Origin: a virus
Taxonomy: Duplodnaviria; Caudoviricetes
Strand: one strand, 5' to 3'
Virus record (IMG/VR): IMGVR_UViG_3300036790_000296
Location: 1-63,397 of that record
Length of the DNA stretch: 63,397 nucleotides
The translations under genes and the position numbers were made by a program. The notes beneath the pieces are model-generated. The model did no database searches, was not told the origin of the DNA, and worked only from the letters and a program-made list of their open reading frames with translations. Positions 1 through 63,397 of this stretch are shown here, in pieces (the stretch's first letter is position 1; each line of letters begins with the position of its first letter).

Positions 1-140
1 TGCTTGAACGTAGGTTTCAACCAGCTTGGTTGCATCGTCCTTATCTGGCCCATGTTTGTTAGCGTCCAGGTTGATTTGGGCATGAAATGCTCCTTCTGCC
101 AGCGAAAGCAGAAACTTTATTTGCGTGTCTTTGCCTTTTC
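1..140. repeat. Terminal overlap, copy 1 (circular contig)
   Basis: Identical to 63258-63397 except A19 vs G63276; an ORF reads through the junction. Confidence 0.95.
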
Positions 141-222
141 CGGCTTGTTCACCTAGCTCCTTGGCTTTAAGGTCCAACGCGGCGAACGTGTAACCGTTAG
201 TTTGTATTGTGGGGGTATTCAT
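1..222 (-). CDS. 5' part of junction-spanning hypothetical protein (~231 aa, continues 63257-62784)
   Basis: AAGGAG SD then ATG at 222 (MNTPTIQTNGYTFAALDLKAKELGEQAGKGKD...), in frame with ORF 62784..63242 after circularisation. Confidence 0.85.
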   Translation of the reverse strand, partial: MNTPTIQTNGYTFAALDLKAKELGEQAGKGKDTQIKFLLSLAEGAFHAQINLDANKHGPDKDDATKLVETYVQA

Positions 223-258
223 AGTTTGCTCCTTGCGGTTTGTGGTTTTGCGCGATTT

Positions 259-594
259 TTACCGTGCGGTAATTTCCCGCTTGGCAATCTCACCGCGTCG
301 CGCACACTCGGCGAATTGGAAACTATCGAACTTGCTATTGTCCGTAGCGCACACTATGCCGATTTGCGCAATAACCGTTTCCATAACGGCTTTACGCACC
401 ATCGGATCAGGCACATCCTCACTAATACCAGCTTCAATTAGCTGGCATGCAGTTGCGAACAACTTGTAGTGTTTCTTTGTCATTTTCCCGCCTCTTTCAT
501 CATATGCCCAAGCCCAATACTCTTGGAGGCCACTCCAATCAAGGCCATTTACGTACGCGTTCACCAACCTCGTATGGTCGTCGAGGTTATCCAT
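259..594 (-). CDS. Hypothetical protein
   Basis: 111 aa ORF in co-oriented early gene string. Confidence 0.6.
   Translation of the reverse strand: MDNLDDHTRLVNAYVNGLDWSGLQEYWAWAYDERGGKMTKKHYKLFATACQLIEAGISEDVPDPMVRKAVMETVIAQIGIVCATDNSKFDSFQFAECARRGEIAKREITAR
298..326. repeat. 29-bp direct repeat, copy 1
   Basis: TCGCGCACACTCGGCGAATTGGAAACTAT, identical at 917-945. Confidence 0.95.
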
Positions 595-618
595 GAAACA
601 ACCACGCTTATAGGGTTG

Positions 619-906
619 TTACCCACAGTCACTATCCGTTGTACGTGGGTGAAGGTAACCCCAATGATCGCCTTCAATAGTTATGTCGAATTCCCGTTTC
701 AATCGCTCAAAAGCTTCATCCGACCATGTTGCCATGACCTGTGCTCTGTATGGCGCAGGTCCTCCTTCGCCAATCGTACCTTGGCAGCTTGCATGAGTGC
801 GAACGCCTGGGATCGTATTTAGGTATTGGACCATTTCAGCAATACCCTCGTCTATATCGGCCCACACTTGGACAGGAACGGTTCTGTGAAAATCATTTGG
901 CATCAA
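619..906 (-). CDS. Small protein with TYW3-like N-terminal motif
   Basis: IDEGIAEMVQYLN...GVRTHASCQG resembles the ID..I..L...IN...TTSSCSG start of TYW3/Taw3. Confidence 0.55.
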   Translation of the reverse strand: MMPNDFHRTVPVQVWADIDEGIAEMVQYLNTIPGVRTHASCQGTIGEGGPAPYRAQVMATWSDEAFERLKREFDITIEGDHWGYLHPRTTDSDCG

Positions 907-916
907 CGTCTACCCC

Positions 917-945
917 TCGCGCACACTCGGCGAATTGGAAACTAT
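917..945. repeat. 29-bp direct repeat, copy 2
   Basis: Identical to 298-326; covers the stop codon of 942..1133. Confidence 0.95.
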
Positions 946-1133
946 ACATGAAACAACCACAGTACAAACGCCAGAAAGGCTATTCCTAGCGTAACGCCTA
1001 GCGCAAACCAGTCCACTTTTGTGAACGCATACAGGTCACGTGGTTGCGCATAAGCATCGTCGTGGTATATGCTATACGTATCAGGCTTCCTGGGCTTGAC
1101 GCGTATAAAGCGCTCTTTCGTGTTGCTCGCCAT
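942..1133 (-). CDS. Small membrane protein
   Basis: AAGGAG SD; C-terminal hydrophobic helix. Confidence 0.65.
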   Translation of the reverse strand: MASNTKERFIRVKPRKPDTYSIYHDDAYAQPRDLYAFTKVDWFALGVTLGIAFLAFVLWLFHV

Positions 1134-1136
1134 TGT

Positions 1137-1328
1137 TTACTCCTTGTCTTTAGGAACACGGCAATATTTACATGTCCACGAAATTGCTAGGAGAAGGGCT
1201 ATAACCCATGTTCCCATAACCCATCCGCGCCATTCCGTAAGGTACACCGTGCCGCCAAGTATAGCCAGCGCCCATATAAGCGAGCATACTTCACAAATAG
1301 CAAGTGGAACTGGGCTCCAATTTTTCAT
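1137..1328 (-). CDS. Small two-TM membrane protein
   Basis: GGAG SD; two hydrophobic segments. Confidence 0.65.
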   Translation of the reverse strand: MKNWSPVPLAICEVCSLIWALAILGGTVYLTEWRGWVMGTWVIALLLAISWTCKYCRVPKDKE

Positions 1329-1421
1329 TTTACACTCCCATTCCTAGTATGTAGCCAATAACAAGCCCGAACAGAAACACAGCAACAACCGCATCCCAGC
1401 GAACGTAAGGTGCTGCACGCA

Positions 1422-1673
1422 TCATACCCTCGCTACGTTCTTATACACGGTAGCGAAATAGGGGGTGTCATCGGCGGTTTCACGCGCTTCACTTTGTGGT
1501 GAAGCATCGTACCCGCCATTGCTGCCGTCTTTAAGCGGCTTGTCCAACCCCATGCGATGGTGCAGCATGCAACGGGCAAACGTGAACGGATCGCTCTTGT
1601 CGGATGCCGCATAGTTCACAATACCGTCAAGCATACGCTTCTCGTTATTGGCTACAGCGTCAACGTTGCTCAT
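1422..1673 (-). CDS. Hypothetical protein
   Basis: ATGA overlap with upstream ORF; AGGTGG SD. Confidence 0.65.
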   Translation of the reverse strand: MSNVDAVANNEKRMLDGIVNYAASDKSDPFTFARCMLHHRMGLDKPLKDGSNGGYDASPQSEARETADDTPYFATVYKNVARV

Positions 1674-1873
1674 TTTCCACCTTTTGTTCGGGTATACGGG
1701 TTATGGTGCGCGTTAACACGGGCACTGGCACGTGCAAATGCTGTTGCGCCAGCTTGCAACGCTTTAGCGGTGCCACCATGAAACGTGTAGCTGTATGGCG
1801 GGTTAGCCAAAGCAATTGTTGGCCAAATCACAATTAACGTGGCGAGCCGAAACAACCTGAATTTTTCTTGCAT
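1670..1873 (-). CDS. Small protein with putative signal peptide
   Basis: AAGGAG SD; basic N-terminus, hydrophobic core, ALA cleavage motif. Confidence 0.55.
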   Translation of the reverse strand: MQEKFRLFRLATLIVIWPTIALANPPYSYTFHGGTAKALQAGATAFARASARVNAHHNPYTRTKGGK

Positions 1874-2082
1874 TGTGCCAGTCTCCTTCGTTGTTCGTAT
1901 TTCACCAGGTCCATGTGTTCGTGTTGCTGTGTATTGGCCGCAAACTCGGCTAACTGTGCCACCGTGAACAAACGCAAACGTATAAGCATTTCTGCTCTAC
2001 AACGAGACTTTGGCGAAAGCATGTCGAATAGGGGTATTGTGTTGTCAAGCATTATACAGCTTTCAGGGTAATTGCACGACAC
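1834..2082 (-). CDS. Hypothetical protein
   Basis: Co-oriented ORF filling the gap; start uncertain. Confidence 0.4.
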   Translation of the reverse strand: MSCNYPESCIMLDNTIPLFDMLSPKSRCRAEMLIRLRLFTVAQLAEFAANTQQHEHMDLVKYEQRRRLAQCKKNSGCFGSPR

Positions 2083-2124
2083 CGTGCCACCACGCTAGAT
2101 ACGCAATGGCACGGTAGCTTGCAA

Positions 2125-2541
2125 TTACTTCCGGCCAAGACCTAGAACTTTACGCCATTGTGGTTTGCCGGTTTTCCACCAATTGTCCATTGCGGCCACG
2201 GCCTGCTTGGGCGTAATACCGGAATAACTCTTACTGATATTCTTAGGGAAAAATAATTCACTGAAAACCCCATTTGTGCCGCCATCGTTCACATAGTATC
2301 TGGCAGCGTCATCCTTGATACCCATAATCAGGGCCATGGTGCCCCCGATACATGACACAGAGCCGCACCCTCTGGTTAAACAACCCCAATTCATGTTAAA
2401 CGTGTGCTTGTTGTTTATGTATTTCGTTCGGGTTGGATCGTGTTCCAACAACCCCATTGCCAGCATATTTCGTGTGGCAACGAACGCACCCATTTCTGCA
2501 AACGTGATGCCACGCCGTTCATGGAAGGATTTCTTAGTCAT
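2125..2541 (-). CDS. Hypothetical phage protein
   Basis: AAGGAG SD; FNMNW...CGSVSCIGG...LFFP...ITPKQA pattern. Confidence 0.75.
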   Translation of the reverse strand: MTKKSFHERRGITFAEMGAFVATRNMLAMGLLEHDPTRTKYINNKHTFNMNWGCLTRGCGSVSCIGGTMALIMGIKDDAARYYVNDGGTNGVFSELFFPKNISKSYSGITPKQAVAAMDNWWKTGKPQWRKVLGLGRK

Positions 2542-2568
2542 TGCGATTTCTCCTTGTTGAATAGGGTT

Positions 2569-3071
2569 TTATGCTATTTTCCACTTCCGCACTTTAGCCA
2601 TATTTTTCAAGTGCGCGACCAACAACAAGCTTTCCTTCCCCAAATCTGTACCCCCACGGGTTTTAGTCCAATGGGCAACAGCTTGGCGAAAGGTAAAATA
2701 ACGGCAGCCGGCGATTATCACTGTATTATTTTTTTGTCTTGTGTGCATATAAACGTGAACCCGTCTGAGCGAGATGCAAATATAGGCGACATGGAAACAC
2801 GCGCATTACCATAAACATGCGCATTACCATAAACATACGCATTACCATAAACATACGCATTACCATAAACATGCGCATTACCGGAAACACACGCATTACC
2901 GGAAACACACGCATTACCGGAAACACACGCATCGCCGGAAACATGCGCATTACTGGAAACACGCGCATCACCATAAACATACGCAGTATTGGCTACCCAT
3001 CCGCCGCCATTTGGGTGCCTATGAGCCGCAACCGGCCCAGCCCCAAAATCGAATGTGGTGGTTTTGGTCAT
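2569..3071 (-). CDS. Hexapeptide-repeat (left-handed beta-helix-like) protein, split by a frameshift at an A7 run
   Basis: V(Y/S)G(N/D)Ax repeats from 18-bp tandem units ~2797-2985; frame 0 stops at 2718, the -1 frame continues IIAGCRYFTFRQAVAHWTKTRGG to TAA at 2569. Confidence 0.75.
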
Positions 3072-3259
3072 TGGGTATCTCCTATCTCGGCCATATCCAC
3101 GCCGAGGTTGCGAGAGTACATAACGTGGCTTGCCTTGTCAAAAGCTTCGCGCGTGAAGCTATCGAACTCGGCAAGTATTTCATCCTGGGTCCAATCCTCG
3201 ATAACCGGGTATACGCGATCATCGCTGGTAAGCCCATCCGGGCTATCTACCTCACACAT
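3068..3259 (-). CDS. Small acidic hypothetical protein
   Basis: ATGA coupling to the downstream gene. Confidence 0.5.
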   Translation of the reverse strand: MCEVDSPDGLTSDDRVYPVIEDWTQDEILAEFDSFTREAFDKASHVMYSRNLGVDMAEIGDTQ

Positions 3260-3274
3260 TGGGTTTTTCTCGCG

Positions 3275-3469
3275 CTACCGTTGGTTTGCATCAAGAATTT
3301 GCTGCCAGAACCACCGATCTTCGGCAGTGCGTGCAACCGAACGTTGTTGCAGCGCATGTGCGATACGCTGTACGCGCAGCCACTGTCGATCACCTTTAAG
3401 GAAGGCATCAACCTTTTGCTGCATGGCATCGGCCCAAGTGTTAAGAGAAGATTTCATGGTATGCTCCAT
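3275..3469 (-). CDS. Small hypothetical protein
   Basis: Co-oriented ORF; GGAG before internal ATG. Confidence 0.55.
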   Translation of the reverse strand: MEHTMKSSLNTWADAMQQKVDAFLKGDRQWLRVQRIAHALQQRSVARTAEDRWFWQQILDANQR

Positions 3470-3717
3470 AGGGTTGTGGGTGAAACCGTGTTACCGTTGC
3501 GGTAACGTTACAGTAAGATTACCTTTGAACCGTAGTGAATGAAGCGGCGGCTGTAGCGGGAGCGGGCGAGTTCGCCGAAAAGCAGCGCTTCGGTGCAGAA
3601 CACGACCCATTTAGGGCCGTTCAGGGTTTTGCGGTATAGCGTCCAATGTTGGGGCATTGCGGCGTCCTTTCGGGTTTTGGAGCGGCGCGCACCGTGCCGC
3701 GCCCTCGCCGCGTCGCG

Positions 3718-3999
3718 CTACGTAACGCAATGGCGTCTTAGCATCTGCCGTGCCGCCGCAAGGCCTTTTGCACCCTGAATGGGGTTACGCCACGTACCAT
3801 TGTGCGTAACGGTGTCCTGCCCTTCCCCTGTCAATGTGTAGGCTATATTGTTGTGCATGGCAGCGCCAGTGGCGGCCCATTGGGTTATGAGGTTACTATT
3901 CACGTCATGGGGCAGCAAGGCGAGCAATTCTCTCCATGTCATGTAGGTTGAACTGTCATTCGTTTCAACCTTAACGAGTGTTTTTAGGCTCAGCGGCAT
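3718..3999 (-). CDS. First gene of leftward early arm, hypothetical
   Basis: GGAG SD, just downstream of a near-consensus promoter. Confidence 0.65.
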   Translation of the reverse strand: MPLSLKTLVKVETNDSSTYMTWRELLALLPHDVNSNLITQWAATGAAMHNNIAYTLTGEGQDTVTHNGTWRNPIQGAKGLAAARQMLRRHCVT

Positions 4000-4033
4000 A
4001 AAAATCTCCGTATACCAGTTATAGGGTCGGTTC

Positions 4034-4062
4034 TTTATAAAGCATTAGTGATTGGGTGTCAA
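4034..4062 (-). promoter_or_regulatory. Sigma70-type early promoter
   Basis: TTGACA-17 nt-TATAAA on the minus strand. Confidence 0.8.
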
Positions 4063-4079
4063 TGGAGGGGTCCGGGAGA

Positions 4080-4480
4080 ATTAGAATTAAAAATAGCGTA
4101 TATGCGGCATGGGCTTACAACCGTTTTACCGTTAATCGAGAAAAAGAAAACATAACTATACTATTCGACTATTAAGTAGTATACTTAGTATATATACTAT
4201 GTATGCCGTAGACCTGTTATCAGCCGTATACAAAGAAAGTATACCACTTAGTTGCCGTACAGGGGTCTCTTGTTTTTAAAACTGCGAATAAGATGCTTCG
4301 TGCCGATTTCACACGTAAAATCATACACTTATTCAAATGCTTATTCTTATTCAGCGTGTTTTAGAACCTTTCACTATGTTACCGATTGTTGCTAATTCAC
4401 TATGATTTCGTTAAAACGTATACCTGCTATGCGTTATTCGCATACTTGCATAGCTGCTGCGCGACGCGGCGAGAGTGTAG
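4080..4480. other. AT-rich non-coding strand-switch region; candidate origin or genome-end region
   Basis: Longest gene-free stretch; palindrome TAGTATATATACTA 4186-4199; short repeats CTTATTC x3 and TTCACTATG x2. Confidence 0.45.
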
Positions 4481-4516
4481 CCCGGCCAAAACGGCTCGGC
4501 CAAAAGGAGACTGAAA

Positions 4517-4870
4517 ATGACATTCGCACCTAAGACCAAAGTGAATACCGAAGGACAGACCAAAGCGGTATGGTACAAAATGGCCGTATTCGGTGAAAAC
4601 GGTAAAATCGTGCAACCTTGCCTGTTTCCGGCGGCGACTATCGCCAAGCTTGAAGCGGCCCATGCCCTTAAGGTCCAGGCTGCGCAATTGCAGAGCGAGG
4701 CGTTCAAAGACGTGCTCGCCAACGCCCAGCGGTATGCGTTCAATGGTGCACGCATCCTGCATGACGGTGATGCTCTGGTTGTCGGGGACAACTTCGGCGC
4801 TATCAGCGTCATGTCGGCTTCGCCCCGAGCTCGATCCGTCAAGGGCGCGGTGACGATGTTGAAGGGTTAG
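4517..4870 (+). CDS. Hypothetical protein
   Basis: AAGGAG SD; 117 aa; followed by two strong hairpins. Confidence 0.75.
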   Translation: MTFAPKTKVNTEGQTKAVWYKMAVFGENGKIVQPCLFPAATIAKLEAAHALKVQAAQLQSEAFKDVLANAQRYAFNGARILHDGDALVVGDNFGAISVMSASPRARSVKGAVTMLKG

Positions 4871-4880
4871 AGCTCGACCG

Positions 4881-4953
4881 GGGTGCGACGTAGGACCGTC
4901 GCACCCTGCTAGTTCCAGCCTGGGCGCGGGTATGACCCCCCGCCCAGGCTGGA
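4881..4953 (+). terminator. Tandem GC-rich hairpins (terminator or processing site)
   Basis: GGGTGCGACG/CGTCGCACCC and TCCAGCCTGGGCG/CGCCCAGGCTGGA; no clear U tract. Confidence 0.45.
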
Positions 4954-5139
4954 CAGGCGGCCTTTGTCGGCGCGAAGAAAACCCCCTTTAGGCATATATT
5001 TTGTAAAATTAAGGTTGTTAACTATTTGTTAGTAAATAGGTGGCACGGTAACACAGGTGCCTTCATCACCCTGCCTCCCGGCTACACCACCTGCGCGAAG
5101 CAGAGCCGGGAGGTAACACCCCTTAACCCCGGAGCCCAC

Positions 5140-5463
5140 ATGGCGAATAAAATATCTTTGGCGCTGGCTCTGTTCGTTATATTTGTGGTTGGGGTATTTG
5201 TAGACAAGTGCGCTGCCAATGCGGATGAAATCCTTACACCATTTGAAATTACCGCAACGGTAACGCTGCCGAGTGGGCAAACAAAAACATTTGAATACAC
5301 GCCTACCGGTACACGGCAATTATTCAAGAGCCAGGACGAGTGTATGAAGTTCATTGGCTCGGACGAGTTCGCCCCTATGTTGAAGTCTCTTGCGGATGTT
5401 AACCCCCACACCGCCATACGTGTAAACTGTGTTGCTGTCCCCGTTCCGGGGGATAGCATCTAA
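5140..5463 (+). CDS. Exported or membrane-anchored protein
   Basis: GGAG SD; hydrophobic N-terminus ending AANA; further Cys in the mature part. Confidence 0.7.
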   Translation: MANKISLALALFVIFVVGVFVDKCAANADEILTPFEITATVTLPSGQTKTFEYTPTGTRQLFKSQDECMKFIGSDEFAPMLKSLADVNPHTAIRVNCVAVPVPGDSI

Positions 5464-5469
5464 TCCAGC

Positions 5470-5646
5470 CGAACGGCAGTATGCCGTGACGCTTGAACGG
5501 GGACCCGGTAGCGTTTAAGCTACTGACAACGAGCGCCGGGTCCCCAACCATTCCTTCATAAAATCGTGCTCTAGTATGCCGGGGCTCAGTTTGCTCTATT
5601 GCGTACTTGAGGTACGCGTTGTTGGGGGTATGAGCGGACTGAGCCC
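5470..5646 (+). ncRNA. Candidate structured small RNA(s)
   Basis: Stems GGGGACCCGG/CCGGGTCCCC and GGGCTCAGTTTGCTC/GAGCGGACTGAGCCC, each enclosing a short internal hairpin; intergenic. Confidence 0.35.
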
Positions 5647-5712
5647 TACTTAATTTTCTATTTACTTATCTAAAGCACTCTGTTATGGTATTCCCAACCC
5701 CAGGGGCTTGCC

Positions 5713-6336
5713 ATGAGCGCAATTTTAACGGCCGATGTTGATAGTATCGCTATTCCGGTGTACCTTGCCGAAATTGCAGCACGCCTCGCTAACGAGGGTA
5801 TACCGGTTTCAGCTATCGCAAGGTCATTGGCACTCCCTGCCGAAGATATACGAGAAGCATTAGAAATGTCACTTGGCCAGGGTGTGATTGTGGAAATCCC
5901 TCCCGGTGACTGGCCGCCCACTGGAAAACGTGCTGATCGCCTCCCCCTGCATAATAATAATAATAATAATAAACCCACTGATACGGATACGCTGCTTGCT
6001 TGCCAGCGTGCATTCAAGCTTACCCGGCTTATGGCGGGGTTTCTGGTTGTGTTGTTGAAACGCGATGAAGTTGAAAAGAGCACATTCCATAACGTGATCG
6101 AGAACCAGCGCGCCACGCGCAGTACCCGCCCTAACGACCTTGAGACTACTGACCCCAAGATGGTGGATGTTATTATCTGCAAGCTGCGCGAACGCCTACG
6201 GCCATTCGGGCTTAAAATTGACACCATGTGGGGGCATGGATATTTTATGAGCATGGAGATGCGTATGAAGGCCCACGAAATGCTTAAGTCCACCCCACTT
6301 GGAGAGGAAGCACCGCATGACATCACCGCTCATTAG
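5713..6336 (+). CDS. Transcription regulator: N-terminal HTH-like segment plus CtrA-like OmpR/PhoB winged helix, no receiver domain
   Basis: DPKMVDVIICKLRERL...IDTMWGHGY matches the CtrA C-terminus (KIIDVFICKLRKKL...IETVWGRGY). Confidence 0.8.
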   Translation: MSAILTADVDSIAIPVYLAEIAARLANEGIPVSAIARSLALPAEDIREALEMSLGQGVIVEIPPGDWPPTGKRADRLPLHNNNNNNKPTDTDTLLACQRAFKLTRLMAGFLVVLLKRDEVEKSTFHNVIENQRATRSTRPNDLETTDPKMVDVIICKLRERLRPFGLKIDTMWGHGYFMSMEMRMKAHEMLKSTPLGEEAPHDITAH

Positions 6337-6682
6337 AGAGGACGTTATTAAAAATACGCTGTCGTTGCCGGTGGTTACGGAGCATATTGACCAGTTAAAC
6401 ATGGCAAATATGCTAGCTATTCTTGACGGGTACGACCGGAAATTGCTGCGCGACGAGTTTTCTAAAATTCTCAGTACGGGGTTTCAGTTTTTCGACGCAT
6501 CGGCACGGCTCGATCTTATTTTTAGCCTTAAGAAACTGTTTGAAGCTGAAGCGCCACAACAGAAATTATTAGATGAAGCTGCGGTAGGATTAACCCAACG
6601 TGCCGACCATTGGCGTAAACGTCTGTATGAGATCATGGAGGTAGTGTCACAATGTCCGGGGGACCAGGACACTATTAATTAG
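6317..6682 (+). CDS. Hypothetical helical protein
   Basis: GAGG SD; overlaps the end of the regulator gene. Confidence 0.65.
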   Translation: MTSPLIREDVIKNTLSLPVVTEHIDQLNMANMLAILDGYDRKLLRDEFSKILSTGFQFFDASARLDLIFSLKKLFEAEAPQQKLLDEAAVGLTQRADHWRKRLYEIMEVVSQCPGDQDTIN

Positions 6683-6753
6683 GGTATACTCATATAAGGT
6701 GACTTGAGTGGCTGCTCGATACTTGACGGTGGACAAGGTAGGGTGGTGGGATT

Positions 6754-7203
6754 GTGACCACAATAGACTTGAGCAGGGGCGCTATGAACGCGTCTGTAAG
6801 GCCGATGGAAAATAACGGGCTGTCATATTGGGCACAGTATTTTTTTGCTGTAGGTGGTACAATTGGCACCCTTACGGGTATTTTATCCCCAATAATTGGC
6901 TTTTGTGCAGGTGTTTTAATTGTTATTTGGACCCTGGTTCAACTTTCAGAAAGTCGCACCGTACGAAACACAATACAAGCCAGGCGACTGAAAAAACTTG
7001 TAAAGTTGCGCGCCAAAGCTGTTGCGTTGGAGTTGACCATGCGCAATAACAGTACGGGATTGCGTGGTTTGCACCGTGCCAATGCGGTGCATCTTGCGGC
7101 TGAACAGGCTTCAACAGACCTTACAAAGTCTGATTTGGTAGCCGAGGAAGCTGAGAAAACGCGCAGCGCGCTTGAAAAGAGCCTTGCTAATCTAAAAGAT
7201 TAA
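6754..7203 (+). CDS. Membrane protein with cytoplasmic coiled coil (holin-like or antiholin-like)
   Basis: Hydrophobic segments followed by a basic stretch; start uncertain. Confidence 0.55.
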   Translation: MTTIDLSRGAMNASVRPMENNGLSYWAQYFFAVGGTIGTLTGILSPIIGFCAGVLIVIWTLVQLSESRTVRNTIQARRLKKLVKLRAKAVALELTMRNNSTGLRGLHRANAVHLAAEQASTDLTKSDLVAEEAEKTRSALEKSLANLKD

Positions 7204-7208
7204 AGTAT

Positions 7209-8666
7209 TCAGGTCCAGCCCCCCGCACCCACTTTTGGTTTATTCGTCCGGTTTGGCGCGCGTAAGCGCTTGCCGATGAAATCCATCATCCCACCATGCA
7301 CAATTAGCGCTGCGTATTGGAGACAGTCCGCGACGTGCGAGAAGCCTTCCTTGTCGTTTTTTTCCGGCTTAGGTTTAAGACCGCCTTGCTTGGTTTTAGC
7401 GAAGCGATAACCTCCTGACATAGCGCGGCAGAGCATTGGGCAGCCAGCACGGTTTATAAGGAGAGTAGGTCCACCGTTTGTTTGCCGAGTCAATAAGGCT
7501 TCAACTGCTCTAAGCCTTGGATCAATGTCGTTTGTAGGCGCCGGAAACGCCGGTAGGCCAAGTCGTTTGAGCGCATCAAAGCAGCTTTCTTCAGCAACGC
7601 TGCCTTTTGCCACACCAGCAGGGTCGCCAACGACGGCGATTTTAAATCCGAGGTATTTTTCTGACAGGAGTTTTGGTTTGAGCGATTGCTGGACATGCTT
7701 TTCAAGTCCTGTGTTGGTGCCTGCTACTTCTTCGTGAACCAGTAACCGCCCCATGTGATCGGGTTGGCATATAAGCGACCACGGGTTACGCCCAAAATCC
7801 TGGGCGACGAGTACAGGGTATCCGGGTATAAGGCTTGTTTCGTCTACAATGTGGAAGTTGGAGCGGAATGATTGTTTGAATACAGCCATGCCGGATGGGT
7901 CGTCCCCATATTCGGCTTTGACGTACCGGCGTACCCAATCGCTGTCTTCCCCGTACATTTCGACAAATCGTTCATAATACTTTCTTCCCTGTGCTATCCG
8001 AACCGGGTGGTTCAGCGGAAGTTTCATTGTGGCTTCGGTTTGCACCAAATAGTTCAAGTTTTCGGCGTTCGGCGAGAGCCCTGAAGGTTGGATAAATTTC
8101 TGCCAGTTCGGCGGGAGATTTTCCAGGAATTGGTGCCATGGGGTCATCTCCGTCGGCATATTCGTGTCCGCAATCATACCATGCCATGTTGGCGCACCAC
8201 GCTTCCCACTTGGATATCTCCCTAACCGTCCAGAGATAGGCCCAATCACGTCCAAGTCCATCTCGATACACTCCGACAGCCACGCACCCGTCAATTGCAT
8301 AGATAGTAACCGAGCTTGATCCGCTGCGTCTTCTAACGGGATGAACACCCATTCGGACACCACATTATTGAAGTTAATGTGAAACGTGTTTTCCGATACT
8401 TTCCACTGCCCAAGTCCCGATAGCCACGACTCACAGTCTTTGAGAACCGTGTCTTTAAGTTGCTTCAGTGTTTGCCTTACAATAGCAAAGCGCGTGTAAC
8501 GGAAGCCATCTAGCGCCGATGTCTGCATGAGCGAGCGGCGCAGTAGCTCAATTACAGCGCTTGTGGTTTTCCCCGACCCAACCGGACCGCCTATAATCCG
8601 TCCGAAGGCTTCCGACTTCATAAAGGCGGCGCAGGTTGGCGGTGCTTCGTAGGCTAAGTCAGCCAT
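7209..8666 (-). CDS. terL: Terminase large subunit
   Basis: Walker A GPVGSGKT, Walker B-like GAWLSE, DTN coupling motif, nuclease motifs QDFGRNP and SHVADCLQY. Confidence 0.93.
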   Translation of the reverse strand: MADLAYEAPPTCAAFMKSEAFGRIIGGPVGSGKTTSAVIELLRRSLMQTSALDGFRYTRFAIVRQTLKQLKDTVLKDCESWLSGLGQWKVSENTFHINFNNVVSEWVFIPLEDAADQARLLSMQLTGAWLSECIEMDLDVIGPISGRLGRYPSGKRGAPTWHGMIADTNMPTEMTPWHQFLENLPPNWQKFIQPSGLSPNAENLNYLVQTEATMKLPLNHPVRIAQGRKYYERFVEMYGEDSDWVRRYVKAEYGDDPSGMAVFKQSFRSNFHIVDETSLIPGYPVLVAQDFGRNPWSLICQPDHMGRLLVHEEVAGTNTGLEKHVQQSLKPKLLSEKYLGFKIAVVGDPAGVAKGSVAEESCFDALKRLGLPAFPAPTNDIDPRLRAVEALLTRQTNGGPTLLINRAGCPMLCRAMSGGYRFAKTKQGGLKPKPEKNDKEGFSHVADCLQYAALIVHGGMMDFIGKRLRAPNRTNKPKVGAGGWT

Positions 8667-8686
8667 GTTTCACCAAATATCCTTTG

Positions 8687-9793
8687 TTATTCTTGCCACC
8701 CTACCCACACTTTTTCGCCAGGCGCGACTTTTTTCTTTTCGAGGTAGACTTGCCAGTGGGCTGTGATGCCGTGTTCGGGGTGGGAGAACCAGAGCGCTTG
8801 GGAAGGACGGCTGTAGGGGGCACGTAGAGCCAGCCTTGCGAAGTCGTTATACCCAATGAGCGCGTTATTGACGATAACACCTGGGAACGTGAGATATTGG
8901 TGCCAATGTCCCATGATAATCGTATCGAAGTCCCGCCCGATTTGCGCTTCACTACGGCCAACCTTAATGGCTCCCCGCATAATGGGACCCATTGCGCCGA
9001 TGATGCCATCACCACCTTTAACGCCGAGAGCGTCCCCATGGGTGAGAAGATATCTATGTCTAAATACGGAGAAGTAGGCATCGGTTTCTCCCGGAATGAG
9101 GAATTGCACATTACGTGATGCACGAAAGTAGCGCTCTAGGTTGCAGTATATATTCCACTCGTGGGATGTGTAAACCCGTTGTTTCATGCGGGGTTTTTTA
9201 GTGGAGCGTCCGTGGTTTCCGACAACACACGGTACAAACAGTTTACCAAATTTGGTTGCCATCTGGTCCAGTGCTGCGCCTATGATATCAGTTAGGTCGT
9301 TAATGGCTTGTTGCGGTGTTCTGTCATTTGTGGCAACAAGTTCGTCGTGTATATCACCCGTAATCATATCGCCGCCTAAACACACTACGGCACCAGGGTA
9401 TGCTATACGTGAGGACCCCATATGGTTGTACGCCAAATCAATCGTAGAGTTCACTAGCTTCTTGACGCGCGCTTTTGCTATTTTGTGGTTGAACTCGTTC
9501 ACGCCAGCCACTTCGTCAGGGTCAATAACTTCACCATAGTGCCAATCCGACCATATTGTCATTGGGCACCCCCTTTGCCCATTGCTGCCGCCTGCGCCGT
9601 TAAGCCATTTGGGTGGTTCGGGTGTACGCGCCGCTAGCCCATATATGCCGGTTCGGATGGTTTCCGCTGTATCGTTTTCACGGCGTATTTGTTCTACGGT
9701 GCGCTTGTAACTAGTTAACTGAGCATTTTGTTTGCGAATAATTTCTGCGGCGTCAAAAAGTCTGTCGGCATCAGTTTTTAGATGTACGGGCAT
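8687..9793 (-). CDS. Calcineurin-like metallophosphoesterase
   Basis: All five motifs: SDWH, GGD, GNHGR, THGD, GHWH. Confidence 0.88.
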   Translation of the reverse strand: MPVHLKTDADRLFDAAEIIRKQNAQLTSYKRTVEQIRRENDTAETIRTGIYGLAARTPEPPKWLNGAGGSNGQRGCPMTIWSDWHYGEVIDPDEVAGVNEFNHKIAKARVKKLVNSTIDLAYNHMGSSRIAYPGAVVCLGGDMITGDIHDELVATNDRTPQQAINDLTDIIGAALDQMATKFGKLFVPCVVGNHGRSTKKPRMKQRVYTSHEWNIYCNLERYFRASRNVQFLIPGETDAYFSVFRHRYLLTHGDALGVKGGDGIIGAMGPIMRGAIKVGRSEAQIGRDFDTIIMGHWHQYLTFPGVIVNNALIGYNDFARLALRAPYSRPSQALWFSHPEHGITAHWQVYLEKKKVAPGEKVWVGWQE

Positions 9794-10030
9794 TTGTGTA
9801 TCTCCGTTTTCGTAAAATAGTTTTTATGGAATGGCTGTCGCGCCGCTCGCTTTCTTTTCCAAGCGGCGATTTTTTATACCTACTATTTGCTTGCGCCCGC
9901 GCTAAGGAGTGGTTGTACCGGTATATTCTTTGCTGGTCCTTCGGGGAATGGTCGTATCGGTATTTCCGTTGTTTCCCTTTCGGAGAATGGTTGTATTTCC
10001 ACAGCACCCTCAATCGTCTTTCCCGAGCCG
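9771..10030 (-). CDS. Basic 13-aa repeat ORF (Y-x-H-S-P-K-G-K type) overlapping the 3' end of putative terS; start unresolved
   Basis: KYNHSPKGKQRKY RYDHSPKDQQRIY RYNHS.. RYKKSPLGK; 39-bp periodicity. Confidence 0.4.
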
Positions 10031-10539
10031 ACAGTTTCGGTAAACTGCTGTTTGTCGGCCCCGAGATTGATTGTGATGGTGAATTTTTCTCCCGGTAATG
10101 CGCTTCTGGTGTCTTCTCCAATGCCCGCAAGCTTGGTGAACATGGTGGCAGCCTGGACGACTGCGGGGAGGGCTTCTTTTTCACTTCGCATCCTTTTTCC
10201 GAGGATAACAAGACTATCTTCCAGAATTGCGGCCGCACCTAGTTTTATGCGTTGCGGTATAGAAAGAGCACTATTCCACTCGATAGTCGAGGCGTCAAGT
10301 GCTTTCTTGAAAAATACATTGGGTAAAACGTGTTCACGGTATTGGTCTTCGGTCATTCCAAACGCGCCTACCACTTCCGCAAGCGGGCGATAGTTACGCG
10401 CAATTTCACCTGCCAGCTTTGCCAGTTCAGAAGCCGTTAAAGAGGCAGGGGCTTTTGTTATGATCGCGGGCGGCGCTACGATTGGGGGTGGCATTACCGT
10501 CGCGGTAACAAGACCGGTTTCAACACGTTCATCGTCCAT
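9883..10539 (-). CDS. Putative terminase small subunit
   Basis: First gene of the terL cassette; HTH-like N-half, helical core, C-terminal beta strand FTITINLG. Confidence 0.6.
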   Translation of the reverse strand: MDDERVETGLVTATVMPPPIVAPPAIITKAPASLTASELAKLAGEIARNYRPLAEVVGAFGMTEDQYREHVLPNVFFKKALDASTIEWNSALSIPQRIKLGAAAILEDSLVILGKRMRSEKEALPAVVQAATMFTKLAGIGEDTRSALPGEKFTITINLGADKQQFTETVGSGKTIEGAVEIQPFSERETTEIPIRPFPEGPAKNIPVQPLLSAGASK

Positions 10540-10577
10540 GGAAAATCCTTATCACAGGTTGCATTGCATTGCAAGCG

Positions 10578-10609
10578 TTAATGTATTGCTAATTGGTAGC
10601 CGGTATCGT
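10578..10609 (+). promoter_or_regulatory. CtrA-box-like promoter for the portal operon
   Basis: TTAA-N7-CTAA-N11-TATCGT. Confidence 0.65.
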
Positions 10610-10635
10610 GTGGGTTTCATGGGCGGATTACCAGA

Positions 10636-12942
10636 ATGAGCGATATGGGTCTTGGCCAGAGTGGGGTGATGCAAGTTATTCCCCCAGCGCAACTGGAGGC
10701 GCAGCTATCTCAGGCCGCTACCGATAAAGCAACTGCGGCCCAAGCCCCCCAACAAGATGTACAACAGCTTTCATCTTATATCCGGGGCCAATTTGAAATT
10801 TTTCGGAACCATCGTAACACGCAGGCCGGATGGTCCGACAGACTTCTTATAGCGCTTCGCTCGTTCAACGGGCAGTATCCCGCCGATAAACTCCAAGAAA
10901 TACGTAAATTTGGCGGCAGTGAAGTATATGCACGCCTTAGTGCTCAAAAATGTCGCGCCGCCAGTTCTCTCCTGCGCGACATCTATCTAGGCCAGGACCG
11001 GCCTTGGGCTATTCGGGCTTCCACAAACCCGACTATTCCGCCCGAAATATTGAACAGCATCAAGCAGTTGATGCAGCAGGAAACGCAGCAAGTTACGCAA
11101 CATAAGGGTACGCCCCCGAACCCTAATGACGTACAAACACGGCAAACGGCGCTTATGGAGTCCGCGTCCGATGCCGCCAAAAAGAAAGCCGCCCAACAGG
11201 CACGCGACAGCGAAGATAAAATTGAAGATATGCTACGGGAAGGGGGGTTCTACCATGCAGTGGCTGAGTTTCTTGTTGATCTTCCTGTTTTCCCCTTCGC
11301 CATCATTAAGGGACCGGTTGTCAAAGTCATGCCGGAAGTCACGTGGCCACCGGGCGGCGGCCAGCCGGTAATTAAACAGGTGCCGAAACTTACTTGGTGC
11401 CGCGTATCGCCATTTGATTTGTGGTTTACTCCCGGCGTGGCGGATATTGAAAATGCCAATGTTATAGAAAAATTGCGCATTACGCGGGCTGAATTGAACG
11501 ATTTGCTTGATTTACCTGGATATGACCAGGATGAAATACGGGCTGTGCTTGACGAATTCGGCCGGGGCGGCTTGTACGACAATTGGGACACTACCGACGC
11601 CGAGCGCGCCGTCTTGGAGAGCCGGGAAAATCCGGCTTGGAACCGTTCGGCGATGATTTCGATGATGGAGTTTAACGGAAATGTCCAGGGCAGGGTGCTC
11701 CAGGACTATGGGTTAGCGGTTCCAGATGAACTTCGCGATTATAACGTCCAGGTTTGGTGCATTGGAAGCCACGTTATCAAAGCGCACCTTTCGCCGTCGC
11801 CCCGGCAGCGCCATCCATATTTCATTACGTCTTTCGAAAAGGTGCCAGGAACACCCGTTGGTAATGGGTTGACTGATCTGCTGGCTGATTTGCAAGAAGT
11901 TTCTAACGCCACTTTGCGTAGTCTTGTCAATAACTTAAGCATATCATCCGGCCCACAGGTGGTTGTGAACGATGATCGTCTATCCCCCGAGGAAACCGGA
12001 GAGGACTTGTACCCGTGGAAACGATGGCACGTACGGAACGACCCGGTATCGAACAATGCGCAAGAGCCTGTCAGTTTCTTCATGCCTACCTCCAATTCTC
12101 AGGCTCTAATTGCGGTCTTCCAGCAATTTGTTTCTATCGCGGACGACGTATCAGCGATCCCCAAATACGTTGGTGGGCAAGCTGGGGCCGGGGGTGCTGG
12201 GCGCACTGCCAGCGGGCTCGCTATGCTGATGGGCAACGCCTCGAAAATCTTGCAAACCGTCTCGGCAAATATCGACCGTGACGTATTCGAGCCAGCCCTT
12301 TTGCAGCTTGCAGACTTGATTATGCTTACGGACACGACCGGACTGCTTACTGGCGAGGAAAAAATAAGTGTGCAGGGCGTCGATGTGGCAATCCAGCGCG
12401 AGACTTTGCGCCAGCGCCAGATTGAGTTCTTGCAAGCCACTATGAACCCCACCGATCAGAAGATTATCGGGCTCAAGGGGCGTGCTGCTATGCTTCGTTC
12501 TGTGTCAACCACTATCGGTATGACCGGTGAGGAAATTGTGCCGCCCGAGGATCAGATTGACCAGATGGTGGCACAGGAAAAACAACAGCAGGCCAGCGGT
12601 GGCCCGGCTATACAGCAAAGAGTGGAAACAGGTGTACAAAAAGGCGTAGAAGCCGGTGTTCAGCGTATTGCTACGGAGTTGACAGCGGGCGTGCTTGCTG
12701 CTAGGGGTGGGATGCCTGAAGGACCGCCTGTGCACATTGGAACACCGGAAAGCGGCCAGCCAACTACGAATAACCCTGCTATGGACCTAGGACCACAAGG
12801 TGATCCCGCCCGCGCCGCGCGAATAGGCCAGGGTACTAAACAGGGTCCTCTTGTGGGGGGCGGTATGGCCCCTAATTCTGCAAACCTTGTAGGCCCAACC
12901 CCGGGGCCGGGTGCGCACCCTATCTCGCCGGGTGTCGGATAG
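10636..12942 (+). CDS. Portal protein (podovirus type)
   Basis: 768 aa; RVSPFDLWFTPG, PYFITSFEKVPG, RTASGLAML patterns; position next to the terminase. Confidence 0.88.
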   Translation: MSDMGLGQSGVMQVIPPAQLEAQLSQAATDKATAAQAPQQDVQQLSSYIRGQFEIFRNHRNTQAGWSDRLLIALRSFNGQYPADKLQEIRKFGGSEVYARLSAQKCRAASSLLRDIYLGQDRPWAIRASTNPTIPPEILNSIKQLMQQETQQVTQHKGTPPNPNDVQTRQTALMESASDAAKKKAAQQARDSEDKIEDMLREGGFYHAVAEFLVDLPVFPFAIIKGPVVKVMPEVTWPPGGGQPVIKQVPKLTWCRVSPFDLWFTPGVADIENANVIEKLRITRAELNDLLDLPGYDQDEIRAVLDEFGRGGLYDNWDTTDAERAVLESRENPAWNRSAMISMMEFNGNVQGRVLQDYGLAVPDELRDYNVQVWCIGSHVIKAHLSPSPRQRHPYFITSFEKVPGTPVGNGLTDLLADLQEVSNATLRSLVNNLSISSGPQVVVNDDRLSPEETGEDLYPWKRWHVRNDPVSNNAQEPVSFFMPTSNSQALIAVFQQFVSIADDVSAIPKYVGGQAGAGGAGRTASGLAMLMGNASKILQTVSANIDRDVFEPALLQLADLIMLTDTTGLLTGEEKISVQGVDVAIQRETLRQRQIEFLQATMNPTDQKIIGLKGRAAMLRSVSTTIGMTGEEIVPPEDQIDQMVAQEKQQQASGGPAIQQRVETGVQKGVEAGVQRIATELTAGVLAARGGMPEGPPVHIGTPESGQPTTNNPAMDLGPQGDPARAARIGQGTKQGPLVGGGMAPNSANLVGPTPGPGAHPISPGVG

Positions 12943-12945
12943 TTC

Positions 12946-13749
12946 ATGCTTGATTTTCACTTTATTTCCGGCCTGCCAAGGTCAGGGTCTACATTGCTTG
13001 CGTCTATTTTGCGCCAAAATCCTGCCTATACGGCGTCTATTCAAACTCCTATTGCGGCCATTATTGTGGCCTTACTGCCTGAATTGTCACGCACAAACGA
13101 GAGCGCGATATTTTTTACAGACGAACAACGTTTGCGGATATTAAGAGGCTTATTCTCTGCATATTACGCGGAGAATACGGTTGATGTAGTGTTCGATAAC
13201 AACCGCAAATGGTGCGCACATATTGCGCTGTTAGCAGATTTATTTCCGCAGTCCAAAGTTATATGCTGTGTCCGCCCCGCGTCTGGAATTGTGGATAGTA
13301 TAGAGCGGCTAGTCCGAAACAATCCGACAAGAATTAGCCCCATATATGGATCACAGTCCAATACTACGGTCTATAACCGGGTGCAAACCTATATGGCTCC
13401 TGATGGTGTGGTGGGGTATTCCTGGAATGCATTGCGTGATGCGTTTTACGGGGAGCACAAAGACCGCCTTGTTATTGTGCGCTACGATGATTTAGCAAGA
13501 TTTCCAGGAAAAGTCATTGAGACAGTTTCCAAAGAACTCGGATTGGCCCCGTTTCCGTATAAATTTAACGCCATAGAACCCATCCCTGGTACGGACGCTT
13601 TTGACGCCGCCCTTGACCTGCCTGGATTGCATGATTTGAAGCCTGAAGTGAAATACGAACCGCGCACTACCATACTGCCCCCTGATATTTTTAATAGCCT
13701 GCCGAAACCATTTTGGAACGTTAATAGAGCCGCAACTAATCCAAGGTAG
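12946..13749 (+). CDS. PAPS-dependent sulfotransferase
   Basis: 5'-PSB loop SGLPRSGSTLL; 3'-PB motif CVR..SGIVDS; RYDDL. Confidence 0.88.
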   Translation: MLDFHFISGLPRSGSTLLASILRQNPAYTASIQTPIAAIIVALLPELSRTNESAIFFTDEQRLRILRGLFSAYYAENTVDVVFDNNRKWCAHIALLADLFPQSKVICCVRPASGIVDSIERLVRNNPTRISPIYGSQSNTTVYNRVQTYMAPDGVVGYSWNALRDAFYGEHKDRLVIVRYDDLARFPGKVIETVSKELGLAPFPYKFNAIEPIPGTDAFDAALDLPGLHDLKPEVKYEPRTTILPPDIFNSLPKPFWNVNRAATNPR

Positions 13750-13752
13750 GGT
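13721..13752 (+). promoter_or_regulatory. CtrA-box-like promoter for the collagen genes
   Basis: TTAA-N7-GCAA-N11-TAGGGT. Confidence 0.55.
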
Positions 13753-13782
13753 CATTTGAACACTTTTTAAGGGCTAATCCTC

Positions 13783-14418
13783 ATGGCTGGCGCTACTGGC
13801 ATTTTGTCCGCACCGCAGGGCGATTACGACCGAAATATTGTTGGGTTTGTTCTTGAACAAGTTGTCGCCTCTGTAAACGCAGGTATTTTACTTGGTGGTA
13901 CTGGTCCTACCGGTGCAAATATTGGCGGGAATACTGGACCTACTGGGCCTACCGGTTCTACCGGTACTGGTCCTGCTGGTCCTGCTGGCCCCGCCGCGCC
14001 ACAAGGTCCTACTGGTCCCGTAGGCTCGAATACCGGCCCGCAAGGCGGACCTGGTTATCGAGGCGCAACCGGTCCCGCTGGTCTAACGGGAAATACAGGT
14101 ATTACTGGAAACCAAGGCCCGGCTGGTGCTGCTGGCGCGATTGGCCCGGCTGGTGGTGGCACTGGACAAACTGGTGCTACTGGTAGCGTTACAGGCCCGG
14201 CTGGTGCTGTAGGCGCAACTGGTCCTACCGGAGCTACGGGCGCAACTGGTCCTACCGGGCATACTGGATACGGCGGGTTGAAGGGACCTTCGGGCGCGAC
14301 TGGGCCTACCGGAAACTTTAATACATTGTTTATTGCGCCGCTCTCTAGCCCGGGTGTAACCGGACAGGTGTGGAACAAGAACGGCGTGCTCACGATTTCA
14401 GCGGGACCAAACACATGA
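13783..14418 (+). CDS. Collagen-like protein 1 (Gly-X-Thr rich)
   Basis: GPT/GAT triplets; C-terminal [17 protein letters not shown]. Confidence 0.9.
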
Positions 14419-15017
14419 CCGTTTCGCGCGATCAAGATGTGGACGCAAATCGGGTTGGGCCGATTTTGAAAGAACTTGTTGACGCTGTTAATGCTGGCGG
14501 CATTGGCGGCGCTACAGGTACGACTGGACCTACGGGTATTGGTGGCGGTAAGACCGGCCCTACTGGCCCTACTGGTACAATTACTGGTCCTACTGGGTAT
14601 ACAGGTGGCGCTGCTGGGCCTATTGGTCCTACAGGATTAACAGGCGCATCTGGCGCGGGTGGTGTTAATGGCCCGCAAGGTGCTCCTGGTTTGACTGGTC
14701 CTGTTGGGCCTACTGGTGGTATTGGCCCAACGCCCCCTGGTGGCGCTGCAAGCGGCGCGACCGGTCCTACTGGTCCTGTAGGCGGCACGACGGGGAAAAC
14801 CGGTTACGCTGGCGCAACTGGAGTTACGGGGCCAACCGGTATAGGAACAGTTGCTGGTTCTACGGGCGCAACCGGTTCTACGGGCGCAACCGGTGGTAAT
14901 GGTCCGACTGGAGTTAGCTTTACGGTTTTTGCACCGCCCACGGTTAGCCCCGGCGTAACTGGCCAAGTTTGGAGCAATGGCGGCATTTTGACAGTTTCAC
15001 ACGGACCGGGGACGTAA
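14415..15017 (+). CDS. Collagen-like protein 2
   Basis: ATGA overlap; GPT/GAT triplets; paralogous C-terminus [17 protein letters not shown]. Confidence 0.9.
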
Positions 15018-15027
15018 AGGCATCGCT

Positions 15028-15639
15028 ATGGCAATCGCTCCTTCTCCTAATGTTTCCCCGAGCACGTATGACGACAACCTTATTCCGTCGATCATCTCGC
15101 AGGTTGCGAATGTCATTAATCAGAATGCCGTAACGGGGCCGACTGGAAAAGCTGGCCCTGCCGGGTCTACTGGCGTGACTGGTTCTACTGGTCCTACTGG
15201 TGTGGGCGTTAGCGGCCCTTACGGCGGCCCCACTGGATTTACTGGGCCAACTGGCCCTGTAGGTTATATGGGCAATTCCGGTGCGACGGGTTACACTGGC
15301 CCGACTGGTATCACTGGAAACACAGGCGGCACTGGTCTTGTTGGTCCATCTACGTTTACGGGTCCTACTGGACCAACTAACGTTACGGGGTCTACGGGAC
15401 CAACAGGTACGCAAGGTTTGACTGGTCCGGCTGGTTCTGCTGGTCCCACTGGTCCCACTGGACAGCAAGGTGCAACCGGTTCTGCGGGCGCTCTTGGGGC
15501 AATTGGCCCTATTCGCAATAGCATTCTTCAGCTGCCTATAGTTGATCCTAAGCAGCCTGGTGCTTTGTGGTGGAATGTGCCGCTTGGTTTTACCGGCCCG
15601 GCAATTGCTGTTTCCCCGGGTACGCCGTACGGCGGATAA
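15028..15639 (+). CDS. Collagen-like protein 3
   Basis: GPT/GST triplets; shares the N-terminal D.N.(I/V)...V..(V/I)N motif; C-terminus [10 protein letters not shown]. Confidence 0.9.
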
Positions 15640-15643
15640 TCGC

Positions 15644-15673
15644 TTGACTTTATAATCGCGTTTGTGCTATCTA
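15644..15673 (+). promoter_or_regulatory. Sigma70-type promoter for the glycan enzyme operon
   Basis: TTGACT-18 nt-TATCTA with TG extension. Confidence 0.5.
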
Positions 15674-15697
15674 GCATAGACCGCTAGGAGCACCCCC

Positions 15698-17674
15698 ATG
15701 GCGCGCATTTGCCTAAATATGATAGTCCGCAATGAGAGCGCGAGAATTGTTCGTGCTATTCAAAGTGTTGCGCCATATATTTCGTGCTACGCCATTACGG
15801 ATACAGGTAGCACGGACAACACGGTTGAAATTATCCAAAAGTATTTTGCGGACTTGGAAATTCCCGGGGAAATATCTTCCTGTGAATTTGTGGACTGGTC
15901 CCAGGCACGTAATTTTGCACTGGCGAGAGCCCGCTTTTTGCCTATTCAATATGACTACATTCTGCTTATGGACGCAGACATGGAGTTGAAAGTCTTGAAT
16001 AAGGGGTTTAATAACGGTTTGATTGGGCGCTCCTATGATATGTTTCAACAGGGCGGCTCGTTAAAGTACATCAATCGCCGCCTCGTGCGCCGGGACCAGA
16101 CTGGCGTGTATATGGGCGTTACGCACGAGTATTTGGATGTGGTGGGGGATGCGTGTGTTCCAGCCGAGCATGCTTATTTTCTGGACCACGCAGATGGCGC
16201 AAACCGGCCGGAAAAATTCAAGCGGGATATTAGGCTTCTTGAGAAAGCGTTGATAGCGGAGCCTAATAACGGCAGGTATTTTTACTACCTCGCCCAATCA
16301 TACCGCGATGCAGGGAAACCTGCTAACGCTGCGAAATGGTATAAGAAGCGGGTTGACCTTGGCGGCTGGGACGAGGAAACGTGGAGCGCGCAGCAGAACT
16401 ACGCCCAATGCCTATTAGAGCTTAAAGACGAGGCGGGTTTTGTACTCAATATGCAATTAGCGTATAACATGCGCCCCTCCCGCGCTGAAACGTTATATGA
16501 TCTTGCCCATTTTTACCGAGAAAAGGGAATGAACGCGGCTTCGGTATTATTTTCGGAAGCTGGATTGCAGATACCCTATTCCCAGGACGCCTTGTTTGTG
16601 AGCGATTTTGTTTATACGTCTGGCCTTATGGAGGAATTTTCCATATGCGCTTTCTATTTGCCAGACAAGCGGGCACGTGGGTTTGACTTGACTAACAAAT
16701 TAGCACTTAAAAAAGGGCCGTATGGGCACCAGCGCGAAACCGCACGCAATAACCTGTACCACTATCTTCCGGTTTTAAAAGATATTGTGTCTACATTTGA
16801 ATGGCAGAAAATAGATTTTACGGCTCCAACAGGTTATACCGCTATGAACCCTTCTGTAGCGGCGCACCGCAATCGTTTGTATACGATTGTGCGAACGGTA
16901 AATTACAAGATTGTGGATGGGCGCTACGAAATTTTGGGGACGGATGGGACTGCAAATGACAGTAACCCTATTCGTACTCGTAATTTTCTTTTGGGTATTG
17001 ACGCCCATTTGAAAACTACAGATGCGCGTGAGTTGTTACCGCCCGGTAATATGCCTGAGCCGCTGTTTAAAGCTGTTCTTGGGTTTGAAGATATGCGGTT
17101 GTTTTCGTCTGGCTACGATTTAAATATATCAGCGTGCGTTCGCGAAATGAACGCGGATGGGTATTGCGAGCAGGTATACGCTCGTATTGACGGGCACTTT
17201 CTTACAAACGTAACCCGTATGCTGCGTACACCCCGGGAATATGAAAAGAACTGGATGCCGATTGTTAACGGTCCGGACGCGCGGTATATGTATCGTTTAG
17301 GCGAGGTAGTTGACCATACAGGCAAGACTGTTGAAAAGACGGAACCAGAACAAGATTGCCGACATATGAGTGGTGGTTCGCAGCTTATACCACACCAAGG
17401 CGGCTGGCTCTGCCTTGTGCACGAGGCACGGTTTATCCCCGGTACGCAGTTAAGGTATTACCAGCACCGGTTTGTGACGTTTGACTCATATTTTGCTGTG
17501 CGGCGTATCACCAAGCCGTTTGTTCTCCACGAAAAACAAATCGAGTTTGTGGCTGGCGCGGTGTGGCATCCGGTGTATCCAAAGCTAGTGATTTCATATG
17601 GCTATCAGGATAAAGAAGCGCGCCTTGCAACAATTGATATGGATCAACTAGAGAGGTTTTTATGGCAAAGCTAA
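15698..17674 (+). CDS. GT2 glycosyltransferase + TPR + beta-propeller-like C-terminal domain
   Basis: CLNMIVRNE, DTGSTDNT, DAD motif; TPR-like YYLAQSYRDAG; NPS/EDMRLF/EKNWMP blade motifs. Confidence 0.88.
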   Translation: MARICLNMIVRNESARIVRAIQSVAPYISCYAITDTGSTDNTVEIIQKYFADLEIPGEISSCEFVDWSQARNFALARARFLPIQYDYILLMDADMELKVLNKGFNNGLIGRSYDMFQQGGSLKYINRRLVRRDQTGVYMGVTHEYLDVVGDACVPAEHAYFLDHADGANRPEKFKRDIRLLEKALIAEPNNGRYFYYLAQSYRDAGKPANAAKWYKKRVDLGGWDEETWSAQQNYAQCLLELKDEAGFVLNMQLAYNMRPSRAETLYDLAHFYREKGMNAASVLFSEAGLQIPYSQDALFVSDFVYTSGLMEEFSICAFYLPDKRARGFDLTNKLALKKGPYGHQRETARNNLYHYLPVLKDIVSTFEWQKIDFTAPTGYTAMNPSVAAHRNRLYTIVRTVNYKIVDGRYEILGTDGTANDSNPIRTRNFLLGIDAHLKTTDARELLPPGNMPEPLFKAVLGFEDMRLFSSGYDLNISACVREMNADGYCEQVYARIDGHFLTNVTRMLRTPREYEKNWMPIVNGPDARYMYRLGEVVDHTGKTVEKTEPEQDCRHMSGGSQLIPHQGGWLCLVHEARFIPGTQLRYYQHRFVTFDSYFAVRRITKPFVLHEKQIEFVAGAVWHPVYPKLVISYGYQDKEARLATIDMDQLERFLWQS

Positions 17675-18312
17675 AGATAGTTACGGGATACGTGCCTATT
17701 GCTAACCATCCACGGTCGGCGCAAGAGTACGGTAGACTGGGAGAAAAGCTCCAAGAGCTTAAAGCCCCGGTGCAACCATTTTATGAGTTGTTGGGTACGT
17801 GTTGGTTGACTAGGTTAGTAGACCAGCTTCCGTTCGAGCCTACTTGGTCTAAGGGGGATAACCCACAAAAAAACACACTTGCGTATCAGTGTGCGACGCA
17901 TCAAAAGTTTGAATGGCTTTACCGATCTTCGCAGATGGACGATAAATCCGATGTGTTCATATGGGTGGATTACGGTTTGGCGCATATCCCAGGCTGGTCG
18001 GCAGCCGGTATGAACGAGTTTTTAAGCCGTGTGAAGAAAAACGATTTTGCTGTTCCCGGGTGCTGGGGCAAACAAGATGTACACGACAGTACACCTAATT
18101 GGCGCTTTTGCGGCGGCCTTATGGTTGTGCCGCGAAAGTACGTGCAAGATTTAAAGAACGGTATCCAAGCTATCACCATGATTAACGTGATGCAGACTAA
18201 ACATATAACGTGGGATGTGAACAGTATGGCGCACCTAGAAGCGCAAAACAAACTTCCCATTAGGTGGTATAAAGCGGACCACGATAAATCCATGTTCGAA
18301 AACTATAGGTAG
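17662..18312 (+). CDS. HtrL/YibB-like putative glycosyltransferase, paralog A
   Basis: FIWVDYG and WRFCGG motifs. Confidence 0.65.
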   Translation: MAKLKIVTGYVPIANHPRSAQEYGRLGEKLQELKAPVQPFYELLGTCWLTRLVDQLPFEPTWSKGDNPQKNTLAYQCATHQKFEWLYRSSQMDDKSDVFIWVDYGLAHIPGWSAAGMNEFLSRVKKNDFAVPGCWGKQDVHDSTPNWRFCGGLMVVPRKYVQDLKNGIQAITMINVMQTKHITWDVNSMAHLEAQNKLPIRWYKADHDKSMFENYR

Positions 18313-18316
18313 CCCA

Positions 18317-19336
18317 ATGAAAAAGACAGCGCTTATCACCGGTATTGGCGGCTCTATAGGCTGCCATGTTATGGTACACCTGCTCCACAATACAGATTGG
18401 GATATTGTGGGGATTGACAGCTTTCGCCACAAAGGTTTGATGGATCGGGTGCATGTGATGCTGGATGGCCACCCGGAATATTATGCACGCATGCGAATGC
18501 ATACGCACGATTTGCGCGCACCCTTGTCTCAAATCCTTATGGATCGCATTGGCAAGATTGACTATATACTTAATCTTGCAGCGCTTCCGGATGTTTTTGA
18601 TAGTATTGAAAATCCTGTGCCGTTTGTAATATCCAATACGCAAATGGTTTTGAATGTGCTGGAGTTTGCGCGGTACACAAGGCCGGACGCTTTCTTGCAC
18701 GTATCAACAGACGAGGTATACGGCCCAACGGACGGAAAAACATTCCATAAAGAATGGGACCCCATTCTGCCGTCTAACCCGTATTCGGCTTCCAAAGTGG
18801 CGCAAGAAGCAATTGCTATATCATACTGGCGTGCCTACAATTTGCCGCTTATAATTGTGAACCTTATGAATAATTTTGGCGAAATGCAGGCTCCTGACAA
18901 GTTTCCGTCTATTATTCAGCGGAAGCTGGCGCGTGGAGAAAAAATAACCATCCACGGTAGCCCCGATGCAATCGGGACGCGGTTCTATATTCACTCTCGT
19001 AATTCTGCCGATGCTTTTTTGTTTCTACTGAAAAACATAGAACCACACCTGCATATAGACGGTAGTATGGATAAGCCAGATAGGTATAATATTGTGGGCG
19101 ACAGGCAGGTGGGAAACGAAGAACTAGTGAATTTTATTGCGGGCGTTCTTGGGGTAAAGGCGCATTACGAATTTGAAGATTTCAAAGTTACACGTCCGGG
19201 TCATGATAGGCATTATGGGCTTGACGGGGCGAAATTATTTTCTCTTGGGTGGAAGTCTCCTGTGTCGTTTGAAGACTCTATGCGAAACACAGTGAATTGG
19301 GTTCGCGATCATCCTGAATGGTTGGAGCCAAAGTAA
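18317..19336 (+). CDS. rmlB: dTDP-glucose 4,6-dehydratase-like extended SDR
   Basis: GIGGSIG, STDEVYG, YSASK, RPGHDRHYGLD. Confidence 0.85.
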   Translation: MKKTALITGIGGSIGCHVMVHLLHNTDWDIVGIDSFRHKGLMDRVHVMLDGHPEYYARMRMHTHDLRAPLSQILMDRIGKIDYILNLAALPDVFDSIENPVPFVISNTQMVLNVLEFARYTRPDAFLHVSTDEVYGPTDGKTFHKEWDPILPSNPYSASKVAQEAIAISYWRAYNLPLIIVNLMNNFGEMQAPDKFPSIIQRKLARGEKITIHGSPDAIGTRFYIHSRNSADAFLFLLKNIEPHLHIDGSMDKPDRYNIVGDRQVGNEELVNFIAGVLGVKAHYEFEDFKVTRPGHDRHYGLDGAKLFSLGWKSPVSFEDSMRNTVNWVRDHPEWLEPK

Positions 19337-20430
19337 TGCGCATAGCAGTAGTAGGTGCGGGGTTTGCTGGGGCTACGATTGCGGAGAGACTTGGCCGACT
19401 CCATTCGGTATATGTGTTTGAAGCGCGCCACCATGTAGGGGGTAATGCATATACCGAGCGCGACTATAGAACTGGTGTTATGAAGCATGTGTATGGGCCA
19501 CATATATTTCATACGGCGGACGAAGATGTGCGGGCTTACGTAGGGCGATTTGATTTTTTTAAGCCGTTTGAATTGCGTATGAAGTCCATACACGATGGGC
19601 ACGTGTACTCATTTCCTATAAACCTCCATACAATTAACCAGTTTTGGAAGGACTGTATGACGCCTGTTGCTGCTGCGGATGTACTTAAGCGGCACGGTTA
19701 CCGCGCTTGTCCTGGTGAGCCGTACAATTTTAAAGACGCGGCTTGTAAAAAAGTGGGGGAAGAATTGTATGAAGCATTTTTGGAGGGGTACACCAGGAAG
19801 CAATGGGGGGTAGAACCCGATCAATTGCCTGCTTCTTTGGCGGATCGTCTTCCGGTTCGGTTTGATTACGAGGACAATAAGTATCCACCTACTGAATTTC
19901 AGGGTATTCCAATTGAGGGGTATACGCGCGTAATAGAGAGAATGTTGCAGGATATTCCAGTGCACTTAGGTACAAAATTCATAAGGGACCATGCTACAGA
20001 GTATGACCACGTATTTTATAGCGGCCCGCTTGATGCGTGGTTTGGCTATCAGTATGGGCGGCTTCGTTACCGTACGGTAAAATTCATTGACGAAGTTACT
20101 GACGGCGATGCCCAAGGATGCGCTGTTATTGCTTGCCCTGATATGGAGCAACCGTGGACACGTATGACGGAGCATAAGCACCTTGCTCCATGGGAGGCAC
20201 ACGATAAAACAATCCTTTCGTTTGAGTACAGTTCTGATTGCCATGAAGGCGATGAACCTATGTACCCTATGCGCCTTGAAAAAGACAAGCTTATGCTAGA
20301 CCAGTATAAAGAGCTTGCTGCTGGCGAAAAAAGGGTTACGTTTATAGGCCGTCTTGGTACTTATCGGTATATTGATATGGACCAGACGATTGCCGAGTCT
20401 TTAAAAGTTGCTGCGGAGTTCTTGCGATGA
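19336..20430 (+). CDS. glf: UDP-galactopyranose mutase
   Basis: GAGFAG, HVGGNAY, YGPHIFHT, YTRKQWG, GRLGTYRYIDMD. Confidence 0.95.
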   Translation: MRIAVVGAGFAGATIAERLGRLHSVYVFEARHHVGGNAYTERDYRTGVMKHVYGPHIFHTADEDVRAYVGRFDFFKPFELRMKSIHDGHVYSFPINLHTINQFWKDCMTPVAAADVLKRHGYRACPGEPYNFKDAACKKVGEELYEAFLEGYTRKQWGVEPDQLPASLADRLPVRFDYEDNKYPPTEFQGIPIEGYTRVIERMLQDIPVHLGTKFIRDHATEYDHVFYSGPLDAWFGYQYGRLRYRTVKFIDEVTDGDAQGCAVIACPDMEQPWTRMTEHKHLAPWEAHDKTILSFEYSSDCHEGDEPMYPMRLEKDKLMLDQYKELAAGEKRVTFIGRLGTYRYIDMDQTIAESLKVAAEFLR

Positions 20431-21053
20431 AAACGCTTGTCGCTACTATAACATGTTGGCGGGATGAAGATAATGGCCGTAATGACGGTATAAGGGATAC
20501 GTGGCTTAGGTGGGGTTATCTTATAGATCACGTATTTTTCCTCGGATATGAAGAACGACATGTCCCTCAAGGAGCTATTATGTTCAGTGGAGGCTCTAGT
20601 AGAATTTCCGATGACTATGATGCTATCCCATTCAAGGTACATAGAATTTGCCAATATGCGGCTTTTTACGGGTACGATGATTTATTTATTAGCGATGTAG
20701 ACACATACGTAGCGGTGCCCCTTCTTCTAAATTCTCGTGTGGGGGATTATGCAGGATGGCGCTGTGACGAAGGCCACGCTGCGGGCGGTAATGGATATTG
20801 GTTAAGCCGAAAGGCCATGTTAGCACTTAGCAATTCCGCCCCTTACCCAGGATACCAAGATATATGGGTTGGCGAAGCCCTTAAGGAGGCTGGTATTCCC
20901 CTCGTGCATGATCCTCGCTTTATAGGTGGCGTTCCAGAGAAATATGTACCCGGCACCATTTCCGCCCATCTCGGCCGCGCTACTGGGACATTTGACCCGC
21001 AATGGATGCGAGACTACCACAAGACGTGTCTGGAGGTTTTGCCATGCGGGTAA
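20427..21053 (+). CDS. GT31/Fringe-like glycosyltransferase
   Basis: DDY..IPFK, DVDTYV (DxD), GGNGYWLSR, QDIWVG. Confidence 0.75.
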   Translation: MKTLVATITCWRDEDNGRNDGIRDTWLRWGYLIDHVFFLGYEERHVPQGAIMFSGGSSRISDDYDAIPFKVHRICQYAAFYGYDDLFISDVDTYVAVPLLLNSRVGDYAGWRCDEGHAAGGNGYWLSRKAMLALSNSAPYPGYQDIWVGEALKEAGIPLVHDPRFIGGVPEKYVPGTISAHLGRATGTFDPQWMRDYHKTCLEVLPCG

Positions 21054-21727
21054 AAGTTGTTTCGGGGTATATACCACTTCCCCTTCTTAACATAACGGAA
21101 GAACGGTTTCGCGCTTTAGGGGATGAACTAGCGTGCGCATTGCCATGTCCGTATCGTTTTTTTGAAGACGACACTATACAGGATTGTTGGGTCCACAGGT
21201 TTTTGAACTTCTTGCCATTTAGCGTTAGCCCTTCAGACCCAAACCCGGCTAAAGACAGGTTTGCTACCTCTAATATTATGTTGATGTCAAATATTGTTAT
21301 GCACCAGAAGTATGAGTGGCTTGTCCACACTGCCATAGAAGACCAAGCCCCAGATGTTTTTGTGTGGATTGACTATGGTGTAATGAAACAGCCCAATATG
21401 AAACCAGAGGTTATTACTGATTTTATTAAGAAATTGGAAGAAAAAGATAGTTGCCCTTGCGTATACGCCCCCGGAATTCGAGGTATTGAACCAATAGATG
21501 ACACTCAATCTTGGGATCGTTTCTGTGGTTCTGTTGTGATTGTACCCCGCAATCATTTGGTTAATCTGTGTAGCGCTATGAAAATGCACCAAATGCAGCA
21601 TATTATGGAGCACCATACTGTAACTATTGAGTCTAACACGCTTGCGCATATTGAGCAAAAAAAATTCTTTCCAATTTGCTGGTATAAGGCGTGGTGGGGC
21701 GCGGAAATGTTCATGAATTTACCTTAA
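21044..21727 (+). CDS. HtrL/YibB-like putative glycosyltransferase, paralog B
   Basis: Aligns by eye with 17662..18312 (HQK(F/Y)EWL, W(V/I)DYG, RFCG, WYKA). Confidence 0.65.
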   Translation: MRVKVVSGYIPLPLLNITEERFRALGDELACALPCPYRFFEDDTIQDCWVHRFLNFLPFSVSPSDPNPAKDRFATSNIMLMSNIVMHQKYEWLVHTAIEDQAPDVFVWIDYGVMKQPNMKPEVITDFIKKLEEKDSCPCVYAPGIRGIEPIDDTQSWDRFCGSVVIVPRNHLVNLCSAMKMHQMQHIMEHHTVTIESNTLAHIEQKKFFPICWYKAWWGAEMFMNLP

Positions 21728-21789
21728 TCTATTAGTTACTCTTGAAGCCGATTATCCTCGCAGGTTTTAATCCATGCGGGGAGTTACCT

Positions 21790-22047
21790 ATGGCCGACAA
21801 GAGCAAGAGTTTTAAGGGCGGCGACGCTGGCGCGGAAGCTACTGAGAAATCGCATAACGTAGAGTTCGCCAAAGGCGGCGATACTCATATGTTTGGCGAG
21901 CAGGCGGCTGGCCCGCAGAAGCCCGGTTACACCGAAAAACAGCCTACATCTGCTCCTGGTGAGAAGTTCGCCGAAGGCGGCAAGGGTAAGATGTTTGGGT
22001 TTTCAGGTGCCCTCCCCGCCCGCGATGGTATTACAAGCGCTCGATAA
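21790..22047 (+). CDS. Small virion-associated protein with FAxGG repeats
   Basis: GGGGAG SD; FAKGG..MFG and FAEGG..MFG. Confidence 0.7.
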   Translation: MADKSKSFKGGDAGAEATEKSHNVEFAKGGDTHMFGEQAAGPQKPGYTEKQPTSAPGEKFAEGGKGKMFGFSGALPARDGITSAR

Positions 22048-22059
22048 AGGAGCGTCTGA

Positions 22060-22272
22060 ATGACCCTTCGTATTAATTCTGGCAAAAGTGGACCGAAAGC
22101 CGCGCCTACGCCGCCTGACCGCGCGTCGTTTGTGCTTGGTTCTAGGCCGCCCGATCTTCGGGCTCCCCGCATTAAGCCAATGGCCGCGAGCACCACACAG
22201 TATGGCAAAACCCAAACTGGTAACCCGGCTGGAGCTAGCTACGGTAATACCGGCGATACGGGGTATTCGTGA
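22060..22272 (+). CDS. Small hypothetical protein
   Basis: AAGGAG SD. Confidence 0.65.
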   Translation: MTLRINSGKSGPKAAPTPPDRASFVLGSRPPDLRAPRIKPMAASTTQYGKTQTGNPAGASYGNTGDTGYS

Positions 22273-22496
22273 TGTTTAAAAAGGATATGGCTGCTGCGCC
22301 TGGTGCGCAGAAAATTAAACACGCTGGAAAAGGGTCGGCTGTAGCCACCATGCCGAACAGAAAATCCATTACGCAAGTTACGCATAATCCTGCGGCTACT
22401 ATGAACGATTACGCGAAAGCTACCCCGATGGCGCAGCCCCAACCTGCAACGCCGGATGGTCTTGGCAGTGGGAGTTGGCCTGGCATCGGCCGGTAG
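22269..22496 (+). CDS. Small hypothetical protein
   Basis: Coupled to the upstream stop codon. Confidence 0.6.
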   Translation: MMFKKDMAAAPGAQKIKHAGKGSAVATMPNRKSITQVTHNPAATMNDYAKATPMAQPQPATPDGLGSGSWPGIGR

Positions 22497-22498
22497 AT

Positions 22499-22735
22499 AT
22501 GCCACACGCTACCCCCCTTAGTATTTCTGCTTTACGCCTTAAAAACCTTGATCCACGCGCATTTGATGCTTTTGTGGCCGATGCCGAGGCTCATTCTGCG
22601 ACTGTTACCTTAGCGGTAACGGAAGCCCCGCAACATGAAATACTTGTAGCACAGGGGCGTGCGCAAGCATGGCGTTCGCTAGTACGAACTCTTAAGGAAT
22701 GCCATTTACCACATAATTCTAAGCCCGCACCGTAA
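22499..22735 (+). CDS. Small head-module protein
   Basis: Helical, AQGRAQ motif typical of the small gene before a podovirus scaffold gene. Confidence 0.65.
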   Translation: MPHATPLSISALRLKNLDPRAFDAFVADAEAHSATVTLAVTEAPQHEILVAQGRAQAWRSLVRTLKECHLPHNSKPAP

Positions 22736-22766
22736 ATAGTTGCCGTGCGCGCCCCAGGAGGTTGCT

Positions 22767-23765
22767 ATGCCGATTACAGAGACAGTTGTTAACCAAACCC
22801 CATTGCCCCTTGCTCCCGTCGATGATAGTGTGCATATCCCGGAGTCGGTGAAGCGAGCAGCGGCACTTGCTGAAAGTTTTTACCCTAAAGCAGCAGAAGT
22901 TGCCCCCCCTGCCGCGCCCGTTACAGCCGAAGCGCCCGCCCCACCTGTAACGCCGCCCCAGTCTCCCCCCACTGAAGGTCAATGGGAACATCGCTATCTT
23001 TCGATGAAAGGGCGGTATGAGTCGTCCCAGCAGACGAATGGGGTGTTGCAGGAGCAGCTTCAAGAACTAGGAAATGAGTTAATTCGCACCCAACAGCTAC
23101 TTTCGCCTAATACACAAAGCAATTCCCCCCAGCCAACAGCCCCCCTCTTGACAGACGAGGACCGGTCAAATTACGGCCCGGACCTTCTAGATGTAGTGCA
23201 AAGGGCTGCTTTGGAGGCTGTTGCCCCCAAAATCAGCGCGCTGGAAGCTGAAAATGCCAAGTTACGCCAGTCTACTGTTAAGACCGATAGGCAACGAATT
23301 TATCAGTTTTTAGCGCAATCTTTGCCTAACTGGGAGGCCATAAACACCAGCCCACGGTTTTTGCAATGGCTGGCTTTACGAGATGTTTACTCTGGTGGTA
23401 TACGAAGTCAAATGTTGAAAACGGCATTCCAAGCGGCAGATGCCCCTCGGGTTCTTGCTTTCTTCAACGGCTTCCTAGCGGAGGAAGCAGCCACGGGTAA
23501 CGATAGCACAGGCTCGCAGCCACAGCCGCAGGAAACTGCGCCTCGTCAAGCAGCGGTCGCTCTGGAAACGCTAGCGGCTCCTGGTAGGGCAAGACCGGCA
23601 ACTGGAGACTCCCAGGTGCCCGTTGACAAGCCGACTTTCACACGCAAACAAATAGCTGACTTTTATATTGATGTGCGCAGGGGCGTTTATGCCGGGCGCG
23701 ATCAAGATAAGGCCAGAGACGAGCAACGAATTTTCGCCGCACAACGCGACGGACGAGTTAGATAA
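22767..23765 (+). CDS. Capsid scaffolding protein
   Basis: AGGAGG SD; coiled coils, W...N...F..WL, C-terminal AQRDGRV; directly upstream of the capsid gene. Confidence 0.8.
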   Translation: MPITETVVNQTPLPLAPVDDSVHIPESVKRAAALAESFYPKAAEVAPPAAPVTAEAPAPPVTPPQSPPTEGQWEHRYLSMKGRYESSQQTNGVLQEQLQELGNELIRTQQLLSPNTQSNSPQPTAPLLTDEDRSNYGPDLLDVVQRAALEAVAPKISALEAENAKLRQSTVKTDRQRIYQFLAQSLPNWEAINTSPRFLQWLALRDVYSGGIRSQMLKTAFQAADAPRVLAFFNGFLAEEAATGNDSTGSQPQPQETAPRQAAVALETLAAPGRARPATGDSQVPVDKPTFTRKQIADFYIDVRRGVYAGRDQDKARDEQRIFAAQRDGRVR

Positions 23766-23797
23766 CGGGGGCTTCGCCCCCAACATAGGGGGTTTAG

Positions 23798-24808
23798 ATG
23801 CCTATTCCGACTTCAGGTTTTCCCGGCGCAACTGCTGGTTCCACGCCTGCAATTTATCCGGTTGGTAGTTCGGGTAACAGCCTGCAAGCTACTGGCTTTA
23901 TTCCGGAAATTTGGTCCGGGAAGCTGGTTGAAAAGTTTTACGCCAGCACGGTCCTTGCTGCTATCAGCAACACGGATTACGAGGGCGAAATCAAAAACAA
24001 GGGTGACCGGGTGAAAATCCGCACTAAGCCCACTATTACCATCCATAACTATGACTCGGACGGTTTGCTTGGCCTTGATCGGCCGACTGGCGGCACCGTT
24101 GAGTTGTATATCGGGAACGGCAAGTATTTCTCGCTGATCCTTGACGACGTTATGGAAATTCAGTCGGACCTGAATATTCTTTCGATGTGGTCCGACGACG
24201 CCGCGCAGCAGCTTAAGATTACGGTTGACCAGGACGTGCTTACGGGTCTGGTTGGCTCAATGGCTGCGCAGAACCAGGGCACCGCTGCGGGTGTTATCAC
24301 CGGTTCGCTTAATCTAGGCGTTCAGGGTACACCGCTCACTGTTGTGGGTCGTAACCCGGGTGCGGGCCAAGTTGAGCTTTTGGACGTGCTAATGCGCATG
24401 GGCCAAGTGCTGGACGAGCAGAATATCCCGGAAGTTGGCCGGTGGGTCGTCATGCCCGCGTGGGCCGGGCGTCAGATTAAGCAGTCTGAGCTTCGGCAAG
24501 CCTATTTGTCGGGCGACAGTGTGTCTATGTTGCGTAATGGGCGTCTTGGGATGATAGACCGGTTTACGATCTATATTTCCAACTTGCTTCCGAATAACAG
24601 TTCGGATAGCGCCCAATTCAATTCTGGCGAATGGCCGATCTTTGCGGGCCATGCGCATGGTCTGACTTTTGCGAGCCAGATTAGCAAGGTTGAGACGCTT
24701 CGTTCCGAGCTTACCTTCGGCCAAATCCTTCGTGGTCTTCAGGTTTACGGATACCAGGTGGTTGACGGCAAGGCGCTTGTGCAGGCTCAAGTCACGCCTG
24801 GCTCCTAA
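23798..24808 (+). CDS. Major capsid protein
   Basis: FIPEIWSGKL...NTDYEGEI...GDRVKI and RGLQVYG; 336 aa; followed by a terminator. Confidence 0.92.
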   Translation: MPIPTSGFPGATAGSTPAIYPVGSSGNSLQATGFIPEIWSGKLVEKFYASTVLAAISNTDYEGEIKNKGDRVKIRTKPTITIHNYDSDGLLGLDRPTGGTVELYIGNGKYFSLILDDVMEIQSDLNILSMWSDDAAQQLKITVDQDVLTGLVGSMAAQNQGTAAGVITGSLNLGVQGTPLTVVGRNPGAGQVELLDVLMRMGQVLDEQNIPEVGRWVVMPAWAGRQIKQSELRQAYLSGDSVSMLRNGRLGMIDRFTIYISNLLPNNSSDSAQFNSGEWPIFAGHAHGLTFASQISKVETLRSELTFGQILRGLQVYGYQVVDGKALVQAQVTPGS

Positions 24809-24844
24809 TCAGGCGAAAACCTGATCTAGCGAACAAGAAAACAG

Positions 24845-24876
24845 ACCCGAGTGGGGCGTATCCCTCCCGGGTTTTT
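24845..24876 (+). terminator. Intrinsic terminator after the capsid gene
   Basis: ACCCG..GGG/CCC..CGGGT stem followed by a T run. Confidence 0.7.
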
Positions 24877-24877
24877 A

Positions 24878-24909
24878 TTATCCAGTCCTTAATGCCTATC
24901 CAGTAGTTT
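24878..24909 (+). promoter_or_regulatory. CtrA-box-like promoter for neck/fibre/lysis genes
   Basis: TTAT-N7-TTAA-N11-TAGTTT directly after the terminator. Confidence 0.65.
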
Positions 24910-24934
24910 TTGCGGAGCACCTTTAGGGGTTTCC

Positions 24935-25336
24935 ATGTCCGAACGCTTGTCCACAGTTCAAGATTACATTACCGATGTGCGAACAATGCTGTTGGACACG
25001 CTTGCACCGTATCGGTATACGGACATAGAATTGATTGCAGGGTTTAACACGGCGCTTCTTGAAGGACGCCGTTTGCGGCCAGATTTATTTGTTTACCGTC
25101 ACGGTAACCGCGTCCCATATTTTACCGCAGTGAGCGGTGAAGAAGTGCCTATGGAGCCGCAATTTCGGCTGGCTTTTGTGTACGGCATTGGCGCGCATGC
25201 GCTAGCACGCGATGACGAAGACGTACAAGACGAACGCGCAAACGCCTTTATGAGTATCTTTCACGATCTTCTTGTGGGTATTAGGCCATCCCCGCTTAAA
25301 GGTGGTACTCCTGGACCGGGGAGTGCGCAGAAATGA
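24935..25336 (+). CDS. Head-tail adaptor-like protein
   Basis: Position after capsid gene; R..L.D...RY...EL....N......RPD pattern. Confidence 0.65.
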   Translation: MSERLSTVQDYITDVRTMLLDTLAPYRYTDIELIAGFNTALLEGRRLRPDLFVYRHGNRVPYFTAVSGEEVPMEPQFRLAFVYGIGAHALARDDEDVQDERANAFMSIFHDLLVGIRPSPLKGGTPGPGSAQK

Positions 25337-25971
25337 CCCTTAGACGGGATGATTTCGACAGGCTTATGAACCAGGCGCGGGTTAAGCTACCCGGTAGTTC
25401 CGATGCTGGGATCAAAGGGGAACTATTTGATGTTCTTACGGAGTTCTTTGATAGTTCAAGTTCGTGGCTGGAGCAGCTTACTATTCCTATCCTTGCTGGT
25501 ACTACAAATTATTCTTTGGTGCCTGCTAAAGGCGGCCAGATTATACGACTTGTGGGCGTATTCGACCCAAATCAAGTGGCGCAGCCTGCGTTTATGGCGG
25601 ATTTTAGCACGCTCCAGCTTATAAACCCCCCCAATCTGCCGCAGAATTATACTGTTACGGTAGTGAAAAATGTTGTTTTGCCGACTAGTCGCGATGCTAT
25701 ACCCGATGCCCCCGAATGGGTTTTGCGTGTTTACGAGCGCTATATTCTTGCCGGGTTACTCGGTGCGATGATGGGGCAGATGGCTAAATCGTATTCCAAC
25801 CCGCAACAGAGTTTGTATAATTTAAAGCGCTTTAGGGATGGTATGGCGATGGCTCGCGTTGCCACTATTCGGCAAAACACTGTAGGCGCGCAAGCGTGGT
25901 CGTTCCCCCGCCAGTATAGGTCAGGCGGCCAGCGCGGCGGCGTTTCAATCGGCAACCCTACGGAGTTCTAA
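25333..25971 (+). CDS. Tail adaptor/tubular-like protein
   Basis: Position; P.W....Y...I..G.L..M.....(K)YSNP pattern. Confidence 0.6.
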   Translation: MTLRRDDFDRLMNQARVKLPGSSDAGIKGELFDVLTEFFDSSSSWLEQLTIPILAGTTNYSLVPAKGGQIIRLVGVFDPNQVAQPAFMADFSTLQLINPPNLPQNYTVTVVKNVVLPTSRDAIPDAPEWVLRVYERYILAGLLGAMMGQMAKSYSNPQQSLYNLKRFRDGMAMARVATIRQNTVGAQAWSFPRQYRSGGQRGGVSIGNPTEF

Positions 25972-25990
25972 GGTGTGGAGTAATTAAAAG

Positions 25991-26371
25991 ATGTACGGAC
26001 CTGGGCCACAAACAAGTGCTTATGTGGATATTGCAACTTCCACCAATGTAACGTGGGAGGACGCATTTCAATTCGGCACGCCGGGTGACACATCATGGTC
26101 GTTTAACGGGCAGAACTTTAGACTGGATATTAAGGGCAACAAAATACAAACGAGCCCGCTTCTTTCGATTTCGTCCGGTGCGGGTCAAATAGTGGTGGAT
26201 GATCCGGTTCAGCGCGTTTTGCATACTCTTGTGCCGGAAACGGTGATAGGAATTCTAGTGCCTGGAGAATATGAGTATGATTTAATCATGTTCGATAATT
26301 TATCTCCACCCACTCGTATAGCGCTTATGCATGGAAAATTTCGACTCCAAGAAGGTATAACGGGGGGCTAA
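25991..26371 (+). CDS. Fibre attachment (BppU-like beta-sandwich) protein
   Basis: GEYEYDL...LMHGKF pattern; precedes the fibre genes. Confidence 0.55.
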
Positions 26372-26372
26372 T

Positions 26373-27326
26373 ATGGCTGTTGAAGTTCAAGGCCCCGCAT
26401 TAGTAATGGCACAACCGGTTGTTGTGTCAAATGGATTTACAGGCCCTACTGGTCCAAGCGGCGGCCCTACTGGTCCAACCGGGATTGTTGGCAGCGTAGG
26501 CGTAACCGGTCCTCTAGGTCTTACTGGTCCAACGGGGTCAATTGGTACTATTGGACGAACTGGGCCTACTGGAATAACCGGCGCAATTGGGCCTCCAGGA
26601 AATTCAATCACTGGCCCTACGGGCCAACAAGGTGCAACTGGTTCGCTTACTGGACCTACTGGAGTTACCGGGCCTGATGGAGCCGCTGCCAATACAGGGT
26701 CAACAGGGCCAGCGGGTCCACTTGGAACGGGTCCTACGGGTCCGGCTGGTGTTGCTTCTAGCACCGGGGCAACTGGGTCTACCGGCTATACAGGCCCTAC
26801 TGGTCCTACGGGAATAACCGGCCCTACGGGTGCACAGGGGCAATCTACAAATACTGGCGCAACCGGCCCCCAAGGTATTGCCGGGGTTGCCGCGAATACT
26901 GGCGCAACTGGATATACTGGACCTACTGGCACTGTTGGCACAACTGGACCTACTGGCACAGCGGGTAGCACAGGTGTAACAGGAGCAACAGGGTTTCTGT
27001 CTGTAAACGCGGGTGTTTCTACTAAATCGGGTAATTACACACTTGTTCTTTCTGATGCTAACACGATAATAAATATGGCGGCCCCAGCACCTGGGGGGAG
27101 TAGTACGCTAACTATTCCGGCTAATGTCACAGTTCCTTTTACGCCAGGAACGTATATACTGTTGCAGTGCACCAATAACGGTAGTGGTGGAACTGTGGTA
27201 TTGGTTGAGACTGCGGGCGTTTCTTTGTATGGTTGGAGAAACTCGTCCAATATGGCAGCCGGTGCTGGGCAAATAGGTGGCCTTCTATTGTTGTATGTTG
27301 GGTCTAATATATGGTTCGCATCATAA
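26373..27326 (+). CDS. Collagen-like tail fibre 1
   Basis: About 190 aa of GXT; C-terminal head YTLVLSDAN...LTIP.N..VPF..GT. Confidence 0.85.
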
Positions 27327-27342
27327 GGATAGGGGTATCTGT

Positions 27343-27483
27343 ATGGAGTTTTCAGTGCCCAAGAAACTGGACGAATTTGATGTTCCTATTACAACCATGC
27401 GCACTCAAATTGTGCCGCCTGTGGATAAGATTGAGCGGTTGAGCGATAATGAAATAGCTGTGCGCCCCACAAAAAGAGACTGA
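27343..27483 (+). CDS. Small hypothetical protein
   Basis: AGGGG SD; 46 aa; fills the gap. Confidence 0.45.
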   Translation: MEFSVPKKLDEFDVPITTMRTQIVPPVDKIERLSDNEIAVRPTKRD

Positions 27484-27497
27484 TAGGGGAACCTTAG

Positions 27498-28865
27498 ATG
27501 CTGCTGGGGAGGGTTTTACAAAACGTTGGCGACAGTATTCAGCATACTGTTGACTACAGCGAATGGTTGGAGAAAGGGGAGGTTCTTCAGTCAGTTTCGT
27601 ATACTGTAGACTATGGCACCGCAACTGTTTCTAACGGTATATACTCACTCGATTTGAAAAAAGCCAAGTTTCTTTTGAATGGTGGAACGCTAGATGACCA
27701 GTTTAACATTATTGTTACTGCTATTACGTCATTTGGGCAAACACGCATCGACACTATTGGGGTAGCAGTTGAAACGAATGGTGGCCCTGTATTTCAATCT
27801 TCTAATCAGTCTCTCATGCTTTCTATTATGGGAGCTACTGGCGTTACTGGCAGCACTGGCGCAACTGGCCCATTTGGATCAGGGTCTACAGGTTCTACGG
27901 GGGTAACTGGCCCTGTCGGCATAACTGGGCCTACTGGAATAACCGGTCCTACTGGCGTAACTGGTGCTCAAGGTATTCAGGGTGTAACCGGTCCTACTGG
28001 CGTAACTGGTGCCCAAGGGACGGCAGGGAGTGCCACAAATACAGGTGCAACTGGCCCTACCGGTTCTACTGGTGTGGCGGGGATTGCATCTAATACCGGT
28101 GCAACCGGTCCAACTGGTGTTGCAGGTGCAGGTGGCGCGATTGGCGCAACCGGTCCTACTGGTGCAGCAGGTGGCGGCGGTGCGATTGGCGCAACCGGTC
28201 CTACTGGTGTTGCAGGTGCAGGTGGCGCGATTGGCGCAACCGGTCCTACTGGTGTTGCAGGTGTAGGTGGCGCGATTGGCGCAACCGGCCCTACAGGTGC
28301 TGTGGGTAGCGGCGGCGCGGTAGGTGCAACCGGGGCAACCGGACATACGGGGGCTACTGGCGCAACCGGAGCTACCGGTGCAGCAGGTGCTGCTAGTACG
28401 GTAACTGGACCAACAGGTAGCGGCGGCGCTGGCGGTGCCACTGGCCCAACTGGATCGTCTGCTTCTATAACTGGGGGGACTGGAGCAACAGCTACGGGTA
28501 ACTCACTTAGCGTTCAATCGCCCGCGCTTCTTAGGTATATATCCAGTACCCTTTTGGTTGGGTACACGTTTACACCATATAACGGGGGGACAGTTTCCTC
28601 TGGAACATACACGCCCGCCGCCGCAAACGGCAATTATCAATATTACACAAATAATGGCGCGCACACTTTGGCCAATCCTACGGCTGATTGCGCTATAGAT
28701 ATTTTGGTTACAAACGGGGCGAGCGCCGGAACTATCACCTTTTCTACTTTTACAGTTGGGTCTAATACGGGCGATACGCTTACGACAACAAACACGAATG
28801 TCTTTATTATTTCTATTCGTAGAATAAATGGCGTTTCCACGTATGTTGTAAAAGCGCTCCAATGA
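27498..28865 (+). CDS. Collagen-like tail fibre 2 with N-terminal adaptor domain
   Basis: N-domain (VDYSEWL) paralogous to 30576..30860; long GXT tract; C-terminal head. Confidence 0.85.
28098..28322 (+). repeat. 45-bp tandem repeat x5 inside fibre 2
   Basis: GATGPTG(V/A)(A/V)G.GGA(I/V) units. Confidence 0.85.
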
Positions 28866-30574
28866 CGCAAATATTTATCACGGCGACAGGAGCCGGTAAG
28901 TGGATTGTCCCATCCAATTGGAATAATTCATCCAACTCTATTGAGATTTTAGCAGGCGGTGGCGGTGGTTCTACTACGGGTGCTGGTGGTGGCAGTTCTT
29001 ATGCTAAAGCGACAAATGTAACGCTTGCACCTGGTGCGCCTATAAGTTTCAATGTGGGTGCTACCGCCACAGATAGTTGGTTTAATGGTTCCGCCGTTAG
29101 CGGTTCTACTTGTGGCGCGAAAGCCGGGGTAAACGGGTCAGCGGGAACTGGCGGCGCAGGTGGTGCCGCTTCCGGGTGTGTTGGCGGCGCAGGCGGCGGC
29201 ACAACTAACCCCGGTGCCCCATACGCATATAACGGTGGTGGCGGCGGCAATGTTTCGACGGATGGCGGCGGCGGCGGCGGTGCTGCAGGTCCGAATGGTG
29301 TAGGCGCAGCAGGGGTAAACGGTAGCGTTGGGGGCGGCGGCGCAGGTGGCACAGCCGATAATGGCTTTGGCGGTACAGGCGGCTCGGGTGGCGCGGCTGG
29401 TGGAAATGGCACTGAATGGACTACTTCTGGAAATAACGGTGGCGCGGCTGGTTCTGGCGGCGGCGGCTCGGGTGGTTTTACATCTGGCGCTGGTAATGGC
29501 GGTTTGTATGGTGGCGGTGGCGGTGGTGTTACAGCAGGTTCGGCTGCGGGCGCTCAAGGTATTATAGTTATCACCTATTCGCCAATATCCCCCACGGCAA
29601 TTTATTATCTAACTGCGGGTTCTGTTTTTCCAATTCCGTCCGATTGGAATGCTGCAAATAACAAAATTGAAGGGCTTGGCGGCGGCGGCCAGGGCGGCGG
29701 TGCAACAAGTGCTTCATCGCGTGGCGGCGGCGGCGGCGGCGGTGCTGAATATAGAAAAGCTACGGATGTATCTTTTACGCCTGGTCAACAAATTGCTTAC
29801 GCAATCGGGGCTGGTGGTTCAACGTCCGGCGCTGCTGCAAATGGGCAAGCGGGCGGTAACACCGCTTTTAATACGAATACTATTATAGCGGTTGGCGGTA
29901 GCGGCGGCGGCGATCTAGGGGCATCGGGCGCAGGTGGCACCGGAGGTACAGGAGCTATTGGTTTTGCAGGCGGCGCAGGTGGCATAGCCACCGGAAGTAG
30001 CACTACTAATGGTGGCGGTGGCGGTGGCGGTGCAGGTGGCTTTACAGGTATAGGAAACGCAGGCGGCGCCAACCCCGGTGCAAACGGCGGTGGCGGTGGC
30101 GGTGGCGGCGCAAATGCTGGAAGTTCAACTGCTGGTTCTAATTCGTCTGGCGTTAACCCGAGCGCGGGCGGCGCAGGCGGTACTGGTACATCTGGAACAG
30201 CGGGTGGCGCAGGTGGTACGACGGGAGGTACAGCCGCGCAGAGTGGGTCCAATGGCTCAGGTGGCGGCGGTGCAGTCTTTTCAACTACGGTTTCTGCTTC
30301 TGTAGGCGGCCCCGGCGGTGCAGGAATTGATTGGACTTCATCTGGTAATGACGGTGGAGCAGCGGGTTCTGGTGGCGGAGGCGGTGGCGGTGGCCATGGT
30401 TCCAATGGTGCTACGGCGGGCGGTGCCGCAGCGTTGTACGGTGCTGGCGGGGGCGGTGGTGGCGAAGGTGGCGGCGCGCAATCTGCTGGCGGTGTGGGGG
30501 CACAAGGTATTATAGTGGTCACCTATTCTTTTGTGCCTATAACTGGCTTTAATATGCCGATGTTAGGAATGTAA
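28862..30574 (+). CDS. Glycine-rich fibre or receptor-binding protein, two tandem domains
   Basis: Two copies of PS(N/D)WN...IE..GGGG...W(T)..SGN(N/D)GGAAGSG...GAQGIIV.TY. Confidence 0.85.
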
Positions 30575-30575
30575 A

Positions 30576-30860
30576 ATGCTGTTATCAACGCGAAATATCA
30601 CACTTGGCGATACACGTCGATATGTGGTTGATTATCGCGATTTTTTGGATAAAGGGGTAAAGCTTGCTACCGTGGCGGTAACAACCAATGGCCCTACGTC
30701 CACGGTTCAAAACGCGTCCATATCCGAAGACGAAACGGAAGTGTATTTTTATGCTACGGCAGGTGTGCTTAACGAAGTTTTCACTGTCAACCTTCAGGTT
30801 ACAGATACCAATCTTGAGACAGTGAACGACACCCTCGATTTCACTGTTGTGGCCCCATAA
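30576..30860 (+). CDS. Fibre-tail adaptor-like protein
   Basis: YVVDYRDFLDKG, paralogous to the N-terminus of 27498..28865. Confidence 0.7.
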   Translation: MLLSTRNITLGDTRRYVVDYRDFLDKGVKLATVAVTTNGPTSTVQNASISEDETEVYFYATAGVLNEVFTVNLQVTDTNLETVNDTLDFTVVAP

Positions 30861-30873
30861 ACAGGAGTTCAAA

Positions 30874-31023
30874 ATGTCTATTATGCAAGAAATCGAGTAT
30901 GAGTTGAAGGTTCTTTTGGCCGAAATTGATGCCTTGTTTCATAAGGCTAAAGTTGCGGCGGTTAAAGATGCCAGCGTAACTGGTGCTACCGGTGTTTCAG
31001 GCGCAACTGGCCCCAAAGCCTAG
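30874..31023 (+). CDS. 49-aa protein with a mini collagen tail (not in ORF track)
   Basis: AGGAG SD; MSIMQEIEYELK...VTGATGVSGATGPKA. Confidence 0.65.
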   Translation: MSIMQEIEYELKVLLAEIDALFHKAKVAAVKDASVTGATGVSGATGPKA

Positions 31024-31035
31024 TATGGAGTTTTC

Positions 31036-31284
31036 ATGGCAGCCCCCGCGCCTGAAACACCGGTAGCGAGCTTCCTAGACCGAAACGCTACCCCCGAATG
31101 GAGGCAAGCGCATAAACTGTGGAGCGTGCAGCTATCTGTATTTTGGGCAGTTGTGGGTGGTTTATGGGTGGCTGTTCCGGTGTTTCAAGGTATGGTGACT
31201 CCCTTTGTGTTCGTTTGTCTGTGTGTCGGTATGTCGCTTTTGATCCTGTTTGCGCGTCTTACTAATCAGCCGGGTTTACCATAA
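31036..31284 (+). CDS. Holin
   Basis: Two TM helices, WRQAHKLWSV...ARL..Q pattern, abuts the endolysin gene. Confidence 0.75.
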   Translation: MAAPAPETPVASFLDRNATPEWRQAHKLWSVQLSVFWAVVGGLWVAVPVFQGMVTPFVFVCLCVGMSLLILFARLTNQPGLP

Positions 31285-31787
31285 TGAGCGATACGCCAAG
31301 CCCTGCTATACAAAAACGCTCTTTTGTAAACCGCGCCATCCGCCAACCTGCGGGTTGGGTTGGGATCGCGGTGACAATTATATGTGGGTTCGAAGGGCTT
31401 TACACGTACGCCTATCGTGACGTGGTGGGGGTGAAAACAATATGCTATGGCGCTACGGCTGCCGATCATGTTGATTTCAACCGAAAATACACCAAAGAGG
31501 AATGTCAGGCGCTACTTGCGAAAGACCTGCAAAAATATGAAGACTCAGTAGAAAAATGCGTACACGTTGCCATGCCGCCACACCGTCATGCTGCGATTGT
31601 GAGTTTCACGTATAATGTGGGCGGCGGTGCCCTCTGCAAGTCTAGCGTAGCGCGCGAGTTGAACGCCGGGCATGTTCAAGCCGGATGTAACGATTTAATG
31701 CTATATAATCGTGCAGGCGGGAGGGTCATAAAAGGGCTTACTACCCGCCGTGCCGCCGAGCGAAAGTTGTGTCTAAGAAACGACTAA
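31284..31787 (+). CDS. Endolysin, GH24 lysozyme (possible SAR type)
   Basis: E-x8-D-x5-T triad (FEG...RD...TICYG), SFTYNVG, GLTTRR.AE; weakly hydrophobic N-terminal segment. Confidence 0.93.
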   Translation: MSDTPSPAIQKRSFVNRAIRQPAGWVGIAVTIICGFEGLYTYAYRDVVGVKTICYGATAADHVDFNRKYTKEECQALLAKDLQKYEDSVEKCVHVAMPPHRHAAIVSFTYNVGGGALCKSSVARELNAGHVQAGCNDLMLYNRAGGRVIKGLTTRRAAERKLCLRND

Positions 31788-31805
31788 AAAGGGGTATTTT
31801 TCGCC

Positions 31806-32117
31806 ATGACATTTTTAGTGGAGCATGCGTTTGCGGGTATATGGTCCCTGGTGTGGCAGTGGGGGATTGGCATAGGGCTTATTATCCTGTGTTTCGCTGG
31901 TGCATGGTTTCTTCCTTTGTGGCGGAAGGATTTTATTTATGCTGCCGCGCTAGTGTTTGTGGCGCTTTTTTTCATGGGGGTTGGTATAAACCAGTGGAAA
32001 AAGCACGTCGTAGCCCAGCAAGAAGCGCTTGACACGCAGGTGAATAAAGTGGTAAATGGCACCACTACGGAGAAGTCTAAAGCTGCTAAGGACCGCTACG
32101 ATAACAAGAATTATTAA
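31806..32117 (+). CDS. Inner-membrane spanin candidate
   Basis: TM helices followed by a coiled coil, after the endolysin gene. Confidence 0.65.
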   Translation: MTFLVEHAFAGIWSLVWQWGIGIGLIILCFAGAWFLPLWRKDFIYAAALVFVALFFMGVGINQWKKHVVAQQEALDTQVNKVVNGTTTEKSKAAKDRYDNKNY

Positions 32118-32130
32118 GAGGGTTACCCAT

Positions 32131-32358
32131 ATGAAGTTCATCATCCCCATCTGTCTTGCTCTCCCGCTTGCTGGCTGCCTTACTGATGGCACGCTACCAT
32201 CCAGTACCTTACAGCCAATTTGCGAGGCGCTAATTGGGCCGATCCGGTACAACACGTATTCTAAGGAGAGTAAGCGGTACGCCGCAGCCGTGCTGGCGAT
32301 GGACTTGAAAACCCGAAACCAGGTGGGGCAACGCCTGCATTGCCCACAATACAGGTAA
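32131..32358 (+). CDS. Outer-membrane spanin candidate (lipoprotein)
   Basis: Lipobox LAGC after a short signal peptide. Confidence 0.75.
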   Translation: MKFIIPICLALPLAGCLTDGTLPSSTLQPICEALIGPIRYNTYSKESKRYAAAVLAMDLKTRNQVGQRLHCPQYR

Positions 32359-32392
32359 CCCTCAAGAGGCTAACGAGGTTAAAGAGGCTAAG

Positions 32393-32566
32393 ATGGCAAA
32401 GAAATTCAATCCAGGTGGTCATAAAGGCAAGTTGCACCGTGAACTAGGTGTACCGGTTGATAAGCCCATAGGAAAAAGCCGTATTGCGGCTGCCACGCGC
32501 TCCAGCAACCCCGAAATTGCCCGGGACGCTAAACGCGCTGTTACCATGGGTAAGTGGAAGCATTAG
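32393..32566 (+). CDS. 57-aa basic protein (not in ORF track)
   Basis: GAGG SD; MAKKFNPGGHKGKLHRELGVP... Confidence 0.65.
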   Translation: MAKKFNPGGHKGKLHRELGVPVDKPIGKSRIAAATRSSNPEIARDAKRAVTMGKWKH

Positions 32567-32569
32567 CAG

Positions 32570-32601
32570 TTAACGATGCCTAAAGAACCGTCTAGTAGGG
32601 T
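32570..32601 (+). promoter_or_regulatory. CtrA-box-like promoter for the nozzle operon
   Basis: TTAA-N7-TAAA-N11-TAGGGT. Confidence 0.6.
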
Positions 32602-32672
32602 AAGACCGAAAAAGACTGGTACGCGCCAAGCGTTTATTGGTTCAACAAACCCACGATTTGCAGGAGACACGA

Positions 32673-33128
32673 ATGCCCGAGAACCATCAGGAAGGGCTAG
32701 TAGCGGACGAGCTAGTGGAAACGGGCTTGACCGCGCTAACGGAATTGCCTCCATCCGAGCCGGTGACAAAGAAAGAGGCAATTCCTGACGAGCCTGCGCC
32801 CCTAGTGCAAATTGAGGAACCGGTTCGGCCCGAAACCCATAGTGAGCGTGTAAAGCGTGAGTTTACAGAAAAAATTCTAGCCTCGCGTATCCAGCCGCCT
32901 GCTTTCGTCGCACAACCACCTATCCCCCGAATGCTTGACCAGACTAAGTTGGAAATGGCGGAAGGCAAGCGCATGAACGCGCATCACGACGCGCTACGCG
33001 CTAATCGACCGATTATCAAGCCTGACCTTTCAACCGGTTCCATGACCCCCGTGTTTCGGCCAGCGGATTACGTTCCTGATCCGAAGAAGCCAGTAAGCAA
33101 TGGGGCACGCACAGTTTCGCGTGAATAG
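32673..33128 (+). CDS. Hypothetical protein
   Basis: AGGAG SD. Confidence 0.7.
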   Translation: MPENHQEGLVADELVETGLTALTELPPSEPVTKKEAIPDEPAPLVQIEEPVRPETHSERVKREFTEKILASRIQPPAFVAQPPIPRMLDQTKLEMAEGKRMNAHHDALRANRPIIKPDLSTGSMTPVFRPADYVPDPKKPVSNGARTVSRE

Positions 33129-33136
33129 GTGGTGCC

Positions 33137-35875
33137 ATCCCCGCTGAAAAGATTGAACAGTTTGGTGGGATGCTGCCTGCCTGGGACCCGCACTTACTGC
33201 CCAAGGGCCAAGCCGCTAATTCCGTAAATGGCTATTTGTTTTCAGGCGCGCTAGAGGGGTGGCGTCAACCTAAACTGTTGCGCGCCTTATTAAACTCGGC
33301 TGCGAAATACGTGTATCGTATTCCTACTGTGGCGCAATCCACGGCTACGGCCTATCTTATTTTCCTTCTTAACTCCAGTTTGAACGATCAAATTTCTATC
33401 GGCGGTGTCACGTATACATTCGTGAATATCGTCAAGAGCCCGTACGATGTGCTCATAGGAGCCACATCTGCCATTACGGCTGCTAACCTTTTTGCTGCGG
33501 TTACTACAGACAGTGGAACGTCTGTTAATATGGGCACGCTTTATGGTCCAAACACCGTTGCCAATATCAATGTTTCTTCCTCGGACGGCACCCAAGGGAC
33601 TGTGAATTTGGGCCTTGGTGTAATGCCATTCTTGTTCCTCCCAGCCCCCGCTGCCGGGGTAGCCTACAATACAACTGTTGTGACGGAAACAACCGGCACC
33701 GTTCGCACTATTTGGCTGTTCAATCTTTTAAGTTTGGCTAATACTACGGCTACTTTCCAGGGCGGCACGAACCCATCGTTCTCCAACCTTATAACAGCCC
33801 CCGCCACATGGCTGGAGTTCAACGATCCAGATACAAATGTTGTAAAATCACAAGTGGTTGACGACCAGTTCGGTAGATTTTATTTTGCCAGCCCCAGCTT
33901 GCCGCCGCAATACAACACGGCGGCACGAATTTCCGCAGGGTCGCCCCCGTGGCTTCTTGGCATAAATCCGCCTAGTATCGCCCCAACTGTGTCCGTAGCA
34001 GGCGGTGGAAATGGCGCTACCCTCCCTATAGCGGATGTAACATCTAGCGGAGGTCTTGCTTTTATAAATGGAAACACGGTGTATCTGGTGCCTATTGTGC
34101 CGCCAGGCGCGATGCAGATACAAGACGTGCAATTTATGCCGGTTTCCACCGATTCCAGTGTGCAATATGCAGCGGTTATCTACGAAGACGCTGGTAACGG
34201 CTCTTTGCCTGCAACTAGGCCAGGCAATCTTCTTAATACTGGTGTCGTGGGTACTGGGATAATCGGGGCTACTGCTTCAAGTAGCCAGTTTTTGAACCCC
34301 TCTAGTTTATTGGCTAATACGCCATATTGGATTGGGATAGCTATAAACACGTCAGAGACATTGGCAACTGGCGGCGGCGCTTCTTCCAGTTACAGTTTTC
34401 CGAATACGTTTTCAAATGGTGCACCTGGTGTTGCACCTATAGGCACATCCGGCCTTGTCGATTTTCAAATGTGGGCGGTTTTGCAAACGTCGGATGTTAT
34501 AGAAGCGCGGGCATACGTCTATACTTGGGTTAGCGCATATGACGAGGAAAGCGCGCCAAGCCCGCCTACGCTTATAAATGGATGGTCTAATGGCACATGG
34601 ACCATAGGGGTACAGCCCCCGCTTGCTTCGGACGTGGGGGTAAACCGCAATCTAACATCACTAAACCTTTACCGCACGGTAACAGGGACTGGCGGTTCCA
34701 CGGTATTTTATTTTGTAGCTAACCTGCCTGTTGCTTCAACTACGTACCAGGATATAGTGTTAGACAATGTGATCGCTCTCAATATACAGCTTCCAAGTAC
34801 AAACTGGTTCCCCCCTCCGGAGAATTTGCAGGGGCTTCTGAACATGCCGAACGGCATGGTGGCAGGGTTTGTGGGCAACGAGCTATGGTTTTGTGAACCA
34901 TATTTCCCCCATGCGTGGCCGCCGGGCTACGTTTTGACCACTGATTTCCCCATAGTGGGGATAGGGCTTACAAGCGGTGTTGTGGTGGCTTGTACGGAAG
35001 CCAACTCGTATGTGGCTAACGGTTCAAGCCCCGGCGCTATGAGCTTGCTTAAGTGCGCACCGCCCGATCCATGTTTGTCGCGCGGTAGTATAGTGGGAAT
35101 GGATATTGGCGTTTTCTACATGTCCCCTAACGGTCTTATCCAAGTTACAAACGTGGGGGTGTCCTCAAATGTAACCGAGTTATGGATAACGAGGGAAAAA
35201 TGGGCACAACTCACGCCACAGAAATATGGGCGATCTATACCGTTGGCGTCTTGTTATTTTTGCTTTGGTGCAACATCCGGGACCGGGGCCACTGAAGACA
35301 CCAGTGTGGCGCAGACCGGCTTTAATATCGAGATGAACCAGGATAATACCAGCTTTACAATATGGCCGCAGCCTGGCGGTCATAGGGTGGGCTTTAACAA
35401 CATGACAGCCCCCAACGGTTTCAACATTGACAATGTAGAGATTGACCCGTGGACCGGTATAGGGATGCTGGTGCAAAACGGCGGTGTGTACTATTACGAT
35501 TTTACCGATCCAGCACCCGTTATGGTGCCATATACGTACAGAACCAAGACATACCAGCAAAACAACAAGAAAAGCTATGAGGCAATGAAAGTGTTCTTTT
35601 CAGTGCCTGCTGGCACGCCTACGCAAAATACTACACGTAATACGGCTCCATTTGCGGACCCAAGCTGGAATACACTCGGGCCTAATCAGTATGGCATTGT
35701 AAGGGTATTTGCTGATAATGTGCTTGTGACGACGAGGGAGATTTGGGCTAATGGCGAGCTATTGCGTATAGCTTCCGGCTTTAAAGCCGAAGAATGGATA
35801 TGGGAGTTTACCGGTCGCGTTATAATATCCAATGTGCAAGTGGCTACAACAGCTAAAGAATTGGCGAACGTGTAA
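33137..35875 (+). CDS. Tail nozzle / packaged-DNA stabilisation-like protein; start at ATC 33137 or ATG 33170
   Basis: FGG..P....LLP N-terminus, YVYTWV...EESAPS, LWFCEPY.PHAWP; beta-rich; precedes the ejection genes. Confidence 0.8.
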   Translation: MPAEKIEQFGGMLPAWDPHLLPKGQAANSVNGYLFSGALEGWRQPKLLRALLNSAAKYVYRIPTVAQSTATAYLIFLLNSSLNDQISIGGVTYTFVNIVKSPYDVLIGATSAITAANLFAAVTTDSGTSVNMGTLYGPNTVANINVSSSDGTQGTVNLGLGVMPFLFLPAPAAGVAYNTTVVTETTGTVRTIWLFNLLSLANTTATFQGGTNPSFSNLITAPATWLEFNDPDTNVVKSQVVDDQFGRFYFASPSLPPQYNTAARISAGSPPWLLGINPPSIAPTVSVAGGGNGATLPIADVTSSGGLAFINGNTVYLVPIVPPGAMQIQDVQFMPVSTDSSVQYAAVIYEDAGNGSLPATRPGNLLNTGVVGTGIIGATASSSQFLNPSSLLANTPYWIGIAINTSETLATGGGASSSYSFPNTFSNGAPGVAPIGTSGLVDFQMWAVLQTSDVIEARAYVYTWVSAYDEESAPSPPTLINGWSNGTWTIGVQPPLASDVGVNRNLTSLNLYRTVTGTGGSTVFYFVANLPVASTTYQDIVLDNVIALNIQLPSTNWFPPPENLQGLLNMPNGMVAGFVGNELWFCEPYFPHAWPPGYVLTTDFPIVGIGLTSGVVVACTEANSYVANGSSPGAMSLLKCAPPDPCLSRGSIVGMDIGVFYMSPNGLIQVTNVGVSSNVTELWITREKWAQLTPQKYGRSIPLASCYFCFGATSGTGATEDTSVAQTGFNIEMNQDNTSFTIWPQPGGHRVGFNNMTAPNGFNIDNVEIDPWTGIGMLVQNGGVYYYDFTDPAPVMVPYTYRTKTYQQNNKKSYEAMKVFFSVPAGTPTQNTTRNTAPFADPSWNTLGPNQYGIVRVFADNVLVTTREIWANGELLRIASGFKAEEWIWEFTGRVIISNVQVATTAKELANV

Positions 35876-35877
35876 AA

Positions 35878-36048
35878 ATGTCAGCAATTATAAATGTAAG
35901 CACCCCGGCCCCTGGGGCTCCGCAAAAACGTCTTGTGCCCTCAATTCCGCTTGCCAAGGACCTTGCAAGTGCTATAGTGGCTATTAATGCTATACGGCAG
36001 TTCTTAATCGTAACAACCGGAGCAGTCCCCCCTAATAACACCGATTAG
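35878..36048 (+). CDS. 56-aa hypothetical protein (not in ORF track)
   Basis: ATG 2 nt after the nozzle stop; open to TAG 36048. Confidence 0.5.
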   Translation: MSAIINVSTPAPGAPQKRLVPSIPLAKDLASAIVAINAIRQFLIVTTGAVPPNNTD

Positions 36049-36073
36049 CAAGTTATCCTGTTGGATTAATACG

Positions 36074-36105
36074 TTAATCTACTATAAACGGCTCTCTTGT
36101 AGCCT
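36074..36105 (+). promoter_or_regulatory. CtrA-box-like promoter for the ejection genes
   Basis: TTAA-N7-TAAA-N11-TAGCCT. Confidence 0.6.
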
Positions 36106-36137
36106 GTTTTCTGGCCTATTTGGGCAGGGGTTTTTCT

Positions 36138-37889
36138 ATGGCCGTTACAAGTACGTCTGCTGCTAATGGCGCAAACTCCGCAATACCGGGCAATTTGGCA
36201 AATACCAGCGCCCTTACGGGTTTACAGGGTGCGCAAGGTACTTCCCAGTCCCAAAGCATCTCGAACTCCCAGTCGTCTAGCACGCCGGAAGTTCTTCAAA
36301 CCCCTCAAAGTGATCTTTCTGACCAGATTGCTGCCGCTGCTGAAGCACTTGGGCAACAACAATATACGTGGGCGCAACAGCAATATGCAAATACTTCCGA
36401 TGTAACCAATAAAACAGTTGATGATTACCTAACCGCTGGTGCATCTGCTACTAATTTAGCGGATAACCAGATGGAGCAATACGATAACACGTATGTTCCA
36501 GAAAACCAGCAATTAGCCCAAGAAGCCGGTACTTACTCTAGTAACGCGCGTGTCGCTCAAAATATGGGTGAAGCCGAGTCCGCTACCGGGCAGGCGATGA
36601 ACCAGGGGCGTATTAACGCCGAGCAAACCCTTCAGCAATACGGCATTGATCCGTCTAGCGGGCGATATCAGGAGCTAGAGAACGCTCAACGGGCGCAAGC
36701 TGCCGCTGCGCAAGCGGGCGCAGGTCAGGAAGCACAACTGGCAACGGAAGCTACCGGCCGGTCATTACTGGGCCAGTCTATTGCGGTTGGCGAGCAATTC
36801 CCTGGTAATACCGTAAACGCGCTTAACCAGGCAGCGCAAGACTACTCGGGTGCTGAAAATTCCACACTGGCAAATGTGAACACCGAAACGGCGGCAGTGG
36901 GGGGTGCCAACTCATTGCTGAATACTGCTACGGGTGTAAAGCTTCCATCTGTTGCTAACGCAACTACATCTGGTAGCTACAGTACATCCGGATCATACGC
37001 ACAGCATACGGGCAATACGACTGGTACTACCTCTGGTACTACACCTGGAACTGCCACAAACCCACTTGGATCGTTAGGTACGGGCAATAATAACACATCC
37101 ACCACATCCACGGTTGGGGGTTCGAACACCGGGACTGGTACTGGTTCAACCAATTCTGACGGTTCATCCGTGCCAGGTACTGTGACGACTGATCCGGGTA
37201 ATGGTACTACTTTGTCACAAGGCCAGACCATAAATGGGGATGGCACCGTAACGGGCGGTTCTACTGGAAATAGCGCGAGCAGCACCGGTTCTGGTAGCGG
37301 GGATGTGTTTAATACTGGTACAACCCCCATATCTGGCGGCCTCGATCCTGTATCAACTGCGGGGGCAACCGCTGGCGGCGGTATACCGACTGGGCTTGAC
37401 CCTATTTCAACCGAAGGCGCTGGTCTTGATCCAGCTTCTTCTATAGACATTGGTACGCCTCCTAGCGACGTTTCGTCACCGCCCCCGTTCATAACAGACA
37501 GTGGTGGCTCGTCCTATAACCCTTCCGATTTTGGTGGTGGCGGATACGGCGGTTATGCTGCTGGCGGTGCTATTCCTTCTCCAGGAGGGGGATTTGACGC
37601 TAGGGGCGGTGGTCGGGTGCCCCCCGGTGCCAGCCCAAGCCAGGGACAGCAAACAGATGATGTGCGCGCTAACCTTAACGCCAATGAATTCGTTATCCCG
37701 CGTGATGTGGCCGCATGGAAAGGGCAGGAGTTTTTTCAGAAGCTCATTGCGCAATCGCGAAAAGCGCGCATTATGGCACCGGCCCACGGTAAACCCGAGC
37801 AACCTGCACCGGGCATGCGACAACCTATGCGACAACCTATGCGCCAACCTATGCGCCAACCACGACCTATGCAAGCGGGGCAACGATGA
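36138..37889 (+). CDS. Internal virion/ejection protein 1
   Basis: Ala/Gln-rich helices, GIDPSSGR, YAAGG...DDVRANL..NEFVIP motif; (MRQP)4 at 37815-37862. Confidence 0.75.
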   Translation: MAVTSTSAANGANSAIPGNLANTSALTGLQGAQGTSQSQSISNSQSSSTPEVLQTPQSDLSDQIAAAAEALGQQQYTWAQQQYANTSDVTNKTVDDYLTAGASATNLADNQMEQYDNTYVPENQQLAQEAGTYSSNARVAQNMGEAESATGQAMNQGRINAEQTLQQYGIDPSSGRYQELENAQRAQAAAAQAGAGQEAQLATEATGRSLLGQSIAVGEQFPGNTVNALNQAAQDYSGAENSTLANVNTETAAVGGANSLLNTATGVKLPSVANATTSGSYSTSGSYAQHTGNTTGTTSGTTPGTATNPLGSLGTGNNNTSTTSTVGGSNTGTGTGSTNSDGSSVPGTVTTDPGNGTTLSQGQTINGDGTVTGGSTGNSASSTGSGSGDVFNTGTTPISGGLDPVSTAGATAGGGIPTGLDPISTEGAGLDPASSIDIGTPPSDVSSPPPFITDSGGSSYNPSDFGGGGYGGYAAGGAIPSPGGGFDARGGGRVPPGASPSQGQQTDDVRANLNANEFVIPRDVAAWKGQEFFQKLIAQSRKARIMAPAHGKPEQPAPGMRQPMRQPMRQPMRQPRPMQAGQR

Positions 37890-40474
37890 ATAAGCGGCCG
37901 TCCAAATTTGGGATGAAGGGCGCAGCGCCGCATGCTCGCAAAGGACGTGCTGCTATTGCGCCGCAGGGGGATGCCTCGTCTTCGGACGACGGCGGCACGC
38001 TTGCCCAAACACCACAAGTACAACCCATGCCGCCGCCTTCTTTGCAAACGGCACCGCCTAGCGCTGGTATACCTATGGCTAGTACGCCCGGCGCGATGCC
38101 TTCAAGTCAGCCGTCAATGCAAGGGTATGCAGAAGGGGGTAGCGTAGAAGAAGCTGGGAAAAATGCGCTGCGCCAAGCGTATATGGATAAAACGCTTGAT
38201 AAAACAGGGCCATTTACCGGTGGCTACGATGACTCGCCCACCTTAAGCCAAAGGGAACGAACCAGAGCTAACGGCAATTGGGGGTCGGACCTTCCACGCT
38301 ATAGCCAGCAAATGGAGAAAAATCTAGATAACTCAGAAGCTGATCTTCCAATAGCCACGAGTGCCACTACAGGTCCTGTGCACCCGAGTGTAGGAAGTTA
38401 CGACCAAGGTGGCGCTATTCCCGATCCTAATTCTGATCCTAGCGAAGACGGCGGCCCATCTGGTGATACAAACCAATACAGCGATGCGCTTTCTACTGTT
38501 ATGGATACACTTGCGTATGGACGCCAGAAAAACGGTTTAGGACAGCAATCGCAAGGGTCCCAAGGTGCTCAAGGGGCAGAAAGCGCAGATGACGACCAGC
38601 AAACGCAAGGGTTTGACGACGGCGGTAGCGTAGATGACCCGGTGGCGCAAATGCAAGACAGCGCCAACGACGAAAGTAAAGCATTTGATAGCGCGCCTAC
38701 TCCCCCCGCCGCTACTGATACCCCGCCGCCAGCGGCCTCAGCGCCCCCTGCGCAAGGTGCTGTGCCAAGCCCCGAAACTGAGCCATCGTTTGATCCGGGT
38801 TCGACTACACCCGATACCGGCAAGGGCGCTGCAAGCATTGTGGGTTACCTGAAAGGAGCCGAAGCCGCGCCGCCTCAAGTAGCCGCGCAATCGGAACAGC
38901 AGGTTGACCCCCAAGGCCAGATGCCAGAAGACTTACGAAAACTCATGGCTATTGCCAACGCTCCAGATGATGACAGCAAATGGGGCATCATGCAGTCGTT
39001 CCGTCAGAAGTACGATCACTTTAAGGCGTTTGCGGCGGCTGCTGCTACTGGTATTCAAGGTAAAGCCGCGAACCTTGCGGCTGCTGCTAAAGCTGCCACA
39101 CAGGCGTATGCTAACGTTCCGGATGGCAATACTATCGCGTTTGAGCAATCGCCAACAGGCGTTACCGCTACGGTAACACAAGGTGGCACGCCTAAAGCGT
39201 CGCCTATCCCCCTTTCAACCCAGCAATTCGTGCAGTTCCTTCGCGGCGTACCAGGGCAGTTTGACACGCTTATGGACTCGGACGTTGTAAAAGTGCTAAA
39301 AAGTGTTGCGGGGAGTGCGGCCACATCGGCTGCTGGCCAAGCGCAAACCGGTAATCCATTGCAAAACGGCACCCCCGCTGCGCCCCAATGGGCTACGGAT
39401 TCTCAAAGAACTGGCGGCGGCCCTAGTGTGGGAAGTACCGCCAATGCAACTGTAAACCCCCCCGGTGGCATCCCCACCACACCAGCACCGGCTCCCGATG
39501 CGGGTTCGCCCCCTGCGTATTGGGGTAGCGCCCAAAAGCGCACCCCCCCACCGCCTGTTGCTAAGACAACACCGCCTACCGCGCCCCAATGGGCTACTGC
39601 TACCCAAGGGGTTGGGCCGGGGCCAAGCGTCACAAGTACAGGGGAAGCAACCGTAAATCCTCCTGGTGGCATTCCAACAACACCTGAACCAGGTGCATTT
39701 TGGGGCAACCCCCCACCAGTTCACCTTCCTCCAGGCTATACTCGCGCGCCGAATGTTATGCCTTCGCCGCAAACTCGCGCGCCGATAACTGCCGCGCCCG
39801 CTGCTAGCGCTGCGCCGCCCGCACCTGGACGCGCTCTTGCTGCACCCACTCCACCGCCTCCCCCCGTTCAACTGCCACGCGGCTACACACGTGGCACCGC
39901 TAATCCCGGTTTTGCGCCTGGTGCTCCACCGGCTGCGGCTAACCCGCAAGCCCCTAAATCGCCCATTACAAATTATGTGGATAATTTCTCCAATCCAAGC
40001 CAGCACCCGCGCCCCGCTGCACCCGCACAAGCGCCTACTCGTGCCACGCCCCAAACCCCGTTCGATCAGGATATTGTTGATCGCGCTAACTATATTTATG
40101 GTGCTTGGCGCTCTAACCCGAAACAGTCTCAGGCGCGCGCTGCGTACATTATGCGGCAACAGGATATACGGGATGGCGTTGCCAATACACCGCAAAGAGC
40201 ACCCCGTACTAGCGTTACAACTAGCCCCGAGTATAACCAGTCCTATATGGAGCGTAAATATGATAATTTAGCCGCGCAGCTAAACGCAGATGGCACGCCG
40301 AAATACTCGCCGCAGCAATTATCGGTTGTGCGGCAACGGTTCCACCTACCGCCTGACGCAGGCGCAACGCCTGCAACATCCGATGAACCTCCGGTTCCGG
40401 GCGCACGAAAATTTAAGGGTCAGTGGTATACAAGGGGTCCAAACGGGGAAGCTGTACCCTATTCCGCGCAGTAA
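37886..40474 (+). CDS. Internal virion/ejection protein 2 (Pro-rich)
   Basis: 862 aa, low complexity, three (Y/F)xxGG motifs, position. Confidence 0.7.
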   Translation: MNKRPSKFGMKGAAPHARKGRAAIAPQGDASSSDDGGTLAQTPQVQPMPPPSLQTAPPSAGIPMASTPGAMPSSQPSMQGYAEGGSVEEAGKNALRQAYMDKTLDKTGPFTGGYDDSPTLSQRERTRANGNWGSDLPRYSQQMEKNLDNSEADLPIATSATTGPVHPSVGSYDQGGAIPDPNSDPSEDGGPSGDTNQYSDALSTVMDTLAYGRQKNGLGQQSQGSQGAQGAESADDDQQTQGFDDGGSVDDPVAQMQDSANDESKAFDSAPTPPAATDTPPPAASAPPAQGAVPSPETEPSFDPGSTTPDTGKGAASIVGYLKGAEAAPPQVAAQSEQQVDPQGQMPEDLRKLMAIANAPDDDSKWGIMQSFRQKYDHFKAFAAAAATGIQGKAANLAAAAKAATQAYANVPDGNTIAFEQSPTGVTATVTQGGTPKASPIPLSTQQFVQFLRGVPGQFDTLMDSDVVKVLKSVAGSAATSAAGQAQTGNPLQNGTPAAPQWATDSQRTGGGPSVGSTANATVNPPGGIPTTPAPAPDAGSPPAYWGSAQKRTPPPPVAKTTPPTAPQWATATQGVGPGPSVTSTGEATVNPPGGIPTTPEPGAFWGNPPPVHLPPGYTRAPNVMPSPQTRAPITAAPAASAAPPAPGRALAAPTPPPPPVQLPRGYTRGTANPGFAPGAPPAAANPQAPKSPITNYVDNFSNPSQHPRPAAPAQAPTRATPQTPFDQDIVDRANYIYGAWRSNPKQSQARAAYIMRQQDIRDGVANTPQRAPRTSVTTSPEYNQSYMERKYDNLAAQLNADGTPKYSPQQLSVVRQRFHLPPDAGATPATSDEPPVPGARKFKGQWYTRGPNGEAVPYSAQ

Positions 40475-40486
40475 CGGGGACTTATC

Positions 40487-43400
40487 GTGGCGTTGATGTT
40501 TGACGATATACCCACTTTCGACGCCATGCCGGAACCAGCGCAACAGCAAGCGTCGCCGCAAACACCACAACAGGGCGCTCCGGTAAAGTTTGACGATATA
40601 CCCGCTTTCGACGCCATGCCTGACGCAAATGCCCCTACATCCTCTCCAGCCGGAACAGCGGCGCGTGCTTTCGTGCAAGGCGTGCCTGCGGCCATAGGTG
40701 CAGGTGCGGGTGCTGCATTGGGCGCTGGCGCTGGCGGAATTGTGGGCAACGTGCCGGGCGCTATTATAGGCGGCCTAGGGGGTGCCCTAGTTGGCGGTTA
40801 TGCATCTGAAGAAACTAAAAACTGGCTGCTTCAAAAACTTGGTTTTGATAAAGGGAACGGGTTTTTTAGCAAAGCTCAACAGCAAGTCGATACCGAGCAA
40901 CACCCAATTGCGCAGGATGTTGGCGGTACGGCTGCGGCCCTTACTGCGTTTGCTACCGGTGGGGGCGAGGCGTCTATTGCGGCGCGTGTGCTTGGCGGCG
41001 GCGTTGTGGGCGCAATGGAGACCGGCCAAGAAATGGCCAACAATGGCTCCGTTGATCCATCCAAACTCGATCCGGTAAAAATTGGTCTAGCTGCCGGTAC
41101 TGGCGCTGTATTACCTAGCATGCGGGAATACCTTGCCCCGGCTGAAAAATTAGGTCAGCGTATCGGTAGCGCTGTACGCCCCAGTAGAGCAACGGGCGAA
41201 GCTGCACCACGAACACCTGACCAGAAAACGGTGGATAACGCCCAGGACATAACTACAACTGCCCCCGGCGTTGCCGCTGAAAACCCCCCCGTGTCTGAAA
41301 ACACAGGCGCGCAAATGGGGGCGAATACCTCCGTTCGTAGCGACCGCGAATACCCCAAGGAAGCAAACGCAACAGCTAAAGAAGGAACGCCCGGTGCAGA
41401 GTCGTCCCCCGGTCTAAGTACCGCGCCCATTCCGGATGATATTGCGGCCGCTATGGCGCAAAAGGGTGCTTCGTTGCTCCCGGAAGAACCGGCTCCGGTC
41501 CAAACCGGCCTCGCGGAGCAAGCACCTGCGCAACCAGCCCCAGTTGCGGCTAAACCTCCCGTGCCAGCACCAGCCGATGACATACCACAACCGGAATGGC
41601 AGTCGTGGTATAAACCGCCCCAAAAGACCGCCGCTACCGAGTTACCTGCCGATACAGCTGGTTTACAAGCGCCCGCCCCAACTGCCAATCCGGTTGCGGC
41701 GTCTGGCGACTATGAGCACCCTACGCTCCCCAATGTTACGGTAAGCCAGCGCTACAAAATACCGTATCTTGCGGGTTCCAGTGTTGACGGTAAAACGGTT
41801 TACATTGACCCCCGCGTACCCGATACAATGGACGTGAACGGTACAAAAATTGATCCACGCAACTCGCTTGTGGTGCGTGAGATATATGAACGAAACGCGA
41901 TTGATAAAATGACGGCCGCAAGGGATGCAGGCGACCCCAAGTTTAAAGACAAAACCGATGCGCAAATATACGCCGACGCGCATAAAACCGAAGGGACCGG
42001 AGCAGAGCGTAAATTTCTGCGCCAGCAATACGGTTTTGGAACAAAAGATTGGGCGCGATACCAACAACTTATGAAAGATATCGTGCCAAAAACCGAGCAC
42101 GAAACCGTAGAGGCTGGACAAGCCCCCCCGGATTTGTACACGTTTATGTACCCGCATGAAGAAGCGCTTCATTTACACCAGGAAGGCTCTGCTGCGCCCA
42201 CTGCCAAAGAGGCACCTGCGGCGGAAACTGCGCCAGCGGAAGCTGCTGCCCCACCGGCTAAACCAGTAGAAGATAATTCGCTTTTAGAAGTTGGCGCACA
42301 TAAAAAAGAGCTACCGGCCGATACTACAGGACTTGAAGCCCCTGATGAAGCCGATATACGCCGTAGATTGGCTGCGGGCGGCCACAACCAAGTCCTTGCC
42401 GCATTAGACAATGTGAACTATGGAGACAAAGGCCCTGTACTTGTTCGAACCAAAGCTGCGTTAGATGAGCTTGACGCGCTACAGGCCAAGAAACCTGCGC
42501 GTGAAGTTGTTAAAGAAGGCGGCCCTCAAACAGGCGGCGGCAAGCGGGATGTTCGTAAAACAAGTGCTGCTGCGGCAGTAAAAAAGGCGTTTGACGACCA
42601 CCCGCCAAAGCAAAACGAAAGCGATGGTGATATTTTACAGCGCGCCAAAGCCGCTGTAGAAACCGCACGCAACGCAAATAATGGCGCGGACCCATTACGC
42701 GGCAAAGACGGATACGCGCCTCGCGTTAAACCTGCTGAATGGCAATTTGTAGACCAAGCACAAAAGCTTCTTAAAAAACCTACGCCAGGCATGTTGGCTA
42801 AATTTAAAACATCCGAATTATCCCTTCGAGGAACGGGTGAAGAAGCGGAAGATGTAGCTGCCGAGCACGCTAAAGAAGTGCAAAATACAGCACGCATAGA
42901 AGCCGATATAGCGAAAAAACCCGACTTGCCTGATGCGGCGGCAGAAGCCCAGCTAGCTAAAGCAAACGAGGGCGCAACGCGCGCACGTGAAGATTTGCCG
43001 CCGTTTGATAATTCAGACCAAGGTGAGTCCAAGGTATTTGAAAACCAACAGAACGACCTGCGGGATTGGGTTAACGGGCTTTCTGACGAGGACTATAAAC
43101 TGCTTGCTTCGCACTATGAGAATGGTGTGGCGCACGAAGCCGATCTAACGAGCGACCCCAAAAGGCTTAAACTCCAAATGGAAGCCAATCTTGAGGGTGC
43201 GCAAATGGAAGCGGCATCTTCCGGTAAACCGGCTTCGCTCGCTGCCGCTGCGTCTGAACCACCCGAGCCTGTTCCCGCTAAACCATCATTAGGGCCAACC
43301 AAGCCGGGTGCAGCAGCTTCGGATGAAAAATTATCACCGGAAGCCAAGGCCAAATTGATCGAGGAATACAATGCGAAGCTGTCGGGGGAAAAACCGCCCC

Positions 43401-45685
43401 CCAGTACCCCGGTTGAACCCGGTAAGGTGCTTGCGTCAATTTCTCCCACACCGGAAAAAACCAAGCAGCTTATACACATCAGCAAGCAGCGTAGCAGTGG
43501 AGCGGCCGCATGGTTGCAAAACAACCCGTTGCGAAAAATCTTCAGCCCTACCACCATTTCACCTTCAGCGCTGGCAGCGAAAACTACTATTCGTGAGGAA
43601 ACTGGCGTAACGGCACGCAATATAGCGCAAGCCAGTGCTCGCCTGGAGCCTATGCGGGCGACTATCAATGCCCTCCCCGAAAAAGAGCGCATTGATTTCC
43701 AGAAAGCTATGGAAACGGAACAAACGCCGCAAACATTCCCCGAGAAGCTGCAACCACTAGCGGCAGCAATTCGACAAGCGTTGGACTTTACAAAAGCAAA
43801 AATATTGGAAGTTGGAGCGCTGGATGTTGATGATTTTGTAAAAAACTTTTTCCCGCATATGTGGGAAAACCAAAAAGAAGCAAATGAATTCGTGCAGTCG
43901 TTCTACACCAAGCAAGGCTCTACGGCTAGCTTGCACAAGCGCACGGTGCCCACCATTCAAGATGGCCTGGATGCGAAACTTAAACTCGCATCGACCGATC
44001 CCATAGATGTGACCATGCGATATCTTAGCAGCATGCACAATTTTATAACGCAGCAGAAAATTCTTCAGGCGGGTATTGACCAAGAGTACGTTAAAACTTT
44101 CGACCAGAAAACAATAGGGGCATCGGGTCATCCTGATGGAAGCACTATCCCGTTGGGGTATGTGGAACTTAAGGGGCGTGGCATGAACGGACGTGCCATG
44201 TATGCCCCCGAGGGATGGGCGGAAGTGTACAATAATTTTTATAGCCCTGGTTTCCACTCCAGCGAAGCGGGCGGCAGACTTTTTGACGCGGCTCAAAAGA
44301 CCAGTAATGCCGTTACACAGATAGAATTGGGCCTCTCTGCGTATCATGCGGGCACCATGGCGCGTGAAGCTATGCTAAGTGAAATGGCGCGCGGCCTGTC
44401 TAATATTGTAAGCGGGGACCTGAAAGGTGGGGTTAAAGCGCTAGCTCGCGTTCCTATAGCTTCTTACCGCCTTGCGGTTATTGGTAAACAGGTAAAAGAA
44501 GCATATCTTGATCCCGATAGTGCGTCACCCGAGTTGCGGAAGATTGTTGATCTTATGAAGCGTTCTGGGGGCCGCATGGTTGGGTTTAGCCAAGACCCTA
44601 CCTATAAATTTTCTGCCATGGAGTCGTATTTTACCGCGTGGCAACGTGGCGCTTTGGGAAACCAGCTTAGGGAAATCCGTGAACACGTGGAAAGCGCCTA
44701 TCGGGGTGGCGCTAATACTGCGGAAGGTGCTGCTTCCGCTGTCGGGCAGATAGGCAAAGAGCTATTCAGGGTAGTGGGGCGCACAATGCAAACCGTCGCC
44801 CAGCCTTTGTTTGAGCATTATATCCCGGCGCTTAAGAACGGTGCGTTTAAAGAGACACTTGCGGACTGGCTAGCCAAAAACCCCACCGCAACTGATACCG
44901 AGCAATTGCATGCCGCTGCGCGTATTGGCGACTCCATTGATAACAGATTTGGCGAAATGGTGCAGGATAACATTTTCTGGAACAAGTTTATGAAGCAATC
45001 CGCGCAGGTGATGATGCGTTCTTACTCCTGGAACGTGGGCACCGTGCGCGAAATTGCAGGTGGTGCTATAGGCGCGGCGCTGCACCCTAACCGGTTAAGC
45101 ATGGCATCCAAGGACTATGACCCGCGTGCGGCCTACGCCTTGTCGTTGCCCGTTATAGTTGCTGCCACTTCTGCGGTCTATCAGTACCTAAAAACCGGAG
45201 AATACCCGCAGGATATGTCTGATCTTGTAGCGGGTAGAACGGGTGGCAAAACGCAATCCGGAACGCCCGAGCGCGCCATCTTGCCGGGTTATGAGAAGGA
45301 CGTGTACGGGTGGTTTAACAATCCCAAGCAAGAGGCATTTGATAAGATTGCCACGGCACCGCGCCTTGTGTACGAGACGCTTACAAACCGAGATTTTAAA
45401 GATGACCCTATTTATAATCCTGCTGATCCACTAGGGGCGAAACTACAGCAATATCTAGAGCATGTAAAAAATAGCATTGGGCCTATTTCTATTAAGCAGA
45501 TGATGCAAGGAGAGAAAAAGGGGTCTAATATAAGTGCTGCGGAGCGCGCTGTAGCTATACGTCCAGCGCCTACGTGGATTTCTGAACCGGCGCGTATTGG
45601 CGCTGGTATCGCAAAATCAGAAAATATGAAGTGGAAGATAAAACTTTCGCACGATAGGAGCGCGGCTTCGCATTACAACCCATAA
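40487..45685 (+). CDS. Large internal virion/ejection protein 3
   Basis: 1732 aa; Gly-zipper N-terminus; helical C-terminal region; last large late gene. Confidence 0.75.
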   Translation: MALMFDDIPTFDAMPEPAQQQASPQTPQQGAPVKFDDIPAFDAMPDANAPTSSPAGTAARAFVQGVPAAIGAGAGAALGAGAGGIVGNVPGAIIGGLGGALVGGYASEETKNWLLQKLGFDKGNGFFSKAQQQVDTEQHPIAQDVGGTAAALTAFATGGGEASIAARVLGGGVVGAMETGQEMANNGSVDPSKLDPVKIGLAAGTGAVLPSMREYLAPAEKLGQRIGSAVRPSRATGEAAPRTPDQKTVDNAQDITTTAPGVAAENPPVSENTGAQMGANTSVRSDREYPKEANATAKEGTPGAESSPGLSTAPIPDDIAAAMAQKGASLLPEEPAPVQTGLAEQAPAQPAPVAAKPPVPAPADDIPQPEWQSWYKPPQKTAATELPADTAGLQAPAPTANPVAASGDYEHPTLPNVTVSQRYKIPYLAGSSVDGKTVYIDPRVPDTMDVNGTKIDPRNSLVVREIYERNAIDKMTAARDAGDPKFKDKTDAQIYADAHKTEGTGAERKFLRQQYGFGTKDWARYQQLMKDIVPKTEHETVEAGQAPPDLYTFMYPHEEALHLHQEGSAAPTAKEAPAAETAPAEAAAPPAKPVEDNSLLEVGAHKKELPADTTGLEAPDEADIRRRLAAGGHNQVLAALDNVNYGDKGPVLVRTKAALDELDALQAKKPAREVVKEGGPQTGGGKRDVRKTSAAAAVKKAFDDHPPKQNESDGDILQRAKAAVETARNANNGADPLRGKDGYAPRVKPAEWQFVDQAQKLLKKPTPGMLAKFKTSELSLRGTGEEAEDVAAEHAKEVQNTARIEADIAKKPDLPDAAAEAQLAKANEGATRAREDLPPFDNSDQGESKVFENQQNDLRDWVNGLSDEDYKLLASHYENGVAHEADLTSDPKRLKLQMEANLEGAQMEAASSGKPASLAAAASEPPEPVPAKPSLGPTKPGAAASDEKLSPEAKAKLIEEYNAKLSGEKPPPSTPVEPGKVLASISPTPEKTKQLIHISKQRSSGAAAWLQNNPLRKIFSPTTISPSALAAKTTIREETGVTARNIAQASARLEPMRATINALPEKERIDFQKAMETEQTPQTFPEKLQPLAAAIRQALDFTKAKILEVGALDVDDFVKNFFPHMWENQKEANEFVQSFYTKQGSTASLHKRTVPTIQDGLDAKLKLASTDPIDVTMRYLSSMHNFITQQKILQAGIDQEYVKTFDQKTIGASGHPDGSTIPLGYVELKGRGMNGRAMYAPEGWAEVYNNFYSPGFHSSEAGGRLFDAAQKTSNAVTQIELGLSAYHAGTMAREAMLSEMARGLSNIVSGDLKGGVKALARVPIASYRLAVIGKQVKEAYLDPDSASPELRKIVDLMKRSGGRMVGFSQDPTYKFSAMESYFTAWQRGALGNQLREIREHVESAYRGGANTAEGAASAVGQIGKELFRVVGRTMQTVAQPLFEHYIPALKNGAFKETLADWLAKNPTATDTEQLHAAARIGDSIDNRFGEMVQDNIFWNKFMKQSAQVMMRSYSWNVGTVREIAGGAIGAALHPNRLSMASKDYDPRAAYALSLPVIVAATSAVYQYLKTGEYPQDMSDLVAGRTGGKTQSGTPERAILPGYEKDVYGWFNNPKQEAFDKIATAPRLVYETLTNRDFKDDPIYNPADPLGAKLQQYLEHVKNSIGPISIKQMMQGEKKGSNISAAERAVAIRPAPTWISEPARIGAGIAKSENMKWKIKLSHDRSAASHYNP

Positions 45686-45713
45686 GGGGTTTTTAACTTG
45701 GCACGGTTACTGT
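45682..45713 (+). promoter_or_regulatory. CtrA-box-like promoter overlapped by a palindromic site
   Basis: ATAA-N7-TTAA-N11-TACTGT; TTACTG-TA-CGGTAA at 45707-45720. Confidence 0.6.
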
Positions 45714-45744
45714 ACGGTAACATTCCTAAACAGTGGAGACGACC

Positions 45745-45960
45745 ATGGCATTCGCAAAAGGGTCAACGCCAAAAAACACCGACTACGCTAAAGGCGGGGG
45801 CGTGCTTGGACGCTCTACGGACTTTCTTAAAACAGCAAATCGCTTTACGGGCGGCAAACTCCCCACACCGGAGCCGACTGAGGACGATTTTGAAAAAGGG
45901 TCCAGTAAAGCGAACCCGAAAGCGGCGGATAAGTCGTTAAAACCCGTTAAGCCGAAATAG
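45745..45960 (+). CDS. Small basic protein with YAKGG motif
   Basis: GGAG SD; own promoter. Confidence 0.7.
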   Translation: MAFAKGSTPKNTDYAKGGGVLGRSTDFLKTANRFTGGKLPTPEPTEDDFEKGSSKANPKAADKSLKPVKPK

Positions 45961-46264
45961 CAGTTTACCGTGTCGGGTTTGACCGCCATACAGCTAACTA
46001 TGATATGGATATTGCTGGCTATTTTGGGCGCGAATACTATTATGGTTCATCCAGAATGGTTCGGTAACTAGTTGATTTTACACAGGTACTTTTCTGTAAT
46101 CTATTGAACGATATGCTCCCGGAGCAGGAGCTTCAAATGAAAACCCGCCGTAAACACAGCATAAACCGCCTTCACAAACGCGTGCGCCATGCGATAGGCG
46201 ATGAAGAATTTTTGGAAGAATGGATGTGCACCCTACCGGATAATAAGTAACGAGGCGGTGTGCA

Positions 46265-49200
46265 TTACGGCGCAACCCTGATCCCAGTTACAACCGGTGT
46301 GTTAACCGGTAAAACCGGGCGCTGGTCCAACGGGGTATGCTTGAACAATTCTTCCTCCAGCGGCGACCCAGGTGGAACTGGTATTTCGAACACTGTTTCG
46401 GCACCGCCCTGTATATTGGTGCCAGACGCTATATTCATCGTTTTCTTGGGAATATGCATATTATAGTGATCCTTTAATCCCTCGATAGACGGCCCTGCTG
46501 CCCTTTTTTGAGCCATCATGTACCCCACAAAATTATCCTTGGATATGCGAAGCAAGCGATCATTTATAATCCATCGCATGTGTATAGCTTTCGGGTAATT
46601 GCCGTTTGGGCAGTTAATGAGTGCGACGACAGGCGGCTTACCACGCCCCGTATGCATCGTGTCTGTCCATGCCGTATTGGCAACGCTAGCCTTGAAGAAC
46701 CCTGTTAGCGAATTCTCAGTGTGCCCTGCTGATCCGCCTATAATGTTTGCGTCATTCACACGTTGACGCATTGTGTGGAATGTTTTTACAAGACAAAGCA
46801 TAAGCGTGTCTATATTGAAGTATGGCCCCTCGGGATTAACCTCCCGGATGCATTCATTGGCAAGGTCGGCACCAACTAAAATTGCAGCACTAATAGCAAT
46901 CCAAAATCGCTCGGGGCCGATATCCTTTACCAGTTTGCTAATTGCAGTCATTGTACCGCGCATACGAGAGGCTACAAGCGCAGGATTGCGTCCTAATTTG
47001 GCTGCGTATATCTGCCCCATCCTGCCAAAATTTTCCTCCAAATGCTGGGTGATAAGCGTGGCTTCGTGGCTTGCCATACGCCCCACCGGGGACATGGGGA
47101 CCGGGATATTAAACTCAAACGTGCGATACGGCGCGGCGGCGTTGTTCTGGTTTTTCTTCATCATGTGCTCAAGCGCACTACTATTGGATGTAATGGTAAG
47201 CAACGATTGCCATTCACCCGTATCCAGTTCAGTGCGGTCGGTTCTAAGCTTGATTGCGCCAACTCCCGGCGATAGCTCCATCGTTGTAGTCACCACCTTA
47301 TCTAGTTCATCATCCTGCACGTCATCCCAAAACGCCCCAAGATTGCGAATTTCCCCAACGCGTTTGAGGACACCTTTTGCAGAAGACCCCGGTGGCATTT
47401 TAGTTCGTTTGGGGTGCCCCCATACCGATGTTGCCACCAGCACTGCGGTAGTTTTGTTTCCACCGGCTTGGCCATATGCGCTCACGGTGCCATTGTCGTA
47501 CCCGGTCATCCGCATTAACGGTGCGCCGAACGAAATAGCCACAATAGCCTCCAACTCGGGACGGTTTTGGCTTGTAACAAGTCTAAACGCGTCAAACCAC
47601 GGCTGCAATCCTCCTAGCGGCGCAAATTCGTTTCGCAGTTTTTGGTCGCCGCCACCACACGGATCAACAGTGCCATCGTCGCGAATGATTTGTCCGTCGT
47701 ACGCAAAGCCATGTGGCGTACCGGATTTGGGCCACCAGCCATAAGGCACGGAAGTTTTAGCTTCTTCGGCTTGGTGCATCTTTGTAAGAAGGTCCATGTG
47801 AAATTCTCCAAGTCTTTCTCTGGCGTGCGGTTTGAATTTTACACCTTGTTTAGATAATGTCAAGGTTAGAGATTGCGTTGAAGCAAAATGCTCCTGCTTG
47901 ACTGTTATATCGCGAGTATGTCCTTTGCTCATAGACGCTGTGTAGTGCAAAGCGTCAGGATTTTGTTCGGCCCACACCCGGGATATATCGCACAGAAATA
48001 GCGGTGCCACCTGTGTTACGGAATTCCCTTGGCCTATAGGTTTTTCATACAAAAATCCTATCCACCCTGTTTTCTTATCGTAGTCATAGCCGGGAGGCAT
48101 AGGAAAGGCAGGAACCGTTATCCCATTCACCACTTGCGTAGTTGGAAAAGGGGGCAGCACCGGCACCGCCTGAGCCGCTACCGCAAGGTTTAGTGGTGAT
48201 TTAATTTTGCCGAAGTGCTCACATGAAGCGCATAAGTCGCAGCCATTTGACTGCACAGCCTTGCAAGAAGGCCACCCAAGACCAGCCTGCCGCTCTTTGT
48301 CCTTACGGCTCCACATAGCATCAGTAGACGCAACGTCGTAACCAGGATACTTATTTCCCATCGCATGCGCCAAGGTGTGCCCATTTTCCATGAAGGTTGT
48401 GCCCAATACAACCAAGTTCCATAGCGGCTGGTCATGGTTTTTACCTCCTGTAATAAGGGCCTCCTTATAAAAAGGGCACCCTTTTATAATGGGGGCCGGG
48501 TCTAATGGTATGAATTCACGAACTAGACCGGCTGAAAGGCTCTCCATGCCTTCAGGCGGCAATGCGCGCTTGGGGAATTTAGATGGATCGAAGCAATCGC
48601 TTACTGTGGCGGTAACTGGCAGGTGCCCTACAGGGCCTGTATACGCCGGTAAATCACTCTTGAAAGCATAATCCGTAGGCTGTAACGCTAACAGCTTAAC
48701 CGGTTTGGGCGGCGAAGTCTTGTAGTTAAACGTCCCGGGTATACGTAGAACACGTACCAAATCTGTTGTGCACCCTGCATCAGCACGGAGGCCGTGTTTA
48801 AGAATAGCAGCTTTAAGCCCTTCTGCGTATGGCATCCATTCTTCCGGTGTCAACGCTATATCGCTTACCCAATACAAATGAAGACCACCACCGGATGCAA
48901 CCATGGCGCTAGGGCGTGGGTATCCCGATGCTTTCAAGAACTCGCCTATTGCGGTGATTGCTTCCTCTATGGTGGCGTACCCTTTGGGGGGCGGCTTTAC
49001 ATCCACGTCTGCCCATATGGCCTTAAACGATATGGCGTTTTGGGCAAGTCGCTTGGCTCGCGCTTTGTTGTTTACAACTGCCCCGACTTCGGATTGCTGT
49101 GATAGGCAAAAATACAAGTCGTTTATGTAGCCAGGATGCGCCACCGCCCACCGGATGAAGCCACAAAAATCAGCCAGCTTGATAAAAGGCCGCCCCGGCA

Positions 49201-49309
49201 TGCCTTTTACTTTACCCGTAGCTGTAAAATAATGCACGTTAATAAATCCCACGGCCTCCGGTGAAGGCCATGGGACTATTCGCGCCATAAAATCTTCAAG
49301 ACTGGCCAA
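46265..49309 (-). CDS. Primase-helicase (RepB/AEP-like primase + DUF927-type helicase)
   Basis: WADVD, SGGGLHLYW, RVLRIPGT.N, Cys cluster, Walker A GQAGGNKTT. Confidence 0.85.
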   Translation of the reverse strand: MASLEDFMARIVPWPSPEAVGFINVHYFTATGKVKGMPGRPFIKLADFCGFIRWAVAHPGYINDLYFCLSQQSEVGAVVNNKARAKRLAQNAISFKAIWADVDVKPPPKGYATIEEAITAIGEFLKASGYPRPSAMVASGGGLHLYWVSDIALTPEEWMPYAEGLKAAILKHGLRADAGCTTDLVRVLRIPGTFNYKTSPPKPVKLLALQPTDYAFKSDLPAYTGPVGHLPVTATVSDCFDPSKFPKRALPPEGMESLSAGLVREFIPLDPAPIIKGCPFYKEALITGGKNHDQPLWNLVVLGTTFMENGHTLAHAMGNKYPGYDVASTDAMWSRKDKERQAGLGWPSCKAVQSNGCDLCASCEHFGKIKSPLNLAVAAQAVPVLPPFPTTQVVNGITVPAFPMPPGYDYDKKTGWIGFLYEKPIGQGNSVTQVAPLFLCDISRVWAEQNPDALHYTASMSKGHTRDITVKQEHFASTQSLTLTLSKQGVKFKPHARERLGEFHMDLLTKMHQAEEAKTSVPYGWWPKSGTPHGFAYDGQIIRDDGTVDPCGGGDQKLRNEFAPLGGLQPWFDAFRLVTSQNRPELEAIVAISFGAPLMRMTGYDNGTVSAYGQAGGNKTTAVLVATSVWGHPKRTKMPPGSSAKGVLKRVGEIRNLGAFWDDVQDDELDKVVTTTMELSPGVGAIKLRTDRTELDTGEWQSLLTITSNSSALEHMMKKNQNNAAAPYRTFEFNIPVPMSPVGRMASHEATLITQHLEENFGRMGQIYAAKLGRNPALVASRMRGTMTAISKLVKDIGPERFWIAISAAILVGADLANECIREVNPEGPYFNIDTLMLCLVKTFHTMRQRVNDANIIGGSAGHTENSLTGFFKASVANTAWTDTMHTGRGKPPVVALINCPNGNYPKAIHMRWIINDRLLRISKDNFVGYMMAQKRAAGPSIEGLKDHYNMHIPKKTMNIASGTNIQGGAETVFEIPVPPGSPLEEELFKHTPLDQRPVLPVNTPVVTGIRVAP

Positions 49310-49329
49310 GTTGCCCCCTTATGAAGCGC

Positions 49330-50376
49330 CTACGCCTTCATCAGGGCAGCAATACGCGCGTCCAGATCAGAGTCGGCCGCCGTGGCCTCGCCAACATCTT
49401 CCGCTGTTTGTGTAACAGCTTGCGGCGGTATAACTTCGCCGTTTAACACTGAGCTAGTAGGGGTTGCAAGCGCTACACCACCAAGTCCAGTATCCAGAGA
49501 CGCTAGATCGGCGGCGTTTTGTGTTACATTGGAAACTGTAGCAGCAGGGGCAGATGTCACGGCTAGCGAGCCCAAAACCGGCGATGCCCCACCGCCTTGA
49601 GTAGGGTTTGCCAGGGCACTCACAGGTTTACGTAGTTGGTCCTCGCCTGTAATCCGCAATGCCTGCGGATCATTGCGCAGCGGCAGCACAACCGGCCCCT
49701 CGGCATCCGTTAACGGTTGTAACGCGCGGAACACCATTTTAGGGTGCGCCTCGTTAGGGTCGAAACTTATACGCGTGATAAACGTAGAAAAGTGGAACCC
49801 CTGATTGGCCATGGTGTCACCCATAACCGAAAGATTACTTAGCGATGCGGGGGGTATCCGCAGGAACACCGGCTCCATAAGCGCCGTACCAAACATTTTT
49901 GTGGTTTGACTAGGCAACAACAAAACCGCAAGGCGCTTGTAGTCCGTGCATTCACGAGTCTTGCGGCCATCCTCGTTAGTTTTCCACACGTTACGAGCGC
50001 ACAATGCACACGTTTCAGACTGCTTCTGCGCCACGTCGTTATCAGGCACAATGCCGTCAATGGAGGCGCAGATAGGCCGCTTGCCGTCATTGTCGCTGCC
50101 CGGGTCGAACTTTTCATAGAATGACTTGGATTTTACCTGCGCCTGTCGCAGGATAATCACATCTATATATCCGGCCGGGGTGCCATCGTCAGGGCGCACG
50201 AATGTGTGCTTTTCGCCCTGTGAACGAAGCGACCAAACTTTACCCTTATACCCTACCACCGCGTAACTACTGCCGATGCCATCAGACAGGCTTTCAGCCG
50301 CTGGGTCGAGAGCCGCAAACGCCTGAGAGGGCTTTGCATTTTTGAAGGCTTCGCTTGCAACTATTTCATTAGCCAT
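49330..50376 (-). CDS. ssDNA-binding or annealing protein (putative)
   Basis: Cys motifs (C.S.DG..P, CALC..N, C...KRLAV), LRIPPASL, acidic C-terminal tail; replication cluster. Confidence 0.65.
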   Translation of the reverse strand: MANEIVASEAFKNAKPSQAFAALDPAAESLSDGIGSSYAVVGYKGKVWSLRSQGEKHTFVRPDDGTPAGYIDVIILRQAQVKSKSFYEKFDPGSDNDGKRPICASIDGIVPDNDVAQKQSETCALCARNVWKTNEDGRKTRECTDYKRLAVLLLPSQTTKMFGTALMEPVFLRIPPASLSNLSVMGDTMANQGFHFSTFITRISFDPNEAHPKMVFRALQPLTDAEGPVVLPLRNDPQALRITGEDQLRKPVSALANPTQGGGASPVLGSLAVTSAPAATVSNVTQNAADLASLDTGLGGVALATPTSSVLNGEVIPPQAVTQTAEDVGEATAADSDLDARIAALMKA

Positions 50377-50410
50377 TGTAGTCTCCTAGGGGTTGTTACC
50401 GGCACGGTAA

Positions 50411-50836
50411 TTACTCGGCGTCAGGCTCGCCCTTTTTAGTTGGGCGGCGAACGCCCACAGTTTTCATGGCATTCAAATTGCACCCGGGAGGGAGCGTTCC
50501 GTTGGCTTTTACGAACTCTTGAACACCGGTCGCGTTTGCACGGCGGTCCATCAGACCCCAATTTTGTGTTTGTTTAACATAGTTCATAAACGCTTCCGGG
50601 TCAGCGAGCGAAGCCGTGTATCTTGTGGAGGCGATACACGTTCCATGTTGGGTTCTTATACTCGTTGCACCGGCTTTGTCAATAGCTGATTGCAGCCACC
50701 CTAAAACCGCTTCCTGAAGATCAGCTAAAGGCTTGCGTTCGGCTGCATGCCGATCATCCAGTTTCTTAAGCGCATCACGTATATCTATCGCTTGCTTCAC
50801 ACGCTTGTCAACAGTTGTTTCTGGTTGGTCAGCCAT
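50411..50836 (-). CDS. Conserved replication-cluster protein
   Basis: Coiled coil, SIRT..GT and LPPG motifs; adjacent to SSB-like gene. Confidence 0.7.
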   Translation of the reverse strand: MADQPETTVDKRVKQAIDIRDALKKLDDRHAAERKPLADLQEAVLGWLQSAIDKAGATSIRTQHGTCIASTRYTASLADPEAFMNYVKQTQNWGLMDRRANATGVQEFVKANGTLPPGCNLNAMKTVGVRRPTKKGEPDAE

Positions 50837-51068
50837 TTTTCTTCCTTTCCTTTACTGGTATATAAGCATGCGCCCTATGCCGGCGCATCATTGCGGTAGA
50901 CCGATTTGCGCGCGACGCCCTATACGTTATTTTTCCTTTTCGTACCCTAAATTCATAATGATGTACAAGGCCGCAGTCACAACAAGCCCAATATTGGTGG
51001 GCGTGTTTCATAGTTCTGCGTTCGCCATTGTACATAGTTGGCCATTTTTTGCCGTTTCCGCGTTTCAT
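50829..51068 (-). CDS. Small CCDCGLVH Zn-ribbon-like protein, paralog A
   Basis: ACCDCGLVHHYEFRV. Confidence 0.7.
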   Translation of the reverse strand: MKRGNGKKWPTMYNGERRTMKHAHQYWACCDCGLVHHYEFRVRKGKITYRASRANRSTAMMRRHRAHAYIPVKERKKNG

Positions 51069-51213
51069 GGCAATCCCGCCGCTTTACACAATACAAAAAC
51101 GCACGTTTCCAATACACCAGAAAGTAGCATGGCAACCAATAAAGAGCCACCAGCTTCAGCCGTTAGACTTCCCGAAAATAAACCAACTGGTATTGCTAGT
51201 ACAAGTCCTGTGT

Positions 51214-51447
51214 TCATTTACGCCTCCTAATATATCTGTGTTTCCGATTGCGCCGGTTACGTTGTGTTTCAAGGATATCTCGAAAACCTTGGTTTTCCAA
51301 ATACCATCCCTTTCCACTAGGAAATGGAGTAACCCTAAAATTATACAAATGAACAAGCCCACAGTCGCAGCACGCAATTCGAAAATCTTTACTGACTATC
51401 CCGCGCCACACCCCTTCGGATATGCTTAAATATTTTTTAGTTTTCAT
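51214..51447 (-). CDS. Small CCDCGLVH Zn-ribbon-like protein, paralog B
   Basis: ACCDCGLVHLYNFRV; ATGA coupling. Confidence 0.7.
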   Translation of the reverse strand: MKTKKYLSISEGVWRGIVSKDFRIACCDCGLVHLYNFRVTPFPSGKGWYLENQGFRDILETQRNRRNRKHRYIRRRK

Positions 51448-53000
51448 AGCTCGCCTCGTTTCGCTGTTGCTTCCTCGAACATATCCAATAGTTGATTTTG
51501 TATTTTCTGTTTACTACGTAGTAACGCATATATCTTCTTCTCCACTGCGGTAGCCTGTAAATGCAGTAATTGCTGTTTATGTTGCTGCCCAATACGGCGA
51601 ATACGCGCATTTGCTTGATCGTATACTTCCAGCGAAGTAATAGGCATGTACCAAATGCATGTATCGGCAGCAGTTAGCGTTAGACCGTGATGGATGCAAC
51701 CAGGGTGCGCCAGCATCACCTTGTATTTGTCGGTATTCTGGAAAAGGTTAAAAACTTGCTCCCTATTGGTCGTATCACCGTGCACCATGCAAAAATCAAA
51801 TTTCATCGTGAGGCGGTCAAATACATCGCCTATGCCTTCTATCATATGCCGGTACGGGATAAATACGATCACCTTTTGCTCGGCGGACTCTATAAGGTCC
51901 ACAAGCGTTGCAATTCTTGGACTGGCATCCAGCCGCACGAACTCAGGGGCTTTAGTATAAACCCATCCCCCCGCTATTTGTAGCAGTTTATTCATAGCTG
52001 CGCCAGCATTCAGGGCTGTAATTTGCTTGTCTGCCACCATGGCCACAAGCTCTTTTTTAACCTTGTCATACAGCTTGGATTGCTGCGGGCTCATATCCAC
52101 ATCGATAAGACGAGGGATCATAGGTGGTAGCTCTACCACATCGTCCAACGCGTACCGCACGGAAGGCTGTAACATCCGGAACGCCGTGTCAATAGCATTC
52201 GGTTTTGGCTTCCATATATAATTGCTTATCCGGGTCATCAGGAGCATTTGCGCATCCCGTTTGCTTCCAGGAGCCGTACCGGGCGTAACGATTTTAGCTT
52301 GCGCCCATACGTCAGGCGGCTCATTAGGCATGGGGGCACCAGTCATCCCCCACACTATCTGGAAATGCTGCGCGAACTTACGCATCATCTTGGAGCGGTC
52401 GGAATTATTTCTGTACACCGCCAACTCGTCGATTATCAAACACGTAATATCCGGCCGCGTCATCAGTTCGTCATATACCACTCTAAGGCCATCGTGATTT
52501 ATCACGTATATATCCGCATCTTCGGCAAGCGCATCCAACCGGTTTTGTCTGCTACCGTGAACGATTGCTACCTTGCGCCCCGGCAGCGTACGAAACGCTT
52601 CCGCGCGCCACACGAATTTCAGGGTGCTAAGGGGAGCCACCACAAGCACCTTTTTGGTCATGCTAGCTTTGTTAAGGCAATCCCACGCCCACAGGGCTGA
52701 TTTTGTCTTGCCGGTCCCCATGGCGTTCAGCACGTAGGCGCGGGGGTTCTCGGTAAGGAGTGCCACTGTAGCTCGCTGTACAGCGTAAGGCGGCTTGGTG
52801 CCCGTGATCCAGTCATAGTAAAGTAAAAACGGGTTTGGCACTTGGTAGCCCAAATGCCTGCACAGCAGCGTCTCGGCAATGCCGTGCTTAATTATCAAAT
52901 TACCGTCCGGTAATTTTAACGCATCTGGAAAAAGGCTTACTGCTCCCGGTGTATTGGGGACAACAAGCTTTTGGTGTTTGTGTGAAACGATTACGGGCAC
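51444..53000 (-). CDS. SNF2-family helicase
   Basis: MGTGKT, VVAPLS, IIDE, MTGAP, HGLTLT, QANARIRRIGQ. Confidence 0.92.
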   Translation of the reverse strand: MPVIVSHKHQKLVVPNTPGAVSLFPDALKLPDGNLIIKHGIAETLLCRHLGYQVPNPFLLYYDWITGTKPPYAVQRATVALLTENPRAYVLNAMGTGKTKSALWAWDCLNKASMTKKVLVVAPLSTLKFVWRAEAFRTLPGRKVAIVHGSRQNRLDALAEDADIYVINHDGLRVVYDELMTRPDITCLIIDELAVYRNNSDRSKMMRKFAQHFQIVWGMTGAPMPNEPPDVWAQAKIVTPGTAPGSKRDAQMLLMTRISNYIWKPKPNAIDTAFRMLQPSVRYALDDVVELPPMIPRLIDVDMSPQQSKLYDKVKKELVAMVADKQITALNAGAAMNKLLQIAGGWVYTKAPEFVRLDASPRIATLVDLIESAEQKVIVFIPYRHMIEGIGDVFDRLTMKFDFCMVHGDTTNREQVFNLFQNTDKYKVMLAHPGCIHHGLTLTAADTCIWYMPITSLEVYDQANARIRRIGQQHKQQLLHLQATAVEKKIYALLRSKQKIQNQLLDMFEEATAKRGEL

Positions 53001-53308
53001 CGTATTTCCTCGGCTAGTTTGCAACAGGCACCTATTACGCCCAGCGCCTTGAGCAGCGAAATATCGTCATCTACAACGAACACAAGTCCGTGGGCGTTAG
53101 TTATGGCGGCTATAGTATGTTCTTGGCGCGGTGTGGGCTTCTTGCCTTTTGCTTTTGTTTCTATCGCTATGAACCACCCGCCAGCGCATATCAGGCAGTC
53201 GAGCGTGGTAGCTCCTATACCCATTTGTACTGGCCAAAAATTATACTGGCGCGCCAGTTTCGCTAGCTCACGTTTTAGTTTTGCTTTTATCCGGCCTTCC
53301 GGGGTCAT
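52991..53308 (-). CDS. VRR-NUC nuclease
   Basis: TPEGRIK...LD...IETK...PTPRQ. Confidence 0.85.
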   Translation of the reverse strand: MTPEGRIKAKLKRELAKLARQYNFWPVQMGIGATTLDCLICAGGWFIAIETKAKGKKPTPRQEHTIAAITNAHGLVFVVDDDISLLKALGVIGACCKLAEEIRCP

Positions 53309-53483
53309 ATTCGTTCCACTCGTTTCGCCAAGCACATACTTTTTCAGCAACTGTCTCGCCGTAATATATTTCGTGACCGGGCCAAGCTGCGACCGTTCCT
53401 ATTTTCCACAATACCCACACTTTTGCTCCGCTAAGTTTTGTTAGCGTGTGTAACACAAACATTTCCCGGCTAGCGTGGGTCAT
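53268..53483 (-). CDS. Small Trp-rich protein, tandem paralog A
   Basis: SGAKVW..W...WP...AEKVCAWRNEWNEYDP. Confidence 0.7.
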   Translation of the reverse strand: MTHASREMFVLHTLTKLSGAKVWVLWKIGTVAAWPGHEIYYGETVAEKVCAWRNEWNEYDPGRPDKSKTKT

Positions 53484-53670
53484 ATTTGCCCCACTCGTTT
53501 CGCCAATCACATACTTTTTCAGCAATCGCCTTAGTGCGATATTGGTTTTGATTGGGCCAAATTATGGCTGCGTTCGTTGCTGTCCATATTTTCCACACTT
53601 TTTCTCCGCTAGTATTTATTGCTTCATATATCACAAATAACTTTTGGCTAGCGCGTGGTGCATGGCTCAC
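53470..53670 (-). CDS. Small Trp-rich protein, tandem paralog B
   Basis: SGEKVW..W...WP...AEKVCDWRNEWGKYDP; GTGA coupling. Confidence 0.7.
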   Translation of the reverse strand: MSHAPRASQKLFVIYEAINTSGEKVWKIWTATNAAIIWPNQNQYRTKAIAEKVCDWRNEWGKYDPR

Positions 53671-53924
53671 AGCTTTACCGCAATATACTCGCACACCCCC
53701 GCAATAACGCGGCGTTGAACGAGCGCACATGTTTTATCGCCGGTATCACGCCATTGCCCATGCAATTCGTCCCACCGCATACCAGCAGCTTTCCACGCTG
53801 CGTTTGCGGTTTCGCGCGCAACCGCATTGAATTGGCGGTCAAACATCAATAGACCGCGATGGTACATTATTTCTGTACCGCATTTAGCTACGGAAATTGC
53901 TTTGAGAAATACTGATCGTTCCAT
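53667..53924 (-). CDS. Hypothetical protein
   Basis: AGGAG SD; YHRGLL..DR...LVQRR...YIA pattern. Confidence 0.7.
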   Translation of the reverse strand: MERSVFLKAISVAKCGTEIMYHRGLLMFDRQFNAVARETANAAWKAAGMRWDELHGQWRDTGDKTCALVQRRVIAGVCEYIAVKL

Positions 53925-53990
53925 GGGAACTCCTGTGTTTGTAAACGCAGTATACCATGGAATAGCGTAAAAAGTACAGTAACTTATATG

Positions 53991-54659
53991 TTATCGGTGA
54001 GATTTACCGTGAAACGGGCACGACATAACCGGGCACCATTTATAGCAGAGCTTGCCCGGTTTAGGCGGATACGTCATTGTAACAGCCGCGTTTTCTAGCT
54101 CTTTGATACGCGGCAACAGCCCCACCCACCCCCCAGCTACATCGGCGCGTGTATAAATTTCAGGCGTCGAGCAGTCATCTTTCAACCACACGTATTCAGA
54201 ACGCACCACTTTGACGTTGGGAAAATGTGCGAATATACATTGTGCCATCAACATCAATTGCACGCTATCGACCAGAACTTTTCCAGTTTTCCAATCGAGA
54301 ATAAGCGCCACAGGGCCGTCGATACGCACCACATCCCCAATACCGCGATACCACGCATTATCGGCGAACCAGCTAGTAGGCTGAAAATCTTTTGTTATAG
54401 CATATTTCTTCTCTACCTGTAGCTCTCCTGGTCCGTCCAATACCCTATCCACCCATTTCTGGTAATCCCTCATAGTATCGGGGAGGGGGGTTTTGTTTTT
54501 TATGGCAGCAGCAAGCGCACCATGCACTTCGTTACCCCACACCAGCGCTTCGCCGCCTTCGTCCGAATAGTTCTTAGCTAAGTCTACTTCATAGTGCCGC
54601 TTTGGGCATGTGTCGTAGTTTTTTAGCTTAGAAAATGACCACGACCATGATTTGGTCAT
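53991..54659 (-). CDS. PD-(D/E)XK Cas4-like exonuclease
   Basis: SFSKL...CP, GNEVH, D...DWKTGK, Q, C-terminal CxxxC....C. Confidence 0.88.
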   Translation of the reverse strand: MTKSWSWSFSKLKNYDTCPKRHYEVDLAKNYSDEGGEALVWGNEVHGALAAAIKNKTPLPDTMRDYQKWVDRVLDGPGELQVEKKYAITKDFQPTSWFADNAWYRGIGDVVRIDGPVALILDWKTGKVLVDSVQLMLMAQCIFAHFPNVKVVRSEYVWLKDDCSTPEIYTRADVAGGWVGLLPRIKELENAAVTMTYPPKPGKLCYKWCPVMSCPFHGKSHR

Positions 54660-54687
54660 ATGAAAATACCCCCTACATTGTGTTCAG

Positions 54688-55014
54688 TTATACTCGCTCC
54701 GCTTGACGCGCCAACAGTTCCTCGGCTTCCAGTTCTTCTTCCAGCAGCGCAAATGAACGCCACACCAGTTTACCCGAATGCCGTTGCCCATCGCTGTCCC
54801 GGGTCCCATGTTCCAGCAGGTGCCGCGCTATACAATCCGCATGGTCGGTTGATTTTTCTCGTGCCCAATGCAACGGTTGCCCGGGGTTATGCTGGTCGTT
54901 CCCAGCTTTGGATACCCGAGCGACTTCCGCCATAGCACGTGGGAAGTATTTCATAACACCAGAATATATGGGGGTAGCTTTCCGCTCCGCAGCGTCATCG
55001 GGAAGTATGCTCAT
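54688..55014 (-). CDS. dATP/dGTP diphosphohydrolase-like (DUF5664-type)
   Basis: YFP.A..EVA.VS..GN.QH....LHW...KS.DH.D...RH...DSDG..H. Confidence 0.75.
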   Translation of the reverse strand: MSILPDDAAERKATPIYSGVMKYFPRAMAEVARVSKAGNDQHNPGQPLHWAREKSTDHADCIARHLLEHGTRDSDGQRHSGKLVWRSFALLEEELEAEELLARQAERV

Positions 55015-55016
55015 AG

Positions 55017-55361
55017 CTATATCTCCTTTAGGCCCAATGCGCGCGCCAGTGCACGCTCTGCGGCTGCGCCCTTGCTACCTTCCCATCCGGGCAATAACAC
55101 TATGGCTTCGGCTTTTAGGGCGATCCACCGCATATTATCAGCTAGGGCCTCGCGCAAATTAAACCCATGCTGTTCAGTAGCCAGCGCTTCATCGCCAGTC
55201 AGATTGTCCTTGGATATATCAGTGCCGTGGTCCTCGTTATCGCGTTCTGCGGGACTGAATACCTCATGCCCCTCTGCACGCAATTTAGCCGCAACAGCAG
55301 CAAATGCCGGGAAGTTAAAATTCTTGCACCCACGCATCGGTCCTGCGATATATATTTTCAT
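55017..55361 (-). CDS. DUF4406 / nucleoside deoxyribosyltransferase-fold protein
   Basis: IYIAGPMRG..NFNFPAF...LPGWEGSKGA..E. Confidence 0.8.
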   Translation of the reverse strand: MKIYIAGPMRGCKNFNFPAFAAVAAKLRAEGHEVFSPAERDNEDHGTDISKDNLTGDEALATEQHGFNLREALADNMRWIALKAEAIVLLPGWEGSKGAAAERALARALGLKEI

Positions 55362-55795
55362 TTGAGTTTCTCCATCAGGTCTTCGGGGTTAAAGAACACA
55401 CGGTCTGCGAATTGATACATTACATCCCACCGTGTTTCGGGGTCATCGCATGGATGGTCAAACAAAACATACCCTATTTTATCCTTCCCAAGCGCCCAGC
55501 CAAACTCTAGGTGGCCGGATTTACCGGCCGGTAACACCAAAATCACCGTATCACATCGCTCCAAATGGTGCAAGTCAAACTCAAATACATGCCGTGCTGC
55601 GTACCCTTCTAGCGCCTGTTGGTAGTTGTTACCGCGCTCCTGCTCGTACCGTTTCCACTCGTCATCCGCATGAGGCCCGGCTGCGTGCCAGTCGTCAAAA
55701 ACTTCGCATCCAATTTCCCGTAGCCTGGCAGCCAGAGCAGGTACAGCGGCGTTTCTGAGCGACCCAATTAGATAAACAACCGGATTATTTTTCAT
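55358..55795 (-). CDS. Nucleoside 2-deoxyribosyltransferase-like protein
   Basis: VYLIGS...FEFD...L..CD...LVLPAGKSGHLE.GW..G. Confidence 0.75.
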   Translation of the reverse strand: MKNNPVVYLIGSLRNAAVPALAARLREIGCEVFDDWHAAGPHADDEWKRYEQERGNNYQQALEGYAARHVFEFDLHHLERCDTVILVLPAGKSGHLEFGWALGKDKIGYVLFDHPCDDPETRWDVMYQFADRVFFNPEDLMEKLK

Positions 55796-55937
55796 GACGC
55801 AAACAGGAACGCAAGTGCGCCGTATCCTATTGCCCACGCTAAAAACGCGACGCCTGCGGCTCCATTGTTTTGGCTAAACCAACATAGCGACGATGCCACA
55901 CATAGAATGCCAATCATTGACATGAAAATTGACTGTA

Positions 55938-56414
55938 TCATTTACTGTTCTCCGGTGGTTTATCATAAAGCGACCGGGCGTAGGCCAGCGGCGGGCTTAC
56001 CCACTTGTTGGTGCGTGCGTCCCATCTCTGCCCGAGATGCTTGGCTTCGGTTGCAGCCGCTTTGGCTTTAGCCTTCGCTTCACGCGATACCTTAAGTGCG
56101 TTCGCCTTGTCCTCTTTGCCTGTTGTTAGCTCGGCTATAACCCGAATATCATTTTCGGTGAGCGGGTACATTCGGCGGCACGAAGGCACTGGGGGCAAAA
56201 CCGGCTCACGCACGGTTTCATGCTCACCTGAATGAGGCATTGCCATCACCCCAGCGTCCTCGCGCCACTCGTTTTCGCCGATATCACGGCGAAGAAATTC
56301 CGGAATATCCTCGAATGGTTCTGGCATTACCGGCGCGGTAATTTCCGGCGCGGCGTCGCCGTCACACTTATCCTGCGCGCCCGCGCACGCGTTTATGGTT
56401 TCATCTTCTGTCAT
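55938..56414 (-). CDS. Hypothetical protein
   Basis: GGAG SD; ATGA overlap with the polymerase stop; DIPEFLRR motif. Confidence 0.65.
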   Translation of the reverse strand: MTEDETINACAGAQDKCDGDAAPEITAPVMPEPFEDIPEFLRRDIGENEWREDAGVMAMPHSGEHETVREPVLPPVPSCRRMYPLTENDIRVIAELTTGKEDKANALKVSREAKAKAKAAATEAKHLGQRWDARTNKWVSPPLAYARSLYDKPPENSK

Positions 56415-58306
56415 TTCGCGTCTCCATATGTTTGACCGGAACCCACATCTGCTTTTAGCGGTAAAGAAGGCGCCCATGAGGGACGACGCGTCATTTCAGT
56501 ATGGATTATTTGCTTGGCGTTGTCAACATCCTCGTCGGGTACGATGAACGCCAACTCGTCATGGGATTGTAGAGCAAACCTGTAGCCTCGATCAGATAAC
56601 CTTAGAGCCACGTTCATCACAACTATACGGGCAAGAAACTGCACTATGTTTTCCAAGAACTTGCTGCCGTACATAGTGTGTTTCCGCCCTCCATACGTGT
56701 AGGTAAGACCGCCATCGTTTTCACGTTTAGGCTCGGCATACTGCATCATTAGTCCGTTGGGGCCGCGTACGAACCCATGCCCTATAACACATGGGCCGCA
56801 AGTTACCGGCGCGGAAAGCCCCAACCATGCGGTATCGAGTACATTCTCTAACTTCCTCCACGTGTGCACAATAGGATAATTAACATTGCGGTACACGCTA
56901 ACTGATTTCTTGGCCAAATCCAGCGTCCACACTTTCTTAAGCTCGCGCACGTCCATCCCAAGCGCACGTGCCATACGTATAACCATGATATAAAACTTGG
57001 GGGGACCAGCCCCGTACCCTAGACCAAGCACACCCGATTTACCTATAAACCGCTGTAAACTGCTAACGCGTTCCAGCAGCACCCCAAATATAGCCATTGC
57101 GAGCAATTTGTATGGGTCTTCGTTATTGGTGAACGCTCGCAGTAACACATCCGCGCCGCAAATAAGCGCCGATATACGCGCTTCAATTTGCCCAAGGTCC
57201 GCAACAATTACCTTATGGCCTGGAGGCGCGCGTAGGCTATTTCGCAATTTAGACTTTTGCGGACCACGCCCCGATGGCATGTTTTGCATATTCATTTTCC
57301 AGTCGCCGCTTAGTCTATGCGTATGGGTTCCACCGAACCGTATGGGAATAGGCATGGAAAATGGGGTTAAATTGCGCCACCTTAACGATGCAACGCGTAG
57401 CAGCGTCATGCCGCGCGTTTCTTCAATGGTGCTTTTGTGGCCTAGTCTCGCAGCCGCCAATGCTTGCACGCGGCTATCTTCATGCTCAGATAACTCAGCC
57501 ATGAACTCGTCTGTCTTGGCAAACGCCGGAAGTAGTTTCCCTGTTATGGGGGATGTTTTCATTTCCACGTCTACGCCAAAATCCTCTAGGGCTTTCTGGA
57601 ATTGCGAATTGGACATTACCAAGTTGCGGTCGCTAAGGCCCGCATCCGTAAGTAGTTTAGCTTTTTCCAGCTTCAATTCTTCCAAATGTGAAACCAGCAT
57701 AGGCCGGTCTATAATGAACTTAGGCTCTACGGCGCACCGTAGCACCAAGTCCATCACACGGCGTTCCGCAGGGGGGAAATTCTGGCCTAGTATCCTAAAC
57801 ACACCTTCGCATAGTCTATTATCCTGAAGACAGTAATCACTGAAGGCTCCCCACAAAACCGGGTCATTACGTATTTGGTCGCGCCGCATGCCCTTCACGT
57901 TGGCAATAGCGTGCCCTTTATGGCCTATTTTCAGATACTCTGCCACCTTGGCGAGGCTCAATCTTGGGAGTTTATGCGCCAGCATTGTGCGGGCAATTCC
58001 CAGCGCATCAACCATGCGAACCGGGACAAAATCGTATATGTAAGACAAAATACAGTTGTCGAAAAGTGCGTTGAATGTTACCGTGGTGGTAACAGCCGGG
58101 TCAATTTTTGACAGGTACGCTGGAATATCGGGGCCGTCTATAATTTCATGCGGGCCGTCATCCAGCTTGGCCGCCATCATGGAAACTTCAAACCTGTGGT
58201 CTAAAATGTATTCAGCCGGGGTCATCTTGCGGAGCGAGTACACATCATCGTAATACGACTCAAAATCAAGTATAAGTAAATGCTGTTGCGTCATTACGGT
58301 AATCAC
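56411..58306 (-). CDS. polA: Family A DNA polymerase with 3'-5' exonuclease
   Basis: ExoI DFE, ExoII FNALFD, ExoIII YCLQD; motif A DLGQIEAR, motif B R...K...LGLGYG, motif C HDE. Confidence 0.95.
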   Translation of the reverse strand: MITVMTQQHLLILDFESYYDDVYSLRKMTPAEYILDHRFEVSMMAAKLDDGPHEIIDGPDIPAYLSKIDPAVTTTVTFNALFDNCILSYIYDFVPVRMVDALGIARTMLAHKLPRLSLAKVAEYLKIGHKGHAIANVKGMRRDQIRNDPVLWGAFSDYCLQDNRLCEGVFRILGQNFPPAERRVMDLVLRCAVEPKFIIDRPMLVSHLEELKLEKAKLLTDAGLSDRNLVMSNSQFQKALEDFGVDVEMKTSPITGKLLPAFAKTDEFMAELSEHEDSRVQALAAARLGHKSTIEETRGMTLLRVASLRWRNLTPFSMPIPIRFGGTHTHRLSGDWKMNMQNMPSGRGPQKSKLRNSLRAPPGHKVIVADLGQIEARISALICGADVLLRAFTNNEDPYKLLAMAIFGVLLERVSSLQRFIGKSGVLGLGYGAGPPKFYIMVIRMARALGMDVRELKKVWTLDLAKKSVSVYRNVNYPIVHTWRKLENVLDTAWLGLSAPVTCGPCVIGHGFVRGPNGLMMQYAEPKRENDGGLTYTYGGRKHTMYGSKFLENIVQFLARIVVMNVALRLSDRGYRFALQSHDELAFIVPDEDVDNAKQIIHTEMTRRPSWAPSLPLKADVGSGQTYGDAK

Positions 58307-58635
58307 CGCTTATCAACACTATTAGCCACAGCGGCTATCTGGTTGTAAATAGTGCGCGCTTGCAACGTAGCTTGCCAAGCATCCTCTAGCTCGTTGCCTT
58401 GTTGGAACGTTCGCGCGCGCTCTATAACGTATCGTTCGGCAAAAGACCGGAAGCGGCTGTGTGGTATATCGCCCGTTTGTCCTGCTATGGGGACGGGGAT
58501 GCTAAAACCGCCACTACCGCCGCCACCGCCGCCACCATGCGCCGCGAAACCGCCGCCGCCACCATGCGCCGTGACACCGCCGTAAACGCTCGGGGGTACA
58601 AATTGTTGTGCAGCGGCGGTTGTCTTTGGCATCAA
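58303..58635 (-). CDS. Hypothetical protein with Gly tract
   Basis: Co-oriented; GTGA coupling to polA. Confidence 0.6.
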   Translation of the reverse strand: MMPKTTAAAQQFVPPSVYGGVTAHGGGGGFAAHGGGGGGGSGGFSIPVPIAGQTGDIPHSRFRSFAERYVIERARTFQQGNELEDAWQATLQARTIYNQIAAVANSVDKR

Positions 58636-58655
58636 TTCACCGTGAGTTGGTGCTT

Positions 58656-58684
58656 TTGGTTAAACTACCCCGTAGTTTAACCAA
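58656..58684. terminator. Perfect 13-bp inverted repeat (terminator, processing site or operator)
   Basis: TTGGTTAAACTAC-CCC-GTAGTTTAACCAA, intergenic. Confidence 0.45.
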
Positions 58685-58685
58685 G

Positions 58686-59405
58686 TTATTGCACGATGTC
58701 AAGCTTTTTATCAGGGAACAAATCGAAAGTGTTAGAGTCGAATTCCCCAGAGAATGAAACTATCACCGGAGAACCGATTGCGTTTTTGTTTTCTGGCGTC
58801 ATCAAAGCTGATGCAATTGTGCCGGAAGTATCTCGAATACGCGTTAACCATTCAGATATCCCAACTGGCTCCTTATTACACCTTTTGCCGTTTTCTTGGT
58901 GTAGCTTCACATCAGAGCACAAACTTAGCGCTGTGGGCCAATAATATCGCATTGCCCCAGCAGTTGCATTACTGGCGAGCCAATTCAGCACTGCGCGAAC
59001 ATCGTTAAACTTTTGGCACACTTCCATCATTGAACAGAACGTACGTAGTATAGGGGTAGAAAGTGTACCTTGTTGCAGAACGTTACTTGCAGGGGGTAGA
59101 ATCTCTAGTTCATTAAATATTATTTCAATACTCACTTTGTGCGTAATATCTATGTTAAACACATATCTACCCTGGCTTGGTTCGTCATACACTATCCCAT
59201 ATGCGGCGCTACATCGGGATATAATATCTGGCGCAAACATGCATTCAACCAAATCCCGCATGGTGAAACCACACTCCAAGGTGGCCTCCATCACGCGTTT
59301 TTCTAGCTTATCAATCATTTTCTTCGCCGCGTATAAACTGTTGCTATCTAGTGCGGATGCCATGGGAATGGCCGTAACAAGTCTATTTCGGGTTCGTCGT
59401 TTCAT
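58686..59405 (-). CDS. Hypothetical protein
   Basis: 239 aa; ATGA coupling to the VWA gene. Confidence 0.7.
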   Translation of the reverse strand: MKRRTRNRLVTAIPMASALDSNSLYAAKKMIDKLEKRVMEATLECGFTMRDLVECMFAPDIISRCSAAYGIVYDEPSQGRYVFNIDITHKVSIEIIFNELEILPPASNVLQQGTLSTPILRTFCSMMEVCQKFNDVRAVLNWLASNATAGAMRYYWPTALSLCSDVKLHQENGKRCNKEPVGISEWLTRIRDTSGTIASALMTPENKNAIGSPVIVSFSGEFDSNTFDLFPDKKLDIVQ

Positions 59406-60655
59406 TTCCGTATCCTCACTACATCCCCAAAGGGATATTTTGTATCAGCTACGCTGCACCATATTACGGGATAAGGCGGGGGTGTGGGCGGGAACGTAAC
59501 ATACCCATCCGTGAACCCCACGAACATATCAGGGGGCTCGTGTGCATGAGCGGCTATCCAGTCTATAACCGGAATAACCGCAGTCCCGCCGCGCCCGCCC
59601 ACACCCGCATGCTTGATACGTTGCAAGTCACTGGCTTCCTCAATTTCGTCAATGCGGTGTATCTTACTGTCACACCACAATACAGTAAGGCGCTTAGGGC
59701 GCACATCTTCCACTATGCCTCCCAACTCTGCAAGATACGAACAAAGCTCTCCCTGCCCGATAGAACCGCTCGTATCTCCCCACACCACAACCCATCCCGC
59801 ACCGTGGCCACTACAACTGGGCAGATACAGGTCCCGAACAATAAATCGTCTATCTGGACGACGCCAGTTATATGAGCCACTTCCCACCCGTCTGTTGAAT
59901 ATACCCCGGATATGTTCGGACCATGGGATTTCGGGCTGTAGGATTTCTTGAAACATACGTTGCAGGGCACCTGCCAGCTTGCCCTGCGCTCTTATCTGTT
60001 CAATTGTTTGTGCGGCAGCTACTTCCACAGCCCATTGCTGTTGATTGCGCTGCGCGGCTGCATTCCCTGGCTGTTGCCCGGTTGATTTACCGGGCGGTAA
60101 CAGCGTGTCAAAATCGCCACCCGGCAACTCACCATCGTCTTGCTTTTTCTCGTAAACCTTCTTGTACACATCCAACAAGCTATCGTTAGCACCAGCTATC
60201 TTGCGATCCAACAAACAGTCTTTAGGCGGTTTACCTATTTTGCTGTCCGCAAGTAGTGGGTTAATCCGGTAGTCCATAGATTTTTGCATTACCTCCATAT
60301 CAAAAGGCAATGTTGTACCGTCGTGCATCGGCACGCTGCCGCTTCGCATACACCTATGCAATAGCTCTACATCACCGTACACGTTGTGCACGATTTCATG
60401 TGCGGCAATAAACGTGCGTTCTTGTAACGGGTATTCAAAATACGCATCGGGATTAACGATAACGTTTTTCCCGTCCGTAGCCGCCACAGGTACTTCCCTT
60501 GACATAATGGCAATATGCTTGCCTTCGTTATTGGCAAGCAGCCTATACCATATAGACCGGAACCCTGGTGCGGTCCATGCCATCATGGAGGTAGTATCCC
60601 CCCATTTTTGTATTTGAGCGGGGGTTAGCTCCATACTTTCCATTGGCTCACTCAT
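59402..60655 (-). CDS. Metallopeptidase (HExxH) + VWA protein, DUF2201-type
   Basis: AATDG, HEIVH, MIDAS DTSGS, GGT, FTDG. Confidence 0.88.
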   Translation of the reverse strand: MSEPMESMELTPAQIQKWGDTTSMMAWTAPGFRSIWYRLLANNEGKHIAIMSREVPVAATDGKNVIVNPDAYFEYPLQERTFIAAHEIVHNVYGDVELLHRCMRSGSVPMHDGTTLPFDMEVMQKSMDYRINPLLADSKIGKPPKDCLLDRKIAGANDSLLDVYKKVYEKKQDDGELPGGDFDTLLPPGKSTGQQPGNAAAQRNQQQWAVEVAAAQTIEQIRAQGKLAGALQRMFQEILQPEIPWSEHIRGIFNRRVGSGSYNWRRPDRRFIVRDLYLPSCSGHGAGWVVVWGDTSGSIGQGELCSYLAELGGIVEDVRPKRLTVLWCDSKIHRIDEIEEASDLQRIKHAGVGGRGGTAVIPVIDWIAAHAHEPPDMFVGFTDGYVTFPPTPPPYPVIWCSVADTKYPFGDVVRIRK

Positions 60656-60656
60656 T

Positions 60657-60896
60657 TCATTTTGCTCCTTCATATCGCTGGTAGCGTTTTATAGTCTTAA
60701 GCCAGTCCGCAACCCATGCATCAAAACTTATTATGTCTTGGCATGTTGACGAGCGAGAATGCGCTACTATACTACACGCCGCTAAACCCATTCGTAATTT
60801 GTAGGCACGTGCCATCCTGATGCACAACTTGCGGCGTGTCGCCACATGAGGGCGGTTATAGCCTCGCCGCGTCGCGCGTACTTTTGATTTACTCAC
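60657..60896 (-). CDS. Small basic hypothetical protein
   Basis: Co-oriented; GAGG SD. Confidence 0.5.
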   Translation of the reverse strand: MSKSKVRATRRGYNRPHVATRRKLCIRMARAYKLRMGLAACSIVAHSRSSTCQDIISFDAWVADWLKTIKRYQRYEGAK

Positions 60897-61101
60897 GCAT
60901 TTGCCCTCGTATGTATAGGTGCCACTCTTGCACCCATTTCATATACGCGCCGCGTTGCTGCCAATCATGAGCAACGCATAACAACGGCAGAGACAAAGCC
61001 GGGTTAGATTGCCACCTATATTTGCCATGAACACTGTGCCTATCTCTGTATGCGGCAAGCAACGCATTGCCGCGTTTTTTGCGGCGTTGCTTCTCGTTCA
61101 T
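60889..61101 (-). CDS. Small basic hypothetical protein
   Basis: ATGA coupling. Confidence 0.55.
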   Translation of the reverse strand: MNEKQRRKKRGNALLAAYRDRHSVHGKYRWQSNPALSLPLLCVAHDWQQRGAYMKWVQEWHLYIRGQMRE

Positions 61102-61403
61102 AGCTTATCCTGTTTATCCTGCGCCATTTCGCGCATTGCCGCCGCCATTTCATCGCTTACGCTATCGGATGATTGGCTTTCACCTTCCTTCGGGGCAAAC
61201 TTGTCTTCCAGAATAGCGATATCGGTATGCCCCGAAAAGAAATCATCGCTGAATACCACAGCTTGCGGCTTCACGCCATCCGCCAGTAAGGCCGCAGTAG
61301 CCAGCACGCGGCGAGCCGCATACGTGACTGTCTCGCGCATAGCTTCGTTCTTGCCTTCATCCGCGTAGTCAACTCGCACTTCAATGGTGAATTGTCTTTG
61401 CAT
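61098..61403 (-). CDS. Hypothetical protein (ORF extends in frame to 61550)
   Basis: AAGGAG SD before ATG 61403. Confidence 0.7.
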   Translation of the reverse strand: MQRQFTIEVRVDYADEGKNEAMRETVTYAARRVLATAALLADGVKPQAVVFSDDFFSGHTDIAILEDKFAPKEGESQSSDSVSDEMAAAMREMAQDKQDKL

Positions 61404-61546
61404 TTTACACTCCTTTAAGGGGGCATTACCTAACCTTGGGTCATTCATACGCCATACAATCAGCGCGTTAAGTACACTATCATAACCAAGGGTAGGGTAT
61501 AGCCCGCCCTTGATTGCCATTTTCATAGTTTGCATATCTATCATGC

Positions 61547-62677
61547 TCACGCCAAAGCCGAATTGAGAAGGCTAACCAGACTGGCGTTCTTATTTATCCA
61601 CGCTTGCATTGCGGGCAGGTTGATAAAACTCTTGTAATCCCGCCGCAGCAGCGCCAGCATGAAAGTGATCGCCATATCCTTCGGAAAGCGCGAAATATAC
61701 TTCACACACTCCGCAGCATGTTGCGCCTTGGCGTGGCCAGCTAACTCGTATGCCATTAGCATAAGCAGGTCCGCCTTTGTGGGTACGGGGCAGTTATCGG
61801 GATCGGACACCACATTGTCATAGCTCGGCAGGTCTAGCTGAAACTGCACGTGGCCCATCAGCGACGTAGCCGCACCCTGCCCGATAGTACCCGCCACACT
61901 CTCCATTGTGACAGTATCGGTTGGAATAACACCGCCATTGCGCGCCGCCTTCACCTGCAAATACCTATCGGCAGAACAGAGCGTACGCGGGTTGCACCAT
62001 GGACCTTGTTCTACAGGTTCTTTCTCGAACAGGCTTTCAGGGTTGGTCGATGCCCATGCCTTGGTGATCGCTTGCACCTGCCACGCCTTACCCTGATACG
62101 AGTAAGGCTTGTCAGCCCACATCAACCACGATTCTGTATCGGGCGACACGTGAATAACCGTGCGGCGGGCGATACAGAAATCGAAGTCCTTTGTCACACC
62201 GTAACGCGAGCCTTCGTTGGACATTGCCACCCGTACGCTACCCTCTGGCAGATACCATGGGGACGTGCCACCATGGAGAAGTATTTCAGCTAACGCCTTC
62301 TTAACATCGGCTTCGCCTTGGCCATACTCGTCAATCATAAGCCAGAACCGATCATACATGAACGCTGGCTTGCCTTCTGTCGAAATCATCCACAACGGTA
62401 CGCTAGGGTCCGTCACCGTGATTTTACGGGTTTCACCGTTGCCAAGATCGAACGTGCGTTCGCCCTTGTATTGAAACCCTATAAGATCAGGAGGGGTTTG
62501 GGTAGCGGCGAATATCTGGCCGAAGCCGCATCTAAGCGCAGGCATGGAGGCTTCCCATTTCTTGAAAGCCCCATACCCCATCATGCTTTTGCCCATACCC
62601 GAACCCGACACCACAAGCGTAGCGTTACCGGCTTCGGCATTGGCGAGAATTTCATCTTGCGCTTGGTTGATATTCAT
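61547..62677 (-). CDS. MoxR-like AAA+ ATPase
   Basis: Walker A GSGMGKS, DLIG, Walker B LMIDE, sensor N, NPRT. Confidence 0.85.
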   Translation of the reverse strand: MNINQAQDEILANAEAGNATLVVSGSGMGKSMMGYGAFKKWEASMPALRCGFGQIFAATQTPPDLIGFQYKGERTFDLGNGETRKITVTDPSVPLWMISTEGKPAFMYDRFWLMIDEYGQGEADVKKALAEILLHGGTSPWYLPEGSVRVAMSNEGSRYGVTKDFDFCIARRTVIHVSPDTESWLMWADKPYSYQGKAWQVQAITKAWASTNPESLFEKEPVEQGPWCNPRTLCSADRYLQVKAARNGGVIPTDTVTMESVAGTIGQGAATSLMGHVQFQLDLPSYDNVVSDPDNCPVPTKADLLMLMAYELAGHAKAQHAAECVKYISRFPKDMAITFMLALLRRDYKSFINLPAMQAWINKNASLVSLLNSALA

Positions 62678-62685
62678 AATGGATT

Positions 62686-62754
62686 GCTCCTTAAGCAACG
62701 CTCCTTTATGGGGAAATGCCCCTGCGGGTAAAGGAGCTAAACCCCGCAGGGGCA
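62686..62754 (-). promoter_or_regulatory. Predicted pseudoknot leader with anti-SD loop
   Basis: 12-bp stem; loop GCTCCTTTA complementary to downstream TAAAGGAGC. Confidence 0.55.
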
Positions 62755-62783
62755 CCTAGTGCGACTTATGCCACTGGCGCGCA

Positions 62784-63257
62784 CTATGGGATATTCTTCG
62801 CACCTTTGGCCTTGGCAATTTCAGTGAGCCGTTTCGTGCACGCGGCGATAATCTCCGTTATCTCCGGTGCCTGGTCGCTCACTGTCTTATACGCGGCTTT
62901 GCCAGCTTTTACACTAGTGGCGATGCCACGCATCTGCACGTAGAAATCTTCAAGCGTATTCAACGATGGCACGGGTTTGAAGCAGAACTGCCGCAACTCG
63001 GCATCGCTTAACAGTTGGTCGCGCTTGATTTGCGTGCGCGCCATGCGGAGAAACGCATTTGCGGCGTCATCCAGTTTCTTGGCATTGGCAGGATCAGCGC
63101 GCAGTTTTTGCCGAATGGTCATAAAGTCGCCGATCATGCCCAGCGGCTGCCCCGTCCCGCCCTTCGTCCAACTGCCCAGTTTAATGCTCGTCCTTGCGCA
63201 CGAGATAGCTTTACGCTGATTGGGAGCTTTAGCATCGAACACAACCGCGCTGGACTG
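62784..63257 (-). CDS. 3' part of junction-spanning hypothetical protein
   Basis: In frame with ATG at 222. Confidence 0.85.
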   Translation of the reverse strand, partial: QSSAVVFDAKAPNQRKAISCARTSIKLGSWTKGGTGQPLGMIGDFMTIRQKLRADPANAKKLDDAANAFLRMARTQIKRDQLLSDAELRQFCFKPVPSLNTLEDFYVQMRGIATSVKAGKAAYKTVSDQAPEITEIIAACTKRLTEIAKAKGAKNIP

Positions 63258-63397
63258 TGCTTGAACGTAGGTTTCGACCAGCTTGGTTGCATCGTCCTTA
63301 TCTGGCCCATGTTTGTTAGCGTCCAGGTTGATTTGGGCATGAAATGCTCCTTCTGCCAGCGAAAGCAGAAACTTTATTTGCGTGTCTTTGCCTTTTC
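63258..63397. repeat. Terminal overlap, copy 2
   Basis: Matches 1-140 with one mismatch. Confidence 0.95.

Follow-up and report, generated by a model that had tools for sequence, protein, structure and literature searches.

What is a short palindrome doing when it recurs along an entire phage chromosome, mostly inside genes, and is present in some relatives and absent from others? The question is raised by a soil phage whose complete 63.4-kb genome (IMGVR_UViG_3300036790_000296) we analysed over all of its 63,397 bases, hereafter the window. Two spacer classes, TTACCG-N3-CGGTAA and TTACCG-N2-CGGTAA, each occur there as seven perfect copies against 0.01 expected from shuffled sequence (100 dinucleotide shuffles for the N3 class), a several-hundred-fold enrichment over chance. 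With up to one mismatch allowed, the N3 class comprises 13 copies (0.12 expected) and the N2 class 8 (0.19 expected), giving an array of 21 sites, 14 perfect and seven with one mismatch. A preliminary description, made by eye, had listed these same 21 positions and called them far above chance; every coordinate was correct, and so was the verdict on chance. The sites, to which no strand is assigned, are as follows.

259 to 272: N2 perfect, TTACCG-TG-CGGTAA
3491 to 3505: N3 perfect, near the 3' end of ORF 2817-3542
5249 to 5263: N3 perfect
10494 to 10508: N3 perfect, divergent region between ORF 9883-10539 (minus strand) and the portal gene; relatives G004 and G011 carry copies at the equivalent place
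15590 to 15604: N3, one mismatch
17036 to 17049: N2 perfect, GT2/TPR gene, peptide LPPGN; position kept in relative G002
20067 to 20080: N2 perfect, UDP-galactopyranose mutase gene
22605 to 22619: N3, one mismatch
25093 to 25107: N3 perfect, ORF 24935-25336
30667 to 30681: N3, one mismatch
34669 to 34682: N2 perfect, internal virion protein gene, peptide LYRTV; same peptide from different codons in N3-only and motif-free relatives
39162 to 39176: N3 perfect, peptide VTATV; copy at the same codons in nine genomes
45707 to 45720: N2, one mismatch, convergent junction, 22 nt past the end of the plus-strand arm
48601 to 48615: N3, one mismatch, primase-helicase gene
50396 to 50410: N3 perfect, intergenic, 20 nt upstream of ORF 49330-50376 (minus strand)
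52900 to 52913: N2 perfect, SNF2 helicase gene; position kept in G002
55521 to 55534: N2 perfect
56327 to 56341: N3 perfect
56803 to 56817: N3, one mismatch, DNA polymerase gene
58078 to 58092: N3, one mismatch, DNA polymerase gene; copy with at most one mismatch at the same codons in G002, G003 and G004, and a related stretch at this position in G001; a perfect copy is impossible here without an amino-acid change
60087 to 60100: N2 perfect, DUF2201/VWA gene; position kept in G002

At spacings from -6 to 40, the two hexamers paired in the window at none besides N2 and N3. Many copies had been said to extend to a flanking G...C, which holds for either side taken singly (C follows 8 of the 14 perfect copies and G precedes 5), but both occur together at only 2 of 14. 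No flanking sequence common to the 14 perfect copies was found. Eleven of these 14 lie within ORFs, in various frames and, as had been claimed, within unlike peptides (LPPGN, LYRTV, VTATV). The further claim that selection acts on DNA rather than protein was borne out by codon-preserving shuffling: 1000 within-gene synonymous shuffles, covering 48,078 of the 63,397 bases, averaged 0.21 perfect copies and never exceeded 3, against the 11 real coding copies, a number reached in none of the 1000. Motif-bearing genomes encode the residues T-F-T-A-T-V as ACG TTT ACC GCC ACG GTA, whereas the motif-free relative G012 encodes the same residues with TTC and GTC codons. There is next to no probability that the array simply reflects codon usage, a recurring peptide or a small mobile element: collagen-like Gly-X-Y genes of relatives do make spurious palindromes (ACCGG and GGGCC), but the synonymous shuffles refute this explanation, the sites fall in different frames and peptides, flanks are not shared, and motif-free relatives encode identical peptides with other codons. 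REP/MITE-like mobile palindromes, which are intergenic and share their flanks, were rejected on the same intragenic placement and unshared flanks, and on the retention of orthologous positions.

When sought in related phages, the motif proved to be one member of a lineage-wide family, (G)TTAC-N6-8-GTAA(C), with inner bases and spacing that vary by clade. Each half-site consists of (G)TTAC plus two lineage-specific bases, and half-site centres lie 10-12 bp apart, or about one helical turn. Rhizobium phage RHph_TM27A, a distant relative of the window phage, carries 34 copies of TTACC-N5/6-GGTAA, and ten IMG/VR genomes carry 12-22 perfect copies each. The palindromes are under selection at the DNA level and are conserved across the family. 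Between lineages both arms change together, as in the clade variants TTACAG, TTACTG, TTACGG, TTACCT/CC and TTACTT, whereas within a genome the two arms vary independently and without compensatory changes: across 824 sites from 60 sources, position 5 deviated in one arm 209 times against 17 compensatory cases, and double deviations numbered 24 against 20 expected under arm independence. Arms that are independent within genomes and change jointly between lineages, with centres 10-12 bp apart, fit a symmetric dimer on duplex DNA; a rigid dimer fits less well with the mixture, within the single genome of the window phage, of spacers differing by one base (N2 and N3).

The same arm statistics bear on whether the palindromes instead act as hairpins in single-stranded DNA or RNA, as primase priming signals, N4-type promoters or RNA processing or translation signals. 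Variable spacers would be tolerated by a stem of 6 bp closing a loop of 2-4 nt, the phage encodes a primase-polymerase/helicase, and the 3' arm in RHph_TM27A is often also a Shine-Dalgarno-like GAGGTAA, which the 5' arm could mask. We nevertheless regard hairpins as highly improbable, given the lack of covariation between arms within genomes, the inward continuation of TM27A-type symmetry that leaves a 2-nt centre, the position of the window's G-T 'wobble' variants on the non-transcribed strand, and the presence of the primase in four of the five motif-free relatives as well. Rfam returned no match, and PHROGs gave no family, hence no RNA polymerase, for the longest ORFs, of 1732 aa and 862 aa. 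N4-type hairpin promoters were specifically rejected, as they depend on arm base-pairing and the double deviations stand close to their expectation under independence.

Which protein, then, might read the sites? Array presence was compared over 17 whole genomes, 12 of them motif-bearing, with 16-46 matches to TTAC-N6-8-GTAA (0.75-2.6 expected), and five motif-free, with 0-3 matches (0.7-1.7 expected). Profile HMMs found four genes, encoding P235, an ATPase, P150 and a DUF2201/VWA protein, in all 12 motif-bearing genomes, and detected no homologue of any of them in the five motif-free genomes even at E<=10. These genes, together with two that accompany the module in the window-type clade only, are as follows.

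58303 to 58635, minus strand: 110-aa protein, window-type clade only
58686 to 59405, minus strand: 239-aa fast-evolving protein, window-type clade only
59402 to 60673, minus strand: protein with DUF2201_N (HExxH metallopeptidase-like) and VWA domains
61098 to 61550, minus strand: P150, small and acidic, conserved over a core of ~75 aa
61547 to 62755, minus strand: AAA+ ATPase, phrog_1297 (PHROG label 'ATPase', E 4e-39)
62784 to 63395, minus strand: P235, orphan basic all-alpha protein and candidate motif reader; gene cut at the window end

The array is thus all-or-none and tied exactly to the four-gene set in 17/17 whole genomes. Motif-free genomes are interspersed on a TerL+portal+MCP tree, whose starred branches force at least three changes, and all three independent pairs on that tree point in the same direction, with a sign-test p of 0.25 because only three such pairs exist. 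Among IMG/VR loci of at least 10 kb with a DUF2201 homologue, 60/63 have at least four sites at more than five times expectation. A limit to the co-occurrence evidence is fragment G016 (70% complete), which carries 12 sites with DUF2201 absent from the sequenced part. The system is accessory, with close relatives lacking both genes and sites; in one relative without it, an ornithine/arginine decarboxylase gene occupies the corresponding location. The presence/absence pattern is identical for the four co-inherited genes and does not distinguish them. It does sort the three binders nominated in the preliminary description: P235, at the window end, co-occurs with the motif, the gene at 5713-6336 is also found in all five motif-free relatives, and no homologue of the gene at 4517-4870 was detected among the 16 relatives compared.

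This co-inheritance also bears on a reader supplied by the host, for which the copies would be decoys or recruitment sites for a host regulator, or a Chi-like nuclease-taming signal made bidirectional by palindromy. Chi-type signals are short words that are dispersed, over-represented and roughly even; the dispersed, over-represented words seen here resemble them, and motif variants could follow different hosts. We consider a host reader very unlikely all the same, since the array tracks the phage gene set without exception, structurally close phages differ all-or-none, and half-sites invariably come as pairs a fixed distance apart, an arrangement that a polar nuclease signal would not need. 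The dimer-binding array inferred in the preliminary description agrees with the anatomy of the sites, but the host-factor decoy offered as one version of it is disfavoured because the array follows the phage genes. A Chi-like word in the strict sense (short, asymmetric, in one orientation) was rejected on the fixed inverted pairs and the link to phage genes, and a restriction-modification target, with its fixed spacer and avoided or chance frequency, on the strong enrichment and two spacer lengths.

P235 orthologues are ~230-257 aa long, with a pI computed as 9.0-9.4 for two window-type orthologues (G001 and G002) and as 7.0 for TM27A. The AF2 model has a pLDDT of 91.6, and the predicted homodimer scored 0.50 (best of three controls, 0.00), a mark reached in calibration by 20/30 solved proteins with same-chain pairs and 1/23 single-chain ones; homodimer runs showed at least 33% contact agreement and a partner pLDDT of at least 82. 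Where the inner bases of the motif changed, in three lineages only, P235 identity fell 0.05-0.09 under the prediction based on the ATPase and DUF2201 proteins, with a control residual of -0.01. No known DNA-binding fold was matched: Foldseek against the PDB was empty at E<=0.001, and VIA-align gave just a generic C-terminal helical hairpin at Z<7. P235 is a weakly founded candidate for the reader, and its invariant H, D, K and N residues (K58 H59 G60, D65, D84, K86, N143 and others) could equally mark an enzyme.

So many invariant polar residues are indeed more typical of an enzyme, and the palindromes might be its substrate, with a module enzyme, possibly P235, nicking or chemically modifying phage DNA at each copy. 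Site-specific nicks occur in T5-like phages and are dispensable in T5, and the system described here is dispensable among relatives. We find this unlikely, because an enzyme acting on a palindrome would nick or cut each strand, at points 10-12 bp apart, and the chromosome would break; fold and family searches linked P235 to neither nucleases nor transferases, and a mere modification target would not be expected to show the enrichment and spacing observed.

For the ATPase, Pfam returned no match and a PDB profile search only weak P-loop matches; AAA_5 occurs in 23-80% of the members of its Atlas look-alike clusters, some of which are named MoxR, and an AAA_5/MoxR-like identity is a lead drawn from these look-alikes only. 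The 59402-60673 product matches DUF2201 (VWA-like; E 5.7e-22) and DUF2201_N (E 1.7e-21) in Pfam, and its AF2 model aligned to VWA domains with a TM by target of ~0.5, VWA folds being among the structural matches. An AAA_5-like ATPase (at the level of a lead) encoded close to a VWA-domain protein recalls the known MoxR AAA+/VWA pairs, which remodel or mature protein complexes; no description linking MoxR/VWA to a DNA motif array was found in the literature searched.

The placement of the sites speaks to what a bound complex might do. Copies avoid each other: gaps shorter than 500 bp make up 1.7% of the total where 15.4% would be expected, the gap CV falls under the random mean in 11/11 genomes (p<0.05 in 5/11), and the median gap is ~2.4 kb, whilst spacing in RHph_TM27A is irregular (CV 0.93). 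Most window copies lie deep inside genes in both arms, late structural genes included, and the early/replication arm has about twice the site density of the other. The divergent terminase/portal junction and the convergent arm junction hold copies in both the window phage and RHph_TM27A. In the latter, 11/34 sites are fully intergenic (random mean 2.8) and 7/34 end within 12 nt of a start codon, just upstream (random mean 0.8), an enrichment that suits a regulatory role better than anchoring. Between positions 44000 and 63397, promoter-like matches were fewer than in shuffles (17 against 24.3) and not enriched near sites; one site had been reported to overlap a promoter -10, and two overlaps were found in that interval, but both are weak, with a 9-of-12 consensus.

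Bound dimers could therefore be imagined as roadblocks that stop or pause host RNA polymerase in either direction, shutting off or insulating transcription units, including at divergent and convergent junctions. The RHph_TM27A enrichments, the junction copies shared by both phages and the denser early arm would suit such a role, and dispersed repressor sites that stop elongation are described for Cluster A mycobacteriophages (PMC9283540). These stoperators, e.g. of L5 and relatives, resemble the window sites in recurring as tens of short copies genome-wide and in both arms and, reportedly, in being read by a phage-encoded sequence-specific protein whose specificity varies between related phages (PMC9283540, PMC6550527). 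They are asymmetric and bound by the monomeric immunity repressor of temperate phages (PMC9283540). In contrast, the window site is a perfect inverted repeat with many intragenic copies, and the genes co-inherited with it encode an AAA+ ATPase, a VWA protein and two orphans; scans of ~50 ORFs against Pfam or PHROGs revealed no immunity repressor and no lysogeny, integration or partition gene. Operators usually cluster, whereas window-type sites avoid each other, and most copies sit deep in genes with synonymous selection at conserved codons, away from any excess of promoter-like matches. A roadblock role is possible, though we doubt it.

Two other kinds of system offer partial parallels. T7 and T4 plug-in factors likewise combine genes acting in trans with dispersed cis sites, and such a plug-in would be gained or lost together with its matching sites. 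T7 RNA polymerase promoters, T4 MotA boxes and T4 late promoters have an orientation, stand upstream of genes and lack palindromic symmetry, unlike the symmetric, mostly intragenic window sites without promoter association. The sites of matS/MatP, SlmA, Noc and parS/ParB are dimer-bound single palindromes with 5-7 bp arms, scattered over a large DNA region as here, and serve chromosome handling. All of them are features of cellular chromosomes or plasmids, with proteins of known families, and sites here are about tenfold denser or more; MatP, SlmA, Noc and ParB families were undetected in the module proteins with Pfam, NCBIfam and PADLOC.

The explanation that we favour, with a confidence that falls a little short of even, is that the palindromes are duplex cis sites for a phage-encoded symmetric dimer, with P235 as leading candidate, working with the AAA+/VWA pair. 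Each palindrome would be bound as double-stranded DNA by the dimer, presumably of P235, which is inherited with the AAA+ ATPase, P150 and the DUF2201 metallopeptidase-like/VWA protein. Selection has placed single, non-clustered copies in intergenic DNA and at synonymous codon positions over the whole chromosome, and the sites would act as dispersed anchor or loading points for an AAA+/VWA machine that handles the phage chromosome, rather than as promoter operators. We infer all three elements of this explanation: the binding of a protein, P235 as the binder, and the action of the bound complex.

A more specific and distinctly speculative proposal is that the array is a tag of self-identity, evenly dispersed palindromes in the phage's own chromosome being read by its P235/AAA+/VWA machine to tell phage from host DNA. 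If so, the tag could keep phage DNA safe during an attack on DNA that the phage itself drives, or could instead nucleate a protective or organising coat against host defences, and relatives without the system would rely on other means. With such a tag, phage chromosomes would have a cis/trans system of a new kind.

Seven perfect copies of the palindrome TTACCG-N3-CGGTAA and seven of TTACCG-N2-CGGTAA were found in the window, each against 0.01 expected from dinucleotide shuffles. A pattern search placed all 14 exactly where the preliminary description had put them, and allowing one mismatch recovered the seven imperfect copies it had also claimed, whilst no other spacing of facing hexamers, from -6 to 40, occurred in the window. 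Codon-preserving shuffles (n = 1000) averaged 0.21 perfect copies and never exceeded 3, against 11 within the shuffled genes, and the copies do lie in different frames and encode different peptides, LPPGN, LYRTV and VTATV among them, as had been described. In a promoter and terminator scan of positions 44000-63397, the sites were without association to promoter-like matches.

The record that carries these sites is used whole and is rated 100% complete; among the sequencing runs listed, two contained it, both soil metagenomes. Megablast of positions 1-20000 returned no DNA-level relatives in the phage collection, and at the protein level the portal shares 56% identity with its counterpart in Rhizobium phage RHph_TM27A. 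ORF-based gene calls gave the following layout:

7209-8666, minus strand: large terminase
10636-12942, plus strand: portal
12946-21727, plus strand: glycan/collagen island
23798-24808, plus strand: major capsid protein
up to 45685, plus strand: tail and internal virion proteins
46265-49309, minus strand: primase-polymerase/DUF927 helicase
51444-53024, minus strand: SNF2 helicase
52991-53350, minus strand: VRR-NUC nuclease
53991-54659, minus strand: RecB-like exonuclease
54688-55837, minus strand: nucleotide-pool genes
56411-58306, minus strand: DNA polymerase I

No tRNAs (ARAGORN) and no Rfam families at gathering thresholds were found in the window. The island of ~9 kb between the portal and the scaffold/capsid genes encodes a sulfotransferase, three collagen-like proteins, a GT2 glycosyltransferase with TPR repeats, an NAD-dependent epimerase/dehydratase and a UDP-galactopyranose mutase; it is absent from RHph_TM27A and may be a module for glycan modification of the virion or the host surface. 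The three consecutive nucleotide-pool genes (PF18909, the dATP/dGTP diphosphohydrolase N-terminal domain; DUF4406; and a nucleoside deoxyribosyltransferase-like gene) hint at dNTP-pool editing or at base modification of the DNA, and the PF18909 and DUF4406 genes also occur in relatives that lack the motif. The RHph_TM27A coding sequence at 42248-45331 (L006), annotated as a 'putative integrase', is homologous to the primase-polymerase/DUF927 helicase of the window, and that label is probably wrong; no integrase was seen.

Relatives were drawn from the best 80 of 566 IMG/VR matches to the portal, and 15 whole genomes from among them were compared. Eight relatives carry 12-22 perfect copies each of TTACCG-N3-CGGTAA, and the window and relative G002 use both the N2 and N3 spacers. 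Relative G006 has the variant CGTTACAG-N3/4-CTGTAACG, RHph_TM27A has 34 copies of TTACC-N5/6-GGTAA (consensus G-TTACC-TY-NN-RA-GGTAA-C), and loci found via the DUF2201 gene, described below, added the variants TTACTG, TTACGG, TTACCC and TTACTT; the single DUF2201 protein of RHph_TM27A as query for related loci returned one locus, as did a scan of genome contigs (on a 58-kb MAG contig). All members of this family keep (G)TTAC ... GTAA(C) separated by 6-8 bases, half-site centres lie 10-12 bp apart, and differences from lineage to lineage alter both arms jointly. Two further patterns, ACCGG-N5-CCGGT and GGGCC-N4/5-GGCCC, were rejected as members of the family, being collagen-like Gly-X-Y repeats; such pseudo-palindromes, found in loci L012, L046, L025, L048 and L070 of relatives, can be confused with a dispersed motif.

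The motif is maintained by selection on the DNA, including within coding sequence, as the preliminary description had argued, and codon shuffles and orthologous codons agree on this point. In five genomes, the residues T-F-T-A-T-V of an internal virion protein gene are written ACG TTT ACC GCC ACG GTA; G012, a relative without the array, has identical residues, but uses TTC and GTC codons. The N2 copy encoding LYRTV is confined to the two genomes with N2 spacers, the others using different codons for that peptide. A one-mismatch copy in the polymerase gene lies at the same codons in the window, G002, G003 and G004, with a related stretch in G001, and perfection at this site would cost an amino-acid change. 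The most widely shared site positions are common to nine and to seven genomes, and certain positions are common across motif variants, with many others unshared. A test on identical peptides (6-residue identity rule) left ten comparisons, too few for statistics, in which the site was kept in 7/9 motif-type genomes and absent in the single motif-free one.

Generic sites, TTAC-N6-8-GTAA, separate the whole genomes into 12 with 16-46 matches (0.75-2.6 expected) and five, G009 and G012-G015, with 0-3 (0.7-1.7 expected). When every ORF of the window was compared by tblastn with the 16 other genomes, the gene-presence table identified 58303-63395 on the minus strand as the block that tracks the motif. 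Its four core genes were assigned by profile HMM co-occurrence, and two more genes go with them in one clade:

62784-63395, truncated at the window end, minus strand: P235, an orphan basic protein
61547-62755, minus strand: AAA+ ATPase
61098-61550, minus strand: P150, a small acidic protein
59402-60673, minus strand: DUF2201_N and VWA domain protein
58686-59405 and 58303-58635, minus strand: accompanying proteins, with the module in the window-type clade only

Profile HMMs detected the four proteins in 12/12 motif-bearing genomes, RHph_TM27A included, and in none of the five motif-free genomes even at E ≤ 10. On a tree of terminase, portal and major capsid protein, motif-free genomes are scattered among motif-bearing ones (G009 pairs with G001, and G015 with G006). 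With close structural relatives so interspersed, site presence follows a gene block located elsewhere in the genome, and the system is accessory, close relatives being without it. The starred branches of this tree force at least three state changes, and all three independent pairs agree in direction, a sign test (p = 0.25) falling short of significance because there are only three. Among IMG/VR loci ≥10 kb with a DUF2201 homologue, 60/63 had at least four sites at >5× expectation (exceptions L206, L211 and L212); of the 63, three are duplicates and about a dozen overlap genomes in the whole-genome tally. The link to the gene set is based on 17 whole genomes and three independent contrasts, plus non-independent loci. 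The whole-genome tally excludes two incomplete fragments: G016 (70% complete) has 12 sites and no DUF2201 gene in the available part, and G017 (68% complete) has neither.

Among the readers that had been suggested for the motif, the gene at 5713-6336 has a distribution that does not follow it, being present in 16/16 relatives including the five motif-free genomes; its match to Trans_reg_C is weak and below the Pfam cut-off. Another suggested reader, a 'junction-spanning gene' (62784-63395, our P235), does co-occur with the motif. Joining the ends of the record into a circle does not restore its full frame: only six codons, none of them Met, are gained ahead of the point at which conserved similarity starts. 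The P235 gene is truncated by the record end, and since the join fails to restore its N-terminal codons, the record rated 100% complete probably misses a short stretch or is no exact circle. Two highly basic small ORFs within the module (60657-60896 and 60889-61101) were rejected as readers, having no homologue in any relative.

Roughly at the place that the module takes in genomes with the motif, upstream of DNA polymerase, the motif-free G014 (L127:3665-5919) encodes an ornithine/DAP/arginine decarboxylase and a weakly ATP-grasp-like gene, and G015 has a GP88-family protein at the corresponding place. G012 (L119-L120) carries three arrays of ~36-37 bp units, at ~10.7-11.6, 13.7-14.2 and 20.4-21.6 kb, in which a constant 9-base core (67 copies) is bordered by variable sequence and by another constant block.

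Two predictions follow from a homodimer bound to double-stranded DNA: arms that vary independently within genomes, and arms that switch jointly between lineages. Were the sites hairpins, one-arm changes should be rare and compensated. Across 824 TTAC-N6-8-GTAA sites from 60 non-redundant sources, one-arm changes were common: 209 at half-site position 5 (17 compensatory and 7 non-complementary double changes; 24 doubles against 20 expected for independent arms) and 277 at position 6 (37 and 49; 86 against 61). Within a genome the arms are thus two independently degenerate half-sites, yet they switch jointly between lineages. The symmetry of RHph_TM27A-type sites runs inward to leave two central bases, which a hairpin could hardly fit, and we consider hairpins the less likely reading. 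The best-supported reading is that a symmetric dimer, encoded by the phage and either part of the four-gene set or working with it, would bind the array as duplex sites; sites read by a host factor, or serving as substrates for a nick or modification, are less likely.

P235 is the leading candidate for this reader. Its orthologues are 230-257 aa long, the homologue in RHph_TM27A being CDS 18372-19100, and none of the 258 homologues in its family is annotated or has a Pfam domain. An AF2 model (pLDDT 91.6) is all-alpha and had no match in the PDB by Foldseek at E ≤ 0.001; a few sigma-factor-like rows at probability 0.05-0.08 were not trusted, a wide VIA-align search matched the C-terminal helical hairpin alone (Z < 7), and the only two matches in BFVD belong to the same orphan family. 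Prediction as a homodimer scored 0.50 (best of three controls 0.00), reaching a mark that was reached by 20/30 proteins solved as one-chain pairs and 1/23 solved as single chains, with contact agreement of at least 33% and partner pLDDT of at least 82 across runs; this supports a predicted symmetric dimer, and speaks to dimerisation, not to DNA binding. Computed pI is 9.0-9.4 in two window-type orthologues (G001, G002) vs 7.0 in RHph_TM27A. In a tree of P235 the deepest division matches the two spacing classes without exception, and in the three lineages with changed inner bases (AG, TG, GG) P235 identity lies 0.05-0.09 under the prediction from ATPase and DUF2201 (control residual -0.01). Faster divergence of P235 where inner bases changed is suggestive, as it concerns three events.

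PDB profile searches with alignments of P235, DUF2201 and the ATPase found nothing significant, and no PADLOC or NCBIfam family was found among eight proteins. The ATPase is AAA_5/MoxR-like by Atlas look-alikes only, P150 is acidic, and the DUF2201 protein combines an HExxH motif with a VWA domain; its top Foldseek rows, to Ro60, were rejected (TM ~0.25, rmsd ~22 Å), the VWA domain alone being accepted.

Copies avoid one another. Over 238 gaps in 11 genomes (sites with ≤1 mismatch), the median gap was 2.4 kb, with 1.7% of gaps <500 bp vs 15.4% expected and 11% <1 kb vs 28% expected; the coefficient of variation was under the random mean in all 11 genomes, individually significant in five, and long gaps showed no clear depletion. 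As copies are single and mutually avoiding, cover late and early genes alike and are not tied to promoters in the region scanned, we favour a role in which bound complexes would serve the AAA+/VWA machine as scattered points of anchoring or loading. A stoperator-like role in transcription is a serious rival, kept in play by RHph_TM27A, which departs from the spacing rule (CV 0.93): its early region is richer in sites, and of the 34, 11 are intergenic (random mean 2.8) and 7 have their end no more than 12 nt from a start codon (random mean 0.8). In the RHph_TM27A clade, the 3′ arm (GAGGTAA or GGAGGTAA) can lie 2-5 nt before start codons, resembling a ribosome-binding site (8333-8348, 15513-15528, 20437-20452, 33750-33765 and 57374-57389), and sites in this clade may also affect translation.

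Functional analogies to an array of this kind are offered by bacterial matS, SBS, NBS and parS arrays, and by phage polymerase/promoter sets. Cluster A mycobacteriophages have the nearest known system, the stoperator array, which likewise has dispersed sites that are phage-read, as they putatively are here, but differs in symmetry, protein family and phage lifestyle (PMC9283540). At the level of abstracts, the literature found on phage DUF2201, RHph_TM27A and evenly spaced palindromic phage sites describes neither the motif, nor the P235 family, nor any connection of an AAA+/VWA pair to a DNA motif; supplements could report RHph motifs. We rate the array as a dispersed set of cis sites with a candidate phage-encoded reader, a variant within known systems, and give a modest chance to a novel kind of chromosome self-marking system.

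In conclusion, a 12-base signal has been pushed into coding sequence by selection, and vanishes entirely wherever four uncharacterised genes are gone, providing a clean, testable cis/trans system in a large and nearly unstudied group of soil phages with at least one cultured member, Rhizobium phage RHph_TM27A, whose host is Rhizobium phaseoli (N831). Tracing how motif and gene content vary together over metagenomic genomes can point to a candidate reader for an orphan DNA motif, and here offers a first functional handle on the unannotated P235 family, on the phage AAA+/VWA pair, and on the ways in which phage chromosomes are marked or organised by the phages themselves.

Follow-up and report, generated by a model that had tools for sequence, protein, structure and literature searches.

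A head-module gene cassette of an uncultured podophage as a candidate glycosylation system for collagen-like phage proteins

INTRODUCTION

Why does a tailed phage keep genes for collagen-like proteins, glycosyltransferases, sugar-donor enzymes and a sulfotransferase among its head genes? The question is posed by an uncultured, soil-type podophage whose complete 63.4-kb genome makes up the window, by which we mean the whole stretch of DNA analyzed here (63,397 nucleotides). An initial annotation proposed that ten genes of this phage act in the cytoplasm to build a Galf- and 6-deoxyhexose-containing, possibly sulfated glycan on collagen spikes of the virion. Here, the ten gene products were compared with sequence and structure databases, and their gene order was compared across phage and bacterial relatives.

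RESULTS

The cassette and its boundaries

All ten genes that had been described between portal and scaffold/capsid were found there on the plus strand, tightly packed, with spacing from -52 to +58 nt and a direction that continues from the portal towards the scaffold and capsid genes. The cassette and its boundaries are as follows.

10636..12942, +, portal protein, upstream boundary (PF23899 SU10_portal, 3.9e-9; phrog_332, 3.3e-62)
12946..13749, +, soluble sulfotransferase, accessory component (PF13469, 1.7e-14; PF00685, 8e-8)
13783..14418, +, colA, small collagen-like protein type 1, 211 aa (PF01391, 1.7e-10)
14415..15017, +, colB, small collagen-like protein type 1, about 200 aa (colA paralog)
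15028..15639, +, colC, small collagen-like protein type 2, 203 aa (PF01391, 2.1e-14)
15698..17674, +, core enzyme, GT2-TPR-propeller, 658 aa (PF00535, 7.8e-8; TPR families; TIGR04195 SunS, 3.8e-8)
17662..18312, +, GT-A fold glycosyltransferase-like protein 1, partner of the core enzyme, 216 aa (model pLDDT 94.9)
18317..19336, +, NDP-hexose 4,6-dehydratase-like SDR, RmlB-like (PF16363, 5e-39; TIGR01181, 6.4e-51)
19318..20430, +, UDP-galactopyranose mutase, Glf (PF03275, 2e-63; TIGR00031, 1.3e-81)
20427..21053, +, GT31/Fringe-like GT-A glycosyltransferase, 208 aa (Atlas model match; D-V-D motif read in the sequence)
21041..21727, +, GT-A fold glycosyltransferase-like protein 2 (BLASTP, 30% identity to GT-A protein 1, E 3e-37)
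21742..22047, +, conserved 101-aa head-module ORF (tblastn, most relatives, 37-76% identity)
22740-23765, +, scaffold-like gene, downstream boundary (phrog_13678, 7.9e-38)
23798-24808, +, major capsid gene, downstream boundary (phrog_267, 1.7e-49; PF25209, 1.7e-8)

The sulfotransferase gene starts 3 nt past the portal stop, and the interval between cassette and scaffold holds the 101-aa ORF and three small ORFs. In relatives, tblastn indicated that the 101-aa ORF ends the variable region, directly ahead of the scaffold gene. The likelier start of colB is ATG 14415, overlapping the colA stop (the longest ORF begins at GTG 14370), and that of GT-A protein 2 is ATG 21041 (the longest ORF, 241 aa, begins at 21002); the BLASTP alignment of the GT-A paralogs starts at the internal Met of protein 2. 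No promoter or terminator signals above those of shuffled sequences were found along the cassette.

As had been claimed, no signal peptide or transmembrane helix was found in the ten genes, and no 19-residue window of their products had a transmembrane-like hydropathy except in the amphipathic N-helix of colA. No flippase, rmlA/C/D, PAPS-synthesis or integrase gene was found in the rest of the window; nor did the window contain a polyprenyl-phosphate transferase or hydroxylase gene. With further sugar and PAPS pathway genes absent, the phage must use host nucleotide sugars and PAPS, in agreement with the earlier proposal. Unlike most relatives, this phage carries no methyltransferase in its cassette.

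Collagen-like proteins

The initial annotation listed three paralogous Gly-X-Thr collagens, and colA, colB and colC indeed had N- and C-terminal motifs in common, with Thr at the Y position in 16 of 33, 20 of 37 and 20 of 36 G-x-y triplets, respectively. The colB match to PF01391 (21.6 bits) was under the cut-off. The N-terminal motif of colA (YDRN...) was conserved, its N- and C-terminal motifs being common to 165 distinct relatives, and relatives retained the type 2 N-terminal motif of colC (YDDN...IP) in their second collagen gene. Moreover, the phage encodes two collagen-like tail fibres.

26373-27326, +, collagen-like tail-fibre gene 1 (PF01391, 2e-20; 55 triplets, Thr at Y in 30)
27498-28865, +, collagen-like tail-fibre gene 2 (PF01391, 4e-17; 66 triplets, Thr at Y in 36)

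The product of gene 2 begins with a GP4 gp77 fibre-tail adaptor domain (PF23148, 6.4e-8). The proposed position of the small collagens as capsid spikes was not supported, and the two tail fibres could serve as acceptors equally well.

The core enzyme

The predicted GT2-TPR-propeller protein was confirmed by GT2 and TPR matches and by a structure model, with GT2 at about aa 1-165, TPR at about aa 170-345 and the propeller at aa 345-658. When compared with the PDB as a single sequence, the enzyme matched SunS (8.9e-7) and GmaR (4e-4). With a family profile, the best solved GT2 enzymes were SunS (2e-11), GmaR (5e-11) and the ThuS-like 7msk (4e-6), the next GT2 scoring above 1e-3, and the SunS alignment spanned the GT2 domain and reached into the TPR region. 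The TIGR04195 score of 32.6 bits is far under the 350-bit equivalog cut-off. The MDAD (DxD) motif was invariant among relatives, and stand-alone GT2-TPR relatives were about 360-390 aa long.

The C-terminal 314 aa were modeled as a five-bladed, GH130/GT108-like propeller (pLDDT 93.7), for which Foldseek returned GH130 phosphorylases and Leishmania GT108 (5b0p at 1.1e-10, also 9erg and 6q50; E 1e-10 to 1e-6, TM 0.56-0.62). The Pfam GH130 match (E 0.016, 14.6 bits versus a cut-off of 26) was under the cut-off, and a propeller family profile found no match among PDB sequences. An E-D-x-R motif and several Arg, His and Tyr residues were invariant across 27 relatives. Given the sub-threshold Pfam match and the lack of a PDB match, the domain could alternatively have phosphorylase or hydrolase activity or serve in binding.

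Partner enzymes

GT-A protein 1 had no Pfam match by HMMER. Its model aligned with PBCV-1 A64R (2p6w, Z 12.6), XXT1 (Z 11.4) and BoGT6a (Z 10.0) in VIA-align and with GT6 enzymes and A64R in Foldseek (E 2e-5 to 2e-4), and Pithovirus proteins ranked structurally after A64R for the GT-A paralogs (TM about 0.8). Of 93 distinct loci, 79 carried a homolog beside the core enzyme. The two GT-A proteins had been called HtrL/YibB-like paralogs; their paralogy held, but the HtrL/YibB assignment found no HMMER match and is a language-model lead only.

The claimed RmlB-like dehydratase was supported both by TIGR01181 (173 bits, under the 365-bit equivalog cut-off) and by its best PDB matches, dTDP-glucose 4,6-dehydratases (1.9e-40); the sequence contains STDEVYG and YSASK. 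Glf was borne out by PF03275, with a TIGR00031 score of 274.5 bits versus a cut-off of 303.75. The GT31-like transferase, for which HMMER found no Pfam match, was supported by the similarity of its Atlas model to clusters with PF01762/PF02434 (TM 0.80-0.90), and in relatives its gene mostly comes after the SDR gene. Among 51 loci with enough flank, an SDR homolog was present in 4 and a glf homolog in 1; the single other glf contig among the fetched relatives (L172/L099) had a copy with 32% identity at a different position. A lone 4,6-dehydratase yields only a keto intermediate. Pathway genes for Galf and a 6-deoxyhexose are present, but the proposed composition of the glycan is a reading from single, rare genes. 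A sulfotransferase homolog was found in 6 of 51 well-flanked relatives, and in bacterial locus L304 the gene order was collagen, sulfotransferase (42% identical), collagen and then the glycosyltransferase.

The module in phages and bacteria

The portal protein had 567 relatives in IMG/VR, a large uncultured lineage. In these phages the module core runs from GX[T/S]-repeat proteins to the GT2-TPR-propeller enzyme to a GT-A enzyme, and the tailoring genes vary. Among the relatives holding both portal and scaffold (31 loci, not de-duplicated), the core-enzyme gene lay between the two in 31/31, collagen ORFs preceded it in 28/31 and a GT-A homolog followed it in 28/31. The variable part consisted of glycan-tailoring types, namely SAM methyltransferases (28/31) and also SDRs, radical SAM and DUF4422 proteins, and the same gap also houses Endo VII nucleases and TIG, laminin-G and amidase/CHAP proteins. 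Rhizobium phages, the nearest relatives in culture (66% identity in the capsid protein, as in RHph_TM3_14A, and 57% in the portal), lacked the entire module, indicating that it is dispensable. We conclude that the cassette is not unique but represents one version of a module that occurs throughout the lineage.

Co-occurrence of collagens and glycosyltransferases across related genomes had been offered as a check on the initial reading, and the linkage was well above chance: of 99 distinct phage loci, 85 had GX[T/S]-repeat ORFs upstream of the core enzyme, compared with 3 of 80 downstream. The 2.5 kb upstream held long collagens in 64 loci and short GX[T/S] tracts in 21, whereas the 2.5-kb downstream control held 0 long collagens and 3 short tracts. 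The core enzyme had no upstream GX[T/S] ORF in 14 of the 99 loci, and collagen-like fibres were encoded elsewhere in 5/5 complete collagen-less relatives examined; the small collagens therefore need not be the sole or main acceptors. In the clade without these collagens, their position is taken by small proteins bearing short GTT/GST tails.

Bacterial genome contigs contained 317 relatives of the core enzyme, and the best 80 of these were examined. All three domains were present in 54 of the 80, and, among the same best 80 of 317, the 4 kb upstream contained T/S-rich collagen ORFs in 22 of 47 loci, whereas the downstream side contained them in 0 of 58. Several of the upstream collagens had Tat-like signals, which would agree with cytoplasmic modification ahead of export. 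The bacterial loci are an independent replication of the linkage between enzyme and GX[T/S] proteins. We conclude that the enzyme family is linked non-randomly to GX[T/S] proteins in both phages and bacteria.

DISCUSSION

What the cassette may do

The cassette is probably a late, cytoplasmic O-glycosylation system for the phage's own collagen-like proteins. Of the virion glycosylation system first proposed, the soluble enzymes, the single head-module gene string, the GX[T/S] linkage and the relationship to protein glycosyltransferases stood; the capsid placement was not supported, and the glycan composition is a prediction from single pathway genes. In the mechanism that we infer, including its acceptor residues, order of steps, donors, sulfate target and virion place of the small collagens, the GT2 domain, guided by the TPR region, would attach the first sugar to Thr within the Gly-x-Thr repeats of colA, colB and colC, and possibly of the two collagen-like tail fibres as well. 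The propeller would add a second residue, probably beta-mannosyl, and chain extension would fall to the GT31-like enzyme together with both GT-A paralogs. Donors for extension would be UDP-Galf from the phage Glf and a nucleotide sugar derived from a 4-keto-6-deoxyhexose, begun by the phage dehydratase and completed by host enzymes. The sulfotransferase would use host PAPS to place sulfate on the glycan or directly on protein, and the modified fibres would be incorporated into the virion.

Alternative explanations

The sulfotransferase gene was confirmed, but its nearest solved relatives, weak matches in the PDB (E 0.005-0.03), are protein-tyrosine sulfotransferases, and the sulfate may therefore sit on protein instead of the glycan. 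It is conceivable, if doubtful, that the enzyme modifies Tyr, Thr or Ser hydroxyls of the collagen polypeptide independently of any glycan, giving doubly modified fibres. Tyr occurs within the repeats of all three small collagens, the gene precedes the collagen genes and is separate from the sugar genes, and Iyer et al. 2010 predicted computationally that co-encoded sulfotransferases act on bacterial collagen-like and tail-collar proteins (PMC2938197). Against direct sulfation, the PDB matches are restricted to the PAPS-binding half (residues 5-118), the Tyr residues as read in the sequence are not in an acidic context, and a hydroxylase is absent.

Other explanations move the acceptor away from the small collagens. 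The enzymes might glycosylate other virion proteins (major capsid, tail fibres or tail proteins), as in mycobacteriophages, with the small collagens as unrelated structural or accessory fibres that happen to occupy the same insertion hot spot. The collagen-less loci, the collagen-like tail fibres of all five complete collagen-less relatives and the unrelated cargo of the portal-scaffold gap are consistent with this, but the GX[T/S] asymmetry in phages and bacteria is difficult to account for without a functional tie, and GTT/GST-tailed proteins substitute for collagens in one clade; we consider it unlikely. Glf, RmlB-like and GT31-like enzymes are characteristic of O-antigen loci, and the cassette could instead remodel host LPS, EPS or capsule, blocking superinfection or aiding progeny release, with the collagens uninvolved. 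Such a role is the usual assignment for phage glycosyltransferase clusters (for example, PMC7029224). It is nonetheless improbable here: the membrane segments, flippase, polymerase and polyprenyl-phosphate transferase were not found, the genes lie within the head gene string, the nearest solved relatives of the core enzyme modify proteins or peptides, and lysogenic conversion is unlikely because no integrase was found in the window. Sugar hypermodification of phage DNA against restriction, a role frequently given to phage glycosyltransferases according to PMC10202952, seems highly improbable, as genes for hydroxymethyl-pyrimidine or other base modification were not found in the window and neither the head-module location nor the TPR/propeller architecture and GX[T/S] link would have a role in it.

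Comparison with known systems

The claim that no described phage system combines these parts agrees with our literature searches, which found none. For glycosylation of collagen-like proteins, the reading we favor, the closest functional precedent by analogy is SgtA-BclA3 of Clostridioides difficile. SgtA, a GT-A enzyme with four TPRs encoded beside bclA3, was described in PMC7157674 as modifying Thr in collagen-repeat peptides with beta-O-GlcNAc in vitro. The likeness is that of a soluble GT-A/TPR enzyme adjoining a Gly-x-Thr collagen gene; at 358 aa, SgtA resembles the stand-alone GT2-TPR relatives in size. The phage enzyme has an additional GH130/GT108-like propeller, the acceptor candidates are small (about 200 aa) and have no C1q-like head, and a sulfotransferase and four further enzymes complete the cassette.

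Among solved structures, SunS, ThuS and GmaR are closest in sequence to the GT2-TPR half; unlike the phage enzyme, they have no propeller. SunS S-glycosylates a bacteriocin Cys, and GmaR O-GlcNAcylates flagellin. The five-bladed fold of the modeled propeller is common to GH130 beta-mannoside phosphorylases and Leishmania GT108, but in the phage it is fused behind a GT2-TPR module, and its GH130 match is under the cut-off.

Among viruses, mycobacteriophages (Che8 and relatives) use phage glycosyltransferases to glycosylate their own virion proteins; in that account (Freeman et al. 2023 via PMC11256854), the acceptors are capsid subunits rather than the dedicated collagen fibres proposed here, and donor-synthesis genes or a sulfotransferase are not reported. 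Their lineages and hosts are unrelated to those of the cassette phage. Tail-tube subunits are also glycosylation acceptors in mycobacteriophages. Giant-virus clusters unite nucleotide-sugar synthesis, several glycosyltransferases, a methyltransferase and a fibril protein, with sulfation not reported in that source, in contrast to the sulfotransferase here (PMC9614988). Virus-encoded glycosylation is the shared feature of the Mimivirus fibril clusters, PBCV-1 A64R, which is the best structural match of the phage GT-A paralogs, and Mimivirus L230, whose substrate is collagen-like; L230, however, hydroxylates and glucosylates Lys, not Thr, and giant viruses have eukaryotic hosts and far larger genomes. 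Finally, the predicted hydroxylase-sulfotransferase operons of Iyer et al. 2010, as presented in PMC2938197, center on 2OG-Fe dioxygenases and often include a PAPS synthetase, whereas in the phage cassette, which has no hydroxylase or PAPS gene, the partners of the sulfotransferase are glycosyltransferases.

Results

The cassette lies within the head gene string of a complete phage genome

The window corresponds to a complete IMG/VR virus record of 63,397 bases that is rated 100% complete. Its structural arm encodes a large terminase, a portal, a scaffold-like protein, a major capsid protein, and an SU10-type adaptor, as well as two collagen-like tail fibers, a lysozyme, and large internal-virion proteins, and the opposite arm is devoted to replication, with a primase/helicase, an SNF2 helicase, and a family-A polymerase. 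No tRNA genes or integrase were found in the window, and megablast of the head region against a cultured-phage collection returned no DNA-level match. The nearest cultured relatives were the Rhizobium phages RHph_TM3_14A, TM27A/B, and TM29, the capsid protein being 66% identical. Elsewhere in the genome, a 1732-aa open reading frame (ORF) at 40487..45685, located in a region of strong AT skew (up to 0.25) and matching no Pfam or PHROG family, probably encodes a very large internal or ejection protein. On the minus strand at 59402..62755, a DUF2201 metallopeptidase-like/VWA-like protein adjoins an ATPase (phrog_1297); the PHROGs label "HNH endonuclease" for the former was rejected as unsupported by its Pfam domains.

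Gene calls bore out the initial annotation of ten plus-strand genes at 12946..21727, between the portal and the scaffold/capsid genes:

12946..13749, plus strand, sulfotransferase
13783..14418, plus strand, colA, small Gly-x-Thr collagen-like protein
14415..15017, plus strand, colB, small Gly-x-Thr collagen-like protein
15028..15639, plus strand, colC, small Gly-x-Thr collagen-like protein
15698..17674, plus strand, 658-aa enzyme with GT2, TPR, and propeller regions
17662..18312, plus strand, 216-aa GT-A paralog
18317..19336, plus strand, RmlB-like 4,6-dehydratase (SDR)
19318..20430, plus strand, Glf
20427..21053, plus strand, 208-aa GT31-like protein
21041..21727, plus strand, 241-aa GT-A paralog

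Adjacent genes of the cassette overlap or are spaced by at most 58 nt. Promoter-like and terminator-like sites showed no excess over shuffled sequence (17 versus 19.8 and 22 versus 20.4, respectively), and the cassette was therefore assigned to the head gene string, with no transcript ends claimed. A hydropathy scan detected neither a signal peptide nor a membrane segment in any of the ten proteins, as had been noticed initially. The G+C content was 0.47 to 0.48 at 16 to 22 kb versus ~0.51 elsewhere in the window, which is compatible with acquired genes.

The core enzyme resembles cytoplasmic protein glycosyltransferases

The 658-aa enzyme begins with a GT2 domain (PF00535, 7.8e-8, 32.9 bits versus a cutoff of 23.3), within which D92 and D94 of the DxD motif MDAD were invariant across 27 relatives. 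TPR families matched residues ~178 to 243 after the catalytic domain, each below its own Pfam cutoff, and a profile of the GT2-TPR family matched TPR proteins strongly, including the TPRs of OGT (8e-11). Against all PDB sequences, the same profile recovered SunS (2.1e-11, the match covering the GT2 domain and reaching the TPR region), GmaR (5e-11), and the ThuS-like 7msk (4e-6), and the next GT2 enzyme was chondroitin synthase, at 0.0019. All three work in the cytoplasm and glycosylate either a peptide or flagellin. A single-sequence search ranked the PDB relatives identically, and NCBIfam named the SunS family at 32.6 bits versus an equivalog cutoff of 350 bits; the enzyme is thus a relative of SunS, not an equivalog. 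At the level of sequence, the GT2-TPR half is closer to SunS/GmaR-type protein or peptide glycosyltransferases than to other GT2 enzymes, and sugar transfer to protein Ser, Thr, or Cys is the predicted function.

An enzyme of comparable design is Clostridioides difficile SgtA, for which PMC7157674 describes a GT-A domain with four TPRs, a gene adjoining bclA3, and addition of beta-O-GlcNAc to Thr of collagen-repeat peptides in vitro; the likeness to the 658-aa enzyme concerns that published domain plan only. Complex prediction pairing the GT2-TPR half with colA residues 1 to 80 scored 0.01 and was uninformative either way. In cultured phages, the 658-aa enzyme was matched only partially; one such match, to the GT2-TPR half, adjoins tail-fiber genes in Tunturiibacter phage Tunturi_5, with no annotated collagens.

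The C-terminal 314 residues (aa 345 to 658) were modelled as a five-bladed beta-propeller (pLDDT 93.7, pTM 0.92). The top Foldseek matches were all GH130 beta-mannoside phosphorylases/synthases or Leishmania GT108 mannosyltransferases/phosphorylases (E of 1e-10 to 1e-6), including 5b0p (1.1e-10), 9erg (8.9e-10), and 6q50 (9.3e-9). The sequence model of the family, PF04041, fell below its cutoff (E of 0.016, 14.6 bits versus 26, last blade only), and a propeller family profile found nothing among PDB sequences at E≤1. Residues E120-D121-x-R123, R138, H231, R242, Y244, H246, and R247 of the propeller were invariant in 27 relatives and include candidates for the catalytic Asp and for the basic residues that would bind phosphate or GDP.

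The other enzymes of the cassette

The proteins of 216 and 241 aa are paralogous (30% identity, 3e-37), and a model built from 26 relatives adopted a Rossmann-like GT-A fold (pLDDT 94.9). VIA-align placed the model closest to the capsid-glycosylating transferase A64R of PBCV-1 (Z of 12.6, rmsd of 3.8, 167 aligned), followed by the xyloglucan xylosyltransferase XXT1 (Z of 11.4) and the bacterial GT6 enzyme BoGT6a (Z of 10.0). Foldseek agreed, and Pithovirus proteins were best among predicted viral structures (TM of ~0.8). Around the acidic motif that follows beta-4, D97 was almost invariant and D103, Y104, and G105 were invariant. The family profile found chance-level matches only among PDB sequences (A64R, 0.2), and tblastn against cultured phages gave no match. 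Neither the two paralogs nor the 208-aa protein matched a Pfam family even at E≤10. The initial label of HtrL/YibB-like for the paralogs accordingly lacks HMM support; moreover, a PF09612 (HtrL_YibB) search of the window found none, with control genomes equally silent, and zero Pfam domains occurred among the 120 best homologs. The sole support for the label was an Atlas feature (language-model) match to a cluster with PF09612 in 39% of its members (score of 0.97). For the 208-aa protein, HMMER likewise gave no match to PF01762 or PF02434 at E≤10, and its Atlas model reached a TM of 0.80 to 0.90 to Galactosyl_T and Fringe clusters, with two rows at the tool's naming bar. On the basis of that model, the 208-aa protein may be GT31/Fringe-like.

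The remaining enzymes matched sequence families. The sulfotransferase scored 55.1 bits versus a cutoff of 27 with PF13469 (1.7e-14) and 32.4 versus 22 with PF00685, and it contains PRSGST at residues 11 to 16 and, near residue 109, an R...S stretch, which we take to be the 5'-PSB and 3'-PB PAPS-binding motifs. A search of cultured phages found only distant cyanophage and marine-virus copies (23 to 28% identical). Glf matched PF03275 (2e-63, 214 bits) and the N-terminal FAD-binding PF13450 (60 bits), and it scored slightly below the TIGR00031 equivalog cutoff (274.5 versus 303.75 bits). The SDR matched TIGR01181 at 6e-51 (173 bits versus an equivalog cutoff of 365), its top PDB matches were all dTDP-glucose 4,6-dehydratases (1.9e-40), and it contains STDEVYG and YSASK, presumably the TDE and YxxxK catalytic motifs of RmlB.

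Two types of small collagen

The colA protein carries 33 G-x-y triplets (16 with Thr at Y), colB 37 (20), and colC 36 (20), in uninterrupted runs of up to 14 triplets. PF01391 was above cutoff for colA and colC and below it for colB. The two tail-fiber collagens are as Thr-rich as the small ones (Thr at Y in 30/55 and 36/66), and Gly-x-Thr is therefore not peculiar to the small collagens. The small collagens have short conserved ends in common, which were found in 165 distinct relatives, and an N-terminal motif divides them into two conserved types, with colA and colB in type 1 and colC in type 2. Relatives usually hold one gene per type. Capsid spikes are only one option for where on the virion the small collagens might reside. 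The longer collagen-like tail fiber (27498..28865) begins with a domain matching the gp77 fiber-tail adaptor of podophage GP4 (PF23148, 6.4e-8) and was therefore placed on the tail.

The module is conserved in a large phage lineage and varies in its tailoring genes

A portal scan of IMG/VR returned 567 relatives, and the best 80 were examined. A homolog of the 658-aa enzyme was inside the portal-scaffold interval in 31/31 loci that spanned it (not de-duplicated), and the synteny check that had been proposed for related phages thus came out positive. In the same 31 loci, BLAST-detectable collagen ORFs lay ahead of the enzyme in 28 and a GT-A homolog lay directly after it in 28. The Rhizobium phages have three small ORFs between the portal and scaffold genes and no module. 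Scanning with the 658-aa protein alone found 5 loci, and the best 80 from alignment-based scans all came from the same phage lineage.

Further scans brought the number of distinct full-length enzyme copies to 105, of which 99 were scored for upstream collagens. Under a strict threshold of 15 triplets, one to three upstream collagen genes were present at 64/99 loci and absent at 35/99. Inspection of those 35 loci revealed, in the place of the collagens, proteins of 65 to 90 aa that join a conserved small globular domain to a short GTT/GST/GPT tail, and because of these tails the loci were recounted. Upstream of the enzyme, 64 of the 99 had long repeats, 21 short, and 14 none, such that a GX[T/S] ORF was present in 85/99; in the control, 2.5 kb downstream, the figures were 0 long, 3 short, and 77 none of 80. 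Co-occurrence of collagens and glycosyltransferases across relatives, on which the initial interpretation had been staked in part, therefore held (85/99 upstream versus 3/80 downstream). The short-tailed proteins may be minimal acceptors. Two or three of them precede the enzyme in L031 (11820..12316), L033 (12326..12765), L140 (5457..5972), and L213 (4378..4986), all loci of phage relatives in the clade without long collagens, and 5/5 complete genomes without long upstream collagens encode collagen-like fibers elsewhere.

The variable ORFs of relatives were mostly SAM methyltransferases; others were SDRs, a radical-SAM/SPASM enzyme, DUF4422, sulfotransferases, Endo VII homing nucleases, and TIG/laminin-G and amidase/CHAP proteins. 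A methyltransferase-like ORF was present in 28/31 modules, and none was found in the window. Among 51 distinct well-flanked loci, a sulfotransferase occurred in 6, an SDR in 4, a GT31-like gene in 3, and glf in 1. The glf-bearing relative (L172/L099) has the gene set of the window arranged differently, and its glf is only 32% identical. The portal-to-scaffold gap is 9.8 kb in the window versus 4.7 to 9.0 kb in the 31 relatives, making this cassette the largest of those compared. We conclude that the window carries an unusual sulfate/deoxyhexose/Galf variant of a usually "methyl" module.

Other insertions were observed in the same interval of relatives. Endonuclease VII-type homing nuclease genes lie within the module in L007 (11537..12019), L017 (4136..4558), L026 (11926..12435), and L062 (6684..7124), and such insertions may aid gene turnover. 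In the clade without long collagens, proteins of ~510 aa with amidase_3/CHAP and peptidoglycan-binding domains occupy the portal-scaffold gap (L031, 15123..16673; L033, 15411..16931). A TIG-domain protein or a 662-aa laminin-G/concanavalin-like protein stands right behind the portal, before the collagens, in L021 (12310..13344) and L058 (6915..8903) and may be a further head- or neck-associated binding protein.

Bacteria encode relatives of the core enzyme, often beside collagen-like genes

The GT2-TPR half had 3261 relatives of 189 to 602 aa, many of them ~360 to 390 aa and from Mesorhizobium, Bradyrhizobium, and other soil bacteria. When one genome per species (genome_contigs) was scanned with a profile, 317 loci were found, and among the best 80, which were examined, 54 encoded the full three-domain enzyme. 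Collagens were counted in the same 80 as Thr/Ser-rich ORFs with at least 20 triplets within 4 kb, at loci having that flank, and were found upstream in 22/47 and downstream in 0/58. No portal or capsid homologs of the phage lineage were detected near the bacterial loci examined, some of which add a GT-A homolog. One locus from a bacterial metagenome-assembled genome (L304, 1202..6144) encodes, in order, a G-x-S collagen, a sulfotransferase 42% identical to that of the window, a second Ser-rich collagen, and the start of a GT2-TPR enzyme and is a bacterial counterpart of the sulfotransferase-collagen pairing. Bacterial Gly-x-Thr collagens adjoining the three-domain enzyme in L316 (773..1162), L324 (5317..5952), L303 (62..1054), and L317 (4626..5315) begin with twin-arginine-like signals (RRxFLG), which fit cytoplasmic modification followed by export. 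In two of these collagens, the C-terminal end consists of a hydrophobic stretch and then RRLR, resembling a PEP-CTERM sorting signal.

Discussion

Gene position suggests that the collagens and the enzymes would be made together in the cytoplasm late in infection. Judged from its family and linkage, the GT2 domain would begin O-glycosylation on repeat Thr, and the fold of the propeller hints that it may use GDP-Man or Man-1-P to add a residue of beta-mannosyl type. Extension of the chain with Galf and deoxyhexose could fall to the GT-A paralogs and the GT31-like enzyme, as the presence of Glf and the dehydratase suggests, and completion of the deoxyhexose would be left to host enzymes. The sulfotransferase would draw on host PAPS, its target being the glycan or the protein. 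Direct sulfation of protein is a serious minority possibility: the solved relatives of the sulfotransferase, weak as they are, are protein-tyrosine sulfotransferases, and PMC2938197 predicts that sulfotransferases act on bacterial collagen-like proteins.

The acceptors could instead be other virion proteins, which we consider rather unlikely. Remodelling of the host envelope is more doubtful still, as the cassette has no membrane component and the genome no integrase, and modification of DNA, for which we found no support, is very improbable.

A broader reading, which we put at somewhat less than an even chance, is that this very large and uncultured lineage of podophages (>500 IMG/VR contigs) makes a dedicated glycan coat that evolves fast, with the two small-collagen types as its main virion glycan carriers. 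A bifunctional GT2-TPR-GH130-like enzyme common to phages and bacteria would glycosylate these carriers in the cytoplasm, serving Tat-exported collagen-like surface proteins in bacteria, and diversity would arise by swaps of tailoring genes, mostly for methylation and here for sulfation, Galf, and deoxyhexose.

If so, phage particles could bear variable, even sulfated, glycans, with bearing on adsorption, adherence to soil or mucus, immune recognition, and the interpretation of "auxiliary metabolic genes" in viromes. The widespread bacterial family (317 genome_contigs loci and 3261 GT2-TPR proteins) would likely modify bacterial collagen-like surface proteins, and, were the glycan coat real, sulfated or methylated collagen O-glycans would be a general factor, as yet unmeasured, in how phages interact with their hosts or their environment. 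The lineage offers a compact testable case, with acceptors, an initiating enzyme of a protein-glycosylating family, extenders, donor synthesis, and a sulfotransferase in one late gene string, and natural variants differing in tailoring genes number in the hundreds.

A full-text literature search, in which subscription journals are thinly covered, found no description of phages that encode the glycosylation or sulfation of their own collagen-like proteins, in agreement with the initial annotation, which knew of no phage system of this combined kind. In PMC7029224 and PMC10202952, phage glycosyltransferase clusters are usually assigned to host-surface or DNA modification, and, as far as the literature searched indicates, mycobacteriophages are to date the only phages in which glycosylation of the virion has been measured. 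The known analogues are that mycobacteriophage virion glycosylation (Freeman et al. 2023, as cited in PMC11256854), the fibril glycosylation clusters of giant viruses (PMC9614988), and the SgtA-BclA3 pair.
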